Assembly (NCBI GenBank): GCA_025594325.1
Contig: JANHCV010000005.1
Location: 1,860,001 to 1,924,000 of the forward strand
Direction: 5' to 3'
DNA: 64,000 nt
Source of the DNA: Blastocladiella emersonii ATCC 22665
Taxonomy: Eukaryota > Fungi > Blastocladiomycota
The notes under the pieces were generated by a model, which saw nothing but the letters and a program-made list of their open reading frames with translations, ran no database searches and was not told the origin of the DNA. Position 1 is the stretch's first letter. Each line of letters begins with the position of its first letter. Shown in pieces: positions 1 to 64,000 of this stretch. The position numbers and the translations under genes were made by a program.

Positions 1-34
1 ATCTGCAGTCACAAGTCCCGAAATCATCTATGAC

Positions 35-1365
35 TTGATGCAACGCAACACCATGGATCGATGGACCTCAAGTCTTGCAATGTTACCTGTTGAGTTGGTC
101 GCGCGGTGCTTGCAGTTTGCCCAGCCGCGCTCGGACCTTCCCGCGACCTGTACCGTGCTTTGTGACGCGACACGCGAGCAACATGTTTCCGCATTGTGGA
201 ACCACCTCGTCGCTCGCTGGTACCTTGCTCTCGCGGCCACGGACAGCGATTACGACCTGTGCAGTCGCATTGGCGTGGCTCCCATTCCGGTTCGAGGTCT
301 GGCCCCGGCTCCGATCCCGACGGCCACTCTTGGGCGCATCGGAGTTCTTCTTATGTGCAGCGTTTCTCCGGAACATCTCGGAGACGCCGTGCTTGAAGAA
401 CAAATTATCGAGCTTTACTCGCCAGACGCATTTCAAGTCCCCTTGCATCACCCGTTGATCACGTTCCTACGCATTCTTGTCCGTGCCATCGTTTTCGGGC
501 GCGCAGATCTGGTGACGCTCATGATTTCCGAGGCCATGCGTCTTCAGCCCCTTCCCTCAACAGCCTGCCTTCCGCTGGCATACCGAAGTAGTGATTTGGA
601 TCAAAATTCGCTTAGAAAATCCCTCTGCGGCTCCAATCAAGTTTTTTCCAGTTTCTTGCCCTTGTCGCGTGTGCAAGCTTCCACACCGAGACTTTGGACT
701 TGATTCTCGGCAATGACGCGCTGCAGACGAGTCGAGCGGATGTTGCGGGCGTATTCTGTGACCCAGCAGTTGCCTCCATTATCGGTATTGGTTATCTGCT
801 CCTAGATACGCGGATGAGCGGTGCCAAAGAGCACGCACAAGCCATTTTTTCGCTTGTCCTCACTGACGTGTCAGATTGGCCGGCGTCGTTTGTTGCCAGA
901 ATTGTTGTCATTGCGTTATCCCTGCCCCAGAAAGCATTCGTGTCCATCTTGCAAGGCCTGTCGGATCGGACAAAGTCTGCTCTGATTCTCAATCCGCCAA
1001 TGAGTGACAAGTCATGCGGCAAGCTCATTCGCAAGAGAATTTCGGCGCTGCTTCCAGATCTCGTTCGGGAAAACTCGGTCGACTTGGTCGAATCCTGTGG
1101 CCTGATGGACGAGCGGATGCGACAGGGCGCTCGATCTGCCGCAACGATGGGCGTTTTGCCCGGATGATGGCAAGGTTCCGCAAAAGGTTCCACAGGGCGC
1201 TCGATCTGCCGCAACGATGGGCGTTTTGCCCGTATGATGGCAAGGTTCCGCAAAAGGTTCCACAAAGCGTATTTGAAAACTAAGTACCAGCAAGTCTTGT
1301 TTCTGGTGGCCATCTCGTTTTTAGTGTGGCTGCGATTCCTGCCGCTCCCTTCGAGGGGTCGTTAG
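35..1365 (+). pseudogene. F-box-like helical protein, family A copy 1 (frameshifted)
   Basis: N-terminus LAMLPVELVARCLQF; homologous to intact A2 across three frames (35-703, 694-1167, then a tail QQVLFLVAISFLVW ending TAG 1363-1365); lesions near 640 and in the 70-bp duplication. Confidence 0.75.
1122..1264. repeat. 70-bp tandem duplication (2 copies, 1 mismatch)
   Basis: ACAGGGCGCTCGATCTGCCGCAACG... starts at 1122 and again at 1192. Confidence 0.95.
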
Positions 1366-1466
1366 TCGAGCTACATTTCATTTTCATCGGCATTGGATCA
1401 ATCTCAAAGTCTCGGTGTGAGGCAATAGCGATCATCTTTCAGCTCTGAAACTATCCCCCGCAACTG

Positions 1467-1487
1467 ACGCGTCGATCAAATCACGTG
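1467..1487 (+). promoter_or_regulatory. ACGCGT-N9-CACGTG composite motif upstream of A2
   Basis: ACGCGTCGATCAAATCACGTG, ~120 bp before ATG 1606. Confidence 0.55.
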
Positions 1488-1605
1488 GTCAGGTGACCAG
1501 CTTGCGTTGGCTGCGTCGCACGGCGTCGCGTCGCACGTCCTTCTCCCTTCAACCTCCCACCCACGAGGACGTATCTCTGCTAACGACTTGACGCAACGTA
1601 TTACC

Positions 1606-2898
1606 ATGGATCAATGGACCTCTGGCCTTGCGATTTTACCTGTCGAGCTCGTCGCGCGCGTCTTGCAGTTTGTTGAGCCACGCTCGGCCCTTCCCGCGGC
1701 CTCCTCCATTCTTCGTGCAGCTGCAGGCGATCGTCTTGCTTTCACATCGTGGAATCACATTGTCGCTACTTGGTACCTGGCCGCTGCGGACAATCACGAC
1801 CTTTGCGACCGCGTGGGAACGCCTCCGATTCCAACCCCAAATCAACCTCCGTCTCTGCCCACGATTCCAGATGCAATTCTCGAACGGATCGGGGTTATTT
1901 TGCTGCATCGCCCTTTGGCAGAGAAGCTTGACGAGACCATCCCGGCAAACCGCATCTCTAGTGATCACGTCGCGGACGTGAACCGGCGCTCGCCCGAGTG
2001 TGCGACGGTCACATTCCTCCGCATTCTTGTCCGCGTTGTCGCCTTTGGGAGCTTCAACCTCCTGACGCACTTGATTCGCGATACCATGCGAATTTGGCCG
2101 CAGTTGTTTACGACCCGCCTCCCGCTCAAAACATGGAGTCGACTTGCTGATACTGTGCCGGTTCAGTGGATCAAGGTCAAGGGCCGGTCCAAGTTCGGCC
2201 CAATCAAGCTTACCCAGTTTCTTGCGTACGTTGCTTGCGCCTGCTTCCGCGTCGAGGTGTTGGGCTTCTTTCTCGGCAGCAAGGCATACCAAGCGAGCGA
2301 GTTGGAGACTGCCGCCGTCTTCCGCGACCCCAAGGCTGCCAAGGCGGTTGCAGTAGGCTATCGTATGTTGCATCGAGTTGACGCCGACGTAGTGGAACGC
2401 GCCACGGTCATTTTTCCTCTCGTCCTTACCGACGCATCCGAGTGGCCTGCCCCTCTGGCCGCCCTATACCTAGGCCATGTGTTGTGGATAGGACCCGACG
2501 AGGTCCTGTCGGTTCTTCGCGGTCTTGCGCAGCGAACCAAAGCTACGCTCGCTCGTCACTCGCCGCTCAATGACAAAAGGAACGGCCAGCTCATTCGCGA
2601 GTGTGTGTCCCACCTGCTAATTGTGTCCATTACAGAAAACCTGCCCGACTTGCTCGAGTCGTGCGGCCTCATGGACGCGCCGTTGCGGCAACAGGCGAAC
2701 ATAGGCGCCAGTACGCGTTCTCTCCGGTTTGTGAAAATGATCTACCGCTGGGTTTACTATGCGTATCGCCGATTCAATCAGCTTTCGGATCTTCGCCAGA
2801 ACGTTACTTTGGTCGCGTTGGTGATCTTTGTGGTGGTCTTAGTGATGATTTGCCCCTGGGCTTGGCGGGTTTCCCTTTGTATTTTCGGACTGGTGTGA
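1606..2898 (+). CDS. F-box-like helical protein with C-terminal hydrophobic tail, family A copy 2 (intact, 430 aa)
   Basis: Uninterrupted ORF; LAILPVELVARVLQFV F-box-like start; tail VTLVALVIFVVVLVMICPWAW. Confidence 0.8.
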   Translation: MDQWTSGLAILPVELVARVLQFVEPRSALPAASSILRAAAGDRLAFTSWNHIVATWYLAAADNHDLCDRVGTPPIPTPNQPPSLPTIPDAILERIGVILLHRPLAEKLDETIPANRISSDHVADVNRRSPECATVTFLRILVRVVAFGSFNLLTHLIRDTMRIWPQLFTTRLPLKTWSRLADTVPVQWIKVKGRSKFGPIKLTQFLAYVACACFRVEVLGFFLGSKAYQASELETAAVFRDPKAAKAVAVGYRMLHRVDADVVERATVIFPLVLTDASEWPAPLAALYLGHVLWIGPDEVLSVLRGLAQRTKATLARHSPLNDKRNGQLIRECVSHLLIVSITENLPDLLESCGLMDAPLRQQANIGASTRSLRFVKMIYRWVYYAYRRFNQLSDLRQNVTLVALVIFVVVLVMICPWAWRVSLCIFGLV

Positions 2899-3006
2899 TT
2901 ACTGCTGAAACGTTGAGACTCTGATGCGTTTTCCCTTCGCACTACTCATCCTCGTACCGCACTTCTGGCCTGCCCAAAACGCGTCGACGCGATGGCCCAC
3001 CACTCG

Positions 3007-3026
3007 ACGCGTCGATCTATCACGTG
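3007..3026 (+). promoter_or_regulatory. ACGCGT-N8-CACGTG composite motif upstream of A3
   Basis: ACGCGTCGATCTATCACGTG, ~110 bp before ATG 3137. Confidence 0.55.
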
Positions 3027-3136
3027 GTGGCGTGTCCAACGTGCGTCGGTGGCGCTCGCGCTGCGACCACGGCGGTTCGCGAGCGATCGCCCCACCAAGC
3101 TCTCGACGAGGAGCAGTTAACGTCGTCAACGACTCC

Positions 3137-4507
3137 ATGCAACGCAGCACCATGAATCGCCGGACCTCCGGTCTTGCAACTTTACCCAATGAGCTCGTCT
3201 CGCGCGTGCTGCAGTTTGTCAAACCACGTCCGGAACTCCTCACATTCTCCTCGGTGCTTCGTGCGGCTGCGCGAGACCAGTGCGCGCTTACTTCGTGGAG
3301 CCATGTTGCTGCTGCCCGGTACCTGGCTCCCGCGGATCCGCAGGGCGGGCATAACCTTTGCGACCGTGTGGTTACGGCCCCCCTTTCAGCTTAAGCTCCA
3401 GTAGCTTTCGCTCAGCCTCATCTTCCAGCTCCTACTTTGAGCGGATCGGCCTGCTTCTGCTACGCCGCATGTCGGCTGCAGGCCTCAACGAGGTCGAGCT
3501 CTCGGGGCTCATCTGGCGCGATTACGTTGCGAAAACCGAACAGCACCCGGGCGCGTGCGATCCTCTCGCGTTTCTCCGCATCCTCGTCCGCGCCGTCGCG
3601 TTGGGAGTCTGGACCTTGTGGCGCGTCTGATCCGCCACGCCGTGCGCCTTCGCCCGCAGCTGTTCCAGGCCCGCCTCCCGCTCATGTTCTGGAGCCAGCT
3701 CGCCGATACCGAGCCGGTTCAGTGGCTCCGACTCGAGGGCCAGTCTATTCCCAAGTACATCACGCTCCCGCAGTTTCTCGCCTACATTGCCTGCGCGTGC
3801 TTCCGCGTCGAGGTCCTGTCGCTCCTGCTTGGTAACGAGGCCTACCAGGCGAACGAGCCGGACATCACCGCCATTTTCCACGGCGCGCTTGCTGCCGCGG
3901 TGGTCGCCAAGAGATACTACGAGCTGTACCGCGTCGACCGAACCGTGCAGGACCGCGCCACGGTCATCTTCCCGCTTGTCCTCACCGACACTTCGGAGTG
4001 GCCGGCGCCGCTCACTGCGTTCTTCTTTTTTTTTATGCGGTGGACTTTGGCCTCGAGGATTTCGTGTCGCTCGTGCGCGGCTTGTCGCCGCAGACCAAGG
4101 CCAATCTCGCACGCAACTCGCCGCACAAGGACCAAAACTACGGTTCCGAAATTCGCCACGGCGTGCTGGTGTTGCTCCCCGAGTTCGGTTCGCAGGACTC
4201 GGTCGGCTCGCTCAAATCGTGTCGGCTCATGGACGCGTGGCCACTGCGGTGGGGCGCGACGTTCGCTGGCAAGTTTGGCGGCCTGACCCGAGCGCTGGCT
4301 TGGTGGTACCGCTGGCGCTATAACAGAATGAAAGCAGCGAGGCTGGCGGCACAGCAGCAAACCGCGCATTTCTTAGAGCGAGAACACAGGCAAAAGCAGG
4401 CACTTTTTGAAGAGGAAGAAGTTCTTATTTTTCTTAGCCCTTGGCAACGCCGCCATCCGGTGCCGCGAGCGGGCGATCCCGCCGCCAGCTCGCGCGCGCG
4501 GGATTAG
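3137..4507 (+). pseudogene. F-box-like helical protein, family A copy 3 (three frameshifts)
   Basis: LATLPNELVSRVLQFV; homology to A2 switches frame near 3375, 3620 and the poly-T at ~4030. Confidence 0.75.
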
Positions 4508-4941
4508 GTCGGTCATGAGGATCCGAAACATGATGATTGCAGATCGATCGCGCGCACCGGGTCGCGCTCCCGCGCTTCCGCTGCCGCCCCCGCTGCACCA
4601 CTCGCGCGGGTAGGGTCCCTCCTCGAGCAGGGCCACCCGCCCGACACGCGCGCGCACCCCACCCACCCCGCCGCCCGCGACCCGCACAGCCAGCGGCAGC
4701 GACCCGCACACGCAACGGCGCCGATACGAGGCGATCCGGCTCTTGGCAGCGGTTGTGGTGGCTGTGTGCTTCATGGTCACTATGTGGCACTTCAATTGCT
4801 GCCCTGGTCAATCAAGGATTGAAATTTTTGCTGGTATAGTCTAGTACCATCGTTTCCTTGTCCCCGCGTCGATTATTTGAGCGGCGAGACGAGGGGTGCA
4901 ACCGTGCCGCGCGCTGTGGTCCGCAACGCACGGTACACGCG

Positions 4942-4961
4942 GCGCGTCAATCAATCACGTG
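4942..4961 (+). promoter_or_regulatory. GCGCGT-N8-CACGTG composite motif variant
   Basis: GCGCGTCAATCAATCACGTG followed by GGAGACATTTTC; no obvious sense gene downstream. Confidence 0.4.
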
Positions 4962-5017
4962 TGCAGTTGGAGACATTTTCCGTGTGCGCAGGAATCAATG
5001 GATACATCATTTACAGT

Positions 5018-6121
5018 TCAATGCTTCCTCCCCTTCTTCCCGCCCCCGCCATTCAAACTCCCACTTGACCCTCCTCCGTTCGAGTTATCCTCAATCGCGC
5101 CCATCTCCACGAGCACATTCCGCGCGACATTATTGATATGCCCGAACCGGTCCGGCCCGAGCTGAATCCCGCCGTACCAGCGCGACACGCACACCCAAAC
5201 GTTCCGTGCGCCCGTGACCTGGAGCAGGTGTAGGAGGCGTTTCCCCGCGGCGTCCTCGCCGTCGTCGTCGCAGTCCTGCATCACGACCTCGCCGCCCGCG
5301 GCCGTCGGGTGCGGGAGGTCCAGGCGGTACGCGGTGATGTTGTGCGTTGCGCGCGCGATCCGGCGGTGGTCGACTAGGTAAGCGAGTAGGGCGGGCGGGT
5401 CGCGCGTAGCGTCGGAGATGTACGCGGCGTGCGCCAGGAAGACGGATTTGCGGTCTACGGCGTGGTGGCGGCGTTAGTGAGCGTCCGGGAGGAACGCGAG
5501 TGAGACGAACGGACCGACGATAGGGTCAGCGTGCGAGTAAAGCCGGTCGACGTGCGGGGTGGGCGAGATCGTGAGGTCGGGGAGGTCGCGGACGGCGACT
5601 TCAGGCGCGACGGGCGTCGCGGTCCCACTCCCGCCGTTCCTCGCCGTCGCCCCATTGCTCCCGCTGCCGCCCGCAGCCGCCATGGCCTCCGCGATCGGTC
5701 CCACCATCTCGAGCGTGTACTCGCGCAGCCACTCGAGGAACTCGAAGCAGACGACGTCGTGCGTGCACCCGGGCTCGCCGTGCCCGTCCTTACGCTCACA
5801 CCCGGCCGTCCACATCTCCGCGACCTTATCCTCTGCCGCGCGGCGCATATCGTTGCTCCAGAGCGGCGTGGCGTGCCAGTGGGCGACGCGGGGCGGGAGG
5901 GCGGCCGGGTACGCGGTTGGGAGAGCGATGACGAGGCTCGGGTGCAGGTGCGCGGGCAGGTCGTCGACGGGGAGCACGAGGCGGTACTCGGCGGCGGGGG
6001 CGTCGGGTTTGGCGTGGCGCACGAAGGCCGGCGTGTAGATGGACGCCAGCGCCACGACCTCCTCGAGCGCCGCGTCGGAGAGCGCCGGGTGGAAGAGCGA
6101 GTCGAGGTCGAGGAGGTCCAT
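5018..6121 (-). CDS. YIH1: IMPACT/Yih1 family protein (RWD + UPF0029 domains)
   Basis: RWD-like N-terminus; after intron 5455-5514: DRKSVFLAHA, THNITAYR, DCDDDGEDAAG, VSRWYGGIQLGPDRF. Confidence 0.93.
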
Positions 6122-6459
6122 TGGCTTACGTTTACGGGGTGTGGGGAGAGCGTGGGGGTGGTTGGGGCCGCCGCGAGACACAAGTTCGGAGACACAACGT
6201 GGCGGGTCACGTTGCGCGCGGCCGATCGCGGTTCCCCGCCGGCGTCGAGCGAGCGGCCCGCCGGACCCGCCGCGCGGAAAAGTCAACCTGTCCCCCCGCG
6301 AGCGCCCTCTCTCTCCCGCACCATCAACAATAGCTACCGAACCCGCTGTCTGGTACATGCAATGCAGCTCTTGATGGATCTCTCGTCGCGCGCGCGATCG
6401 GCAGGGGCTCACCGCGCCGCGCCGTGTCCGTCGTCGTCTAGCCCACGACCTCCACCACC

Positions 6460-7215
6460 ATGTTCATCTCGCGCTCCATGTACCGAACGGCGGCTGTCGC
6501 GAGGGGCCTGTCTTCACTCGCCGCGTCCGCGCGGCCCACGGCGGTCGCGCGATCCCGTCTGCGGGTACCCACCTCGTTTCGCACCGCGCAAACCATGCCG
6601 CGGCGGCACTTTGCGTCGCTGCTGACCAAGGCGAACCCGTCGTCGGGCAAGCCGGGCGACGCGCCGTCGCTGAGCGGGATGGCGCGGCTGCGCAAGCTGT
6701 TCAAGGACTACGGCCGCCCTGCGTTTGCCGTGTACATGGCGATTTCGACGGTCGACCTGACGCTGTCGTTCATCGCGGTCTACTCGGGGGTCGACGTGGA
6801 GCGCGTCGTGGACGTGGCCAAGGCGTACCTCGAGAAGTGGGGGCTGTGGCGGTTCGCGGTTGACGAGGCCGAGGAGCGTGAGCTGCGGCACACGATCGAG
6901 GGCGACGACACGGGTGTCGCTGATAGCGCGAAGCCCAAGGACAAGTCGCTGCTCACCACGTTCCTGATCGCGTACGCGTTCCACAAGCTGCTGCTGCCGA
7001 TCCGCGTGCCCATCACGGCGGCCGTGACGCCGGGCGTCGTGCGGTACCTGCGCCGGTGGGGGTGGATGAAGGACATGGGCGCCGTCGCCCGTACGATGCA
7101 GCAGGCCGCCGCCGAGTCCGACAAGGCGCGCAAGGCCGCCGCGTCCCTGGCGCTCGCGGGCGTCTCGCTCGGCCTGCTCGGTGCGGCGGAGGACCTCGCG
7201 GTGCGTGAGCCATGA
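6460..7215 (+). CDS. DUF1279/FAM210-like mitochondrial membrane protein
   Basis: Arg-rich presequence; FKDYG...YMAISTVDL and FLIAYAFHKLLLPIRVPITAAVTP. Confidence 0.85.
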   Translation: MFISRSMYRTAAVARGLSSLAASARPTAVARSRLRVPTSFRTAQTMPRRHFASLLTKANPSSGKPGDAPSLSGMARLRKLFKDYGRPAFAVYMAISTVDLTLSFIAVYSGVDVERVVDVAKAYLEKWGLWRFAVDEAEERELRHTIEGDDTGVADSAKPKDKSLLTTFLIAYAFHKLLLPIRVPITAAVTPGVVRYLRRWGWMKDMGAVARTMQQAAAESDKARKAAASLALAGVSLGLLGAAEDLAVREP

Positions 7216-7452
7216 TGACGTGTCAGACTCCCCTAAACTTCCCGAATCGACGCCGTTTTGTTCTCGCGCCCGCGTGGAAGCGTTAAGCTCGGTTTCAGGC
7301 AGGCAGCTGTGCGAGAACACGTTTTCGTGGCGGCGTTCGAGGGCGGCGCAGCACGCTTCTCCCCCTCCGCCCTCCATCGAGCCGAGGAATATAAACTACT
7401 GCGTTCCCCCGCTCTCTCTACCTGCAATGTATCTGTCGCCATAGAGCACACC

Positions 7453-8949
7453 ATGAACCCATCACCTTCAACACCGCCACCGCCGGCCGCGGGCGTGCCG
7501 CCGACCCTGCCCGAGAGCGACACCCCCCAGCTCGCCCGCCACCTGTCCTCGGCCTCAACTGCTACACAACGCGCCGCCTTCCGCCTGTCGGCCGCCACGC
7601 TCGTCGCCGACCCGGCCTCGGATCCCACCTTGGCCCCTGTGGCCGCCGTTGGTGACGGCGCGAGTCTCGCCGCCATCGCCGAGTCCGACGCGAGCCTGCG
7701 CGCCGCATCGATTGACCTCGCCGAGCTCGACGCCGCGCTCGAGGCCGTTGCCGCGGCCGCCGATGCTGATACCACCGCTGCGCCTCGCGCGCTCGATGAC
7801 GACGGCGATATCGAGATGCTCGGCGACCCGTCGCCGTACGTGTCGCGGCGCGCGTCGATGACGGTCGCCAGTCCGCGCGCCGCGACTGCACCGGTCGGGC
7901 CTTCACCACCGGCGTCGTCGCACCTGGCGCGGCTGCGCGCGTGGCTCGGCGGCAGCGGGAACCCGGTGACGCGGGAACCGTCTTCCGCGTCCATCACCCC
8001 CGACGGCACGGGCGCGCTGACGCCGACGTCGCCGCCGTCGCTGCTGCCCGAGTACAACGAGGTTCCCTCGAAGCCGCCGTCGTACCACCACGTGCAGGAG
8101 GAGGAAGCGCGCGAGTCGTTCGAGATGCACCTAACGGAGCCCGTCCCGGCAATCGTGACCTTGGGTCTGTGCGGCGGATGTCTGGGCTGGACATCGGCGC
8201 CGCGTGTCGCGAGCCTGCGCTACGCGAGCCTGGTGTACCTCCTGTTCAACGTGCTGTACACGCTGACGCTGGCCGCGTTCGAGATCCTCCTGATGCGCGA
8301 CATGACGCAGGTCCTGCGTCTCCCCGCGACGCCCGACGGCCGCACCGAGCTCGACATGGACGCGCTCCCGCTACTCCACCTCGTCCTCGACGCGCTGTGG
8401 TGCCCGTGCTCGCTGCTCGCCTTCGTGTTCCTCTCGCAAGAGGTGATCATCGGGTTCGTCATCTCCACGTACCTCCTCTACTTCTGCGCCGGCTGCGAGT
8501 TCCTCCTCCTCGCCATCCAGTGGTCGCACCACGGGACGACGACGCCAAGGACCGGCGACCAGCCGAACCCGCGCGGCGAGCGCGCCGTGGCCGCGGTCCT
8601 CACCGCGCGCGCCGCCGTCGCCGCCGTGCATCTTTTGGGGACGTGGCTCGCGTACTGGACCGCGCGGTTCATCCCGCGGTCGCTCGACGCGGTGCCCGTC
8701 GTCGTGCCCGTCACCCGCACCAACACGGGCACGCGGCATGCGAGGTACCAGTACCCGACGGCGTGGCGGCGGGACCAGCGCGAGCGCGAGCGCGAAGCCG
8801 CGCAACGGCGACAGCAGCAACCCCCAACAGCGAGCGAGATCCGCGCCGAGCAGGACGCCGAGGAGGAGCGCGCGCGCGCGCAGGCCGCCGCGGCCGTCAA
8901 CGGGACCGCGGTCGATGCGACGGCTGCGTGGGCGTGGCACATGGGCTGA
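7453..8949 (+). CDS. Hypothetical multi-pass membrane protein with PY motifs
   Basis: GC3-rich ORF; Pro/Ala-rich N-terminus, LPEY and PPSY motifs, about four hydrophobic helices, charged C-terminus. Confidence 0.75.
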   Translation: MNPSPSTPPPPAAGVPPTLPESDTPQLARHLSSASTATQRAAFRLSAATLVADPASDPTLAPVAAVGDGASLAAIAESDASLRAASIDLAELDAALEAVAAAADADTTAAPRALDDDGDIEMLGDPSPYVSRRASMTVASPRAATAPVGPSPPASSHLARLRAWLGGSGNPVTREPSSASITPDGTGALTPTSPPSLLPEYNEVPSKPPSYHHVQEEEARESFEMHLTEPVPAIVTLGLCGGCLGWTSAPRVASLRYASLVYLLFNVLYTLTLAAFEILLMRDMTQVLRLPATPDGRTELDMDALPLLHLVLDALWCPCSLLAFVFLSQEVIIGFVISTYLLYFCAGCEFLLLAIQWSHHGTTTPRTGDQPNPRGERAVAAVLTARAAVAAVHLLGTWLAYWTARFIPRSLDAVPVVVPVTRTNTGTRHARYQYPTAWRRDQREREREAAQRRQQQPPTASEIRAEQDAEEERARAQAAAAVNGTAVDATAAWAWHMG

Positions 8950-9070
8950 GGTTGAAGTTGAGGGAGTAATTTGTACATATACTGCGAGATGAATCAAACA
9001 AAACGAATACAAAACATGTAGTGGTAGGACAAGAAGAAACACAAGAACAGCTATTAGAGAAGCGAGACGC

Positions 9071-10107
9071 TTACATGGTCTCCATGGCGAGCCCGAACCC
9101 GAACCGGGACGCGCCCTTCATGTGGTCGACCTCGCCGGCGAGCGTGAAGGCGATGGGCCCCATGCGCTGCTCGAGGACCGAGTTGACGCGCCCGTTGCTG
9201 TCGATCTGGGTGCGGAACGTGGACTGGCGGAACTCGTACTTGGCGCCGACCGTGGCCACGCCCTCGCGGCCGCGCGGCGTCACGATCACCTGCAGCTCGG
9301 CGGCGAGGTCGACCTTGGACGACACCGGGTGCACGTACGACAGGTGCAGCATGCCCTGCGAGGCGAGCGTGGCGGTGGCCATGGGCGGCGCGGTGGGCGG
9401 CTGCGGCACAATGTCGTCGGGCCCGAGGGCGAGGGGCAGGACCAGGTTGAACTTGGGGAGCACCCAGCGCGCGGCCAGGGACATGTGGGCGTCCTCCATG
9501 CCGGGGAAGGGCCGTTGCACGACGGCCTCGACGCCGAGGGCGACCGACTGCGACACGGACTGCAGGTAGCTGGCGACGAGCACGCCCGTGGCGTCGAGCG
9601 GCCACGGGTTGACGACCTTGAGCGACGCGTCAAAGTCGCGGCCGGCGTAGTCGACCTCGGCCTGCAGCATCTGCTGCGCGGGCTGCATCGGGCCCATGGC
9701 GGGCGCGAACTGGATGTTGACCTTGGACGTGAGCTTGGGCGACAGCTGGAACTGCATGCGCCCGTTGAGCGAGCCGTCCGTGTCGACCATGCCCTGCATC
9801 AGCTTGGTCTCGTCGGCGAAGACCGTGTTGAGCGAGTAGGTCTGCGGCACCGTCTGCGACCCGAGGTGCAGCGCGTGGTGGATCTGGAAGTTGGGCGACA
9901 GGCCCTTGGCGAAGTCGATCTTGCACCCGTCGAACATGAAGTGGTTCGTGAACACGGCTAGTCGATGCGAGTGTGAGCTGGGCGTGCGTCGAGCGAGCGG
10001 TTCCGAAACAGCGTACTCTGCGTCTTGCGGTGGAGCTCCTCGTACTTGCCGGGGGACGGCAGGCCGAGCGCCCCGATCATCTCGCGGAACGAATCGAGAA
10101 AGTTCAT
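9071..10107 (-). CDS. TOM40: Mitochondrial outer-membrane translocase channel Tom40
   Basis: MNFLDSF...LPSPGKYEELHRK, one intron (~9958-10016), then MFDGCKIDFAKGLSPNFQIHH...GEVDHMKGASRFGFG. Confidence 0.96.
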
Positions 10108-10625
10108 GGCGGCTCGCAACGGGTGCACAGCGGCGGTCGGTCGGGCGGGGTGGTCGGAGGGGGAGGAGCGGGACGTCTGCGTGGCGCAAAGCGAGATGGC
10201 CGCGAAACATACAAGCGAGCGGGATGGCGGAGCAGCAGCCGGTCAGCGTTCATGTCCCGATCGTCGTCGTGATCCAGCGGAGGCGACGGCAGCGGTCGAG
10301 CGGTCCCCCCTCGGTCGAAGTGCCAGCGTGGCAAAGCCGTCGGTTCGATTCATGGAGCTGATGCATGTGGGGGTCCGCGAGCGCTGGGCCGCCGCCGGGC
10401 CGCGCGCGGGCACATAGTGCAGCAAGTCGCTGCGTACCGGCGATGGGCACGGTGGTCGCTTCGTCGTCGTCGTCGTTCGACCGAAGGAAGGCGGAGGCGG
10501 AAAAGGCGGAGCGAGCGGCGCGCCGATCCCTGTTTGTGCGCGCGTCACGTGGGCGCGGCTGACGGCCCGGCACCACGCGTTTTGCTTCGCCCGCTTCGGC
10601 CCCCTTCTCCTCCTCGTAACCAAAC

Positions 10626-11834
10626 ATGTTGCTAATGAACTCGATCGCGACTCGGCGCAGATTACTCAACGCGGCCACCGCCACCCGCTTCCCGCGGCTC
10701 CGCGCGTACCACGTCGCCTTCTTCGGCTCGGACGACTTTTCCGCGCGCGTGCTCGGCAACCTGCTCGACGCCGCCCCGCCCGGCTCCGCGCCGCTCGACT
10801 CGGTGACTGTCGTGACGCCGCCGCCCCGCGCGCGCGGCCGTGGGCTCGCCGTGACGCCCGGCGCGCTCGAGTCCTTCGCCGACGCGCGCGGCCTGCCCGT
10901 CGTGTACGCGCCGAGCAAGTCGCTCAAGCCGTGGATCGCGAATCCGCCCGCCGGTTTGAACTGTGACCTCGCGGTCGTCGTTTCGTTCCCGTACTTTTTG
11001 CCCCGTGCCGTCCTCGAGCGGTTCAGCACGGGCGCCGTCAACTTGCACCCGTCGTTGCTGCCAAAGTACCGCGGCGCGGCACCCATCCAGCACGCGATTT
11101 TGAATGGGGATACCGAGACGGGTGTGAGTATCATTGGGCTCGACCCGCGCCGGTTCGATTCGGGCGCGGTGCTGGCGCAGCGGAAAGTGGTACGCTTCGG
11201 TGCGCAGTAGCGAGCGCGATCGGGCCTCACACTGCGCACGTAGGCGATCCCGAACCCCGACAAAATCACGTACTCGACGCTCGCGCCGCGCCTCGCCGAC
11301 GAGGGAAGCATCGCGCTCCTCGACACCCTGCGCAACTTTGACGCCTTCTCGGTCCGTTCTCCTCCTTCGCACCACTGCCCCCACCTCCACTCACACCCCA
11401 CACTCCTGTAGCGCGCCGCGAAAACCCAAGACGAGTCCCTCGTCACCCACGCGCGCAAACTCGCCAAACGCGACGGCCCCGTCGCGTGGTCGGACGAGTC
11501 GGCGCACGCCGTGTTCCGCCGCTGGCGCGCCATCGCACACCAGGTCCCGCTCACCACTTTCGGGCCCACGGGCGACCCCGTGCAGCTCGTCACCCTCGTG
11601 TCGCCCGTCCCGACCCCGCGGCCCGACGCGGTGCCCGGCCAGTTGTTGGGAATCGGTGACGGCGGCGTGCTGCTCGTCGCGGCGGCTGACGCGGCCGAGT
11701 TCGCGGTGCGGGTGACCCACGTCAAGCCCGCGAACCGGGGCGTCACGCCCGCCGTAGCGTACGTCAACGGGGTCGGCGGGCCCAAGGCGCTCCGGCGCGG
11801 CGTGGTCCGGTTTGGGGAGGTAACCAAGGAGTAG
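10626..11834 (+). CDS. FMT1: Mitochondrial methionyl-tRNA formyltransferase
   Basis: VAFFGSDDFS, VVSFPYFLP, NLHPSLLPKYRGAAPIQHAILNGD; introns ~11190-11243 and ~11350-11411; divergent from TOM40. Confidence 0.94.
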
Positions 11835-11963
11835 CGGGGATGAGTGAGTGTAGCAGGCGTTTATAGATTGTATTCTAGTGATTCGCGCTGGTCGCGCGTT
11901 ACGACAGGGATGCTGCTTCCGCCTCCTCGGCGCGCGTAGGGAGAAACCGTGTCTCGCACTCCA

Positions 11964-11983
11964 CACGTGATATCGCGACGCGT
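11964..11983 (-). promoter_or_regulatory. ACGCGT-N8-CACGTG composite motif
   Basis: Minus strand GAGACGCGTCGCGATATCACGTG...GCGAGACA; points toward the FMT1 3' end. Confidence 0.4.
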
Positions 11984-12353
11984 CTCTCACTTTGCGAACG
12001 CGCAGCCACCACCCCCTGGCGCAGCGCATCGAACTTGCTCGCTTGGGCAACGCGCAACCGGCATCGCAATAACCAACTAATCATCGTGTCGAGGAATCGG
12101 GAGGAAACTGCGCACGCGTCTCTCGCAGCGTCCTGAACCACGAGTTCTTTGATGCGGGCGTTGGTGATCGCGTCAAGGTCGGGACCTTGCCGCACGTTAC
12201 CTTGCACATTCATGAAGCATCGGCGGCCAATTGAGCTAATAGACGAAATCAGATCGGGCTTTATCACATGGCCATGACCAATGGCCATTTCCGAGTCCTT
12301 GCACAACGAAGGAGACAACCCGGATCAGATTCAAGACACCCAAGTCGCGTGGT

Positions 12354-14710
12354 TCATGCACTGTTACCTGGCGCGGGCGAGATCTGGCGGGAAAACTGGG
12401 TAAGGAAAGCAACGGCGACGTCCGGATGCATGGGTAGCTCGCAGTTGATGATCTGGGCAAGCCGCCTGTTGAGCTCGTATAGGGGAACCGCGCCAGGTCC
12501 GCGGGATTCAACACTGATCATTAACGCGGCGCGAAGTCCCCTGTAAAAATCGGCCAGCGGGAGATGACAAGTATCGTGCGGCTTCGTAGCAAGGACGATG
12601 CGGCGATAGAAGAAACCCTCGAGCGCGACCCGGCCTGTTGGACCAGCGCCTGGCTCATCGAGCAACCCATCGTTCATGAGAGCGCGCGTGTGGGCATGAA
12701 GCAACGTCTGGAACTTTGTGGACCAGCTGTGCGCGACCTTGTCTAGCACAGAATGAGTGCGCGGCCGCAGCATTGAGTAGGTAATCGGTGGGCACCCAAG
12801 CTCGCCCGTTACGGCGTGGCGGTAATCTCGGCTAGCAAGGAAGGTGGCATGCGTGATCACAACGTCTGCGTTCGCAATGTCCTTCCACGTCACGGCGCAA
12901 TAATCCGTGTAGTTGCGCAGGACAACGATACGCGCTGACGGACCGAGTTGAGCTGCAGCAGCAGACTCCCACTGAGGGATATCGTAGCCCGGCAAAGGGA
13001 CTACAACAAGCGTCGCCTTGGAGGGAACGAGCGGCCCAGGAGGCTCGCGAATCGCGTCGCCGGGGAGACCCAGCATCTCCTCCAGCGGAGCAGGCTGAAG
13101 GACGCTCGCGTAGCTCCCGACCGACTCGTTATGCGCTTGAATCAGCGCCGCGCGAATCTCGACGCGCTCAGGGACAGGAAGGGGAAGCAGCCACGAGGGC
13201 GGGCAGGTTGCTGCAAACTCGCCTGAAGCGTAGTTGTAAACCATGCCACATGGACCAAAACGAATGTACGGCACCGTTCGAGCGCGGTTGGGAATGGTGA
13301 GAGTGCGAGCGGCGGAGCTGAGTTCAAACTGCTCGAGCCACGAACCGAGACTATCGTTGCACAAGTTGGCGGGAAGCGGACCGTCGCCGGGAGAATCCGC
13401 GCCAAGGAGCGGGAACACAAGCGAAGTGGTATCGGGCTGCGCGATCGGGCCCAGTGGGTAGACCCGGAAGAGTTTGCGCAACGTCTTGCGCGCAGCCGTC
13501 CGCATCGTTGGATCGCAAAGGTCGCGGTTGGCCGTATCCGTGCGCAAGTAGGCTGCAAGCTGATACGTGAACTGCCCACCAGTTGGCGGGTAATGCTGGC
13601 CGCAAATCGGCCGAAGGACAAGGCGGAGGTAGCGCAACATGCTCGGGTCAAGTTCCGTGAACAAGCGCTTGGGAATATCCTTGTCAGCCGGAATGAGGGC
13701 CGAACCCGGGGTACTGACCATGGGAGCTTCGCGGGCAAGCGAGCCGGGAGGGAACGTCAAATTCGATTCCGCGGGATTGGCTTGTACATCGGGGGCGAAG
13801 CTCGCATCGGCGGAAAGCGAGAACAAGTTCGCGACGACCACCTTACCGGACCGAATTTTGTTCGCCCAGTAGGGGTTGTTGCAGTTTTCGTAATAAGGGT
13901 CGTCTTCAATCGCGGCCATGAAGTCGGTGTAGAGATACTTGCGCGACAAGCCGTGTTGTTCAAGTCGGTCGTGCGGTAAGTCACGCACTCGGCTGTTTTG
14001 CGAAGCACGCTCTTGTTGCTGCAAGCGCCCGCACGGTGCTTGCGCTCGATCCGGTACACGGACTCGCGCCAGAAGCTGAGCTCGCCAAGTACCGGGCAGT
14101 CGAAACGATCCCAGACCCAAACCGAAGCAGGTTTCACGGAGTTCGGAGGCAAAGGAAGTCGGTCAGCAAGGACAACTTCGTCCGCGCCAAGAAAAAGATC
14201 TGTTTTCGAAGAACTCGAGGTCAGCCATGGCATCGAATCGGAGCGTTGAAGCATACCTAATTGACCAAACCGCGTGATCGAGTCATCAATCCAAGCGGCG
14301 ACGTCGGTTTCGGGCGCGAGCTCGTCCGATATTTCCGCTAGAGAAGACTGGGTACGCGCGGCTGGACCTTTTTGGGCATTGAAGGGAACTCACCAGCCGC
14401 AAGCAACGCGCTCAGCATACACCCGAGCGGCCAGGTACTCGGGCGACTGCGCCGCAGCAAGATCCGCGGGCGCAGGGGCATCGATAGAGCCATGCGTGGT
14501 TGGCGCTTGATCAACAGAAGCAGGCGCAGAGACCTGTCGCCGAGTTGCCGCGCGACCTCGCCCAGCAGCTCGGGGCGCAGAAACAAGTGCGACGGAAGGT
14601 CCGCCGGCCGGGATAAGAGTCCCGCCCGTTTCGCCGTCCAAGCACGGGACGACGGCCGGGACGTTGAGTGGATCTGGTTGCATCAAGTTTATGTCTTCCA
14701 TTCGTTCCAT
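12354..14710 (-). pseudogene. SNF2-like degenerate ATPase-fragment protein, family B copy 1
   Basis: Paralogue of B2; TGA at ~14390 where B2 has TGG; frameshift near 13975; shared intron before DLFLGAD; PSKATLVVVP...QW...ADVVIT. Confidence 0.75.
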
Positions 14711-14954
14711 GTGAGGTGGTGACGAGAGCGACGACGATCAGCGCGGCGCGGTTTCAAAATTGTCTCGCCCCGCCCACGTGATGAACGCGCTCGTGTCTCG
14801 CGCCCGCGCACCCGCCGAGCTCGGAAGGTCGCAGGACAGTTGGTTTTGCTCGATCCGCACATGGCGCTCGCATTCAATAATATTGATAAACGCACGAGAA
14901 TTGTATTAAAAACGACACGCAAGGTCACTTTGGCCGTAACTCGCAGCGCGAACG

Positions 14955-17225
14955 CTAAATCTGGCGAGCGAACCGATTAAGAAATGCCGAGGCGACATCG
15001 GGCGTCATGGGCAAGTGGCAGTTGATGATCGGGCCGAGCCGCTCGCGGAGCTCTTTCAGGGAAATCGTGTCTTTCTTCGCGTCAAGCAGGAGGCCAACAA
15101 TAAGTGCCGCGCATAGACCCTGGTAAAACTTGTCGAGCGATTCGTTGGGATCGTCGCGGTCGCTCCCAACAATGATGATACGCCGGAAATAGCAGCCTTC
15201 AACAAAAGCGCAACCCGATGGACGCGACTGCTCGCTGAGCGCGTCTTGGGCGCCCAGTAAGATTCCCGCGTCCAGTACGTCGCGTGTGTGTCGGTGAATG
15301 ATGGACTCAAAGTTGCGCGACGAAATCACGTCGCTCAACTGCATGGGGGTCTCGATCGGCGTCTCACAATAGGGAGATTGGACGCGGGGCGGCAACTTCG
15401 CGTAATCATAACGTGAACACCCGAGCTCAGCGACAACGCCGTCGCGATATTTCTGGCTGATGAGAAAATCACTGTGGGCGAGCACAAGGTCCGCAAGCGC
15501 AATGTCCTGCCACGTAAGGGCACGGTGGTCAACCTCGTTGCGCAAGTACACAACACGCGCCGATTGGCCATAGGTGAGCGCCGCTGCACGTTCCCACTGA
15601 TCGACGTAAAGCTGCCTCGATGACGGCAGGACCACAAGTGTCGCTTTGGATGGAATAAGTGGCCCGGCTGCGTCAACGAGATCAGCGAGAATGGCCGACT
15701 CGTTTTCATGCGTTGGAGGCGCAAGAAACTGGGCAACCTGCACATTGAACAGGGTGTTGGTGTAAATGAGCGCTGTGCGGACCTCAATGCGCTCAGGAAC
15801 AGGAAGTGGAAGCAGCCACGAGGGCGGGCAGGTTGATGCAAACTCGCCCATGACGTAGTTGTAGAGCATGCCGCCTGGGCCAAGCCGAATGTAAGGTTCG
15901 GTGCGAGTGCGATGAGGAAGGGGGAGTGTCCGGGCTTGCTTGTTGGTCTGGAGCTCCAGAAGCCAATCTTGGAGGGCATTTCCATGTGGCTGTGCCCCGT
16001 CGGCGAGAGTTGGAAATTGGAGCGAGTCCGCATCAGGCTCAATGGTTGGAGCCGGACGATAGAGCACAAGAATTTTGCGCAAGATGCGACGCGCGGCAGT
16101 GCACCGATCTGGATCGCAAAGGTCGCGGTTGGCCAGGTCCGTGCGCAGATAAGCAGAGAGCTGGTACGTAAACTGCGGACCACCGGGCGTGTAGCGCTCA
16201 CCGCGAACCGGACGAAGGACAAGGCGGAGGTAGCGCAACATGCTCGGGTCGAGTTCCGTAAAGACGCGTTTGGGAAGATCCTTGCTCGCGGGCAGGATCA
16301 CCGAGCCTGCAGTGAGAACGGTCGGTGCAACGCGAGATAGCGACCCGTGAGGAAGTTTCGAGTACGTGACATGCCCAGTGTTCTGCTGATTGGGCACGAA
16401 CGAAGCGTTGGAGGCGAGCGAGAACGCGTTGATCACAACAACTCGACCCGATTTTTTAATCTTGTCCAAATCGGGGCCGCGCCACAGGGACTGGTAATAC
16501 GGGTCCCCCTGCACGACGGCCGCAAAGTCGGCAAGCGTATAATTGCGCGACGAATCGTACGGCTCGGGAGCATGGGCGCGGTAAGTCACACGCTCCTGGG
16601 CCCTGCGGGCGACAGAAAGGCTGCAGAAGGAGCCCTCGCGGTGCTTGCGTTCAAGGCGATACACAGCCTCCTTGTGGAAGGTCAGCTCAGCGAGGACAGG
16701 GCAGCTCAAGTCGGTCCAATAGTTGACCGTTGCAGGGTCGCGGGGCAGTGGAAGGCGATCGCCAAGTACGACAGCATCGGCGCCGAGAAACAAGTCTGGC
16801 GGGCATTCCATCTGTTATTCGACCGAATCGGCAGCGAAAGAACGAGCAAGAACACGAGTCGTACCCGGCTGACCAAACTGCGTGTTGGGGTTGTCGATCC
16901 AAGCGAGAACCTCGGCCTCGGGCGCAATGCGTTCCAGAGTCCGTTGAGCGAAAGCGCCGCTTGGCGAATCGGGCCCCCTTGAAGCATCGTACAGGGCCCA
17001 CCAACCACAAGCGACGCGCTCGGCACGAAGGCGAGCGACCTCGAAATCGGCCGACTGCCCGCCTATCGATATCGGAGGCGCAGGTGCATCGATTCCGAGT
17101 GACACATGTGGCGCTGGTCCAACCGCTGCGGTCAACTCACCCAGCTGGCCGGCCGGAGACAAAGATTTGGTCATAGCACCGAGGCGGTTACGTTGCATCA
17201 AGTTTTCGTCTTTCATTTGATCCAT
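14955..17225 (-). CDS. SNF2-like degenerate ATPase-fragment protein, family B copy 2
   Basis: Exon 1 MDQMKDENLMQ...QFGQP, phase-1 intron, exon 2 DLFLGAD... to 14955; PSKATLVVLP...QW...ADLVL...YFRRIII. Confidence 0.75.
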
Positions 17226-17487
17226 GGTGAGCGGTGTGAGGAGCAGCGATGTCGATGGCGGGGTGAGTGTGACGTCGGAACGCGCCACTTCGATCGGGAC
17301 TGTCTCATAAAATCCACGTGATGAACGCGCTCGCGTCTCGCACCCGGAATCAGGCCCGTTCGTTGCCATCTCTTTCATCCGAAGCCGATGCATGAGCTCA
17401 GTTCGCCCACGAACGGCGGGTTTAGTACATGGTCCGGTCTCTACGTGCGAGAAACTAGTGTATGGAACTCATCGAATGTCGTTCGAG

Positions 17488-18702
17488 TCAGCGGCGCGGC
17501 AGCACTTTGCGCTTCCGGGCCACGCGCACCAGGTCCATGAGCTTAGCGAGCCGCTGGGCGCGCTCGGGGCCGGCAGGGAGCTGGATCAGCTCCTCGAGCC
17601 CCGCGAGCGCGATCTGCGACTTTGGGTACCGTGCGCCAAGCTCACGAAGCTTCTCTGCCAACTTCAAGGCGCACTCGGCGAGCACGTCCTCGGACGTGCC
17701 AGCGCCTGCAACAAGTTCGAGCGACACGCTCGCGGGAAGCTGGCGCAGGCAGTCCTTGATACGGGCGGCGAGGTCGCGCGGTTCTCGAAGCAGGACGCAG
17801 TCGGCGGCCCGGTGTGGCTGCGAAGGTGCGCGACGGGTCCGGTCCAGACTGGCCTTGGCAATGGTCGAGCAGTAGCGACATTGAGAGTCCGAAGTCGCGA
17901 GGAAGGATGTTGTAGTTGGTGCGTGAGCCTTAGCCGAGGCTGCGGTTGTCGCCGATGCCAACGCAAGCGAGGGTGACGGCCGACTGAAAGAAGCGTGCAT
18001 AAGCGAGGAAGCGTCGATGGTAGCAGCTGAATGCGAAGGTGTCGGTACGGGTACTCGAGTGGAATCCGAAGACCGCTGACCGTGCGCGGTCGGAAGCGCT
18101 GAGACGAGCGAGGAAGGCGCTGGCGGGAGCGCATGGGAACCGCCACGATCATCTGAGGCGTCAGTCGACAGTTTTTTGTCAAGAAGGAGGCCGTTGCAAT
18201 AGTGGTCGAGGTCAGCGAGCGAGTCGGTGCCGTGGCTCCACGGAGATGCGAGCGAGGCTATAATCTGTGTGAGAGATGGGCGATCGCTGTCGGAGCAGGC
18301 CGAAGGGCTCCCTATGATCGTCGCCGGCTCGGCCGCAGTTGCAATTGCTGAGACATTCGAACTCGATTGAGTGTCGCCGAGCGCGTCGTCGGAAGTACCA
18401 AGCGCTGCGTGGTGCGCGGCAATCTTGCGTGCGATCTCGTCCCGCGTGGCCTCCAGTCGCTGGTGTGCCAGCACGATGGGGAAGGTCATGTCGATGAACC
18501 GGTCCTTGTCGTCGAGGTTCTTGGTGATGCAAAGTGAGAGCTGCAAGATCTGCTCATGCGCGTCCTCGATGAGCGCGTCGCATTCCGCTTGGGCAGCGTG
18601 CAAGTCTTCGAGTCGCGTCGGCAGCGGGTCGCGCGCGAGATGGGCGGGCCGCGCGGCAGGCTTGTTGCCGCGACTGAGCGCTAATGCATGAGGTGAATTC
18701 AT
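17488..18702 (-). CDS. Hypothetical protein: coiled coil, Ser/Ala-rich linker, CxxC...H-x4-C motif
   Basis: 404-aa ORF from MNSPHAL; CRYC...HRAADC. Confidence 0.6.
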   Translation of the reverse strand: MNSPHALALSRGNKPAARPAHLARDPLPTRLEDLHAAQAECDALIEDAHEQILQLSLCITKNLDDKDRFIDMTFPIVLAHQRLEATRDEIARKIAAHHAALGTSDDALGDTQSSSNVSAIATAAEPATIIGSPSACSDSDRPSLTQIIASLASPWSHGTDSLADLDHYCNGLLLDKKLSTDASDDRGGSHALPPAPSSLVSALPTAHGQRSSDSTRVPVPTPSHSAATIDASSLMHASFSRPSPSLALASATTAASAKAHAPTTTSFLATSDSQCRYCSTIAKASLDRTRRAPSQPHRAADCVLLREPRDLAARIKDCLRQLPASVSLELVAGAGTSEDVLAECALKLAEKLRELGARYPKSQIALAGLEELIQLPAGPERAQRLAKLMDLVRVARKRKVLPRR

Positions 18703-18940
18703 GGGTGGGTGAGTTCTGCGATGGTCGTTGAGAGTGCAGGGGAGAGAGTGCACTCGCAGCGACTGTTGAGCGCGGGCAAAGTCGGTGGGAACTCGGGCGC
18801 ACGTGGTGGCGCGTCGCGTCGCCTGCTGCTCGCTTGCCACCGAGTGTACAAAGTTCAAGCCATCGAGGAGCAGTACTTTCAAACGGTTTATTCGAATATT
18901 TACGGACAACTCGCCACTCTCCCAGCTCAAGTACCCACCG

Positions 18941-20629
18941 TTAGTCCTCAGGATCACAACCGCACACCTCGCGCGTCTTTCTCTCCACCACTCGGTCGGA
19001 TGCACTTCGCTTCTCGGCAGAGGTCGCATCAGTCGCGTCCGCCGCCGCCGCCTCCGCGAAAACTTGCGCTGCAGCTTCGGACCCGGCCTCGACCTCGTCC
19101 AGCCGGCGCCACATGTTGCGCATGCGAGGTGGCGGGACACCAGTCGGAGGCGGCGGCGGCGGCGGAATGAACGGGCGGTGCGCCGGAGGCGGCACGTCAG
19201 GGTCGTCGGCGGTCTTGACCTTGAGGACGGGAATCGGCGGCTTGAGCGTCTTGCCCGACGCGTCCTCGACGCGCTTGTGCACGTCGCGGAACCGGTCGAC
19301 GATGCCGATGACCGAGGCATTGAAGAACCCGTGCAGACCGCTCTTGATATTGCGGAGCACGAAGCGGGCCTCGCACCCGACACAAGTGCAGACTGGGCTG
19401 GAGCGCGGCGGCGCGTTGCGCACAGCGGGCTTGCTGAGGAACGCGGCCTCAATGTCGGGCAGCACCACGAGCGCGTCGAACTTGGCCGGGTCGTCGATGA
19501 CCACCACCTCGTAGTCCTGGTACATGATGCGCGCGCACTGCATGACCTCGGCGAGCGTCATGGGGAACGCACACGCCCGCTCGGCCTCGGCGAGCGACTC
19601 GTACTTGGCGGCGAGGAGGCGGCGCGTGCCCCGCACGCCCTGCATGCCGAAGAAACCGTACACGGCGAGGCGCAGGTCGGGCTCGCCCGCGGACGGCGAC
19701 TGCGTCGGCTCGGGGCGAGCCGCGTAGAGACCAAGTACGTCCTCGGCGGCACACACGAGCGCCGCGTTGGGCCCGAGCTCGGCGTCGAGCCGCTTCGTGA
19801 AGTTGGCCTCGCGCAGCCGGTGCATGTGAGAGAGCAGAGTCGGCAGCGGGATCCCGCACTGCTTGAGCGAGACGCACAGCCAGCACGACAGCAGGTCTTC
19901 GAACTTGCCGCGGGCCGCCGACCCCGCGGTGGTGCCGTCGACCATCATGAACGACCACACGAGCGGGCCGCCAAACTTGATGCGGTCGGCCGCGAGCGCG
20001 GTCTCGGAGCGGCCGCACATGGTGCACACCTCGAACTCGTCAAAGGACGGCGACGCGAAGCCGTCATACTTTTTCGGGTCGGCGTCGCGGGTAATCGTGG
20101 TGGGCGCCGGAAGCAGCTTCTTGGGGCGCTTGTGCTTTCCGGCGACGAGCGAGATGATGTGCCAAAAGTAGCCGGGCGGCATGGCGCCCTTGACAGCGGC
20201 GCAGCCCGCGCAGCACGCGACGCAGTTGGACGCCGAGAAGCCGCTGCAGTGGTAGACGCGGTCGATGCCGTGCGACCCTCCTTTGGGCGATTTGAGGAAG
20301 CAGTAGAAGCATTTCTTCCCGTGCAGCGACGCGAGGCGCTCGAGATGACCGAGGGTGACTGGCTGATCTCCGCCAACGAGGACAGCGCGAAGCCAGGTGC
20401 ACAGGGCGTCCGTCTTGTCGCCGAGGCGGCCGGAACCGCGCAGGTCGTTGAGAGCGGCTACAAGGTCGAAGTGCGTTTAAGGGTCGGTTCGTGCGACGGA
20501 GCACTGCCAGCGCGCTCACGCACCGTCGAGGCCCGCCTCGAAACCCGGCTCCTCCGACGGCGGAAGAGTCGGCGAGCGTTCAAGGCTCAATTCATCAGAT
20601 TGCATGCTGTTTGCGGGTGTTGATGGCAT
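18941..20629 (-). CDS. Protein with tandem degenerate HNH (giant-virus/phage-like) motifs
   Basis: Exon 20629-20524, intron 20458-20523, then KKCFYC...HGIDRVYHCSGFSASNCVACCAGCAAVKG and CTMCG...ADR...SCWLCVSLK; GC3-rich codons. Confidence 0.75.
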
Positions 20630-21571
20630 GGTTGGTCGGACCGAGGAGGGGGAGAGGAAGCAGCAGAGAGCAGCGCGACTCAAGTCGCGGCGAGTGAATC
20701 ACAGCCGCTCCGATTGCTCGACACTGCAGCTCTCCATAGCATCATCGCACACTCCGCCCCGCCATGTATTGCCTTGGAAAGACATTCTGCAAAGTTTATT
20801 ATTGAGTCGCCCGAACTTCGTGGGCGCTGCTTGCCTCGATTCCTGCGATTCCTGTCACACGGTCACCGCGGTTGTTCATAGCCGCGATGCCGTCCTCATT
20901 CGAGTCAACAGAACAACCGCGAGCACCACTTGCACCTTGAGAGTTTTCACGACACGCTTTCTGCCACGACTCTACAGCCGAAACGGGCAGCATCACTTAA
21001 ATTTCCCCTCGACAATTCCACTGTCGCGCTGCCTTTCGGGGACGCCAACGAGACCGATCCATGATCCAGCGCGCGCACTGGCCCTCGCATTACTGGCTTG
21101 CACCGCTCTCGCGCTCGCACATGTCTACACTGCCACCATCTTCGCCGTGTTCTGTCCCGGCGCAGCGGCCCCACGTCTCGCGCGTCGTGCTTGCGCTCTG
21201 GAACACGAGTGACGAGTTGAGGAGAATTGCGCTCCTCACCCACGTTGCGCTTCGCGCAGGAGTGCAGGCGGCGGGTGGTTGAGCACGGAGCGCATGCGAA
21301 ACCAAGCGCACCAGGCACTCAGTGCTTGCACTGGATGGTGGATCCACTCATTCGCGATGCGAAGTTGGAGCGGCGCGACGAGGTGTCGCATGGCAAGATG
21401 CCAGCAATATACGCTTGTCTGCTAACTCGTGCTGGATGCGGACAACGTTTGTTCGCTGTGGGCGTCGATCAGGACGGGCGACGCGTCTAGCGATTGGCAG
21501 CGGCGACATTTCTTGGGTTTTGGTGCTTAGTTTGAGCAAGTGCGTGAGTGCCGATCACGTCGCGTTTCAGA

Positions 21572-24500
21572 TGTCTCGCACATTGCACGTGTTGGGCGCG
21601 ACGCGTCGTCCGTTGTTCGGCGCCGCGCCGCGTTCGCTCCGTTGCAAACGCGATCCGTCTCGACCCGTATCCCACTTTGCCCAGATTTTTCTCAATGCGG
21701 CAACGGCTCAGAGCAACCTCGTCGACCACCCCGAGCGAGACTCCTGCCGCTCCTCGAGGGATCGTCAAAGAGCGGATCGCGAGTGCGGTGGCCAAGTTTG
21801 GCTGCGTGCCTCGCTCGGCCGGCTTCGCGCTGGATCGCACCGCGGCCGCGCCGCAGGGTTGTTCGTTCTCCTCGACTTCAGTTCTCGGCCTTCAGCGAAC
21901 TTGAGCAGCATGGATCGAGCAAAATACATGATGCACTTGCGCCATGGCTACTGCTTCGATGGAGTTCGAGTCGCGCGAGTAAGGTTGTTCGAGAACCTGT
22001 CCCAACTCGTTGTCGAAGTTGCGGGTGAAGGAGAGCGTCAATCATCGTAGCTCAAGGCCATCGAACGCGGACACACCGCACGGCGCTTGCTGTCATGCCA
22101 GCCACATTGGTGGCTCGGGACTCTGACAGCGACTGAACAGTGTCGAACGGGTCAACCCATTCACACAGACCGGCCACCGTCACCGGTGCCAGGACCATGG
22201 CCGCCCGTGGCCGGCATGGCCGTGATCGCCCTCCTCGACGCGTCTTCCACCGCGTCTTGATCTCCCACTTGGCCACCGCGCTCGCGAGGTCAGGCAGGAC
22301 AATCACGCGTCGTGTCTCGCGCGCGCTGGCAGAAACCTGAGCGCGGGAGGCAGTGTCCGAGCTCGCGCCCGAGCGAGTATCATGGTTTCCCGAGCGCGCG
22401 CCGCCTCCCGCTCGGGCGAGCCTCCTTCTGTGCAACTCGCTCTCCTCCCCTCCGCTTGCCGACCTCGATAACAGAGATAGACCCGTCCAGTAGCCGGATC
22501 AACGCCTTCCACACCCGCTGCACCACCCGCCGTCATCGACAGGAACTCGCGAACTAGTCGCAGCACTCCAGCAACCATGGGCCGCACGAGCACCCTCGTC
22601 CGGTCCGCGATCCGGTCGGGGCTCAAGTCCCTGGCCCGCAACGTGAACGCCGGCCTCGCCGCCCTCGCCGGTCCGCACGGCCAGATGGTCTACACGCAGC
22701 AGTACGTTCTCATTCATGCGCGACGGTCTGATCCGGCGCGAGCGGTCCAGCGAGCGGTGGTGGTTGTGGCGCAGCGCGATCACGCCGCACCGCTCTTCTC
22801 CCGCTGCCAACCCCGATCCGCTCCCTTACCCCATGAATCTCTGCTGAACTCGATGCATCGTCTACCAGGACCGCTACTACTGCCTTCAAGCGCGACTTCG
22901 TCGCCAAGTCGGCCGAACCGATTCCCGCCACCGCCACCTCCGAGGTGACCGTCTCCGCGTCGCCCCCGCCCGCCATCGTCTCGGCCGTGAAGCCCGCCAA
23001 GTCGGTCGTCGCCGTCGACTCGGGCATCCTCGCCGCCTCTTCGGCTGCCTCGATTGAGCAGCTCGCCCACAACAAGACTGTGGGAACCGCCACCTCGACT
23101 GCCACAAAGAATGCGCCCGCATGCGCCGCGCCCGCCATTGCCATCACCAAGGACCTCGTCTCGGCTCTCGAACTGCGCGACTCGGACCACATCATCAAGA
23201 CCGAGAACCAGAACCATGTCAAGGCCGTGAAGTACGTACGAGCAGCAATCGGCCGCCACCCGGCGTATGCCTGACCACTGTCCGCCGTGTGTAGCATCCC
23301 CGAGAACTCGGAGCGCGCCTCCGGCAAGACTGACGACTCGCAGGACGAGTCGGTCGTCAAGTCGTCGCCCGCCATCATCATCGACGCGACCCGCCTCCCC
23401 AACGCCAACGAGATCACCTTCGCCAACTTCAGGACCGACGCCTTCACCACCAGCAGCGAGGCTACGGCACTCCTGCGCGTGGCAGCCGAGGTCAACGCGT
23501 CCGCATCGGTGGCTACCGTGGCTATCAAGGAGGAGTACGTCACGCACACCGGTCCGACTTTGGCGAGGCTATACCGACCCCCATTCCCGTGTAGGTTCAA
23601 GTCGTCCGGCATCATCGGCACCGACGCAACCGACAAGCTGGCCGTTCCGCACCAGCGGCAGTCTGAGTTTGCGCAGACCGAGGGCCGCGTCGAGTCGGCA
23701 CCCGTTCTCGCCCCCTCTACCGGTATCTCCGTCGATGCCGAGTACACCAAGCTTCTCTCCATGAGCCTTCGCGCTGCGGCGCTGTTCCACAAGCTGGCTG
23801 CGAGCGACGACTCCATCATCGAGGTCGGGTCGCCCGCCGTGGTCATCATGGACAAGTACGTGCTTCTCTCGCCTGGACAGCCGTCGTGGAGCTCGCTAAC
23901 ACGGTTCGCCGCTGACAGGGTCATGTCCGACGCGACCAACTCCACGAACGAGTGCAAGGCCTCGGTCCTCACCCCGCAGCAGGATCAGCAGGTCAAGGAG
24001 CAGGTCCTCGTCCGCGACGACGCGTCGACGCCCGGTCCCGTCGCCGTCGCCGGCGCCAGCAACCTCATCGAGGAGATCAACCACCCGTAAGTGACTATGT
24101 TCAGTGCCGTGGATCCGCGAACCTCGCTGACTCCATCGCTTGTCCAGTGTTGAGCCGGCCTCGGCCTCCGCCGAGGGCGAGACCGAGCCCGTCGTTCTCA
24201 CGTCCCAGCAGCATACCGGATCCGAGCAGCTCAAGCCGACGCTCGACTCTGGCTCCGTCGAGTCTGCGCCCGCCATCGCCGTCGCGATCGGCGTCGTCGA
24301 CACCCACGACACCTCGCTGGCCAAGCAGGGCCAGTCCGCTGTTCCCGTCAGCGAGACGACCAGGACCAACGCCAAGATTGAGGGACCCGGCGTGACTGCC
24401 GAGGCCAAGTACGTTGCCCTTTTGCTCAACCGATATGACGGATCAGTGGCTAACACCCGGCTAACCCTCTAGAGTGGACTCAATGGAGATCGCCAACGCA

Positions 24501-26500
24501 GGCCGAGGAGTCGCAGGTTGCGGTCGGTACTATGGCGCCGCCCTCGCTCCAGGAGCGCCAGCCCGCGCCCGAGACCAGCACGCCGTCGTGCGCCGATGGC
24601 GACGCGAACCTGCAGCAGGCCCCGATCACTGCTCACGACGCGGCGTCGCAGCGGAAGTCGGTCTCGTCGGCGGCAGCGGCCAGCGTCACTGCTGCTGCAA
24701 GCCCGAGTGAGGCGCCTCCCGCGTCCGGTTCGGCCGCTGCACCGGGGTACGCTCATCACTACGCGTCGGGGTGCCCACGACTGAATACTAACTCACTACC
24801 TTTCGCATATTTGTAGAACCGAGGCCGCACCGGCGGCGCCCAGTCAGGTCAAGCGCAGCGGCGGCGGGTACCCGCCGATGAAGCTGATCCCGATCCAGCC
24901 GTACGTCGAGCCGGTCGTGCTCAAGCCGAGTCCGGGCTTCATGCCCCGGAAGCCCGGCCGGAAGGTGTCCGACATATACAACCCGCGCGTGCACGGGTAC
25001 GTCGCACCTTGGCTTTGCTCCCCTCGCGCAATCCTGAGCGCTGACGTCCTTGCCCGGCGCCGTGTAGGATCGGCATGTTCCGCAAGCCCTACGTGCCGTC
25101 GACGATCGAGTCCAAGCGCTACTACCCCAAGTTCGACTACACGCAGGGGCCGCAGTGGATCGCCTCGCTCGGCGATCGGTACTACGCGTGGCGCTACCCG
25201 AACCGCATGCCGCCGGCCGATCCCGACGTGTCTTCATCCGCGGCCTCGATGAGGACTAGTGGTGGCAGTGCGCCCGAGGCGTCGCCAGTCGCTGATCATG
25301 CACCGCTCGTCGAGGCTGCCCCCGCACCAGGGCCAGCGCCGGCTCGGGCCTCGGCCGCATGGACGCCGCGCGTTCCGTCGCTGATCGTTAAGATGCTCGA
25401 GGGCGCCGAGTCGGTTCCCCACGCGTTTTTCGGGCTGGTGATGCACGGCGACGACACGGCCGACTGGACGGACGAGGGCCGGCACGGGCCCACGAGCGCC
25501 GAGGTGGCCCGCGACTTCCAGCACGGCGCGCTCGGCGTCACGCGCGCCTTCATCGACGGCGAGTCGGACCCGTACCTCAAGCTGGTGGAGGACATCGAGA
25601 CGGTTGTGCCGCACTCGCTGTTCGACGCGCTCGGCGTGCACCTCATGACGCGGCCCGCGCCGCTGCTCCCCAAGGCCTCGGTTCTCGCCCTGCTGCACGT
25701 CGTCGACCAGCACCCGGCGGCCATGGCGCACTATACACGCGCCATGGACCCGTCGCTCACGCGTGTCCGGCCGTTCTGCGACATGGCGCCGTTCGACAAG
25801 TACTCGTGGCGGGCGTTTGAGCGTCTCGACCGCGCCGTGCTGCGCGCCTGTGCCGCGGGCCAGGGCGTGTTCGACTCGCACGAGCAGGCCACCGACGCGA
25901 TGGCGTGCCTGTGGTATGTCGGCCGGCTCGTTAACAAGGCGCTCCCGAACTGGCCGGCGGACCACGGCGACGCGCAGCGGGTGGCCATGGTGGTCGCGCA
26001 GCACCTCATGTGGGTCGACCCGAACGGCATGATCGCGGCGTGGTCCGACCCGGCGTCGTACGAGCGCGCGGCCATGTGCCTGGCCAACTACCTGGTAGCC
26101 ATGGTCCCGCGGCGCCCCTTGGGCCGGCCCAAGGACGGGGCCAAATAGGAGTGAAACGCTATCCCAGGAGAGATGTGTTGTATCATAGAGATAGAAACGG
26201 TGTGTATAGGTCCTTGTCCTGTCCTCGTGCAAGTGAGATTTCCGGGCTGTAGAAGGAGCGGGGACGAAGTTCGAGGCGCGTCGCTCATCTCCGGTTAGCG
26301 CGCGAGCAGACTCACGCGCTCGTCGCCGGCGCTCCCTCTCTCTCTCTGATTCGAGCACCACACCCCAAAAGCACCATGGACTTGATGCAATCTCATGAAA
26401 ACAGCCCGGGCAGCGTTCAGCTCGCTCGGCTCCCCGCGGAATTGCAGACCGCCGTCCTCCAGCTGGCCGACCCGCGCTCCTCGATCGCGGCCGCTTCTGC
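21572..26500. repeat. Left arm of 4929-bp near-perfect inverted repeat
   Basis: Reverse complement of 53301-58229; paired coordinates sum to 79801; only two differences seen (22663, 24968), though not every base was compared. Confidence 0.97.
22577..26148 (+). CDS. Multi-exon protein: long Ala/Ser/Thr/Pro-rich region plus C-terminal RhoGAP-like helical domain (copy 1)
   Basis: Several GTACG/GTAAG...CTAAC/CTGAC...AG introns join ORF pieces 22577, 22945, 23287, 24140, 24532, 24878, 25075; one junction (~24410-24470) unresolved. Confidence 0.65.
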
Positions 26501-28654
26501 CTCTCTTTGTGCGCTTTCCCGAGAGAGCTACACGCGGCACTCGTGGATTCTTGCTATCGTGGACCGGCTCCTTGCGCTCCCCGTTAGGCCAAACCGCTAT
26601 GGACGGCGCGTGCCCAACGACGCCCTGTCGCGTCTTGTCCTTTGTGACCTCAATCCAGCCCTGACTCAGAATCCTAAGATTGTGCTTCAGTGGAACTACA
26701 AGCGCGTTCCGCCGCCGATGGAAGTCTTTGTCGCTCTAGCCTCGCACATGTGTCGCCGGGTTCAGCTCTGCGACCTAGAGCCCTTGAATTTTCACCAACG
26801 TCTGGAGCTATCACTCACCGAGCAGAATAGCTCTGTTTGGGTGAGTCCTGTTGCCGCGCTCGTCCGGCTTCTCGCAGCTGGAGTGGCGTTTGAATGGACG
26901 GATTTCCTGAGCCAAGCTCTCGGCCTTGTCGCATCGCGCTGCCCCCAGCTCCTTGACGTGCGCCTGGAACTCTCGGAGTGGGTGCTGCTTCTTCAAGTTC
27001 CTGACTACGCTTTTGAAATTTACGAAGTCGAGGCGATCACTACATTTTCGCTCCGGTTTGTGGATGCTCTCGTTTTCCTCTCAGTCGCAATTTGGAATTC
27101 CGCAAGCTTTCGTGCGTTACTCGGCGAACCTCGGCACGCCGTGGACGCGGCGGCTCTTGCTGCTGTACTTTGTGCGGACGGCCCGTCAGGATTCGTTCTT
27201 GAAGAAACGGGGAAGCACGAGTTTGTTCGTCATGCGGCGGACATCCTCCCCTGGATTCTCGAGTACAGCCCGCAAATGTCAGCCGAAGTGCGCAACGCGT
27301 ACGTTCAGACGGCGGTCTCCCTGGGGGGCGACGTTTTCACGCCGTTGCTCGCCCAGTTTCCTGACCAGGTCGTGGCTTCTCTCCCCTTCCGAGACGATAT
27401 CGGAGACGCGCTCCTCGATGTCATGGGGCTTCCCGACCCGCAGCCCGAAGACGGACAGACTGCCCGCCAGCTTGGCGATAGGATCGTGACTTGGTTTGAC
27501 GAAGGTCTGTCAGTTGAAAATCTCGAAACCCTTGACTCTCACGGATTAATCGCTTCCAAATGGTGGAGCTACTTGGTCGGCACAGCGATCGCCCGCGAGA
27601 AGTTTGATTACATTTCTCGTCTTCGCAAGCGATACACCCTTGACGAGTGGAGGACGCTGATCCTCAATGGTATGGCCTGGAACCTGCTCGCAGACCACCG
27701 CGAGCGAGTTGCTCACGCCGCCGTGTGCGTTGTGTAGCATACTGCGTCGCGCGCCGCGAATATCGAACAGATGGCGATATCATTGCTCGCGCCATCCTCA
27801 CGCACGCACTATTTACTGGTCCTCAAGATAACGGAAGCGACCTTGACCGTCTCACCTTGGGCGATTTCGCCAACGCCTTCCGTCTCCACTCTGGCCAATC
27901 GACCAACACTTGGCAGTCCGACTTTCTCGTCTGTGGCGACGTGTTCATCATTGATGAAAACCTTCTCGCTCGTCCCGAGATTATGGCTGAACTGGTCTGT
28001 CTTCTCGCAAGTGCTGTTTCGACGCCTGAAGGCAGGAGCGAGCTTACGCGCCAAGTCAAGCGTTTGGGTTTGGGCTATGTTCATCTCCTTTTATTCAGAG
28101 TGATCCGGCACGTACTCAACCTTGAAGGTGTTCCGGAGGTGCCCCCTCGCTTTGATTACTTTTCCGACGCAGGGCACTCGATTTGCCGCGAGTGCCCGCT
28201 CGCGGCGCAACAGGTTTGGCGTGAACTTGTCCTTGCACTCTGGGATAAGTGCCAGGCACCCTGGTACCCCGAGTATCTCACCCCGCCGTACCTCGATAGC
28301 TTTTCGCGTCTGTGCAAGTACTTTAAAGTCGATGGGAGCGAGCCTGTCAACAAACAATGTGCTTGCAACGGACTCGCGTCTGCTCGGCTCGTCACGCGGA
28401 TCTTTTTCGCGAGTGGCTTCGACGAAACATTTTGTGGCCTGCAGGACGAGGTAAATCTCGGTACCGTGTCTCCGGTTGTTCTCCGGATCGTCCCGGACGC
28501 TGCACTGGACGAAGCCAAAAACTCCAGTGCGGTCGAAGAACTCATTGTCAAGCTCTTCAGGAACGCCGGGATGGAGGTGCTTCCGCGCTGGGGTCTCGAG
28601 GAGCTAGCCCGAATCGCCCCTGATGTGTTTGAGTACTGTGGGTTTGCCCTGTGA
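26376..28654 (+). CDS. F-box-like helical protein with C-terminal Cys motif, family C copy 1 (2 exons, apparently intact)
   Basis: LARLPAELQTAVLQL; phase-1 intron GTATGG...TGTGTAG after LILN joins to AYCVARRE; ICRECP...CAC. Confidence 0.8.
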
Positions 28655-29387
28655 ACGAGTCGCCACCGCGACTAACACCCCGTTTGCAGGCAAGAAACCG
28701 CTTTAAACTCTTGTTTGAATTCATTCTCGGAAGAAGAAACTGGCTTTGGGTTATATGTTTTTCTCTGAAGCCGGCGCTAGTAACTCGCCCAGTTGTCAAC
28801 CCCGACCAACGGTCGCTTTGCTGATTTAAGCAAGAACAAGGCACAGCGGTCCGAATTATCCCAGACGTGAGACCTGCTCAATAACTTCAGGACCTGCGGG
28901 TCCGTTTAGGAAACATTGCGACGGAAGTGGTTGCGGCTTGGTCGCTGTGGCGCACCGCGTCCTCAGCCACTCACGTGCGATGAAACACGCGTTCGACAAT
29001 GCTTTCGGCCCAACGAATTGCCTGTGAGCTGCAGGCGTGTTGCTGAAAACGTACCGTTGATTTCTATGTGCAAGCTAGCTTGCTTGGAATTTGATGTTGT
29101 GGCCGTTGCCAGCCCTGGCAAGTTACACCACCTGCTTGACCCAATTTCAAAGAACTCCTGTCAGTTTGAGTCGCTACGAAAATGGAGAAAGGCTCTTTAA
29201 AGAAGCAAAACTAAGAAGATCAAACAACAACCAACTAATTCACAAACAAAAAAATCTCTCACATCGCGTTCATCATCGCCCACGGAACACTGGCCTCGAC
29301 GGCGACGGCCACTCCCTGGCCTTCTCCTCGTGCTTCACCCAGATGAGTGCGGATCAGCTTGGATTTGCTGCCGCTAGCTGGCCGGAG

Positions 29388-29734
29388 CTAGATCGCGGCC
29401 GCGTAGCTCTCGCGGTACTTGAGCTTAGCGAACAGGTCACGCGGCCCGCCGATCATGCTCTGGACGGCCGAAAAGTCCTGCGCCGACCGATTGTACGTGA
29501 CCTCGTCGAACACGGCCACCAAGACGACACGGAACGCAGGCGCGGACGCATCGACCAGGCCGTCGAGCGTCTCGGCGAGCGACTTGTTCCACGCCGTAAA
29601 GTTTGGCCGCTGGTGCGTCGACTCGGTGTGGTGGATTTCCCTTGATGATTTGTTGATGCAATCCAGTTTCGAAGGGACGACGAGGGGAAGGAAGCGGGCG
29701 AGGTCGACGTACTCATCGGCCCGAATTTTCGATG
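29388..29734 (-). pseudogene. Orphan GC3-rich terminal exon, 115 codons
   Basis: CTAACCAG acceptor then SKIRADEYVDLARFLPLVVP...FRVVLVAVFDEVTYN...KLKYRESYAAAI*; no ATG, so this frame is absent from the ORF track. Confidence 0.5.
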
Positions 29735-29848
29735 CTGGTTAGTTCACTCAACCGGGAGTGTGAGAGGCTACGTTAGGAAGCGAGGGCTGTTGAAGCCGTT
29801 GTGCGAGCAGAAGAGCTCGACCCGTAAGACCCCGCTCTTTCCTCTGAC

Positions 29849-29868
29849 CATATGATTGATCGACGCGT
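29849..29868 (-). promoter_or_regulatory. ACGCGT-N8-CATATG composite motif
   Basis: Minus strand GAGACGCGTCGATCAATCATATG, ~115 bp upstream of the orphan exon. Confidence 0.5.
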
Positions 29869-30149
29869 CTCTCAAATTAGCTTTATGTTTTGCACATTCC
29901 GCTCCTGATTTAAGACATGCCACTCCCGACGCTACCGCTATCAACGGGTTGACTCTGAGAAGAAGACGGCACCAAAACCGACCGCCGTGAATGCGCGCCC
30001 TGTGACGATCCCCTGACATCGGCGACTCGATCCTGAAACGGTTCATGGCAGGGCTCAGCAAATCTTAATGCAGATTTATGTACGCAAGTGCATTTATTCA
30101 GTCGGGGATCATGGGGTCGGAGGAAGTGGTCAGCCCCACCTGAGCGATC

Positions 30150-31366
30150 CTAGAACCCCTTCACGTACGCCTTCACAAAGGAAGGCTCAAGCACAGTGCA
30201 CGGAGCAAGACGGCTCAGACCCTCGACGGTGCCGACAGGCAATTTGTTGACTGACCCATGCCCATCACGGGCGACAAGAGCCGCGAGCTGGACCAGCTCG
30301 TCCGCGCTGACGACCCCGTCAAGAAAGCCGGAGAGAAGTCGTTTCCAGGCCGCTGGAGCCGCGCGCCCGCCAGAATGCGCCATGAGGGCATCAAAGAACG
30401 AACGCGGGACGGCCGTCGTGATCGCGCGCGCAACATGACGCAAGGTGATCACGCAGTCGCAGGCGCAAGAGTCATTCTCCGCATGCCGATATTTGGAAAA
30501 CTCCGCGAGATGAGCCCATACCAGTTGGGCAAGCTTGGTCGCAACCTGGTCGTCAACCGACATTAGAAAAGCGTCGAAGAGGATGGTAAGCGTATCGCGC
30601 CAGGGCTGCTGCCACGCGAGCGGGCAGTCCGTGCAAGGGTTGATACCAGGAAGTGCACCAGTGGCCTGATTGTGGTTCTTGTGCAAGTGGTCCTCATCCG
30701 AAGCAAGGGACGAAATCATGGCGTCGCAAAACTGGAGTTCGCAACCTGCATCACGGATCACGGTGAGTGCCGTGTCGCGGGTCTGCGAATCCAAGACGCT
30801 TTGAGGAGTTTGCGAGTGCGGTGCGAGAAGCTGCTGGAGCAGGTGCACGTGGCCAGTCACAGACGCCGCAAAGAGCGTGTGAAGGAACGTTGGGAGAGCA
30901 TGATGCCGCGGATGAGCCTTTGGCTTGGCCGAGTAGCGCTGGATTTGGCGCTTCAAGGACTCCGCGTCGAGCCTGCAGAGCTGGATTCGGTGCGAAAGGC
31001 AAGACGAAAGAGAGGCCAAGGCGAGAACCGGTTCTCCCACGCAAGGCTTGCGGAAGCATCGAAAGCTTGATCGAAGTCGAGACGGCCCATCAAGAACTGG
31101 ACTCTTAACCCTTTTTTCTCGGTGATCCAAAAGTACCGATTGTGGACGGCTGGAGTCCGTAGCTGCGTGAAGAGTGGCTCGGCAACGCGGTCTATCCAAT
31201 GATGAGCAACTCGCGCGTCTCGAATAGCGGGTGCGAAACACGCGGAGGCCGCGGCGAGGGCGGAGCGCAGACCAGCGAGCGGCAGGACCCGGTCGAGGGC
31301 GTCAGACGGCAAGTGTGCAAGTGTGAGGTGCAGGTAGCCAGCTTTGTATTGCATGAGGTGCTCCAT
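30150..31366 (-). pseudogene. F-box-like helical protein, family D copy 1 (frameshift and internal deletion)
   Basis: LAHLPSDALDRVLPL; frameshift near 31030; lacks ~1.1 kb present in D2; keeps PCTDCPLAWQQPWR...CACD. Confidence 0.7.
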
Positions 31367-31493
31367 GGTGAAGTGCGACGGTACAGGGAGTGGCGGAAGT
31401 CTCGACGTGGGCAGAAAGCCGTTGCGCGCGACGACGCGCGGGAAGCTCGCTGGAGACGCGGTCACATGACGGGCGAACGCGTCTCGCATCACT

Positions 31494-31513
31494 CACGTGA
31501 TATCGAAACGCGT
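31494..31513 (-). promoter_or_regulatory. ACGCGT-N8-CACGTG composite motif upstream of D1
   Basis: Minus strand ACGCGTTTCGATATCACGTG...GCGAGACG, ~130 bp before ATG 31366. Confidence 0.55.
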
Positions 31514-31605
31514 CTTTGTTTCTCAAGAGCGGTGCAAAGGCTCACCGAAAAAAGTCAAGTCGAAAAAAAAATTTAACGAGGTACAAAGGATCGTACACAA
31601 ACGAC

Positions 31606-33924
31606 CTACGGCTCATGCAAGGCGAGAGCGCTCCCAAGTCGGCTCTCGAGGTACTTTGTGAAGGAGGGCTGGAACACAGCTTCCGGAGCAAGGCGTGACA
31701 GACCCGAGATCATATCCGGAGGGACCGCTCCAGTCGACTCGAGCGTGCCAAGCGAAGCGCGGACCGCGAGCCACGCCAACTCGTGCGGATGGGCGACCCC
31801 GTCAAATATTTGGGCCGGGAGCAGCTTCCAGGCCGGAATAGCCGCAATACCGCACGGATGAGTCAAGAGAGACTCGAAAAACGCGCGGGGCTCTGCCGCT
31901 GCGACCACACCTGCAACGTGTTGCGCAGTTGTGAGAGGGTCACACGCACACGTTTCATTAGACTCGGGGTCCGCATCCACTTCGGACTCATTGGCAGCTC
32001 GAACAAGGTAAGTCCACGCCGCAAGCACGAGCCATTTGCCAACCTTGCTTGTTGGGGGCACTGGAAAGCCATCAAGCAGTGCAGAAAACGTGGCACGCCA
32101 GGCCTGCTGCCAGGTAAGCGGGCATGCGAGACAAATTTCGAGGTCAAATAGCGCACCCGTGGCATTATGGTGGTCGTCACCGCGCAGGCAATCACCCTCG
32201 CTGGGCGCATACGACCAAATCACAGCATCACGAAACTTGGGACCGCAGTCTCCGATTCGCATCATCTCGAGCGCTGCATCGCGCGAGCCCTGGTTCGATA
32301 GAGCGGCGACCGAAAGACGCGTGATATTGATCGACGTAGTGTCGACATATTGATCGTTGTGGGTTGCAAAGCGTTCGATGACCATGACCAAAAGTTCGAG
32401 TGGGCGAACCACCATGTCGCCACTCAGTAGGCCCGAGTAAAGATCGGGCATGTCCCATCCAACGCGCTTCGACCACTGATCGGGGCGCGTGAAGAGATCG
32501 CACAAGGTCCGAATGTCCGCGCAGCCGGTTTCCAGCAAGTGGAGCATGACGTGCTGAGCAGTTTCGCGCCGCTGGAGGCTGTACTTGAACGCTACGTTCT
32601 CGCGCGGGGGTGGTTAGCATGATTATGATGCAGTCGTCCGTTGCCAAATCGAGTAATCCGTACTCTCTAACAGGAGCGCGTCCCACTGCTCGCCCGTGAG
32701 CCCCCGTTGAAGGCTCGATACAACGTCGTCATTACCACGCGCGAGAGCAGTTGAGAGCATTTCCAAGCGATTCTCATCGCTAACCAGTCCGTGCGAGCTT
32801 AGGAGCTGAAAGTCGGCGGTCGAAATCTCGTCAGCCTCGATCCAGTCTTTGAGATAGCGTTCAAGACTCGAGAGATGTCTGCTATCGAGAGGACTGGAAG
32901 CCAAGAGAAGCTCACTGCAACTCGCAAGCAGCGGGATGAAGAACGCGGCTCCGAACATGGCCACGGTTTCAACAATCGAGTTTGGCACCAGGGACTCGCG
33001 CCATCCGTGCGCATGAAGCCACATGACAGTCGGAATAAACTGGGCCAGATCAACTTCGCTTGACTTTGCCAAACTTTCGACGCACGAGAGGAGCGAGCAA
33101 CCGAGTAATTTGCCGTCCACGAGTCGCACGATCGCGTCCGGCGCCATCCCGTAGCGACGGTCATGGTTGAGGATCTCGAGTACGTGGTGCTGCAAGGCAG
33201 CAGCGGCAAAGAAGCCAAGGGCATCGGGAAGGCGAACTGGAAGCGGGGAGAAGTTCTTACTCGGGCGCTCAAAGTAGGCTTGCAACGTCGACCCATGTAC
33301 AGTTGCAATCGAGCACCAATCCAGAAGTTCCATGGTCAGGTCAGCGACTCGGGGTGAGGTGGCAAGGACGAAATCGAATGCTTGCTGAAGGAGCGTCACT
33401 TGTCCAGTCACGGCGGCCCCAAGGAGTGTGTGAAGAACGGTTGGGAGCGGATGAAGTCGCGGGTGGTCGAGAGGCCGGGTGCAGTAGGTCTTTACCTGCT
33501 GCTGAAGTCGCATTGTGTCGAGGCTGTCAAGCTGAATCCGGTACGTGAGACAGCGCGTAAGCGAGGCAAGGAGCGAGGCCCGGTGCTCCCAAAGCTTACA
33601 ATTCGGCATTTCCGCGAGCTTGGCGGGGTCAAGATTGCCGAGCAGGTAGTGAGCAAGCGTCCGCTTCGCGCTGTAAATGATGCTGAGGAAGCACATTGAC
33701 TGATCCGAGTCGCGCAACTGCTGAAGCAGCGGTCCGGCAACACGATGTGCCCATGGAAGGCACACGTGCTCGTCCTGGGCAGTAGCGTGAAGGCAGAGAG
33801 AAGCAGCGCAAAGGGAGGCGCACGGTTCGGCCAGCGAGAGGACCAAGTCGAGAACGTCGGCCGGCAAAGTCGCGAGCATGGGCGCCGGCGGGACTGTTTC
33901 GTAATGCATGAGGTCTTTCTTCAT
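31606..33924 (-). CDS. F-box-like helical protein with C-terminal Cys motif, family D copy 2 (2 exons)
   Basis: LATLPADVLDLVLSL; phase-1 intron GTACGG...CTAAC...GTAG at the same position as in family C; ICLACPLTWQQAWR...CACD. Confidence 0.8.
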
Positions 33925-34164
33925 TGTTTTGTGTGGGCACGGGGAGAGAGGAGGAAGCCCGGGGGCAGCGCCGCGAAGACGTTGGGGGCAGGCTGGGCGC
34001 CGAAGCGCCAACGCGGGCCAACGCGGACCAGACAAAAGCGCAAGGGCCGCGCGTCCCGTCCACCTTCGACTCACATGATATAACGTCGCGAGGATTTTGT
34101 CTCCTCAAGTCCAAGGCAAGGCACAGGCAAGCGCCTGGGGTTCTCGTGAGTGCACAGTTGAAAG

Positions 34165-34184
34165 ACGCGTCGTTCGCCCACATG
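34165..34184 (+). promoter_or_regulatory. ACGCGT-N8-CACATG composite motif upstream of C2
   Basis: AGACGCGTCGTTCGCCCACATG, ~95 bp before ATG 34277. Confidence 0.5.
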
Positions 34185-34276
34185 CCGGTGAGCGTGAGCT
34201 GCGATTCCCGCGCTCGCCACCGAGGTCGAGCCGCGCCCTCTCCCTCCCCCGATGCAACTCCGACCTCGAACCCACC

Positions 34277-36601
34277 ATGGACTTGATGCAATCTCATGAA
34301 GACAGCTCGGGCAACATCGAGCTTGCTCGGCTCCCCGCGGAAATGGTGACCGCCGTCCTCCAGCTGGCCGACCCGCGCTCCTCTATCGCGGCCGCTTCTG
34401 CCTTCCTTCACGCACATGTCCAGGAAACTTTCACGCGGCACTCGTGGACTCTTGCTATCGTGACTCGGTTGCTCGCGATTCCGGTCCACACTCGCCGCGC
34501 CAGCCGCGGTCTGAGCGATGTCATGTCGTACATTGTGTTTTCTGACATCAACCCACTCTTGGCGAAGCACCCGAATCTCGTCAATCATCCGGAATACAAG
34601 CGCGTGCCGCCACCGCTCGAAGTACTCGTCGGGCTGGCCTCACACCTGTGTCGCCGCGTCCGACGTTGCGACCTCGAGCCCCAAAACTTACGTCAACATT
34701 TGAACGCATGGACCATCGACCAAGACCTGTCCATATGGATGTGCCCTGTCGTTGCGCTTCTGCAGCTAATCGTGGCGGGTGTGGCCTTCGGGTGGACGGA
34801 TGTCCTACGCAAGGTCCTCGAACTCGTTGCTTTTCGCCATCGCCAGCTGCTCGGCGCGTACTTGAAGCTTTCAGAATGGCTCCCCCTCCTCCGAATTTAC
34901 GATTTCGACATCGACATCGAGCAGCTCGAACCAGCCTTTGCCATTCCGCTGCGATTTGTCGATGCCCTCGCTTATTTCACTTTCGTTCTGTGGCAACCTT
35001 CGAGCTTTACTTTGCTGCTTAGCGAGCCTCAATACGGAATCGACACAGCAGTCCTTGCTGCGCTTCTTTCCACTTACGAGCCTGCTGAGCTTGTGCTAGA
35101 AGACTCCGTGGAACAAGCCACTGGACGCGACTGCGCGGATATGTATCTGTGGGTCTTCGAAAACGGCGATCAAATGCCAGCCGACGTACGCGATGCTTAC
35201 GTGCAGACCGCAGTGTGCTGGGGACACAAGTTGTTCATGTCCTTGCTCGCCCGGTTTCCTGAACAAACTGTGGCTGCTCTCACATTTCGAGACGATGTCG
35301 GGGACGCGCTCCTTGATGCTTGGTGGCTTCCCAATCAGGATTTAGACGGAGAGACCTTTCTCCAGCTTGGCGATTTTATCGTGTCCTGGTTCGACTCGGG
35401 TCTCTCAATCGAAGCGCTCAAAATCCTTGACACTCGCGGACTGATTGCTCCCAAGTGGTGGAGCGACTTGATTGGAACGGTGATCGCCTTCGAAGAGTTT
35501 GACTATGTTGCTAGCCTTCGTACGCGGTACACGCTTGAAGAATGGAAGGAGCTGATTCTCAAAGGTCTGAAACAAACCACTTATCCCGAGCCGTCGCCGC
35601 TCGCCGCTCAGTGACCAAAACGGGCGTATTGTGTAGCATACTGCGGCGAGCGTTGCGAATACCTGGTTATGCGCAGGTACGGGAGCAGCGCATCAATGAT
35701 TCTCACGCGAGCGCTGTCTTCCTCTCCCCAAGCTGATGGATGCGACTTGAATCGCCTGAGGTTGGGTGATTTCGCCAACGCGTACCTTGTTGAGTTCGGC
35801 GGGACGGCAAAGACCTGGCAGTCCGACTTTCTTGTTCACGGCAACTGGTTCATCATCGTTAAGAGCTTATTCAATCGCCCCGAGATATTGCGGGACCTTG
35901 AGTGGATCCTTGCAAGCGCCTGTTCCAGCTTCGCAAGCAAGAAGGAGCTCATGGACCGCTTGGAGCTAGCTGAGGTCGAGCACCTGCTGCTGAGCGCCAT
36001 ACTCCGAAATCTGCTTACACATGATGAAGACCCAGACATCCCTCATCCCATCCACTACTTTCCTTGTGGCGTCGCAATATGCCGGAACTGCCCGCTCACG
36101 CACCAGCAGGTCTGGCGCAACCTTGTTCTTGCACTTTGGGAACTGTGCGAGTCGACCTATTCCGAGCAGTACGGCCCCCGGTTCGATGACTCTTGGTCAC
36201 AACGTGACCCTCCGTTCGATGATTTTTGGTCGCGACTGTGCAAGCGCTTTCGCCTCGGCAGTGATCAGCACATCAACGTCAACAACTCTCATCTTGCGTG
36301 TGATTCCATAGCGTCAGCACGTCTCGTTGCGCGAATCTTTTGCAAGAACGACCTACAGGACGCATTCCAAATCCTGGAACAGGAGGTGGCCAGCCAGTCT
36401 GTCCCGCCGGCCGTCCTGCAGATTCTGCCCGACGACGCGCTGGACGATTATGCCAGCTTGAGCTGGGACTTTGACGTGTTCAAAACCTTTCCCAGCGCGC
36501 TCTTCAAGGACGCCGGTGCTGATGGAATCCCAGACTGGGCTCGCCAGGAGCTCAAACGGCTTGCGCCAAGTGCGTGGAAGTATGGTGACTTTCTGTTATG
36601 A
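34277..36601 (+). CDS. F-box-like helical protein, family C copy 2 (2 exons, apparently intact)
   Basis: MDLMQSHE...LARLPAEMVTAVLQL; intron after LILK to TGTGTAG; ICRNCP...LACD. Confidence 0.75.
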
Positions 36602-36944
36602 GCACCTCTACGTCAATCTTGCTTGCACACCCTCGTTTGCGTCCCCGGACAAGGTTCCACAATGCCACAGCACATGACGATCAAAAATACAACGTTCATA
36701 ATGAGCTGCCTATTGATCACACCAGGTTTCCATCGGGCTAAATCTGAGCCCCGTGTTTGTGAGCAACGGGAACCACGTTGAGATCATGACAACGATAAGA
36801 GTGTGTGAGGCGCCTCGGGAGTGAACGACGCGTCGCTGAAACGCGTTGTGCTGGCAAGCCACGCGGCCAGGCTGAGACTCACACGGGTGCTGCCGTGTCT
36901 CACCCTCGCTCTCCCCTAATCAAACACCACACACGGAAAAGCCC

Positions 36945-39214
36945 ATGGACTTGATGCAATCTCATGAAGACAGCTCGGGCAACCTCAAGCTTGGTTGGCT
37001 CCCCGCAGAACTGATGACCGCCATCCTGCAGGATGGCCGACCCGCGTTCCTCGATCGCGGCCGCTACAGCTTCCTTTTATGCACAGGTTTGCGACGGATC
37101 TGCCCGGTACTCGTGGTTCCTTGCTATCGTGGGCCGGCTTCTTGCGCTTCCCGTCCGCACTCGCCGCTACTACCGTGGCCCGCCGGGCGACGCCTTGAGT
37201 CGCCTCGTCCTTTCAGATCTCAATCCAATCTTGGTACAAGATCCTGTTCGCGTTGATATGTGGGGCTACAAGCCCGTGCGGCCGCCGGTGGAAGTCTTCA
37301 TCGGATTGGCTTCACACATGTGTCGCCGGGTTCGCGTCAGCGACTTGGAGCCGACATCTCTCCGCCAATCTCTGGAGCAGTCATTTGCGAAACAGAGCAG
37401 CTCCGTTTTCACGAACTCCGTTGCCGCACTCGTCCGGCTTCTCGTGGCAGGTGTTGTATACGGCTGGTCGGATTTCATGCATCAAGCGCTTGGCCTTGTC
37501 GCTTCTCGGTGCCGCCACCTCCTCGATGCACGCCAGAGTGGGCGCTGCTCGTCCGAATCCACGACGACGTCTTTGAAGTCGACGAGCTGGAAGTGATCAC
37601 TGGCTTCCCGACCCGGTTTGTTGATGCGCTCGCCTATATCGCTGTCGCGATTTGGAATTCCGCGAGCTTCCATGTGTTGCTTAGCGAGCCTCGGTACGCC
37701 GTGGACACGGCAGCTCTTGCAAATGTACTTTGCGCGGATGATCCATCGACATTCGCTCTCCTTAAAACGGGGACCTACGAGACCGCTTGTAATGCCGCGG
37801 AAATCTTCCCCTGGATCCTTCAGTACAGCTCGCTAATGTCAGCCCAAGTGCGCAGCGCATACGTGCAGACTGCCGTGTCGCTAGGGCCCGTTGTGCTCAT
37901 GCCGATACTCACCCGCTTCCCCGGGCTGGTCACGGCTACTCTACCGATGCGAGATGATATTGGCGATGCACTCCTTGATCGCGAGTGGCTCTCCGACCAA
38001 CAGCCCGAGGACAGACACACTTTTCTCCAGCTTGGCGATTGGATTGTGCGTTGGTTTGACTCTGGTCTCTTCGTTGAGGTTCTCGACGCGCTTGACTCTC
38101 ACGGGCTAATTGCCCCGAAATGGTGGAGTTATCTCGTTGGAACGGCGATCGCCCACAACGACATTGCCTACGTTTCGCGCCTCCGCACGCGCTACACCCT
38201 CGACGAGTGGAAGAAGTTGATTATCAAAGGTACGCGACATTGCTCATCTTTGCCGATCATTCAAGCCGTTCGCTCACTCTGTTAGATGCGTTGCGTTGTA
38301 TAGCGTTCATTATTGCGTGCCGTGAATGTCGAAACGAGAACACGAACGTTGCACGTGAAATCCTCGCGCACACACTTTTAACCAGACCTCAAGATCGCGG
38401 AGACGACGTCGTCCATTGGAGTTTTGGCGACTTCGCGAACGCCTTCCGCCTCGACTATGGTGCGGCGTCCCAGACCTGGCAGTCCAGCCTCCTTTTTAAC
38501 AATCGTGAATGCAACCTTCCCAAGGAGGCTTTGCTTCGCCCCGACATATTGGATGAACTGGTCTGGCTTCTCACAAGTGCTGTTTCGACGCCTGAAGGCA
38601 AGCGCGAGCTTACGCACCAAGTCAACTTGAAGCATCCTCGTGGCGCTCCCCTCCTTTTATGCAGTGTGATCCGACACGCGCTCAACGTTCAAAGCGCACC
38701 AGGCATCACTTACCGCTTCGATTACTTCTCCGACGCAGGGCACTCGATTTGCCGCGAGTGCCCGCTTGCAGCGCAGCAGGTCTGGCGCGACTTTGTCCTT
38801 GCACTTTGGGAGATGCGCAAGTCCTGCCACTCCGAACATATTTCTCTGACTTATTGCGATAGCTTTGCTCGCCTGTGCAAGTTCGTTGAGGTCGATGGCC
38901 TTGACGCCGCTGACAAATCATGTTCTTGTGACCGCATTGCGTCGGCTCGACTCGTCACGCGCGTACTTTTCGACAACAGCTTGTGTGACGCGTTCGGTAA
39001 CCTCGAGGATGAGGTAAAACGCTCTTGCGTACCCATGTCTGTTCTCCGGATCATCCCAGATGGCGCTCTGGACGAGATCGAGGCCTTCGAGGTCACGAAC
39101 ATGGTCATCAAGCTGTTCACGAACGCGGAGGTGGTGGTGATGCCTCCCTGGGTCCTCGAAGAGTTTGCACGAGTTGCCCCGCGGGCGTTCCATGGTTCTG
39201 GACTCGCCCTGTAA
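36945..39214 (+). pseudogene. F-box-like helical protein, family C copy 3 (two frameshifts in exon 1)
   Basis: Extra base near 37031; short deletion near 37535 relative to C1; exon 2 intact with ICRECP...CSCD. Confidence 0.75.
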
Positions 39215-39299
39215 TGGGGTGATTGTGTACCTCAACTTTCTAACAGCTCGGTGCGGTTGATGTGACCCCGTTAGTTGTCTTTCTGGTTTAAATCGAGGG

Positions 39300-41050
39300 T
39301 AGGCGCGGCCATATGAGTTTACAGCATCAGAATGAAACCCTTGCAGGGGTCCTCTCTGTGACGTCTCGCGTTGCGCCGAGAACAGTGAGACGCGTCAATC
39401 TATCACGTTTCGGGCACGTGACCGCGAGACACCCTGCGAGACGCCCCTCGCGCGCCCCTTCCTGTGTTGTCTTTCCTCATTTCACAGCAATGATTCGCGA
39501 CTAGCGACGCGATGAAGCAATGAACGACTATAATCATAGACTCGCAAACCTCGTCGCGCACAGGCAGTGAGGCGAGGTGTGCCAAAAAAAAAAACTGCAC
39601 CGACACCGCCGAGCCCAGCCATTTCGATCGATCCGCGACCCCGCGCACGCGCCCAAAGGCGGTCCACACGACCGCGTCCGCCGGGAGCCTGCCGGACGAC
39701 AATGACCGTAACACCCCGCCTGCACCCCGCGGCACGCGTCTCGCCAGCCCGGGTTATCGGGTACAAGCGCGTAGCGGGCGGGCGAGACGAGAATCCACGG
39801 GGCGAGTTGGCGAGGACGGCGGACAGGTGCGACGGCGAGAAGCGATGACGGGCGCGCCTACGCGTGCGCGAGATCACGGACCGGACTTGAACCAGGCTTG
39901 GGCGACGGCTAGCGGAGGCCAAGGTGAGCGTCGTTCGGCGAGCGAGTTGGTCCGGCCCCGCGACGAGTACCTCAGTCTTTGAAGTTGCGCGCGAGAGTGC
40001 GCGTTTTGACGCCCACGTTAGTGAAGAAGACACCTTGCCACTCGGCATGATAGTGAGCTTGTCTGCTTGGTTGAGGAAGATCATCCACATGGCAGCAAGG
40101 ATGACCAAGTAGCCTGCACGCGAGCAGACCGCGTCAGCGGTCATCGCGTCCGGGTCGCGGTCATGCTCCGCGTGTAGATCGTGTGTACTTACCGTCGAAA
40201 ATGTCCGCTGGGAGAACAGGGGCCACTTTCCGTAGAGTCAAAGTCCGGATCCGGCGTGCAGCCGTTTGCACCCGCGGAACCCAGGGTGCCAACGGACGAG
40301 GAACTGATTCTGCCAGCGCGAGTCGATTTGACACGGATGTGGACCGGCAGCGCGATCCACTCGGAAATGTCATGAAACGGCAGCTTTAATATGCTTCCGT
40401 TCAGCACGGCCATTACAGCCTGACGTGATTGACCTAAAAGGCAGTGGTCCCGTGCAGCTCGCAAGTATCTTTCGTGACCTTCACGCGATACTTCCGTATG
40501 TGCAGAATAGCAAGAACAACAACCTGGCTCCCGAGAAGCTCTGCGCGGACAAGCTCAGTCGCGCTCTACGAGGCGACGTGCGCGGAGTCGGGATCGCTCG
40601 CTGGGCGAGCCAAGCTTGCTGCGACGGCACCTGGCGCGCGTCTAGTTCATAAGGTTCATGCAGCGGAGAGTGTGAGATGATGCGCTGGGGAAGCGAGAGC
40701 TGTCGGCGCCGTCGCTCGCTCAAAAGCCGCGGGAGCGGCCCTTGGGAACGTGTCTCGCGTCACATGATTGATCGACGCGTCTCTCGCTCGCTCTTCCTTG
40801 TCGCGCAACTCTGTCGGGACCTCGTTTCCCGCCGTGCGCCAGCTCCCTGAAGGTTGCCTTGATCGATGCGGCCAGTTGCGTGTCGCCTGCTCTCACACCG
40901 GTCCTCGCGTTGGTACGCTGGAGTTCCGCCTTCTCCCTCATCCTCGTCACACAACTCACAAGCCTAATAAACGCGTCCGTGCGCCCATCGCGCAGCATTG
41001 CACCCATGCTCGACGGACACTCGATAAGCTGGATTTCATGATTACATGAC
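39300..41050. repeat. Diverged inner inverted arm (left)
   Basis: Blocks match the reverse complement of ~49300-51050 (e.g. GAGACGCGTCAA.CTATCACGTTTCGGGCACGTG, GTCCGGTCCG.GATCTCGCGCACGC, GGCCGC...GCGGCTT.TGAGCGAGCG); sums ~90355; boundaries approximate. Confidence 0.85.
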
Positions 41051-41507
41051 ACGAACAGCTCGTCAGTGTGCGCCGCTGACTCGTCCCGACCCGCGCACGA
41101 CCACTTGCGTCGCGGGACCAACCACTGACAACTTCCCGCACCATTCGTCCTACGTGAAGCTCTCTCATGGACTCTTTCATATCCTCACAGCACTCACTCG
41201 CACCCGGGGGTGACCGGCGACGACTGGCCCGCCGAGTTCATGAACTGGGCTGAGCGGCGATGGCTCTGAACTCGCGCATTCATGGCTCGCGAACCTGGTG
41301 TGCTCGAGCGTCGCTCAGCGCCCGAGACCCGGACTGGCAACACCATGGTAACGGCCGTCAAGTCCCCCGCGACGCTGGGTCGGTGCGGCTGCGGGGGAGC
41401 GGGTACAAGAACGGCGCGATCCCCACGACCCCTCCACGGTTGAAACCCATCGCGCTGCGCCGACACAACTCTCGACTCCGCGCCCACACTCCAAGAACAC
41501 CGACAAG

Positions 41508-41747
41508 ATGGCCCGCAAGCTGACCTGGATCCTGACGCTGGCGCTGGTCGCCGTGGTCGCGCTCGCCTCGGTCCACTCGGCCGCCGCCGCCCCCGCCCCT
41601 TCGCCGCAGCGCCAGTGCAACGACGACAACGACGACCCGGAGGCGGGCGGGTGCTCGACCGTGGGCGGGTTCACGCCGCCGCTCGTGGCCAACCAGAACA
41701 TTGCGGATATCGGCGGCGAGGACGATGCCGCTGCCGCTGCCGCGTAA
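41508..41747 (+). CDS. Small putative secreted peptide (79 aa)
   Basis: Signal-peptide-like MARKLTWILTLALVAVVALASVHSA, two Cys, acidic; GC3-rich; a 3' intron is possible. Confidence 0.55.
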   Translation: MARKLTWILTLALVAVVALASVHSAAAAPAPSPQRQCNDDNDDPEAGGCSTVGGFTPPLVANQNIADIGGEDDAAAAAA

Positions 41748-41861
41748 GCGCAAGCCCAGCGCGGTGTCAAGTTTCGCGGCGCAGCCGGTCTGCGCGTGGT
41801 TCGCTTCTGGTTACACTATGATGGATGAATATATATATACCTTACCGAATGCCCACCTCGC

Positions 41862-42969
41862 TCACGCGTCCCGCACAATCTCGACGACCCACGTCGTCCC
41901 GAAATGAAGCCGCGAGACGCTCTTGACATGCGCCCGCGGCACGTGCGCCTGCGCCTGCGCCTCGTCCTTGACCGCGAGGCCCCTCCGTTCCTCAGCGAGC
42001 GCAGCGTCGACGAGCGCGCCGATATCGCGGTTAAAGTAGCACCCCCACTTGCTCGCGTGCGCGCTCGCGTTATTATCGAGCTGGCGGTTGAGCCACGCGT
42101 ACGACCCACGGCCGTGCTCGAGGAGCCAGACGCGGCCGCCAGGCCGGACCACGCGCAGGGCCTCGCGGATCGACGCAACGGGCCGCGCGACCGAACACAG
42201 CGAGAAGGTCGAGACGACCGTGTCGAACGAGGCCGAGGGGAACGGGAGCGCGGCGGCGTCGGCGGGCGTGATGGCGGAGACGGGCGTGCCGCGGGAGGTA
42301 GTCCCGGACGGCGTCAGCTGCGCGGCGGCCTGGTCGAGCATCGCGCTCGACGCGTCCGTCAGCGTCAGCGACGTGACGGCGGCCGGCGCGTAGTAGCCCA
42401 GGTTGCGGCCGGTGCCCGCCGCAATCTCGAGCGTGTCGCCCTACGGGTCGTTGCGATGCGGTGGGGTTAGCGGACCGGTGTCCGCGCGTAACGCACCCGC
42501 GCGCGAAGAGTACCTTGGCGTGCCCGACGACCCACCGGCGCACGAGCAGGAGGCCCATGAAAAACTCGTCCCACGCGATCTCGCGGTCGTACGCGGCGGC
42601 GGTCCGGTCGTACACGGACCGCTGGTCGGGCTGCGTCGCTTGCAGCGCGGTGTCGACGTCCCCGGCGACGGGGGCGGGAGCAGAAGCGGCCGGTCGGTCG
42701 GACGCGGACGCCGCTGCGGCGGTCGACTGCACGTAGCTGTACGACCCCCACACGGCGAGCGAGTACACGCCGAGGGTGCCAGCGACCACGCCGGCCTTGC
42801 CGCGCGGCGACAGGGCGGCCCACCATCCGCGGAGCCCGGTTGGTGGTGCGGCGGTGGCGGTTGGCGTCGCCGCCGCTGCGGGCCGAGTTGCGCCGGTTGC
42901 GCGAGGTGCGAGTGGCGACTTGACGGCGCGCGGTGCGCCCGACTTGCGCGCGTGCTTTACATTGCTCAT
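41862..42969 (-). CDS. OMS1: OMS1-like mitochondrial SAM-dependent methyltransferase
   Basis: TM segment, YDRTAAAYDREIAWDEFFMG, intron, GDTLEIAAGTGRN, FDTVVSTFSLCS, LLEHG, WGCYFNRDI. Confidence 0.8.
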
Positions 42970-44464
42970 AGTGGGGAGAGGCCAGAGGGCGCGTGCGCGG
43001 TTCGGGTCAAGGCGAGGACGGCGAGCGGGCCGGCGTCTCAGCGACCGACCCCCACCGACCACAACACGACCCGTTCTCGCGGGATTCGATGGCGAGCGCG
43101 GCGATCATCGCCGACCGACCGGCACCGAGCCGAACACTCACCATCCCAGCGAATGATTGCGGAATCAAGCGACCGCGCGCGCGCCAGAGCAGGGAGAGCC
43201 TGCCGAGCACGCAGGCGCGCCGGACGTGGTGCCGTCGCGTTCTCACTCACGACGATGAACAGACCCTCACAACCCCACGAGGGACCCTGCGATGGCATGA
43301 ACGGGTAGGTTTACGGTGGGGTGCAGTGCATGATCCGGTCGACCCGCATTCATTCAATCGTCGAGGGACAAGGGAGGCGCTGCCAAGCTCCTTGATCCGC
43401 GGCTTCACCCAGCGTGCGGTCGGTGATGACGACGCGCGGGTCGCTGTGAAGACAAGGGAGGGGAGGAGGGCGGAGGTCGGAAGCCGAGTGTGGCGAAGCA
43501 GGGGACCCACATGGAGCAAGTGCCCTCGTGACAGCGGCAGCGATGCGATCCGGCGCGTCGGTTTGCTCGTCCCCGCGCGGCCGCACCAAAACGTGTTGTG
43601 CCTGAGACACGTTGCAAGCGCGGCCGTGGTGCACCTGCGACAGACACGGCAAGCGGGCCGCGCGCGGTCGCTGATCGGGAAAGCTGGAGACAAGACTGCA
43701 TGCGCGCTTGCGTCGCGGGGGAGAGACGCGTCGTGGTCGTCGTCGTGGTGAGCTCACGGTGCAGGGCCGCGAGTGAGAGCGCGCGGGCAGCACCTGACGA
43801 TGGAGAGGATGAGGAGAAAGGGCAGGGACGCGTCGCTGCGAAGGGAGGCCCCAGTCGGCGGCCGATCCGGATCTTCCGCCACGCCACGCCACGCGGTTCC
43901 CCGGTCAGCGAGCGACGATGGCCGCGGGTCCCGCGCCGCGCGCCTCACGACACGCGTCAGCCATGGCGGCCATGGACTCCCCCAGCCGTCAGCCGTGGCG
44001 CGTTCTACGCGTAATCTAGGCGCGTCGGTGGCCGTCAAGCCCGCCGCGGGGCGCCAAGGTTGAAGTGGAGGCGCCGCACGTCGAGGCTTTACGGGCGCCA
44101 CGCAGTCAAGGTCAGACACATTCCGCGCGACTTGCGCTCCACGGCGGCGGGAGAGAGAGAGGAGGAGGAACCCCTCGTCCGCAGCCGTGAGAGGAGCGTG
44201 GGAGCGACCGCGGATTGGACCCACGCGGCCCTCGGAGCTCCCGGGTTCCAAGGTTGGGGAAGCGGCGAGATCAGGTCGACCATCACGGCCTTGACTCTCG
44301 CGCGAGCTCGCTGAAGGGAGCCGCGGCGCGACGCGTGTGGGTCCGCTGACCCGCGGTGGCCGAGGAGATGAGGTCCGCCCGCTGTCCGCGCTCGGCAGGA
44401 GGGTCCGGTGACCGGCAAGGTTAACGTCGTCGCGAGAGCGAGAGCGGGGGAGAACAGAGGGAGG

Positions 44465-44472
44465 TATAAAAA
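44465..44472 (+). promoter_or_regulatory. Possible TATA box for PMA1
   Basis: TATAAAAA in very GC-rich context, 1.3 kb upstream of the ATG; would need a long or spliced 5' UTR. Confidence 0.3.
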
Positions 44473-45780
44473 GGCGGCCGAGTTCATTCGTCCCCGCGTC
44501 CGCGGACCGCACTCATGGCTAAAAACACGCCGGCCGGCGCGCCGCGGCCAGCGCCACCGTTCGCGCGCCATCACGACGAGCGTCGCCGTCGTAGAGTGTG
44601 AGGGAGACTGAGACTTGACGATCACCAACGTCGTCGTCCGATCCTGTGTGTGGGAGGGTGCACGGAGGTCGCGTCGCGCAACGGGCGCGAGACAAGACGC
44701 GAGAGCGAGCGCGAGCGCGATGTGGGTCACGTGCGGCGCGGGTCAGCTGGGCGCCATCGCCGGCCAATGGGCGCGCGCCGCCGCAATTAGCACCTCGGCG
44801 CAATCGAGGCCGCGCCTCGCCCGCGGCTTGGAATTTTTTGATTTTCCGCCCGATTTTTTTCGCCTCGCCTCTGTGCGCGCGCGAGCCTGCCGTCGAATCC
44901 TCGCCACCAGCTCTTGACCTTGACGCAAGGGACCAGCACAGCCCCGACCCCGACCCTGGCCACAAAACCCGCCGTCGCCCCCGCGCGCCCTCCCCTCTCT
45001 CCCGCCCCCCACCTCCGATTCGGGACGACCAGAGGGCACCACTACCGAGCCGACGCCGACGCCGCCAGCTTCTCCTCTTCCCCCTCCACCCGCTCCCTCC
45101 CCTGTACACTACTGCACGGGCGCACCGGACCACGAAGAAGTAGCTCGCACTCTCCCCCCGCACTCGTCGTCCGCTCCGTGCCCCCCCTGTCCCTGCCACT
45201 CGTGTGCCCGCCATCGTGGCCCGTCCCCGCCCGCCTGTGCCAGTCCCGCTACGCCAGCCGCCGTGACGACACCATGACCAACGCTGGTACGGACTCTCCT
45301 GCTCGCCGCTCGCCGCTCGTCTCGGCTCCATGTCCGCGAATTCGCGCTGGCTCGGCGACCCGCGTCGCGCTCTCGCTCGCAGTTGCCCGATTGGGTCGGC
45401 GAGGGGAGCTTGCTGCTGCGCTCTGCGCTCGCGGCCATGACTCCCGGCGTCTGCCTGCGCGCTCGCCCGCGGCCCTGCTCGCCCTTGTCGATGGCCATCG
45501 GCAAGCGAGCGAGTGGCACAGCAGCCTGCACAGCAGCGCGGAGCGAAATGGGCCCGGTCGTCGAGCCGGGCTTGACCTATTTTTTGCGCCCGCCGACCGC
45601 CCGCTCGCCATCGCCGCCATCGCCCGCCCCTCTCCGCATGACCCGCTTCCGCGATATCGGCTAACCATTGTGTCGCTTGTTCCTCGTGCCGCCCGCGCTC
45701 GCGCTCCCTCAAAACCAACCCTCGCACCCGCTACCACCCCCCCTCTCTCGCTCATCAAACAACCCGCCCGCCCGCCCGCC

Positions 45781-48700
45781 ATGTCGGCCAACGCATCCAC
45801 CGCGTTGCTCGCCCACCCAGAGTCGACTGCCGTGGAGATCGCTCCGCTGCAGGCGGCGCAGGCCGCCGAGGCCGCCGCGCCCAAGGCCGCCCCCGCCGCC
45901 GCCGAGAAGAAGGAGGCGTCGGGCGACGACCACCACGTCGATGTCGGCGACGACATCACGCCCGAGATCGAGGCCCTGCTCAAGACCGACACCACGCACG
46001 GCCTGACCGCCGCCGAGGTGCAGCAGCGCATCGCCCAGTTCGGCCACAACGAGATCCCCGAGGTCAAGCAGTCCAAGCTCATGAAGTTCATCTCCTACTT
46101 CCTCGGCCCCATCTCGTACCTCATCGAGGTCGCCTGCATCATCTCCGGTGTGCTCAAGCACTGGGTACGTTCTTCCTCGTCGTCGTGGGCGCGCCCGATC
46201 GCCCGCGCTCCAGTGTTGTGCCCCCCGTCACGTGCTGCTGCTGCTTGGCCACCCTCGTCTCGCCCGTCCGCCGATCTCCTCCCGCACGTCCACTAACCAA
46301 ACTATGCGCGTAACAGGCTGATTTCGCCATCCTGCTCGCCCTGCTCATCGTCAACGCCGTCATCGGCTACATGGAGGAGGCCAAGGCCGAGAACGCGCTC
46401 GAGGCCCTCAAGAACAACCTCGCCTCCAACGCCCGCGTCTTCCGCGACTCGAACCTGACCGAGATCCCGACCCGCGAGCTCGTCCCCGGCGACATCATCA
46501 TCCTCCGCCTCGGCGACATCATCCCCGCCGACTGCCGCCTGCTCGGCCTCGGCGCCAACCACCAGGAGGTCGACGAGGACCTCATGATCGACCAGGCCGC
46601 CCTCACCGGCGAGTCGCTCCCCGTCAACCGCGGGAAGGGCCACATTGTCTACTCGTCGTCGGTCGTCAAGCAGGGCCAGATGCTCGCCGTCGTCGTCAAG
46701 ACCGGTATCAACACCTTCATCGGCCGCGCCGCCAACCTCATCTCCATGACCAACGAGGAGGGCCACTTCCAGAAGATCATCGGCGCCATCGGCAACTACC
46801 TCATCTACATGACCATCGTCTTCGTCATCATCCTCTACCTTGTCCTCGTCCTCGCCCGCGGCTACGACTTCCTCGAGGCCCTCGACAAGGTCGTCGTGCT
46901 CACCATCGCCGCCATCCCCGTCGGTCTCCCGACGGTCCTCTCGGTCACCATGGCCGTCGGCGCCAAGCAACTCGCCGAGAAGGAGGTGATCGTCAAGCGC
47001 CTCCCCGCCATCGAGGAGTTTGCCTCGGTCTCGATCCTCTGCTCCGACAAGACCGGTACCCTCACCCTCAACGAGCTGTCGTTCGACGACCCGTTCCTCA
47101 TGCCCGGCTTCACGGAGCGCGACATCCTGCTCAACGCCTACTTTGCGTCCGAGGCCGGTGCCAAGGACGCCATCGAGCTCGCGGTCCGCGGCGCCGGTAT
47201 GGAGCGCGTCGACATCCTGCAGAACCTGCCCGCCGGCCAGGAGCACGTCATCCCCGGGTACAAGATCCTCAAGTTCCTGCCCTTCAACCCCAACGACAAG
47301 TACACCAAGGCCAAGGTCCAGAACCTCGAGACGGGCGAGATCTTCGAGTGCATCAAGGGCGCGCCCCAGGTCGTCATCCGCCTCTCGGGTGGCGATGCCG
47401 CCGCCGAGCGCCAGGTCATCGACTTTGCCCAGCGCGGTCTCCGCGCCCTCGGTGTCGCGCGCACCCGCGCCGACGGCTCGTTCCAGCTCGTCGGTCTCAT
47501 CTCGCTGCTCGACCCGCCCCGCCCCGACTCGGCCCAGACCATTGCCGAGTGCGCCGAGCTCGGCGTCGAAGTCAAGATGATCACCGGTGACCAGGTCATT
47601 ATCGGCAAGGAGGTGGCCCGCCGCCTCGGCATGCAGCGCTGCATCCTCAACGCGTCGCGTCTCGTCGACCCCAAGGCCGACGAGGAGGAGCTCACGCGCC
47701 GCTGCGAGAAGTCGGACGGGTTCGGCCAGGTCATCCCCGAGCACAAGTACCGCGTCGTCGAGCTCCTGCAGCGCAAGGGCTACCTCGTCGGTATGACCGG
47801 CGACGGTGTCAACGACGCCCCCGCCCTCAAGAAGGCCAACGTCGGTATCGCCGTCGAGGGCTGCACCGACGCCGCCCGCTCGGCTGCTGATATTGTTCTC
47901 CTCGCCCCCGGTCTCGGAACTATCGTCGACGGTATCAAGACGTCGCGCGCTATCTTCCAGCGCATGCGCTCGTACGCCATCTACCGTATCAGTACGTTGA
48001 CTTTTTTCCTTGTGCTGCGGCATCGGACCTTGACGCTAACGATCGCACCCTCGCCCGACTATAGCCTCGACCATCCACTTCCTCGTCTTCTTCTTCATCA
48101 CCATCGCCCTCTACGACTTCACCCTGCCCAACAAGCTCATCATCCTCATCGCCGTGCTCAACGACGCCGCCACCCTGGTCATCGCCGTCGACAACGCCCG
48201 CATCTCGAAGCGCCCCGACAAGTGGCGTATCGGCCAGCTCATCTTCATGTCGACGGTGCTCGCGATCCTGCTGACGGGCGCGTCGCTCGCGCACTACTAC
48301 GTGGCCAAGGCGCACTTCGGCGACCGCGAGGACGCGGTCGGGTACATCCACACGGTCATCTACCTGCAGGTGTCGTCGTGCCCGCACTTCGTCATCTTCT
48401 CGACGCGTGTCGGCACCTACTTCTGGAAGTCGCCCCCGTCGCTCCTGTTCACGGTCGCCGTCGGCGGCACCCAGGTGTTCGCCATGGTCATGTCGATCAT
48501 CGGCTGGCACGACATGGACGCGGAGCCGATCGGCGTCGCGTGGGGTTTCGGCATCATGGCCATCTCGCTCGTGTACATGGCGTTCCTTGACATCGTCAAG
48601 GTGTTCATCTTCAAGTTCTGGTCGTTCGAGTTCACGGCGCGCGCGTGGCCGTCCAAGGAGCGCAAGGACAAGCTCGCGGCGCGCAAGGCCAAGGCCATTG

Positions 48701-48831
48701 TCGACAAGCGCGTCAAGCTCAACTGGCAGAAGGTCCGCAGCCTCATGCCCATGTTCAAGGTCATTGCCGCCTTCAAGTCGGGCGGCAAGGCGTCGTCGGG
48801 CGCCCTCGACCTCGGCTCCAAGATGGAGTAA
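45781..48831 (+). CDS. PMA1: Plasma-membrane P-type (P3A) H+-ATPase
   Basis: TGES, IPVGLP, CSDKTGTLT, KGAP, TGDGVNDAPALKKA; introns 46165-46316 and ~47992-48064. Confidence 0.97.
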
Positions 48832-49299
48832 GTCGTCTTCGGTCTTCACCTCCGTCGCCGACACCACCAAGTAGAGTCAACCTTTTCCTTTCCTTCCCCC
48901 ACCTACACCAACACCCTACCAAGAGCACTCATCATTATCGCATCCCTCCCTCCCTCCACTATTGCATCCTCCCCTCCCTTTTGTCCCATCGCTCGCTCCT
49001 CCCTTGCATGTGGCTCTTCTAGCTCTCCGTTGCGAGTTTTGCGCTATGATTTGGTCGTTCGTCGTTGCACTTTGATTAGATCCCATCGTTCGTTACTTAC
49101 TCCCGTTTCTCGCGTCTTGGCCGTCCTCGGCGCTCGTCTCGGACTCGGACTTGGCTGAGCCGATCCTTTGTCAAGGACGCGTCCGCTTCACGATGGCCAT
49201 GAAGAGCATCAGCGCAACTCGCGGCGGGCGGCCGAGCGACAAGGCCTTCACTGGCAGCCGCCGATCACGTCCCGCAGCGTGGCTCCAGCGGCCGATGAG

Positions 49300-51050
49300 C
49301 TTGACGACGACGTGATCCCGAACCTTTGAGCGAACCTTGTTGTTGTCACGCTCGAGTGAGCCGGGGAGCAATGAACGACCTGAGCGTTTCTCGCGCGCGC
49401 TCAGTGCGAAGGACCGCCCAGCGCGCGGTGGTGAAGAAAGGAATGAGCGCGGTGACGAGCGACATCGACACCCACCTGGCCCCCTCAATCGCCATGAGTT
49501 TTGCTCGAGCTCACTGGGTCTCGACAGCACAGGGGCAAGCGAACCGTGGGGCGAGAGGGGCGGCGAAAGAGACGCGTCGATCAATCATGTGACCGCGTGA
49601 GACATTTTCCCATAGGCCGCCCGCGCGGCTTCTGAGCGAGCGCCGCACCGCCGGCACTGCTCGCTCCCCTGACGCATCACTAGAGCTATTTCGTTGCATG
49701 TAACTTATGGAATTGGCGCGCGCAAGGTGCCGTCGACGCAGACTCCGCGTCCACCAGGCAATCCTGACCCGCGCGCGTCGCCTCGTAGCGCGCGACCCGT
49801 CTCGGCTGTGCCGCTGCTCTCAACCTCTGAATGTTTTCTTGCTGTGCTACGCATCTCTTGCTTTGATTCCGCGCGCGGTGACGTCCGTGAGCAGGTATAT
49901 TTACGTCCGCTGTAAAATCTCAAGCGAGCGGGCCACTTCGCTCCCCGGCTCCACGTCACCCTGTAGCATCGAGCCATGGGCCACGTGTAACGATGACGTT
50001 GAGAGTTCGTTCGGAGTCGGCAATATCGCCAGACCGGAATGATGATCAAGTGGTCTCGCGCTCGTGGATCGACATGTGTCACCTCGTTGGGCCACTGCAT
50101 GCACCGTGTCCTTTGTCATCACGCCCGAGTTGCGGCCAGCACTCCTGCCGGATTGGGCCGTTAACTTGCCAATGTTGCTTCACGCGGCACGCGTGAGCAT
50201 CGCGCATTACGACGAGGTCACTCGGATACTCTCACACGGAGGTCGCCCAGATGCAGCGACCGCAAGGTCTGTGATCTTCCTTGGCACCTCACTCCAACGG
50301 CTTGTCATACTGCGCGGCGGGGTTACGGCTTCACTCCCGCGGACTTCGCAAACACGCACGTTCTCGCCGAGCTTTAGCAGCTGAGGTACGCGTCGTCGCG
50401 GCGGCGGACTAGCTCGCTCGCTGCAAGAAACTGACGACCGGTTCGCTACCTCCAGCCGTCCTCCACGCATTAGTCGAGTCCGGTCCGCGATCTCGCGCAC
50501 GCTTCGGCACGTCCTCGATCGCTGCTGCTGTCGAACCTGTTCGCGACGTGCGCGCGTGCATCGACTGCCCTCCTCAACTCGCCCCGCGGATGCTCGTCTC
50601 GCCCGCCCGCTATGCGCGCATGCCCTGATAACCCGGGCCGGCGAGACACGTGCCGTTGGGTGCAGCTGGAAGGAAGGTCACGCGTCGTTGTCCGACAGGC
50701 CAGCGGCGGACGCGCTCGATCGGGATCGCCGTTGGGCGCGTGCGCGAGGTCGCGGATCGTTCGAAATCGTTGCGTTCTGGCGGCCTCGGAGCGCGATATG
50801 CGTAACAACCCGCGCGCTAAGGATCTCTCGGGGTTATGTTGAAATCTCAGATGCTGATTGCCTTTCTCCAGCAATACCTTAGCCGATGGAGCAAATTGTG
50901 ACAGAGTACGGTCAGAATTCAGAAGTGTCTCACGGCCACGTGCCCGAAACGTGATAGTTTGACGCGTCTCGCCGTTCAGAGCGCGACGCGAAGCACCTTG
51001 GTGGTCACTTGTTAGTTCATGGTGAACGTTACAGAGTGCATGACGAAACT
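49300..51050. repeat. Diverged inner inverted arm (right)
   Basis: Partner of ~39300-41050; carries composite motifs at 49572-49591 (+) and ~50948-50967 (-). Confidence 0.85.
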
Positions 51051-51149
51051 TGCATTTATCATGACATCTGGCACGCTCAGGAACAAAAGTCACAAACTAT
51101 GAGCCGCAAACGAGAAGCACCGCAAGGTCGGCCGTGAACGATCGTGTGC

Positions 51150-53425
51150 TTACAGCGAGCATCCAGAAGCGTTGAACGCCTGCGGAGCGACTCGAGCAAA
51201 CTCTTCCGCGCCCCAGCACGGAAGCTCGGACACCTTAATGACCTTGAACAGTGTGAGGACAAGACGCGTGACGCAGTAGTCGTCATTGATCTTGTCCAGC
51301 GCAGCGTCCGGTAAAGTCCGAAGCACGACAGGGGACAGGGTGTTTTTGTCTACTTCCTTTCGAAGGTCGTGAAATGCTGTTTTCGGGTAACCCGAGAAAA
51401 AGACGCGCGTGACGAGACGGGCTGAAGCGAGGCGGTCGCAGGCACATGATTTGCCAGCACGCTCGTTGTCGTCGACTTCAAAGTACTTGCAGAGTCGCGC
51501 GAAGCTGTCATTGAACGGCGGGACGAGATACTCGGGGTACCAGGACTTGCAAGAGTCCAAGAGAGCATGGACAAGGCCGCGCCATGGCTGCTGCGCTGCG
51601 AGCGGACACTCGCGGCAAATCGTGTGTTTTGCGTTCAAAAAGTAATCGAAGCGACGAGGGACGACTGGGACACTGCTATCGGGGTTGAGTAAATTCTGGA
51701 TGAACGCGTACAGCAGAAGGTGTACGACGCCGTTGCGCTCCAAATGAATTTACAACTTGCTCGTGTCATCGGCCGCCGCGAGGGCAGTCGCGAGAAGCCA
51801 CAGGACCTCGTCCATGATTTTCGGACAATCGAGAAATTTCTCGTCGATGATGAACACGTCACCAAAAACGAGAAATTCGAACTGCCAGGTCTCGGACATC
51901 TCGGCAACCTCACGGCGAAAAGCATCAGCGAAATCGCCCAAGCTGAGAAGGTTGGCTTCGCTGCCGCTGACTCCAGGGCTGGGAAGGAGCACATGCTTGA
52001 GAATCTCGGCGGCCATGTCCTCGTTCTCGCACCGGAAATCACGACGTGCGATGCAGTAGGCTATATAGATCAGGCGGCGGGGGTGAGCGAACGTCTTGGA
52101 CTAGCTCGTAAATGTGAGTTCCCATGCGTGCCTTTGAGGATCAGCGTCTTCCATTCGTCGAGGGTATACCGCTCGCGAAGAAGGGCAACATAGTCAAACT
52201 TCTTGCCGGCGATCGCTGTTCCGACCAGGTAGCCCCACCATTTGGGTGCAATCAGTCCGTGAGCGTCAAGGATTTCAAGATTTTCAACCGAGAGTCCGTT
52301 GTCGAAATAGGCCACGATCCGGTCGCCAAGCTGATTGAAAGTGTCTCGGTCTTCGCCCTGCGGGTCGGGGAACCACCGCACGTCCAGAAGCGCGTCCCCG
52401 ATATCGTCTCGAAACGGAAGAGCAGCCACGACCAGGTCGGGGAACCGGACGAGCAGCGGCATGAAGCACCGCTCTCCCAGCGAGACGGCGGTTTGTACGT
52501 AGGCGCTGCGCACCTCGGCCGACATTTGCGAGCTGTAGTCGAGAATCCAAGGGAAAATGTTTGCGGCACCGCGGTCGGCGCCGTACCTCCCTGTTCCGAG
52601 GAGAGCGAGCTCGGATGGGCCATCCGTGCAAAGTACAGCTGCGAGCGCCGCCTCGTCCACCGAGTACTGAGGCTCGCGGAGAAACGCGTGAAAGACGTCA
52701 GATTCCCACCGTACGACGGCAAGATATGCGAGTGCATCGGCAAACCGGAGCGGGAAAGCAGCAAGGATCTCGAGCTGCTCATCACCAAGATACACTTCGT
52801 GGGCTCGAAGGAGCAATACCCACTCTGCCAAGTCCAGGCGGACGTCGAAGAGCTGAGGACGGCGTGAAGCGACAAGGTCGAGAGCTTGGCACAGGAAATC
52901 GGTCCATCCAGAGGCAACACCCGCGACGAGAAGCCGCACGAGCGTAGCAACAGGGCTTTTCCAGACGGGGCTATTTTGCTCGATGAACGACTGTTCCAGA
53001 TGTTGGCGAAGGATCGAGGGCTCAAAGTTGGTGAGATGACCCCGGCGACACATGTGCGAAGAGAGAGCGACGAACACTTCCATCGGCGGCGGAATTTGCT
53101 TGTAGTCCCACCGATCAAAAGTCGTGCGGTCTTGCGTCAAGGCTGGATTGATATCACAACGGACGAGACGCGACAAGGCATCGCCAGGCGGAGGGCTGCC
53201 GTAGCGGGGTGTGTGGATGGGAAGCGCAACGAGCCGGTCCGCGATCGCGAGCATCCACGAGTGCCGCGTGGAGCACTCTCGGGAAAGTGCACAAAGAGGA
53301 GCAGAAGCGGCCGCGATCGAGGAGCGCGGGTCGGCCAGCTGGAGGACGGCGGTCTGCAATTCCGCGGGGAGCCGAGCGAGCTGAACGCTGCCCGGGCTGT
53401 TTTCATGAGATTGCATCAAGTCCAT
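51150..53425 (-). pseudogene. F-box-like helical protein, family C copy 4 (GC donor, in-frame TAA in exon 2)
   Basis: First 125 bp identical to C1; donor AAAG/GCACGC; exon 2 reads ...SKL*IHLERNGVVHLL in one frame; ICRECP...CACD. Confidence 0.75.
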
Positions 53426-56400
53426 GGTGCTTTTGGGGTGTGGTGCTCGAATCAGAGAGAGAGAGGGAGCGCCGGCGACGAGCGCGTGAGTCTGCTCGCG
53501 CGCTAACCGGAGATGAGCGACGCGCCTCGAACTTCGTCCCCGCTCCTTCTACAGCCCGGAAATCTCACTTGCACGAGGACAGGACAAGGACCTATACACA
53601 CCGTTTCTATCTCTATGATACAACACATCTCTCCTGGGATAGCGTTTCACTCCTATTTGGCCCCGTCCTTGGGCCGGCCCAAGGGGCGCCGCGGGACCAT
53701 GGCTACCAGGTAGTTGGCCAGGCACATGGCCGCGCGCTCGTACGACGCCGGGTCGGACCACGCCGCGATCATGCCGTTCGGGTCGACCCACATGAGGTGC
53801 TGCGCGACCACCATGGCCACCCGCTGCGCGTCGCCGTGGTCCGCCGGCCAGTTCGGGAGCGCCTTGTTAACGAGCCGGCCGACATACCACAGGCACGCCA
53901 TCGCGTCGGTGGCCTGCTCGTGCGAGTCGAACACGCCCTGGCCCGCGGCACAGGCGCGCAGCACGGCGCGGTCGAGACGCTCAAACGCCCGCCACGAGTA
54001 CTTGTCGAACGGCGCCATGTCGCAGAACGGCCGGACACGCGTGAGCGACGGGTCCATGGCGCGTGTATAGTGCGCCATGGCCGCCGGGTGCTGGTCGACG
54101 ACGTGCAGCAGGGCGAGAACCGAGGCCTTGGGGAGCAGCGGCGCGGGCCGCGTCATGAGGTGCACGCCGAGCGCGTCGAACAGCGAGTGCGGCACAACCG
54201 TCTCGATGTCCTCCACCAGCTTGAGGTACGGGTCCGACTCGCCGTCGATGAAGGCGCGCGTGACGCCGAGCGCGCCGTGCTGGAAGTCGCGGGCCACCTC
54301 GGCGCTCGTGGGCCCGTGCCGGCCCTCGTCCGTCCAGTCGGCCGTGTCGTCGCCGTGCATCACCAGCCCGAAAAACGCGTGGGGAACCGACTCGGCGCCC
54401 TCGAGCATCTTAACGATCAGCGACGGAACGCGCGGCGTCCATGCGGCCGAGGCCCGAGCCGGCGCTGGCCCTGGTGCGGGGGCAGCCTCGACGAGCGGTG
54501 CATGATCAGCGACTGGCGACGCCTCGGGCGCACTGCCACCACTAGTCCTCATCGAGGCCGCGGATGAAGACACGTCGGGATCGGCCGGCGGCATGCGGTT
54601 CGGGTAGCGCCACGCGTAGTACCGATCGCCGAGCGAGGCGATCCACTGCGGCCCCTGCGTGTAGTCGAACTTGGGGTAGTAGCGCTTGGACTCGATCGTC
54701 GACGGCACGTAGGGCTTGCGGAACATGCCGATCCTACACGGCGCCGGGCAAGGACGTCAGCGCTCAGGATTGCGCGAGGGGAGCAAAGCCAAGGTGCGAC
54801 GTACCCGTGCACGCGCGGGTTGTATATGTCGGGCACCTTCCGGCCGGGCTTCCGGGGCATGAAGCCCGGACTCGGCTTGAGCACGACCGGCTCGACGTAC
54901 GGCTGGATCGGGATCAGCTTCATCGGCGGGTACCCGCCGCCGCTGCGCTTGACCTGACTGGGCGCCGCCGGTGCGGCCTCGGTTCTACAAATATGCGAAA
55001 GGTAGTGAGTTAGTATTCAGTCGTGGGCACCCCGACGCGTAGTGATGAGCGTACCCCGGTGCAGCGGCCGAACCGGACGCGGGAGGCGCCTCACTCGGGC
55101 TTGCAGCAGCAGTGACGCTGGCCGCTGCCGCCGACGAGACCGACTTCCGCTGCGACGCCGCGTCGTGAGCAGTGATCGGGGCCTGCTGCAGGTTCGCGTC
55201 GCCATCGGCGCACGACGGCGTGCTGGTCTCGGGCGCGGGCTGGCGCTCCTGGAGCGAGGGCGGCGCCATAGTACCGACCGCAACCTGCGACTCCTCGGCC
55301 TGCGTTGGCGATCTCCATTGAGTCCACTCTAGAGGGTTAGCCGGGTGTTAGCCACTGATCCGTCATATCGGTTGAGCAAAAGGGCAACGTACTTGGCCTC
55401 GGCAGTCACGCCGGGTCCCTCAATCTTGGCGTTGGTCCTGGTCGTCTCGCTGACGGGAACAGCGGACTGGCCCTGCTTGGCCAGCGAGGTGTCGTGGGTG
55501 TCGACGACGCCGATCGCGACGGCGATGGCGGGCGCAGACTCGACGGAGCCAGAGTCGAGCGTCGGCTTGAGCTGCTCGGATCCGGTATGCTGCTGGGACG
55601 TGAGAACGACGGGCTCGGTCTCGCCCTCGGCGGAGGCCGAGGCCGGCTCAACACTGGACAAGCGATGGAGTCAGCGAGGTTCGCGGATCCACGGCACTGA
55701 ACATAGTCACTTACGGGTGGTTGATCTCCTCGATGAGGTTGCTGGCGCCGGCGACGGCGACGGGACCGGGCGTCGACGCGTCGTCGCGGACGAGGACCTG
55801 CTCCTTGACCTGCTGATCCTGCTGCGGGGTGAGGACCGAGGCCTTGCACTCGTTCGTGGAGTTGGTCGCGTCGGACATGACCCTGTCAGCGGCGAACCGT
55901 GTTAGCGAGCTCCACGACGGCTGTCCAGGCGAGAGAAGCACGTACTTGTCCATGATGACCACGGCGGGCGACCCGACCTCGATGATGGAGTCGTCGCTCG
56001 CAGCCAGCTTGTGGAACAGCGCCGCAGCGCGAAGGCTCATGGAGAGAAGCTTGGTGTACTCGGCATCGACGGAGATACCGGTAGAGGGGGCGAGAACGGG
56101 TGCCGACTCGACGCGGCCCTCGGTCTGCGCAAACTCAGACTGCCGCTGGTGCGGAACGGCCAGCTTGTCGGTTGCGTCGGTGCCGATGATGCCGGACGAC
56201 TTGAACCTACACGGGAATGGGGGTCGGTATAGCCTCGCCAAAGTCGGACCGGTGTGCGTGACGTACTCCTCCTTGATAGCCACGGTAGCCACCGATGCGG
56301 ACGCGTTGACCTCGGCTGCCACGCGCAGGAGTGCCGTAGCCTCGCTGCTGGTGGTGAAGGCGTCGGTCCTGAAGTTGGCGAAGGTGATCTCGTTGGCGTT

Positions 56401-58229
56401 GGGGAGGCGGGTCGCGTCGATGATGATGGCGGGCGACGACTTGACGACCGACTCGTCCTGCGAGTCGTCAGTCTTGCCGGAGGCGCGCTCCGAGTTCTCG
56501 GGGATGCTACACACGGCGGACAGTGGTCAGGCATACGCCGGGTGGCGGCCGATTGCTGCTCGTACGTACTTCACGGCCTTGACATGGTTCTGGTTCTCGG
56601 TCTTGATGATGTGGTCCGAGTCGCGCAGTTCGAGAGCCGAGACGAGGTCCTTGGTGATGGCAATGGCGGGCGCGGCGCATGCGGGCGCATTCTTTGTGGC
56701 AGTCGAGGTGGCGGTTCCCACAGTCTTGTTGTGGGCGAGCTGCTCAATCGAGGCAGCCGAAGAGGCGGCGAGGATGCCCGAGTCGACGGCGACGACCGAC
56801 TTGGCGGGCTTCACGGCCGAGACGATGGCGGGCGGGGGCGACGCGGAGACGGTCACCTCGGAGGTGGCGGTGGCGGGAATCGGTTCGGCCGACTTGGCGA
56901 CGAAGTCGCGCTTGAAGGCAGTAGTAGCGGTCCTGGTAGACGATGCATCGAGTTCAGCAGAGATTCATGGGGTAAGGGAGCGGATCGGGGTTGGCAGCGG
57001 GAGAAGAGCGGTGCGGCGTGATCGCGCTGCGCCACAACCACCACCGCTCGCTGGACCGCTCGCGCCGGATCAGACCGTCGCGCATGAATGAGAACGTACT
57101 GCTGCGTGTAGACCATCTGGCCGTGCGGACCGGCGAGAGCGGCGAGGCCGGCGTTCACGTTGCGGGCCAGGGACTTGAGCCCCGACCGGATCGCGGACCG
57201 GACGAGGGTGCTCGTGCGGCCCATGGTTGCTGGAGTGCTGCGACTAGTTCGCGAGTTCCTGTCGATGACGGCGGGTGGTGCAGCGGGTGTGGAAGGCGTT
57301 GATCCGGCTACTGGACGGGTCTATCTCTGTTATCGAGGTCGGCAAGCGGAGGGGAGGAGAGCGAGTTGCACAGAAGGAGGCTCGCCCGAGCGGGAGGCGG
57401 CGCGCGCTCGGGAAACCATGATACTCGCTCGGGCGCGAGCTCGGACACTGCCTCCCGCGCTCAGGTTTCTGCCAGCGCGCGCGAGACACGACGCGTGATT
57501 GTCCTGCCTGACCTCGCGAGCGCGGTGGCCAAGTGGGAGATCAAGACGCGGTGGAAGACGCGTCGAGGAGGGCGATCACGGCCATGCCGGCCACGGGCGG
57601 CCATGGTCCTGGCACCGGTGACGGTGGCCGGTCTGTGTGAATGGGTTGACCCGTTCGACACTGTTCAGTCGCTGTCAGAGTCCCGAGCCACCAATGTGGC
57701 TGGCATGACAGCAAGCGCCGTGCGGTGTGTCCGCGTTCGATGGCCTTGAGCTACGATGATTGACGCTCTCCTTCACCCGCAACTTCGACAACGAGTTGGG
57801 ACAGGTTCTCGAACAACCTTACTCGCGCGACTCGAACTCCATCGAAGCAGTAGCCATGGCGCAAGTGCATCATGTATTTTGCTCGATCCATGCTGCTCAA
57901 GTTCGCTGAAGGCCGAGAACTGAAGTCGAGGAGAACGAACAACCCTGCGGCGCGGCCGCGGTGCGATCCAGCGCGAAGCCGGCCGAGCGAGGCACGCAGC
58001 CAAACTTGGCCACCGCACTCGCGATCCGCTCTTTGACGATCCCTCGAGGAGCGGCAGGAGTCTCGCTCGGGGTGGTCGACGAGGTTGCTCTGAGCCGTTG
58101 CCGCATTGAGAAAAATCTGGGCAAAGTGGGATACGGGTCGAGACGGATCGCGTTTGCAACGGAGCGAACGCGGCGCGGCGCCGAACAACGGACGACGCGT
58201 CGCGCCCAACACGTGCAATGTGCGAGACA
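53301..58229. repeat. Right arm of 4929-bp near-perfect inverted repeat
   Basis: Reverse complement of 21572-26500. Confidence 0.97.
53653..57224 (-). CDS. Multi-exon protein with RhoGAP-like C-terminal domain (copy 2, inside the right arm)
   Basis: Same as 22577-26148 except one synonymous change and one S/P change. Confidence 0.65.
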
Positions 58230-58804
58230 AGCAAATCGCGACTCTTCCACGCGTCTTGAACTACCTCTCGCGCTCCCTCGGCAATGAGCCACCATGAAGC
58301 CGGACTTTCGCGACATGCTGCAACGATGAAATGCATAGAGGAGCAACAGCTTCAGCTTGCGGGTCAATCAAAACTGGACCCGTGAAAGACGAGGCATCAT
58401 GTCGCTGCTCCCCAGATATTCCCTTGAGCCGAGCAGTCGGTCTGGGCCTCGATACCGCCTCAAGGACATTCCGAGCCGGATCTTGGCTATGAACGTATTC
58501 GCATGTGGCCGATCGCTGCTCATCTGCGTTCTCGAGGCGCCGTTGTGCTGATTTATCTGCGTTGGATCGACGGAATCTTCGGAACTGAAGTCGGGGCAAC
58601 TCGCTCTGGACTCGCGACGGCGTATTGACCGCTCAGTCGGATACCTTAAGAAGACGGATACCTCAAGAAGCTTGACTGGCTCCTCGCGGCAAACTTCCCT
58701 TCACCACGTTCCGCCGAGAATGCCCCGCGTCTTGCCTTACGCGACGAGCCACAGAAACGTACTTCGTTTCGAATAAAGAGGTATATGTATCGCGACCAAT
58801 CAGC

Positions 58805-59605
58805 TCAACTACTCAGCTCGCCAACGTACTCCGCCGCCATGGCGTCCGCATCGACGAACTCCTCAGCCGGAGCCTCGGTGCTCGCGTCGAGGCAGGCCTC
58901 CTCGGCCTGGGCTTCGCCATCGGCGGCGAGCTCCGCCGTCGTGTCCGTGGCAGCACCGCCGTCAGCCGCCGCCTTTTCGGCCTCGATCTGCTGCTGGCGC
59001 TCGAGCTCGGCGGCCTTGCGCTTGGCCTCGTCGGCCTTCTTCTGCTTGGCCTTGGCCATCTCGGCCTCGAAGTCGACGGGGTTGTTGGACTTGGCCGCCT
59101 TCTTGCCCTTGCCCTCGGACGCTGGGAGGTCGTCGGTGGTGCGCGGGCCGGCGGTCGCGGGCGGGGGCGCCTTGGCGGCGGCCTCGAACGCCGGGAGTAG
59201 GCCGTCGAGGGCGTTGACGAGGCCCGTGAGGCCGGCGAGCGAGTCGGCGGCGGCGAGCTGCGGTGCGGCGGGACCCTTGACGTGCGACGACAGCTTGCGC
59301 GCAAACGACGTCAGGCGCTGCAGGTCGTCGGCCTTGATGGCGACCAGGTACTCGGAGTTGACCGTCACCTTCTGCTTGGCGGGAAGGTTCTTCACCGCAC
59401 GCAGCGGGCGCGGCTGGACAGGCGGGAGGACCGTCTTGGTCTTGCCGAAGTCGGTGGCGCCCTTCGGGGCGGCGCCGGCGACAGCGGCGGGCGGGTCCGA
59501 CGCGGCGGGCGACGTCGGTGACGGGACGGCGAGCTCCGTGGCGGAGAGCGTCTCGGGGACCACCTCCGGGGCGGCCTGGGTCGGGGCAGAGTCGATGGCA
59601 GGCAT
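58805..59605 (-). CDS. Hypothetical low-complexity protein, family E copy 1
   Basis: GC3-rich ORF; shared core LVAIKADDLQRL...SLAGLTGLVNALDGLL. Confidence 0.7.
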   Translation of the reverse strand: MPAIDSAPTQAAPEVVPETLSATELAVPSPTSPAASDPPAAVAGAAPKGATDFGKTKTVLPPVQPRPLRAVKNLPAKQKVTVNSEYLVAIKADDLQRLTSFARKLSSHVKGPAAPQLAAADSLAGLTGLVNALDGLLPAFEAAAKAPPPATAGPRTTDDLPASEGKGKKAAKSNNPVDFEAEMAKAKQKKADEAKRKAAELERQQQIEAEKAAADGGAATDTTAELAADGEAQAEEACLDASTEAPAEEFVDADAMAAEYVGELSS

Positions 59606-59777
59606 GCTTGAATAGCCCGGTATGATAGTATTACGTTGCAGGTGGCCAGGGGAGCGGGGATGGGTGGGTGCGGATGATGGGGTTTTAAGTGAGTGGACCG
59701 CATTGAACTACACTGCATGCGTGCACCCGCCATTTTCGACGGGATGAAAGTTGTGAGACAAGGGTTGCGAGACAGCC

Positions 59778-59798
59778 CACGTGAGTGGCGCAACGCGT
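59778..59798 (-). promoter_or_regulatory. ACGCGT-N9-CACGTG composite motif upstream of E1
   Basis: GCGAGACAGCCCACGTGAGTGGCGCAACGCGT on the + strand, ~175 bp before ATG 59605. Confidence 0.45.
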
Positions 59799-60267
59799 CC
59801 ACCGTCTGACGCTTGAGCGAGTTTTGCCAGCTCCACTGCCCGCACTTCAAATCCAAGCTCAAGCTCTGACTCGTTAGACCTCCATTTTCGATGAGCTACT
59901 TCCTCTGTTGCGACTCGTCGCGCAAACTTGAATCGCCGCTTGCTCACGCGGAGTTAGAGCGTGCGAGTGTTGTGGATCAAACTAGCTTGAAGCGCTCGGA
60001 AATCTATTTCTAGTCAGAGGTTGCGCTGGATTTGTGCAACTCAAGGCCCTTCCCCGCGATGTATGAAGGCTTTGATCACCAGCTTGGCATCGCCCGCGTC
60101 GCGTCGCCATAATCGAGGGTCGATCGTTTCAGTTACAGCGAAGTCCATGCTTACGAATACATTTCCCGCGTATCAAAATTTAACAAGGGTCTCTCACGTT
60201 GGTCTCGCTGACAGCTTCAAATGCGTACGGCGAAGTAAGTGTATTCACTTCAACAACCCTAACGGCA

Positions 60268-61428
60268 TCAGCTCGAGGAGGACGGTTGCGTGGTAGCCGC
60301 AGAAGCCGAAGACGACGACGACCCAGCCGCTCCATCTGTGGCTTCGAGTTCAGCCAAGGCCCGGTCGCGCTGCCGCTCGAATGACATGATATGCCTGCGG
60401 TACTGGTCCTCGTTCCGTCGGCCCTGCTCCAACAGACGGTACTCCCGAGCGATGGCCTTCTCGTACCTGCACTCGATAATCGCGCGCGGCGAGAGCTGGA
60501 CGGTTGCTTGCCGGCGGGACTGAGAGCTCGTCGATCCCGAAGCGGGAGCGGCCGTCGTTGCAGCCGGCACGACGACCGTTAGGGTGGCAGGGTGAGCGGA
60601 CGAACTCGCCGCGGCCAGTGCGGGAGCTTGAACGGGCGTTGCTGCGGCGATAGTCGGAGGAATGACTTGAGCGGGTACGGCGGCCGTGGTCGGGACCACA
60701 GGTTGAGCGGGCGCCGCTGCAGCGACCGGGACCGGGGGCTGGGTAGGAGCGGTGGTAGTGGCGACGACCAAGGGTCGAGCGAGAGCAGATGCAGCACCAG
60801 CGGCCGGGACCGGGGACCGTGCTGGAACGGCGGTCGAGGCAGCAGGGACCGATGGCCGGGCAGCTACAGCAGCAGCGGCCGGGACCGCGGACCGACCGGG
60901 TGCGGGCGCGATGGGCTGCGCGGGGCCCTTGCCCTTAGCGACAGCGGCCGGAAGCGGCTTGCCGTGGACGAGCCCGTCGAGCGCATTCACGACCTTGGTG
61001 AGCCCAACGAGCGACGCGGCGCTGCCGACGGACGGCGCCGACGGGCCTCTGTTCTGCAGCGACAGCTTCTGGACGAGCACCGTGAGCCGGCGAAGGTCGG
61101 CCGCCTTCACCGTCACCAGGGCGTCGTAGTGCGAGACTGGCTTTCGCAGCGGCGAAGGGACGCCCTGGACGGAACGCAGCGGGCGAGCGTTGCTGTGGAC
61201 GACGGCAGTGCCGGACACGCGCGGAAAGTTGGGCGCGGCTGAATTCGATGAGCTGGGTGAGGTTGGCATTGCGCCGGACGCCGACTCAGACAGCGGCGAT
61301 GGATACATGGCGACGCTTGAAGTGACTGGCCCAGCGGAGCCGTTTTTCGGACTCGTCGTAGGCGAGGACGAGGACGATGGCGGTGCAGGGTCAATCGTGG
61401 TCATGGTTGCCACGCTGGCGGTGGTCAT
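60268..61428 (-). CDS. Hypothetical low-complexity protein, family E copy 2
   Basis: LVTVKAADLRRL...SLVGLTKVVNALDGLV; C-terminal SPRAIIECRYEKAI helix. Confidence 0.7.
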   Translation of the reverse strand: MTTASVATMTTIDPAPPSSSSSPTTSPKNGSAGPVTSSVAMYPSPLSESASGAMPTSPSSSNSAAPNFPRVSGTAVVHSNARPLRSVQGVPSPLRKPVSHYDALVTVKAADLRRLTVLVQKLSLQNRGPSAPSVGSAASLVGLTKVVNALDGLVHGKPLPAAVAKGKGPAQPIAPAPGRSAVPAAAAVAARPSVPAASTAVPARSPVPAAGAASALARPLVVATTTAPTQPPVPVAAAAPAQPVVPTTAAVPAQVIPPTIAAATPVQAPALAAASSSAHPATLTVVVPAATTAAPASGSTSSQSRRQATVQLSPRAIIECRYEKAIAREYRLLEQGRRNEDQYRRHIMSFERQRDRALAELEATDGAAGSSSSSASAATTQPSSSS

Positions 61429-61630
61429 TGCGAAGTTGCGAAGAATTGAGGGGAGAGAGGGTAAGCGCCTGAGAAGCGCCGCATTCATCGCGTCCTTGCG
61501 CAGTAGGTACCCGCATCTGCCTCGTGGTTAGGAAAAGGCTCCCCTGAGAACGCATACCGGATCACTTGATCGAGTTCGTTTCATCACACAAGCTCAAGTA
61601 CTAGTAGAAACCGAGGTATACATTACACAA

Positions 61631-62583
61631 TCACTGATTAGAAGGCGCCGCAGCGGAGCTCGAGGCGGCCATCAGACCCGCGGCATCGAGCGGCGCGATG
61701 ACCATGGCTGCGGACGGGACGACGTTGTTCGGTGGACGGATGGCCATGCCCTTGTTGAGCATGTCCAGGGCCTTGTTGTGCTCCATTTCAATCTCGGCAA
61801 CATTGCGGCGGTACCGGTCAGCCCTCAGCTTGCTCTCTTCCATGAGGTGGCGCTGCTCCGCGATGGCCATGTCGTACTGAGCCTCGACCACCGCGCGCGG
61901 CGAGATGGCCATGGAGTGCGATGAACGGGTATCCGGATTGCTTTGAGCGGCAGTCGGACCAACTGAGGCGTGGACCGTCGCCGCACGAGCGGGCGTGGGT
62001 GCTGCACTTGGGGCGCTCGAGGCCGCTGGAACGGCCGCCGTCGATGGCCCAACTGCCGGGGCTGGAAGCGTGCGACCATGGGGACCGCAGCTGGTCCCGC
62101 GGCGGCCGGAGCCGGCGCCTGGGCAGCTTTGGCCTTGATGACCGGGGCAAGCACGCTTAACTGCCCGACGATGCTCCTGAGGCCGGCCATCGAGTCGGCC
62201 GCGTGGACCGAAGATGCCTCGGGACACTCGGCGTGCTGCGACAGGTCGCGGACCAGCGCCGCGAGCTGAACGAGGTCAGTGGCCTTGACCGCGACGAGGT
62301 GCTCTGGTTGCACCGTCGCTTTGCGCTGAGAGCGCAGCGCGCGCGGACTGCCGTGCGCCGAGTTGTTTCCGGCAGCATGAGAAGCGCTTGCAAGCGATTC
62401 GGTTGAGCCGTGAGAGACTGCCGCGAGAAGCTCGGCCGAGTTTGACGTTCCGGCCAAGCGACGAGGCGCTGGCATGGCCGAAGTCGACTTCGGACCTTGG
62501 CCTGAAGGTTCTGCCGAGTTGGGCGCCGTGGGGGCATAGTCCGGGATGGCGGTAGACGGGAACGAGATGTCGAAGGAGGACAT
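61631..62583 (-). pseudogene. Hypothetical low-complexity protein, family E copy 3 (frameshift)
   Basis: LVAVKATDLVQL core in one frame, SPRAVVEAQYDMAI tail in another; shift near 62080. Confidence 0.6.
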
Positions 62584-62934
62584 GTTTGCTTGACTCGTCG
62601 CGGTTGAAGCAAGCTGAACTGCTCGAGTGGTCCGTGCGAGGAGAGCACGCTCTTCAAGTTTCCAGCGCGCTCTCTGCACTGCAGAGGAAGGCTTGCATTG
62701 CGCATTACCAAGCTCCTGAGCGACTACGTGATGTGCACTTCGGAGGGCAAAACGATCACATGAGTGGCGCAGCGCGTCGAAGCGCGTTATCAGCCACCTC
62801 GCATCGAGCCAGCTTTGGGGATTGGTAGCAAACGAGCATCTATACTGAGAAACAATACACGGAACGAAGTCAAAAGTGCGTGGGGAGCGAGGGACTGTAC
62901 AGGGTGAGGGAACGAGGTTGGGACCGGATCCGGA

Positions 62935-64000
62935 TCAGCTGCGGATCTTGTCCGTGTAGATGGCGTAGGTCTGGGTCGACGCCGTGGACTTGTGGTACGC
63001 CTCCATGGCGCGGTCGCGCTTGAGGTCACGGATGGTGCGCTCGAGGGCGGCCTTCTCGTCGATCTCGCGCGTGAGGTGCCCGCTGTACTCCTCGCGCACC
63101 TCGGCGAGTAGCTTGCGGAACTCCTTGCGCAGCGCCACCACGGTCGGGTTGCGCTCGCCGTCGCCGATCGCGTTGACGGTCGCCTCCTCGACCTTGGCCT
63201 TGAGCTCGGCTACCTCGGCGCGCTGCGCCGCGATCACCTTCTCGAGCTTCTTGCGCTCCGAGTCGAAATCGGTGAAGTTGCCCGCGAGCCGGTCAAACTC
63301 CTTGAGCACGCCCTCGTATTCGAGGTTCAGGTCCTGGTGCCGCTTCTCGAGCCGCTCCATCTCGCCCGACAGCGCGTCCTCGCGCGCCATGGACTTGTTG
63401 AGCACCTGCCCGAGCTGCTCCTCCATGGCCGCCACCTGCTCCTGCAGCGCGCGGTGCTTGGCGAAATCGATCCCCTCGGCGTCGCCGAGCTTGGCGCGGA
63501 GCTCCTCGACGACGCGCTCGTGCGCGGCGCGGTCCGCGTCGCGCGCCTGCGCGAGCCGCTGCAGCTGCGCCTTGACGTCGTCGCGCTCCTGTTCGACGGC
63601 GCCGATCTCGCGTCTAAGCGCGTCGACCTGCTGTCCGAGCGCGTCGTTCTGGTTCTGGACGCCCGTCAGCTCGCTCTCGTACGCGGCCATGTCGTCCTGG
63701 AACCGCTGCTCGTCGTCGGCGATCTTGGCCTCGAGCTCGCGCACGCGGCGTTTCCGCTCGGCCACCTCGTCGTCGAGCTGCGCCTGCACCGCCTCGAGCT
63801 CGCCCGCGAGCTGCTGCACCTTGCGCGCGTGCTGGTCCGTCAGGTCGCGCACGTCCTCGGCGTGCTGCGCCTTGGCCTTGTCGGCGGCCTGCGCGAGCCG
63901 GTCCAGCTGCTTCTCACGGTCCTCGAGCGTGCGCGTCAGGTCCTCGATCTGCGCCGTGAGCGTGGCGCGGACCGACGCGAGCTCGCGGTCGACGGCCTCG
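62935..64000 (-). CDS. Long coiled-coil protein, 3' part (resembles the C-terminus of fungal Uds1/involucrin-repeat proteins)
   Basis: Open to the window edge; heptad-rich; ends TVVALRKEFRKLLAEVREEY...EKAALERTIRDLK. Confidence 0.75.
   Translation of the reverse strand, partial: EAVDRELASVRATLTAQIEDLTRTLEDREKQLDRLAQAADKAKAQHAEDVRDLTDQHARKVQQLAGELEAVQAQLDDEVAERKRRVRELEAKIADDEQRFQDDMAAYESELTGVQNQNDALGQQVDALRREIGAVEQERDDVKAQLQRLAQARDADRAAHERVVEELRAKLGDAEGIDFAKHRALQEQVAAMEEQLGQVLNKSMAREDALSGEMERLEKRHQDLNLEYEGVLKEFDRLAGNFTDFDSERKKLEKVIAAQRAEVAELKAKVEEATVNAIGDGERNPTVVALRKEFRKLLAEVREEYSGHLTREIDEKAALERTIRDLKRDRAMEAYHKSTASTQTYAIYTDKIRS

Follow-up and report, generated by a model that had tools for sequence, protein, structure and literature searches.

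Nine homologous genes lie in tandem in a 64,000-nucleotide stretch of DNA (hereafter, the window) on contig JANHCV010000005.1 of Blastocladiella emersonii, a water mould-like fungus. We consider it likely, with a probability of about 0.6, that they represent a multigene family known so far from B. emersonii only, in which the N-terminal module of the encoded proteins is a divergent F-box serving SCF. By their sequence, the proteins would probably deliver substrates to the ubiquitin machinery. Early-diverging fungi have been little studied. B. emersonii is used in the laboratory as a model of zoospore biology and phototaxis.

A tandem cluster of nine homologous genes

A preliminary description of this DNA had proposed a nine-member cluster comprising three families, A, C and D, and nine homologous genes are indeed found at those positions. 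Four are intact (A2, C1, C2 and D2), with open reading frames of 430-750 codons and intact splice signals; the other five (A1, A3, C3, C4 and D1) are disrupted by frameshifts, a stop or a deletion. These disruptions had been missed, as had a 300-residue second exon in C and D and the continuation of the array of A-type genes upstream, beyond the window. The features are as follows.

53..1326, plus strand: A1, A-type, disrupted; N-terminal 216 codons open until a stop at 701-703
from about 601, plus strand: A1, homology resumes in a different frame
1122-1264, plus strand: A1, tandem duplication of 73 bp
1606..2898, plus strand: A2, intact A-type, single exon, 430 codons; F-box-like N-terminus, helical domain, C-terminal hydrophobic anchor (predicted)
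3152..4453, plus strand: A3, A-type, disrupted; stop at 3392-3394, and the reading frame changes three or more times, once at a T-run near 4020-4035
21572..26500: inverted repeat, left arm; inner end at about codon 42 of C1
26376..27669, plus strand: C1 exon 1, 431 codons and 1 base; F-box-like module at residues ~16-60, then the all-helical domain (predicted)
27670..27737, plus strand: C1 intron, 68 nt, phase 1, GT...TAG
27738..28654, plus strand: C1 exon 2, encoding the C-terminal domain (about 305 residues)
30153..31366, minus strand: D1, D-type, truncated
31606..32591, minus strand: D2 exon 2, encoding a C-terminal domain (about 328 residues) that is homologous to C exon 2
32592..32663, minus strand: D2 intron, phase 1, 72 nt (GT...CTAAC...TAG), position shared with C
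32664..33924, minus strand: D2 exon 1, intact, 420 codons plus 1 base
34277..35564, plus strand: C2 exon 1, intact, 429 codons plus 1 base
35565..35636, plus strand: C2 intron, 72 nt, phase 1
35637..36601, plus strand: C2 exon 2, about 321 residues
36945..39214, plus strand: C3, C-type, full-length, with two exon 1 frame changes (near 37035 and 37535)
38230-38303 and 38304-39214, plus strand: C3 intron and exon 2; splice signals intact, exon 2 open
52060-51150, minus strand: C4 exon 2, with an in-frame stop at 51752-51750
52131-52061, minus strand: C4 intron, GC donor
52132..53425, minus strand: C4 exon 1, open, 431 codons plus 1 base
53301..58229: inverted repeat, right arm; inner end at about codon 42 of C4

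The sole member modelled within the window is A3, part of which is covered by the deposited gene model P0003 (204 aa). In D1, exon 1 is reduced to its N-terminal ~180 residues, which include one frame change, and joins an exon 2 domain that has kept its last two thirds; lost are about 240 exon 1 residues, the intron and the beginning of exon 2. The C/D part of the cluster is flanked by the arms of a near-perfect 4.9-kb inverted repeat, which contains two mismatches (99.96% identity). The first 41 codons of C4, together with 4.8 kb upstream, are identical to those of C1.

The common start of all nine genes, an LAxLPxE/D-type motif, proved specific. Six-frame translation of the window revealed nine occurrences of the strict form L-[AG]-x-L-P-x-[ED]-hydrophobic-xxx-hydrophobic-L, each 7-16 residues downstream of an ATG at the head of a homologous reading frame, against none in 50 locally shuffled windows and none in the reversed sequence. 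A tenth, loose match at 36416 falls inside C2 exon 2 and was discarded as an N-terminus.

Homology extends well past this motif. C and D align over the entire exon 1 (BLASTP, 3e-17), A2 and C4 over 289 residues (tblastn, 1e-8), and A and D over the first 47 residues (9e-6), which upholds the earlier proposal of a single superfamily. The mid helix and second block said to be common to the families occupy identical alignment columns in A2, C1, C2, C4 and D2. Likewise, the phase-1 intron attributed to C and D was found at one common site in C1, C2, C3, C4 and D2. Its branch site is CT(A/C)AC-like and its acceptor TAG; the donor is GT except in C4, where it is GC. Two deposited models, P0001 and P0007, contain both domains with an intron at the same junction, confirming a two-domain protein.

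The N-terminal module and its relation to the F-box

The ~45-residue N-terminal module is most likely a divergent F-box; its sequence pattern is L-A-x-L-P-x-E-L-xxx-V-L-Q-L-A-x-P-R-S ... A-A-S ... W. An alignment of 27 N-termini (A5) has the consensus L-P-x-(E/D)-hydrophobic-xxx-V-L-Q-L, with L11 and W49 conserved in at least 90% of rows. This agrees with the F-box pattern, in which helix 1 starts with L-P-x-E-(I/L) and the hydrophobic positions of helices 1-3 fall within about 45 residues.

The F-box reading advanced in the preliminary description fared unevenly, gaining from a profile-profile match to grass F-boxes and from the recurrence of one F-box-like Pfam family, and losing from the absence of any Pfam gathering score or structural match to an F-box. 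Comparison with Pfam, which had been suggested as a check against PF00646 and PF12937, placed no member at the gathering score: the best of eight window N-termini scored 13.4 bits against a cut-off of 24.3, and full-length proteins gave no match at E<=10. Among the 27 N-termini, F-box-like PF12937 was the only Pfam family to recur, matching six (best E 0.011, always below threshold); PF00646 and PF15966 matched one each, and other families never more than two.

In a profile search of 1.84 billion representative proteins, the only meaningful match outside the species was P0010, an F-box/PP2 protein of Leersia perrieri (A0A0D9VMI4; Pfam F-box-like E 1e-14), which aligned on its F-box with an E-value of 1e-3 that sums the scores of two F-box copies within one protein. 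With hhalign, the family matched P0010 alone at 76% probability. Alignment A5 matched nine grass PP2-type F-boxes, a single F-box subfamily selected after the search, at 95.2% probability over 45 columns (P 2.6e-8, a value that is not selection-free because these F-boxes were picked after one had proved the best outside match). The real alignment scored 41.7, against 9.4 +/- 2.1 for 60 column shuffles (maximum 15.2) and 9.5 for the reversed control.

As in F-boxes (PF00646/PF12937 and the grass PP2 type), the module occupies about 45 residues at the extreme N-terminus. It shares with the grass PP2-type F-boxes the L-P-x-E-L-L-xx-V-L-x-L start, (S/D)-P-R-(D/S), an Ala-rich helix 2 and a Trp about 37 residues past the Pro. 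It differs in falling below all curated thresholds and in helix 2, which is two residues shorter, requires a two-residue gap in the alignment and has Leu in place of the customary Trp. The domain that follows is also different, being an unrecognised helical domain and not PP2, LRR, WD40, Kelch or FBA. A search of the literature on Blastocladiella and F-box found nothing relevant.

The AF2 model of C1 exon 1 (pLDDT 79, pTM 0.78) places helices at residues 21-30, 35-38, 42-48 and 51-67 (pLDDT 65-81). This predicted arrangement of 21-30, a broken 35-48 and 51-67 is compatible with a three-helix F-box. The isolated N-terminal 75 residues gave a poor model, a helical hairpin (pTM 0.38), for which Foldseek returned no match. 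Foldseek with the exon 1 model found no F-box chain, nor did two PDB profile searches with N-terminal alignments at E<=10. Among structures, those closest to the exon 1 model were giant-virus F-box and ankyrin repeat families in BFVD; about 10 of the best 50 were labelled F-box, an enrichment that may mean little because such families are over-represented in that library. These proteins resemble the present family in having a small N-terminal module followed by a helical repeat body, whereas the matches themselves are weak (best E 3e-3, TM <0.3, none at E 1e-3).

Domains beyond the module

After the module, the model predicts an all-helical domain of ~370 residues whose fold is unrecognised. 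This domain has no significant match in solved-structure or viral structure libraries, nor in Pfam or PDB sequence searches. Foldseek matches in the PDB were all weak and of a generic solenoid kind (E>=0.015, TM<=0.26), and the known helical repeat families (PPR, TPR, ARM/HEAT, ankyrin) gave no Pfam match and no adequate structural match. Alpha-solenoid proteins (PPR, ARM/HEAT, importins) are the top PDB neighbours and share an all-helical body of paired helices; they differ in that TM-scores are 0.13-0.26 at an rmsd of 15-25 Å, no Pfam repeat is matched and the family sequence shows no evident internal repeat. Pfam searches with the full-length products and with both exons separately found no match, as did NCBIfam and a word search of proteins with C1 exon 1.

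The exon 2 domain of C and D (~300 residues) has a CxxC...CxC signature; in C1 it contains the conserved motif CxxCPLxxQQxWR as well as CAC. Pfam and a PDB profile search produced no meaningful match, and the domain has no known relatives; a word search of proteins with a 14-row exon 2 alignment was also without a match, its length window being blind to full-length exon 2 kin. An internal duplication linking the exon 1 and exon 2 domains was rejected (hhalign probability 0.1%).

A-type proteins have instead a hydrophobic stretch near the C-terminus. In the four copies measured, A2 and three A copies upstream of the window, 19-residue Kyte-Doolittle maxima reach 2.2-3.2 at a distance of 21-39 residues from the C-terminus (2.93 in A2, 31 residues before its end), and no such segment occurs in C or D. 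By hydropathy, A-type proteins would thus qualify as tail-anchored: they lack an N-terminal signal and have a single predicted hydrophobic helix in roughly the last 40 residues.

For these proteins we infer Skp1 binding, a ligase function and substrates. The N-terminal module would dock on Skp1, and hence on the Cullin-1 ligase, leaving the variable helical and C-terminal parts to choose the substrate. In C and D, splicing of the conserved phase-1 intron would join the helical domain to the CxxC...CxC domain; in A-type proteins, a single C-terminal transmembrane anchor may instead place substrate selection at the membrane surface.

Distribution, turnover and comparison with known expansions

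The profile search returned 10 matches in all. Eight of them come from genes of GCA_025594325.1 located on contigs 5, 7, 9, 12, 14 and 15, with tandem clusters on at least six contigs. Further unannotated copies adjoin these modelled relatives, and some 30 copies were counted in the loci retrieved. A low-complexity protein, P0004 (E 8e-9), with 15 short stretches and unrelated Pfam matches, was set aside. That relatives were found solely in the same genome agrees with the lineage-specific origin proposed at the outset. The accompanying notion of birth and death also gains support: the tree groups copies by locus, disruptions affect five of the nine, and nine paralogue pairs gave dN/dS values of 0.26-0.50 (dS 0.6-1.7). 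These values are therefore those of real coding genes evolving fast; intact paralogues have been under long-term purifying selection, and the nine pairs gave no sign of gene-wide positive selection. The family would expand by local tandem duplication and shed copies by decay.

The intact copies of the window are absent from the gene calls and protein collections searched, where eight of the nine copies lack a gene model, and exact look-ups of A2 and of a 357-codon open reading frame in the repeat arm found no record. The missing models mean little because the deposited annotation is ab initio, made without transcript evidence. A family of some thirty genes or more that escaped annotation leaves a gap in the B. 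emersonii gene catalogue.

It is possible, if on the unlikely side, that we are dealing with an orphan helical family in which the motif merely resembles an F-box, capping the helical domain or binding another partner, and has no SCF role. The curated-threshold and structure-based F-box tests, which failed or gave no clear answer, would fit such a family, as would the N-terminal helices of the exon 1 model, which pass into the helical domain with no obvious interruption, and a sub-branch (locus L007, three copies) that has lost the Pro and retained the remainder of the module. Against this, the profile-profile match spans all three helices, beyond L-P-x-E, and stands far above composition-matched controls; an F-box-like family is the sole recurrent Pfam family; and a module at the extreme N-terminus before a variable domain is the usual F-box layout.

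Two further readings concern the DNA itself. The copies might be unexpressed, non-functional repeats, the remains of an old expansion or the cargo of a mobile element, which would account for their omission by gene finders. The five broken copies, the absent gene calls, the inverted repeat around the C/D part and the proximity of the relative P0006 to a Plavaka-type transposase gene all lend this some credence. We find it very doubtful nonetheless, given the dN/dS between intact paralogues, the four long open frames with their splice signals and the small weight of models missing from an ab initio annotation. Among the 29 larger window open reading frames outside the family, Pfam found none with a transposase, integrase or reverse-transcriptase domain, and a transposon origin was rejected on this ground. 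It is highly improbable that some copies, or the inverted repeat, are artefacts of assembly, as the near-identity of the arms over 4.9 kb and frame changes at homopolymer runs might suggest: the assembly comes from PacBio HiFi reads polished with Illumina reads, both arms have unique flanks, and collapsed or duplicated reads are impossible because the copies differ by 25-80% in sequence.

We return to the divergent F-box as our preferred reading. Should the module work as an F-box, B. emersonii would have made substrate receptors of its own for ubiquitin ligases, based on domains that have no relative among 1.84 billion proteins. Lineage-specific F-box expansions are already familiar, and no long-standing open question is touched.

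Such expansions occur in plants and nematodes. We regard as improbable, yet worth stating, a fungal counterpart of their surveillance-type expansions: fast-turnover SCF receptors on two folds unseen elsewhere, some membrane-anchored, in which gene conversion through the palindrome arms would maintain the same promoter and F-box in C1 and C4, leaving the substrate-binding part free to diverge in a self/nonself or anti-parasite system. Going by the general traits of the plant and nematode systems, the likeness lies in many divergent tandem paralogues, frequent pseudogenes, restriction to a single lineage and rapid divergence of the part presumed to bind substrate. Conversely, the present family has so far been found in one early-diverging fungal species, with some 30 copies in the loci fetched, evolves without gene-wide positive selection and combines its putative F-box with partner domains that are novel.

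The nine copies and their state

The strict form of the motif with which all nine copies had been described as starting occurs nine times in the window, and it is absent from 50 shuffles and from the reversed sequence; every occurrence stands at the start of a reading frame, and these frames are homologous to one another. The C and D types align over the entire exon 1, comprising the F-box-like N-terminus and an all-helical body (BLASTP 3e-17), and A2 can be aligned to C4 across 289 residues (tblastn 1e-8) and to D2 across its first 47 residues (9e-6). The blocks noted earlier as a 'mid helix' and a 'second block' coincide in their columns across the family alignment, and the phase-1 intron lies at an identical codon position in C1, C2, C3, C4 and D2. 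What the preliminary description saw in the sequence of the nine copies is confirmed.

A short D-L-M-Q-like motif stands 11-16 residues ahead of L-A-x-L-P throughout the family, including the N-termini of the C and D types and of locus L003, found around a profile-search match. It comes after the ATG in the C and D types. In the A type it (window 32-52, 1585-1605 and 3131-3151) precedes the first in-frame ATG, and hence the A-type start codon and 5' structure are only putative; in A2, the stretch from the stop at 1465-1467 to 1606 contains no ATG.

Genes of the C and D types consist of two exons (exon 1 of 420-431 codons, an intron of 68-74 nt and an exon 2 of 304-327 residues), and their spliced models were searched one exon at a time. 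The deposited models of two relatives from other loci of the genome (P0001 and P0007) combine the two domains in a single product, with an intron at the same junction. A-type genes have one exon and a strongly hydrophobic C-terminal segment. Window GC content is 57-68% and introns are short. Four of the nine copies are intact (A2, C1, C2 and D2); the other five are disrupted as follows.

Disrupted copies of the family
A1: frame change, and in the decayed 3' part a 73-bp direct tandem duplication (window 1122-1264, 98.6% identical)
A3: several frame changes, plus a stop at 3392-3394
C3: exon 1 with two frame changes; exon 2 and intron intact
C4: open exon 1; GC donor (52130-52131, minus strand); in-frame exon 2 stop at 51752-51750
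D1: internal deletion, so that the N-terminal ~180 residues run directly into the final two thirds of exon 2

The majority of these disruptions are probably genuine, because the Blastocladiella emersonii ATCC 22665 genome (master JANHCV000000000) was assembled from PacBio HiFi reads with Illumina polishing (PMC9730499). The GC donor and exon 2 stop of C4 suggest a copy heading for decay despite its open exon 1.

Surroundings of the cluster

An inverted repeat of 4,929 bp with two mismatches (arms 21572-26500 and 58229-53301) encloses the C/D part of the cluster together with a proton pump gene. Its inner ends fall inside C1 and C4, at codon ~42 in both. The two copies therefore have exactly the same promoter and F-box-like helix 1 but are only ~75% identical past the boundary. 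This pattern points to recent duplication, or to gene conversion between the palindrome arms ending within the gene. The arms hold ORFs without a known domain at 22710-23972 (minus) and 25075-26148 (plus), and no transposase-type domain was found among the window ORFs scanned.

Neighbouring genes
44914-48590, plus strand: PMA1-type P-type ATPase, a plasma-membrane proton pump
12354-14120, minus strand: member of an unknown paralogue pair, 588 codons
14955-16811, minus strand: its paralogue, 618 codons

Solved fungal and plant structures are about equally similar to the pump (E ~1e-136 and ~1e-132). The paralogue pair shares 47% identity across 548 residues, has no Pfam or PDB match and is presumably the 'family B' of the preliminary description. 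Between it and the A array (5474-10210) lie Impact/RWD-type, FAM210-domain and Tom40-type porin housekeeping genes, whose domain assignments were taken from gene calls on the same stretch of L001, the locus of deposited family protein P0003, a 100% match to window 1-14286. This places the window in GCA_025594325.1, where it begins near base 1,860,001 of the 2.21-Mb contig JANHCV010000005.1.

Relatives and family turnover

Pfam, NCBIfam and word searches gave no identification for the family proteins. A profile HMM built on a five-row exon 1 alignment found only ten matches at E 1e-3 among 1.84e9 representatives. Eight of these come from the B. emersonii assembly itself (contigs 5, 7, 9, 12, 14 and 15); outside the species there were only a low-complexity protein and an F-box/PP2 protein of Leersia perrieri. 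The claim that the family is lineage-specific is upheld in that its relatives among these representatives are confined to B. emersonii. Except for an A3 fragment, window members are absent from the gene calls and protein collection, an absence that carries little weight because the deposited annotation is ab initio.

Six-frame profile scans of the B. emersonii loci revealed more copies, mostly unannotated, adjoining each match there. Directly upstream of the window (L001:975-6089) lie three more A copies, of which one is frameshifted and two are open (451 and 447 codons); this brings the A array to six members or more, with the window beginning part-way through it. The deposited 1425-residue P0001 gene model (L002:10001-15104) is a fusion of two adjacent tandem paralogues, and next to it, at L002:4553-7173 and 8832-9690, are more copies that are unannotated or broken.

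On the maximum-likelihood tree, the copies of each locus cluster together at full support, as expected from local tandem birth, and the A, C and D groups of the window are only weakly joined. Together with the disruption of five of nine copies, this bears out the proposed birth and death. Intact paralogues give dN/dS of 0.26-0.50 at dS 0.6-1.7 (Nei-Gojobori); given these ratios, the genes are fast-evolving under purifying selection, with no gene-wide positive selection. The family is real, unannotated and restricted to the species, with birth-and-death turnover.

Partner domains and the F-box-like N-terminus

In the AF2 model of C1 exon 1, the ~370-residue body after the N-terminal module consists entirely of helices, and no PDB structure resembles it convincingly (TM 0.26 or less). 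Against viral models the best E was 3e-3 with TM below 0.3, and the list held mostly giant-virus ankyrin proteins and F-box-labelled proteins; these matches are weak and may be a library effect. The exon 2 domain is conserved in the wider family (ALAW-PVA, CxxC-L-xxQ-xW, a second Cys pair, GALDG and R-x-AP) and has no relative in Pfam, the PDB or word searches; a kinship with exon 1 was rejected, the two being unrelated. Since the Cys positions vary in distant members, metal binding is only a suggestion from sequence.

The F-box reading of the N-terminus stood in part. An HMM search against Pfam F-box models, proposed as a check, placed no member at threshold; PDB searches with two family profiles found no F-box chain, Foldseek with the exon 1 model (pLDDT 79, pTM 0.78) returned only weak solenoid matches, and the module folded alone gave a poor model and no match. 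Three tandem members at L007:4075-8095 have lost the Pro of L-P-x-E (L-G-A-L-L...) and kept P-R-R...A-A-S...W. On the other side, F-box-like was the sole Pfam family to recur among 27 divergent N-termini (6 of 27), two other Pfam F-box models each matching one. Helices of the exon 1 model at 21-30, 35-48 (broken) and 51-67 are F-box-compatible.

Comparison with plant F-boxes favours homology. The family profile aligns to the Pfam-verified F-boxes of the Leersia protein, its E of 1e-3 being a sum over two F-box copies of that one protein, and hhalign gave 76% probability. Against nine grass F-boxes, a set picked after the search from one F-box subfamily, hhalign gave 95.2% (P 2.6e-8, 45 columns), scoring 41.7 against 9.4 +/- 2.1 (maximum 15.2) for 60 column shuffles and 9.5 for the reversed control. 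We put true F-box homology at roughly three in four, and somewhat favour the module as a working predicted Skp1-binding F-box. The SCF function proposed by the preliminary description, like any part in immunity, nonself recognition or drive, is an inference. The alignment to the grass F-boxes covers all three helices with a two-residue gap in helix 2, and the products of the family are most likely divergent F-box proteins that carry novel partner domains.

Follow-up and report, generated by a model that had tools for sequence, protein, structure and literature searches.

Near-identical, gene-bearing inverted arms around diverged gene-family members in the Blastocladiella emersonii nuclear genome

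In the genome of the zoosporic water fungus Blastocladiella emersonii ATCC 22665 (GCA_025594325.1, contig 5, one assembled haplotype) two long and almost identical DNA arms face each other in opposite orientation, which raises the question whether they constitute a switch flipping the segment between them, as an earlier note on this DNA had proposed, or a passive outcome of copying between repeats. Within the window, i.e., the whole stretch of 64,000 nucleotides that was analysed, a repeat search followed by a base-by-base check of the diagonal identified exactly two mismatches between the 4,929-bp arm cores, both being transitions, which agrees with the earlier description of the arms as pairing on sum 79801 with two transitions (Table 1). 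Each arm was found to contain one whole 978-aa orphan gene (gene A), its 1 kb upstream and the first 125 bp of a gene belonging to a second family (the C family). The outer edge of the arms is razor sharp and an eroded zone is absent: past the outer edges no collinear homology was found, with 8 of 13 bases matching immediately outside the junction, and no direct repeat was identified when these edges were checked, which means that a target-site duplication is lacking, as had been stated before. Within the window the arm terminus occurs at the two arm ends only. Inward, homology goes on in diverged form to 28510/51294 (blastn alignment of 6,965 bp, 91.4% identity overall), whereby the approximately 2 kb beyond the core possess about 70% identity and a dS of 0.78. 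Ungapped identity in 50-bp bins amounts to 1.00 up to 26500, followed by 0.88, 0.72 and 0.68; at the end of the conserved C-family head, arm-to-arm identity thus falls from 99.96% in the core to about 70% beyond it. A nested, older inverted homology encloses the gene of a P-type ATPase and pairs C4 with C3, its edge coinciding with the exact start of the C unit.

Table 1. Coordinates of the arms and of the genes in and between them (positions refer to the window)
Feature	Position	Strand	Description
Left arm, near-identical core	21572-26500		4,929 bp; partner 58229-53301, sum 79801
Right arm, near-identical core	53301-58229		4,929 bp; partner of left arm, sum 79801
Arm difference 1	22663		C in left arm, T in right arm; gene A exon 1, synonymous
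Arm difference 2	24968		T left (Ser610), C right (Pro610); gene A
Between-core segment	26501-53300		26,800 bp; C1 body, D cluster, C2, C3, PMA paralogue, C4 body
Older nested inverted homology, left arm	36903-40784		66-76% identity; pairs with 53467-49568, sum ~90370
Older nested inverted homology, right arm	49568-53467		66-76% identity; partner 36903-40784
Gene A, left copy, H9P43_005265 (P0124)	22577-26148	+	978 aa; orphan, intron-bearing, annotated (L005 10001-13572)
Gene A', right copy, H9P43_005270	53653-57224	-	978 aa; differs from left copy by P610S only
C1 (C family)	26376-28654	+	First 125 bp in identical core, body diverged
D cluster	30153-34104	-	
C2	34265-36601		
C3	36903-39214		
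P-type H+-ATPase gene	45781-48831	+	Annotated, 941 aa; paralogue of canonical PMA gene
C4 (inverted partner of C1)	51150-53425	-	Head identical to C1, body ~70% identical; in-frame stop 51750-51752

Whether both arms exist was addressed with k-mer contigs built from reads of one sample, the same from which the assembly was made. In the read-derived contigs from three runs the arm appears as a single 4,905-nt piece (21572-26476) at about twice the flank depth (in X2, 292 for the arm as compared to 134-142 for the flanks), and two different contigs join it at 21572, one per outer flank, so that both outer junctions are present in the reads; in the contig of the right outer junction, the 30 letters beyond 21572 are the reverse complement of 58230-58259. 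Misassembly is excluded by this combination of depth and junctions and was rejected, which also answers the earlier concern that only one arm might exist. An assembly artefact, be it a single true arm or an arm that the assembler or the short-read polishing had doubled or made uniform, would draw on the fact that Pilon was run with 65-bp reads, a step capable in principle of removing genuine differences between repeats (PMC9730499), and on the shared sample of all read sets. Against this, the inner flanks (C1 versus C4 bodies) differ in sequence, and the PacBio HiFi reads used for the assembly, with a mean length of 10.5 kb and a depth of about 186x, exceed and span the 4.9-kb arm (PMC9730499); together with the contig evidence this renders the artefact highly improbable and already largely refuted. 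The B. emersonii ATCC 22665 nuclear genome thus does contain this inverted segmental duplication, and in two copies. The two arm differences are not confirmed by the read contigs, which show the right-arm letter only at both sites (T at 22663, C at 24968). The sole contig with C at 22663 enters unlike sequence on both sides and probably comes from another locus. Since the arms are identical and longer than k, an inversion would create no new junction in k-mer contigs.

Gene A is an ordinary, host-like and intron-bearing gene with a promoter and a GC3 of about 0.9. Pfam returned nothing for it even at E<=10, and no orthologue outside B. emersonii was found among 1.84 billion representatives, an exhaustive search which did recover protein A itself, annotated at full length, together with two distantly related paralogues; the proline at position 610 of the right copy is common to the paralogue P0122. 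For the arm ORF at 25075-26148, no homologues were found within the length limits of the search, an atlas search with A yielded weak leads only, and the AF2 model of its C-terminal domain reached a very low pLDDT score. Between the arms reside the C and D genes, which are unannotated in the public record. No identical protein was on record for C1 or for either of two flank ORFs, homologues of C1 were not found within the length limits of the search, and the atlas search with C1 recovered unnamed fungal clusters only. The AF2 model of C1 is of moderate confidence in both pLDDT and pTM, its head being low-confidence, and Foldseek comparison of this model with the PDB gave generic helical-repeat matches only (E>0.04); no PDB sequence match of the C/D proteins with a family profile was found. 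The earlier count of six F-box-like genes holds insofar as six C/D ORF sets are present, while the label itself lacks Pfam support: neither whole C/D ORFs nor their 90-aa heads gave any Pfam hit at E<=10, an F-box profile included. An LPxE-type motif is visible, which is a resemblance only. The ATPase gene had been taken for PMA1; it is instead a younger paralogue, the canonical PMA gene (L001) being located about 1.24 Mb from the locus, and the two share 93.5% nucleotide identity with a dS of 0.16 and a dN/dS of 0.13.

How the arms came to be nearly identical is best approached from their inner edge. The reading favoured here, tentatively and at a strength falling just short of an even chance, assumes an inverted duplication of an ancestral unit of gene A and an adjoining C-family gene, whose A part was kept or reset near-identical by copying from arm to arm. 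The duplicated unit would have comprised approximately 7 kb (21559-28510 versus 58242-51294), its C bodies would later have diverged to about 70% identity, and its A part would have been held at, or recently reset to, near identity by gene conversion, one arm being copied onto the other. The copied tract would extend from the outer breakpoint to 26500, ending 125 bp into the C gene, because there the conserved head of the C family ends and identity becomes too low to extend heteroduplex. The C paralogues are all 84-90% identical at 26377-26475 and 68-77% identical in the following 100 bp; the tract thus ends where family-wide conservation collapses. The C1 and C4 bodies (dS 0.78, dN/dS 0.30), set against two differences per 4,929 bp in the arms, differ from them in apparent age by a factor of about 1,000 to 2,000, according to the measure that is taken. 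Over the 300 bp that follow the core boundary, quartet sites favour C1+C4 (19:6:9), and C1-C4 identity stays about 8 points over that of C1-C3 until ~26975; both the excess near the boundary and the elevated identity are as expected if earlier tracts had reached further inward, and may be signs of such older copying. Copying between the arms is the most natural source of their identity.

Other observations speak against this reading. Over the whole body, quartet sites of C1/C2/C3/C4 (82:74:59) are near a star and K2P distances amount to 0.396 for C1-C4 and 0.405 for C1-C3, so that C1 and C4 do not clearly appear as sisters, which they should be if an A-C unit was duplicated. An A-C pair was sought at the loci of the A paralogues (L004, L006), where no C-like gene was found, and gene A adjoins none of the other C copies. 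The razor-sharp outer edge is at least as compatible with a young breakpoint, and the nested C4-C3 palindrome, ending at the start of the C unit, suggests that C4 had earlier belonged to a duplication of C genes alone. As to whether arm identity is younger than the duplication, the inner edge combines 2 kb of old homology with a short gradient, yet C1 and C4 are not clear sisters.

These points lead to the strongest alternative, a young, one-off inverted duplication without a long history of arm-to-arm conversion, which is regarded as possible, if somewhat doubtful. According to it, gene A originally stood beside one C gene only; after breakage or stalling within the conserved head of C4 or C1, the free end invaded the head of the partner gene, copying proceeded outward through A over 4.9 kb by break-induced replication or template switching, and the new end was then joined to unrelated DNA at the outer edge. 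The anatomy of both junctions would be in line with such an event, as the inner one lies seamlessly within a pre-existing, diverged inverted homology, i.e., the C head with its 84-90% identity among paralogues, and the outer one is abrupt, with the few matching bases and the lack of a target-site duplication described above. Likewise, C1 is no nearer to C4 than to C3 over the whole body, C4 and C3 already form an older inverted pair that comprises C genes alone and has its edge at the C-unit start, A is unlinked to C genes at its paralogue loci, and the arms differ at no more than two bases, which are those unconfirmed by reads. What this alternative does not readily accommodate is the C1-C4 similarity raised for about 500 bp past the core, which requires an extra, earlier exchange. 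In sum, the existence of the arms, their two copies, their content and the step in identity are observations, whereas repeated conversion and an ability to flip are inferred.

Given two genuine arms of almost the same sequence, an ordinary event of homologous recombination could, when resolved as a crossover, invert the 26.8-kb segment. Hence that part of the flip-flop proposal which concerned the arms and the possibility of inversion stands, and inverted repeats around an invertible region are indeed present (arms of 4,929 bp that mismatch at 2 positions and enclose 26.8 kb); the features of a switch, that is MAT genes or telomere- or centromere-like sequence at an arm, were not found. A functional flip-flop, in which frequent or regulated inversion sets which C body (C1 or C4) or whether the ATPase paralogue meets an active or a silent outside context, is considered very improbable, and so slight is also the chance that the arms drive an inversion which swaps the outside context of the C1 and C4 bodies, each being fused to a constant head and promoter. 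If true, an early-diverging fungus would thereby possess a switch acting on the expression or variation of a gene family that evolves fast. The geometry is compatible with the idea, as the arms take in the 5' head of the C gene and its diverged versions, the C1 and C4 bodies, lie at the two ends of the invertible segment, much as in Ascoidea rubescens, in which MATa1 reaches with its 5' end into the repeat (PMC6692504). However, in about 40 ORFs across the window Pfam identified neither an HMG, alpha-box, homeodomain or other regulatory domain nor one of a transposase, integrase or serine/tyrosine recombinase, the absence of a transposase from the window having been claimed before. For the same lack of a serine/tyrosine recombinase match, a site-specific invertase system of the Hin/Gin/FLP type was rejected. 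Furthermore, the window contains no telomere repeat and no tRNA gene, its GC content is at least 0.55 throughout, its end lies about 286 kb short of the contig end, and the C genes are absent from the public annotation. As gene A is present in full in each arm, together with 1 kb upstream of it, either orientation offers the same cis context (gene A and the C promoter) over the 4.9 kb at both ends; local cis context would remain unchanged upon inversion. It had also been pointed out that inversion alters no coding sequence, which holds. The structure is read as passive, and no sign of a dedicated switch was found. Least probable of all, and extremely so, is a composite mobile element with the arms as terminal inverted repeats, since the long inverted termini do enclose lineage-specific, lower-GC3 genes but consist of an ordinary host-like gene and its promoter, occur nowhere else in the window and come with neither a target-site duplication nor a transposase, integrase or recombinase domain, for which reason a composite transposon was rejected.

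The locus is of a known kind, namely a long inverted repeat which carries genes and has been shaped by homologous recombination. In fungi and animals, repeats of this kind are known to undergo inversion, changes in copy number and concerted evolution. What it documents is a copying tract halting at the end of a conserved head, which leaves a constant head and a variable body and requires no special mechanism. The annotation is corrected as well, by a second proton-pump gene and by C/D genes that form an unannotated block under selective constraint between the arms; the text of the genome paper contains neither 'inverted' nor 'palindrom' (PMC9730499).

Among the systems to which the locus may be compared, flip/flop mating-type switching in Ogataea polymorpha, Komagataella phaffii, Ascoidea and Pachysolen relies on inverted repeats of a few kb around a region of tens of kb which is inverted by recombination between them, whereby in Ascoidea the repeat takes in the 5' end of the gene at the region's edge (PMC6692504). 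The B. emersonii locus differs in that its ends are the diverged paralogues C1 and C4 rather than MAT genes, no centromere or telomere was found beside an arm, and orientation-dependent silencing is implausible within 4.9 kb of identical context. Inverted duplications mediated by inverted repeats (DUP-TRP/INV-DUP type) and formed by break-induced replication or template switching were reportedly described by Carvalho and colleagues in 2011. In this type, one junction lies in pre-existing inverted homology, the other being a non-homologous or microhomology join. The junction in the C head and the sharp outer edge resemble this anatomy, whereas a triplicated segment is missing in B. emersonii and the event is inferred from one genome. 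Palindromes of primate sex chromosomes, as reportedly worked out by Rozen and colleagues in 2003 and in later work on the X, are said to have arms at least about 99.9% identical, intact genes and a unique spacer. Mutual copying of these arms makes their identity younger than the duplication, with inversions of the spacer arising as by-products. The B. emersonii locus shares with them two mirror-image, near-identical arms that are truly present, with an intact 978-aa gene in each; its arms (4.9 kb) are small relative to the spacer (26.8 kb), and its context is not a sex chromosome. The long ORF-containing inverted repeats of Candida albicans are kb-scale, >98-99% identical and approximately 10-100 kb apart (Todd et al. 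2019, eLife, PMC6591007). They hold whole ORFs and intergenic DNA, serve as substrates of non-allelic homologous recombination and mediate inversions of 4.1-102.6 kb, of which one of ~32 kb was validated by PCR (PMC6591007). The arms described here are likewise kb-scale, near-identical, inverted and carry a whole ORF; unlike the Candida repeats, they are known from one assembled haplotype of a zoosporic fungus, in one orientation, and have one boundary inside the coding sequence of a diverged gene family.

A repeat search of the window returned inverted arms at 21559-26997 and 52804-58242 with 98% complementarity, and a base-by-base check along the diagonal i + j = 79801 placed the near-identical core at 21572-26500 versus 58229-53301. 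This core measures 4,929 bp, and its two copies, which lie 26,800 bp apart, differ by two transitions only, C/T at 22663 and T/C at 24968. On the same diagonal, pairing was found to go on inward of the core in a diverged form: the arm identity per 50-bp bin is 1.00 through 26500 and thereafter 0.88, 0.72 and 0.68, and the pairing obtained with blastn (21559-28510 versus 58242-51294) comprises 6,965 aligned bases at 91.4% overall. The outer edge is abrupt, with 8 of 13 bases matching just outside the junction, and in a sensitive search the two outer flanks showed no collinear homology. As the flanks form no direct repeat, a target-site duplication is absent, hence the arm coordinates and counts of the earlier note (two transitions, no target-site duplication) were found to be correct. 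Within contig JANHCV010000005.1 (2.21 Mb), of which a retrieved locus matches window 43653-64000 at 100% identity, the record coordinate equals the window coordinate plus 1,860,000, and from the window end to the contig end about 286 kb remain.

The assembly GCA_025594325.1 was generated from PacBio HiFi reads with a mean length of 10.5 kb, which exceeds the arm length, and was subsequently polished with Pilon; the genome paper makes no mention of inverted repeats or palindromes (PMC9730499). Read evidence was taken from four public runs (X1-X4; one sample being the assembly's own), all in the form of k-mer contigs. In three of these the arm is represented by one contig of 4,905 nt (21572-26476), the depth of which is about twice that of the flanks (292 versus 134-142 in X2, 56 versus 30-39 in X1 and 9.1 versus 3.8-7.9 in X3). 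At 21572, two distinct contigs join the arm in three runs, one being the left flank and the other continuing with 30 letters identical to the reverse complement of 58230-58259. A misassembly was therefore rejected, as reads from the assembly's own sample hold both arms and both outer junctions. At both mismatch sites the arm contigs show the right-arm letter only, so the differences at 22663 and 24968 are unconfirmed by the reads and the identity of the arms may be complete. The left-arm letter at 22663 occurs in a single contig, which continues at either end into unlike sequence and probably belongs to another locus. Short contigs of X4 possess loose ends at 23959, 26213, 26824 and 25920, the letters of which we take to be loxP linker and 454 adaptor sequence, suggesting X4 to be a Cre-lox circularised paired-end library.

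Codon-position GC together with visible GT...AG introns revealed one plus-strand gene in the left arm. This gene (gene A) is annotated as a 978-aa hypothetical protein, as identified by an exhaustive representative search, which among 1.84 billion representatives revealed two relatives only, both distant and both from B. emersonii; a Pfam domain was not found in it. The difference at 22663 is synonymous, and the sole protein difference between both copies is P610S at site 24968. Each arm begins with 1.0 kb of DNA upstream of gene A, continues through the whole of gene A and a 228-bp intergenic stretch, and ends 125 bp into the following gene, which is C1 at the left and C4 at the right. A read contig of single-copy depth shares about 54 nt (22617-22670) with exon 1 of gene A and diverges on both sides; the shared piece represents the N-terminal presequence-like part of gene A, and a third locus seems to carry it.

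Annotated and recognisable genes of the arms, the intervening segment and the left flank
Feature	Identifier	Position	Strand	Remark
Gene A, left copy	H9P43_005265	22577-26148	+	public annotation
Gene A, right copy	H9P43_005270	57224-53653	-	public annotation
P-type H+-ATPase gene		45781-48831		paralogue of the canonical PMA gene
Eukaryotic porin (VDAC) gene		9071-10210	-	Pfam E 4e-51; among the very few recognisable window genes

Between the arms reside four C genes (C1, C2 and C3 direct, C4 inverted) and a minus-strand D cluster, which at the protein level constitute one family of long ORFs, none of them annotated in the public record. The C genes possess a GC3 of 0.60-0.66 versus 0.8-0.9 for host-type genes, and they are under purifying selection; for the bodies of C1 and C4, dS is 0.78 with a dN/dS of 0.30. 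Frame breaks are present in C3, which is divided between two overlapping frames at 37257-37593, and in C4, where an in-frame stop (51750-51752) separates the two C-terminal ORFs; either small introns or the onset of pseudogenisation may account for these breaks. The label "F-box-like" received no support from Pfam at E<=10, a PDB profile search or a fold search, and the C body is predicted to be a generic helical repeat. C1 27960-28250 and C3 38530-38830 (approximate positions) share 82-87% identity, other pairs reaching 54-76% over this patch, which suggests patchy gene conversion also among direct copies. Clustered lineage-specific families, almost lacking Pfam domains, make up the whole neighbourhood; its left flank holds two further tandem paralogue pairs in orphan ORFs (13140-13683 / 15765-16284, 80-83% identity; 1457-2578 / 2996-4136, 65% identity).

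Nested inside is an older inverted homology (36903-40784 versus 53467-49568, 66-76% identity, sum about 90370), which is bounded on its outer side by the start of the C unit and encloses an 8.8-kb spacer with the P-type H+-ATPase gene. This gene, previously addressed as "PMA1", is a second copy, as the canonical gene H9P43_004880, located on the same contig about 1.24 Mb off, retains the PMA-adh_short neighbourhood found in B. britannica. Homology between them is limited to the gene body, intron position included, and amounts to 93.5% nucleotide identity; given a dS of 0.16 with a dN/dS of 0.13, both copies are constrained. At the locus of the canonical gene (L001), a distant C-like gene (21171-22650, 30-38% amino acid identity) resides about 8 kb from it.

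From these divergences, the radiation of the C family (dS 0.8-1.0) was the first of three events, followed by the ATPase duplication and ultimately by the last homogenisation or duplication of the arms (divergence 0.0004 or less). Identity among all four C paralogues amounts to 84-90% at 26377-26475 and drops to 68-77% over the following 100 bp, and the core end coincides exactly with the end of this family-wide conserved head. If copying depends on homology, a tract that comes in from the A side should halt here, so that the pattern of constant head and variable body needs no additional mechanism.

As to the origin of the arms, we tentatively favour, with slightly less than even confidence, an old inverted duplication of A and C whose arms have repeatedly converted one another. 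For this argue the diverged continuation of 2 kb inward of the core, the informative sites for C1 with C4 over the 300 bp directly beyond the boundary (19:6:9) and the C1-C4 identity, which is about 8 points higher until about 26975. Somewhat less likely is a young copy made only once, for which template switching or break-induced replication from one inverted paralogue to the other would have started within the C head; its outer edge would have been made by a non-homologous join, with which the sharpness of this edge is consistent. Further in line with a young copy, the whole-body quartet is star-like (82:74:59), the K2P distances C1-C4 and C1-C3 are nearly equal, C4 pairs with C3 in the older C-only palindrome that ends at the C unit start, and A-C linkage is lacking at the A paralogue loci examined (L004, L006). 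Old conversion and young copy are both ordinary products of homologous recombination.

The earlier note had proposed a candidate flip-flop locus, in which recombination of the arms could invert the middle segment. Of this, the recombination substrate stands and copying between the arms is likely, but a genetic switch is not supported, as MAT sets and a recombinase or regulatory domain are missing, the latter two among about 40 window ORFs. Hallmarks of the yeast flip/flop systems are alternative MAT gene sets at the region ends, silencing of one end by an adjacent centromere or telomere and the observation of both orientations (PMC6692504). In contrast, the B. emersonii locus lacks such alternative gene sets, and neither a silencing centromere or telomere beside an arm nor telomere repeats or tRNA genes were found in the window. 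The 4.9 kb adjoining either segment end are identical whichever the orientation, and inversion between identical arms creates no new k-mer junction. A passive inversion of the middle via crossover between the 4.9-kb identical inverted repeats is plausible by analogy, since for comparable repeats of Candida albicans inversions are documented, one of about 32 kb having been validated by PCR (PMC6591007).
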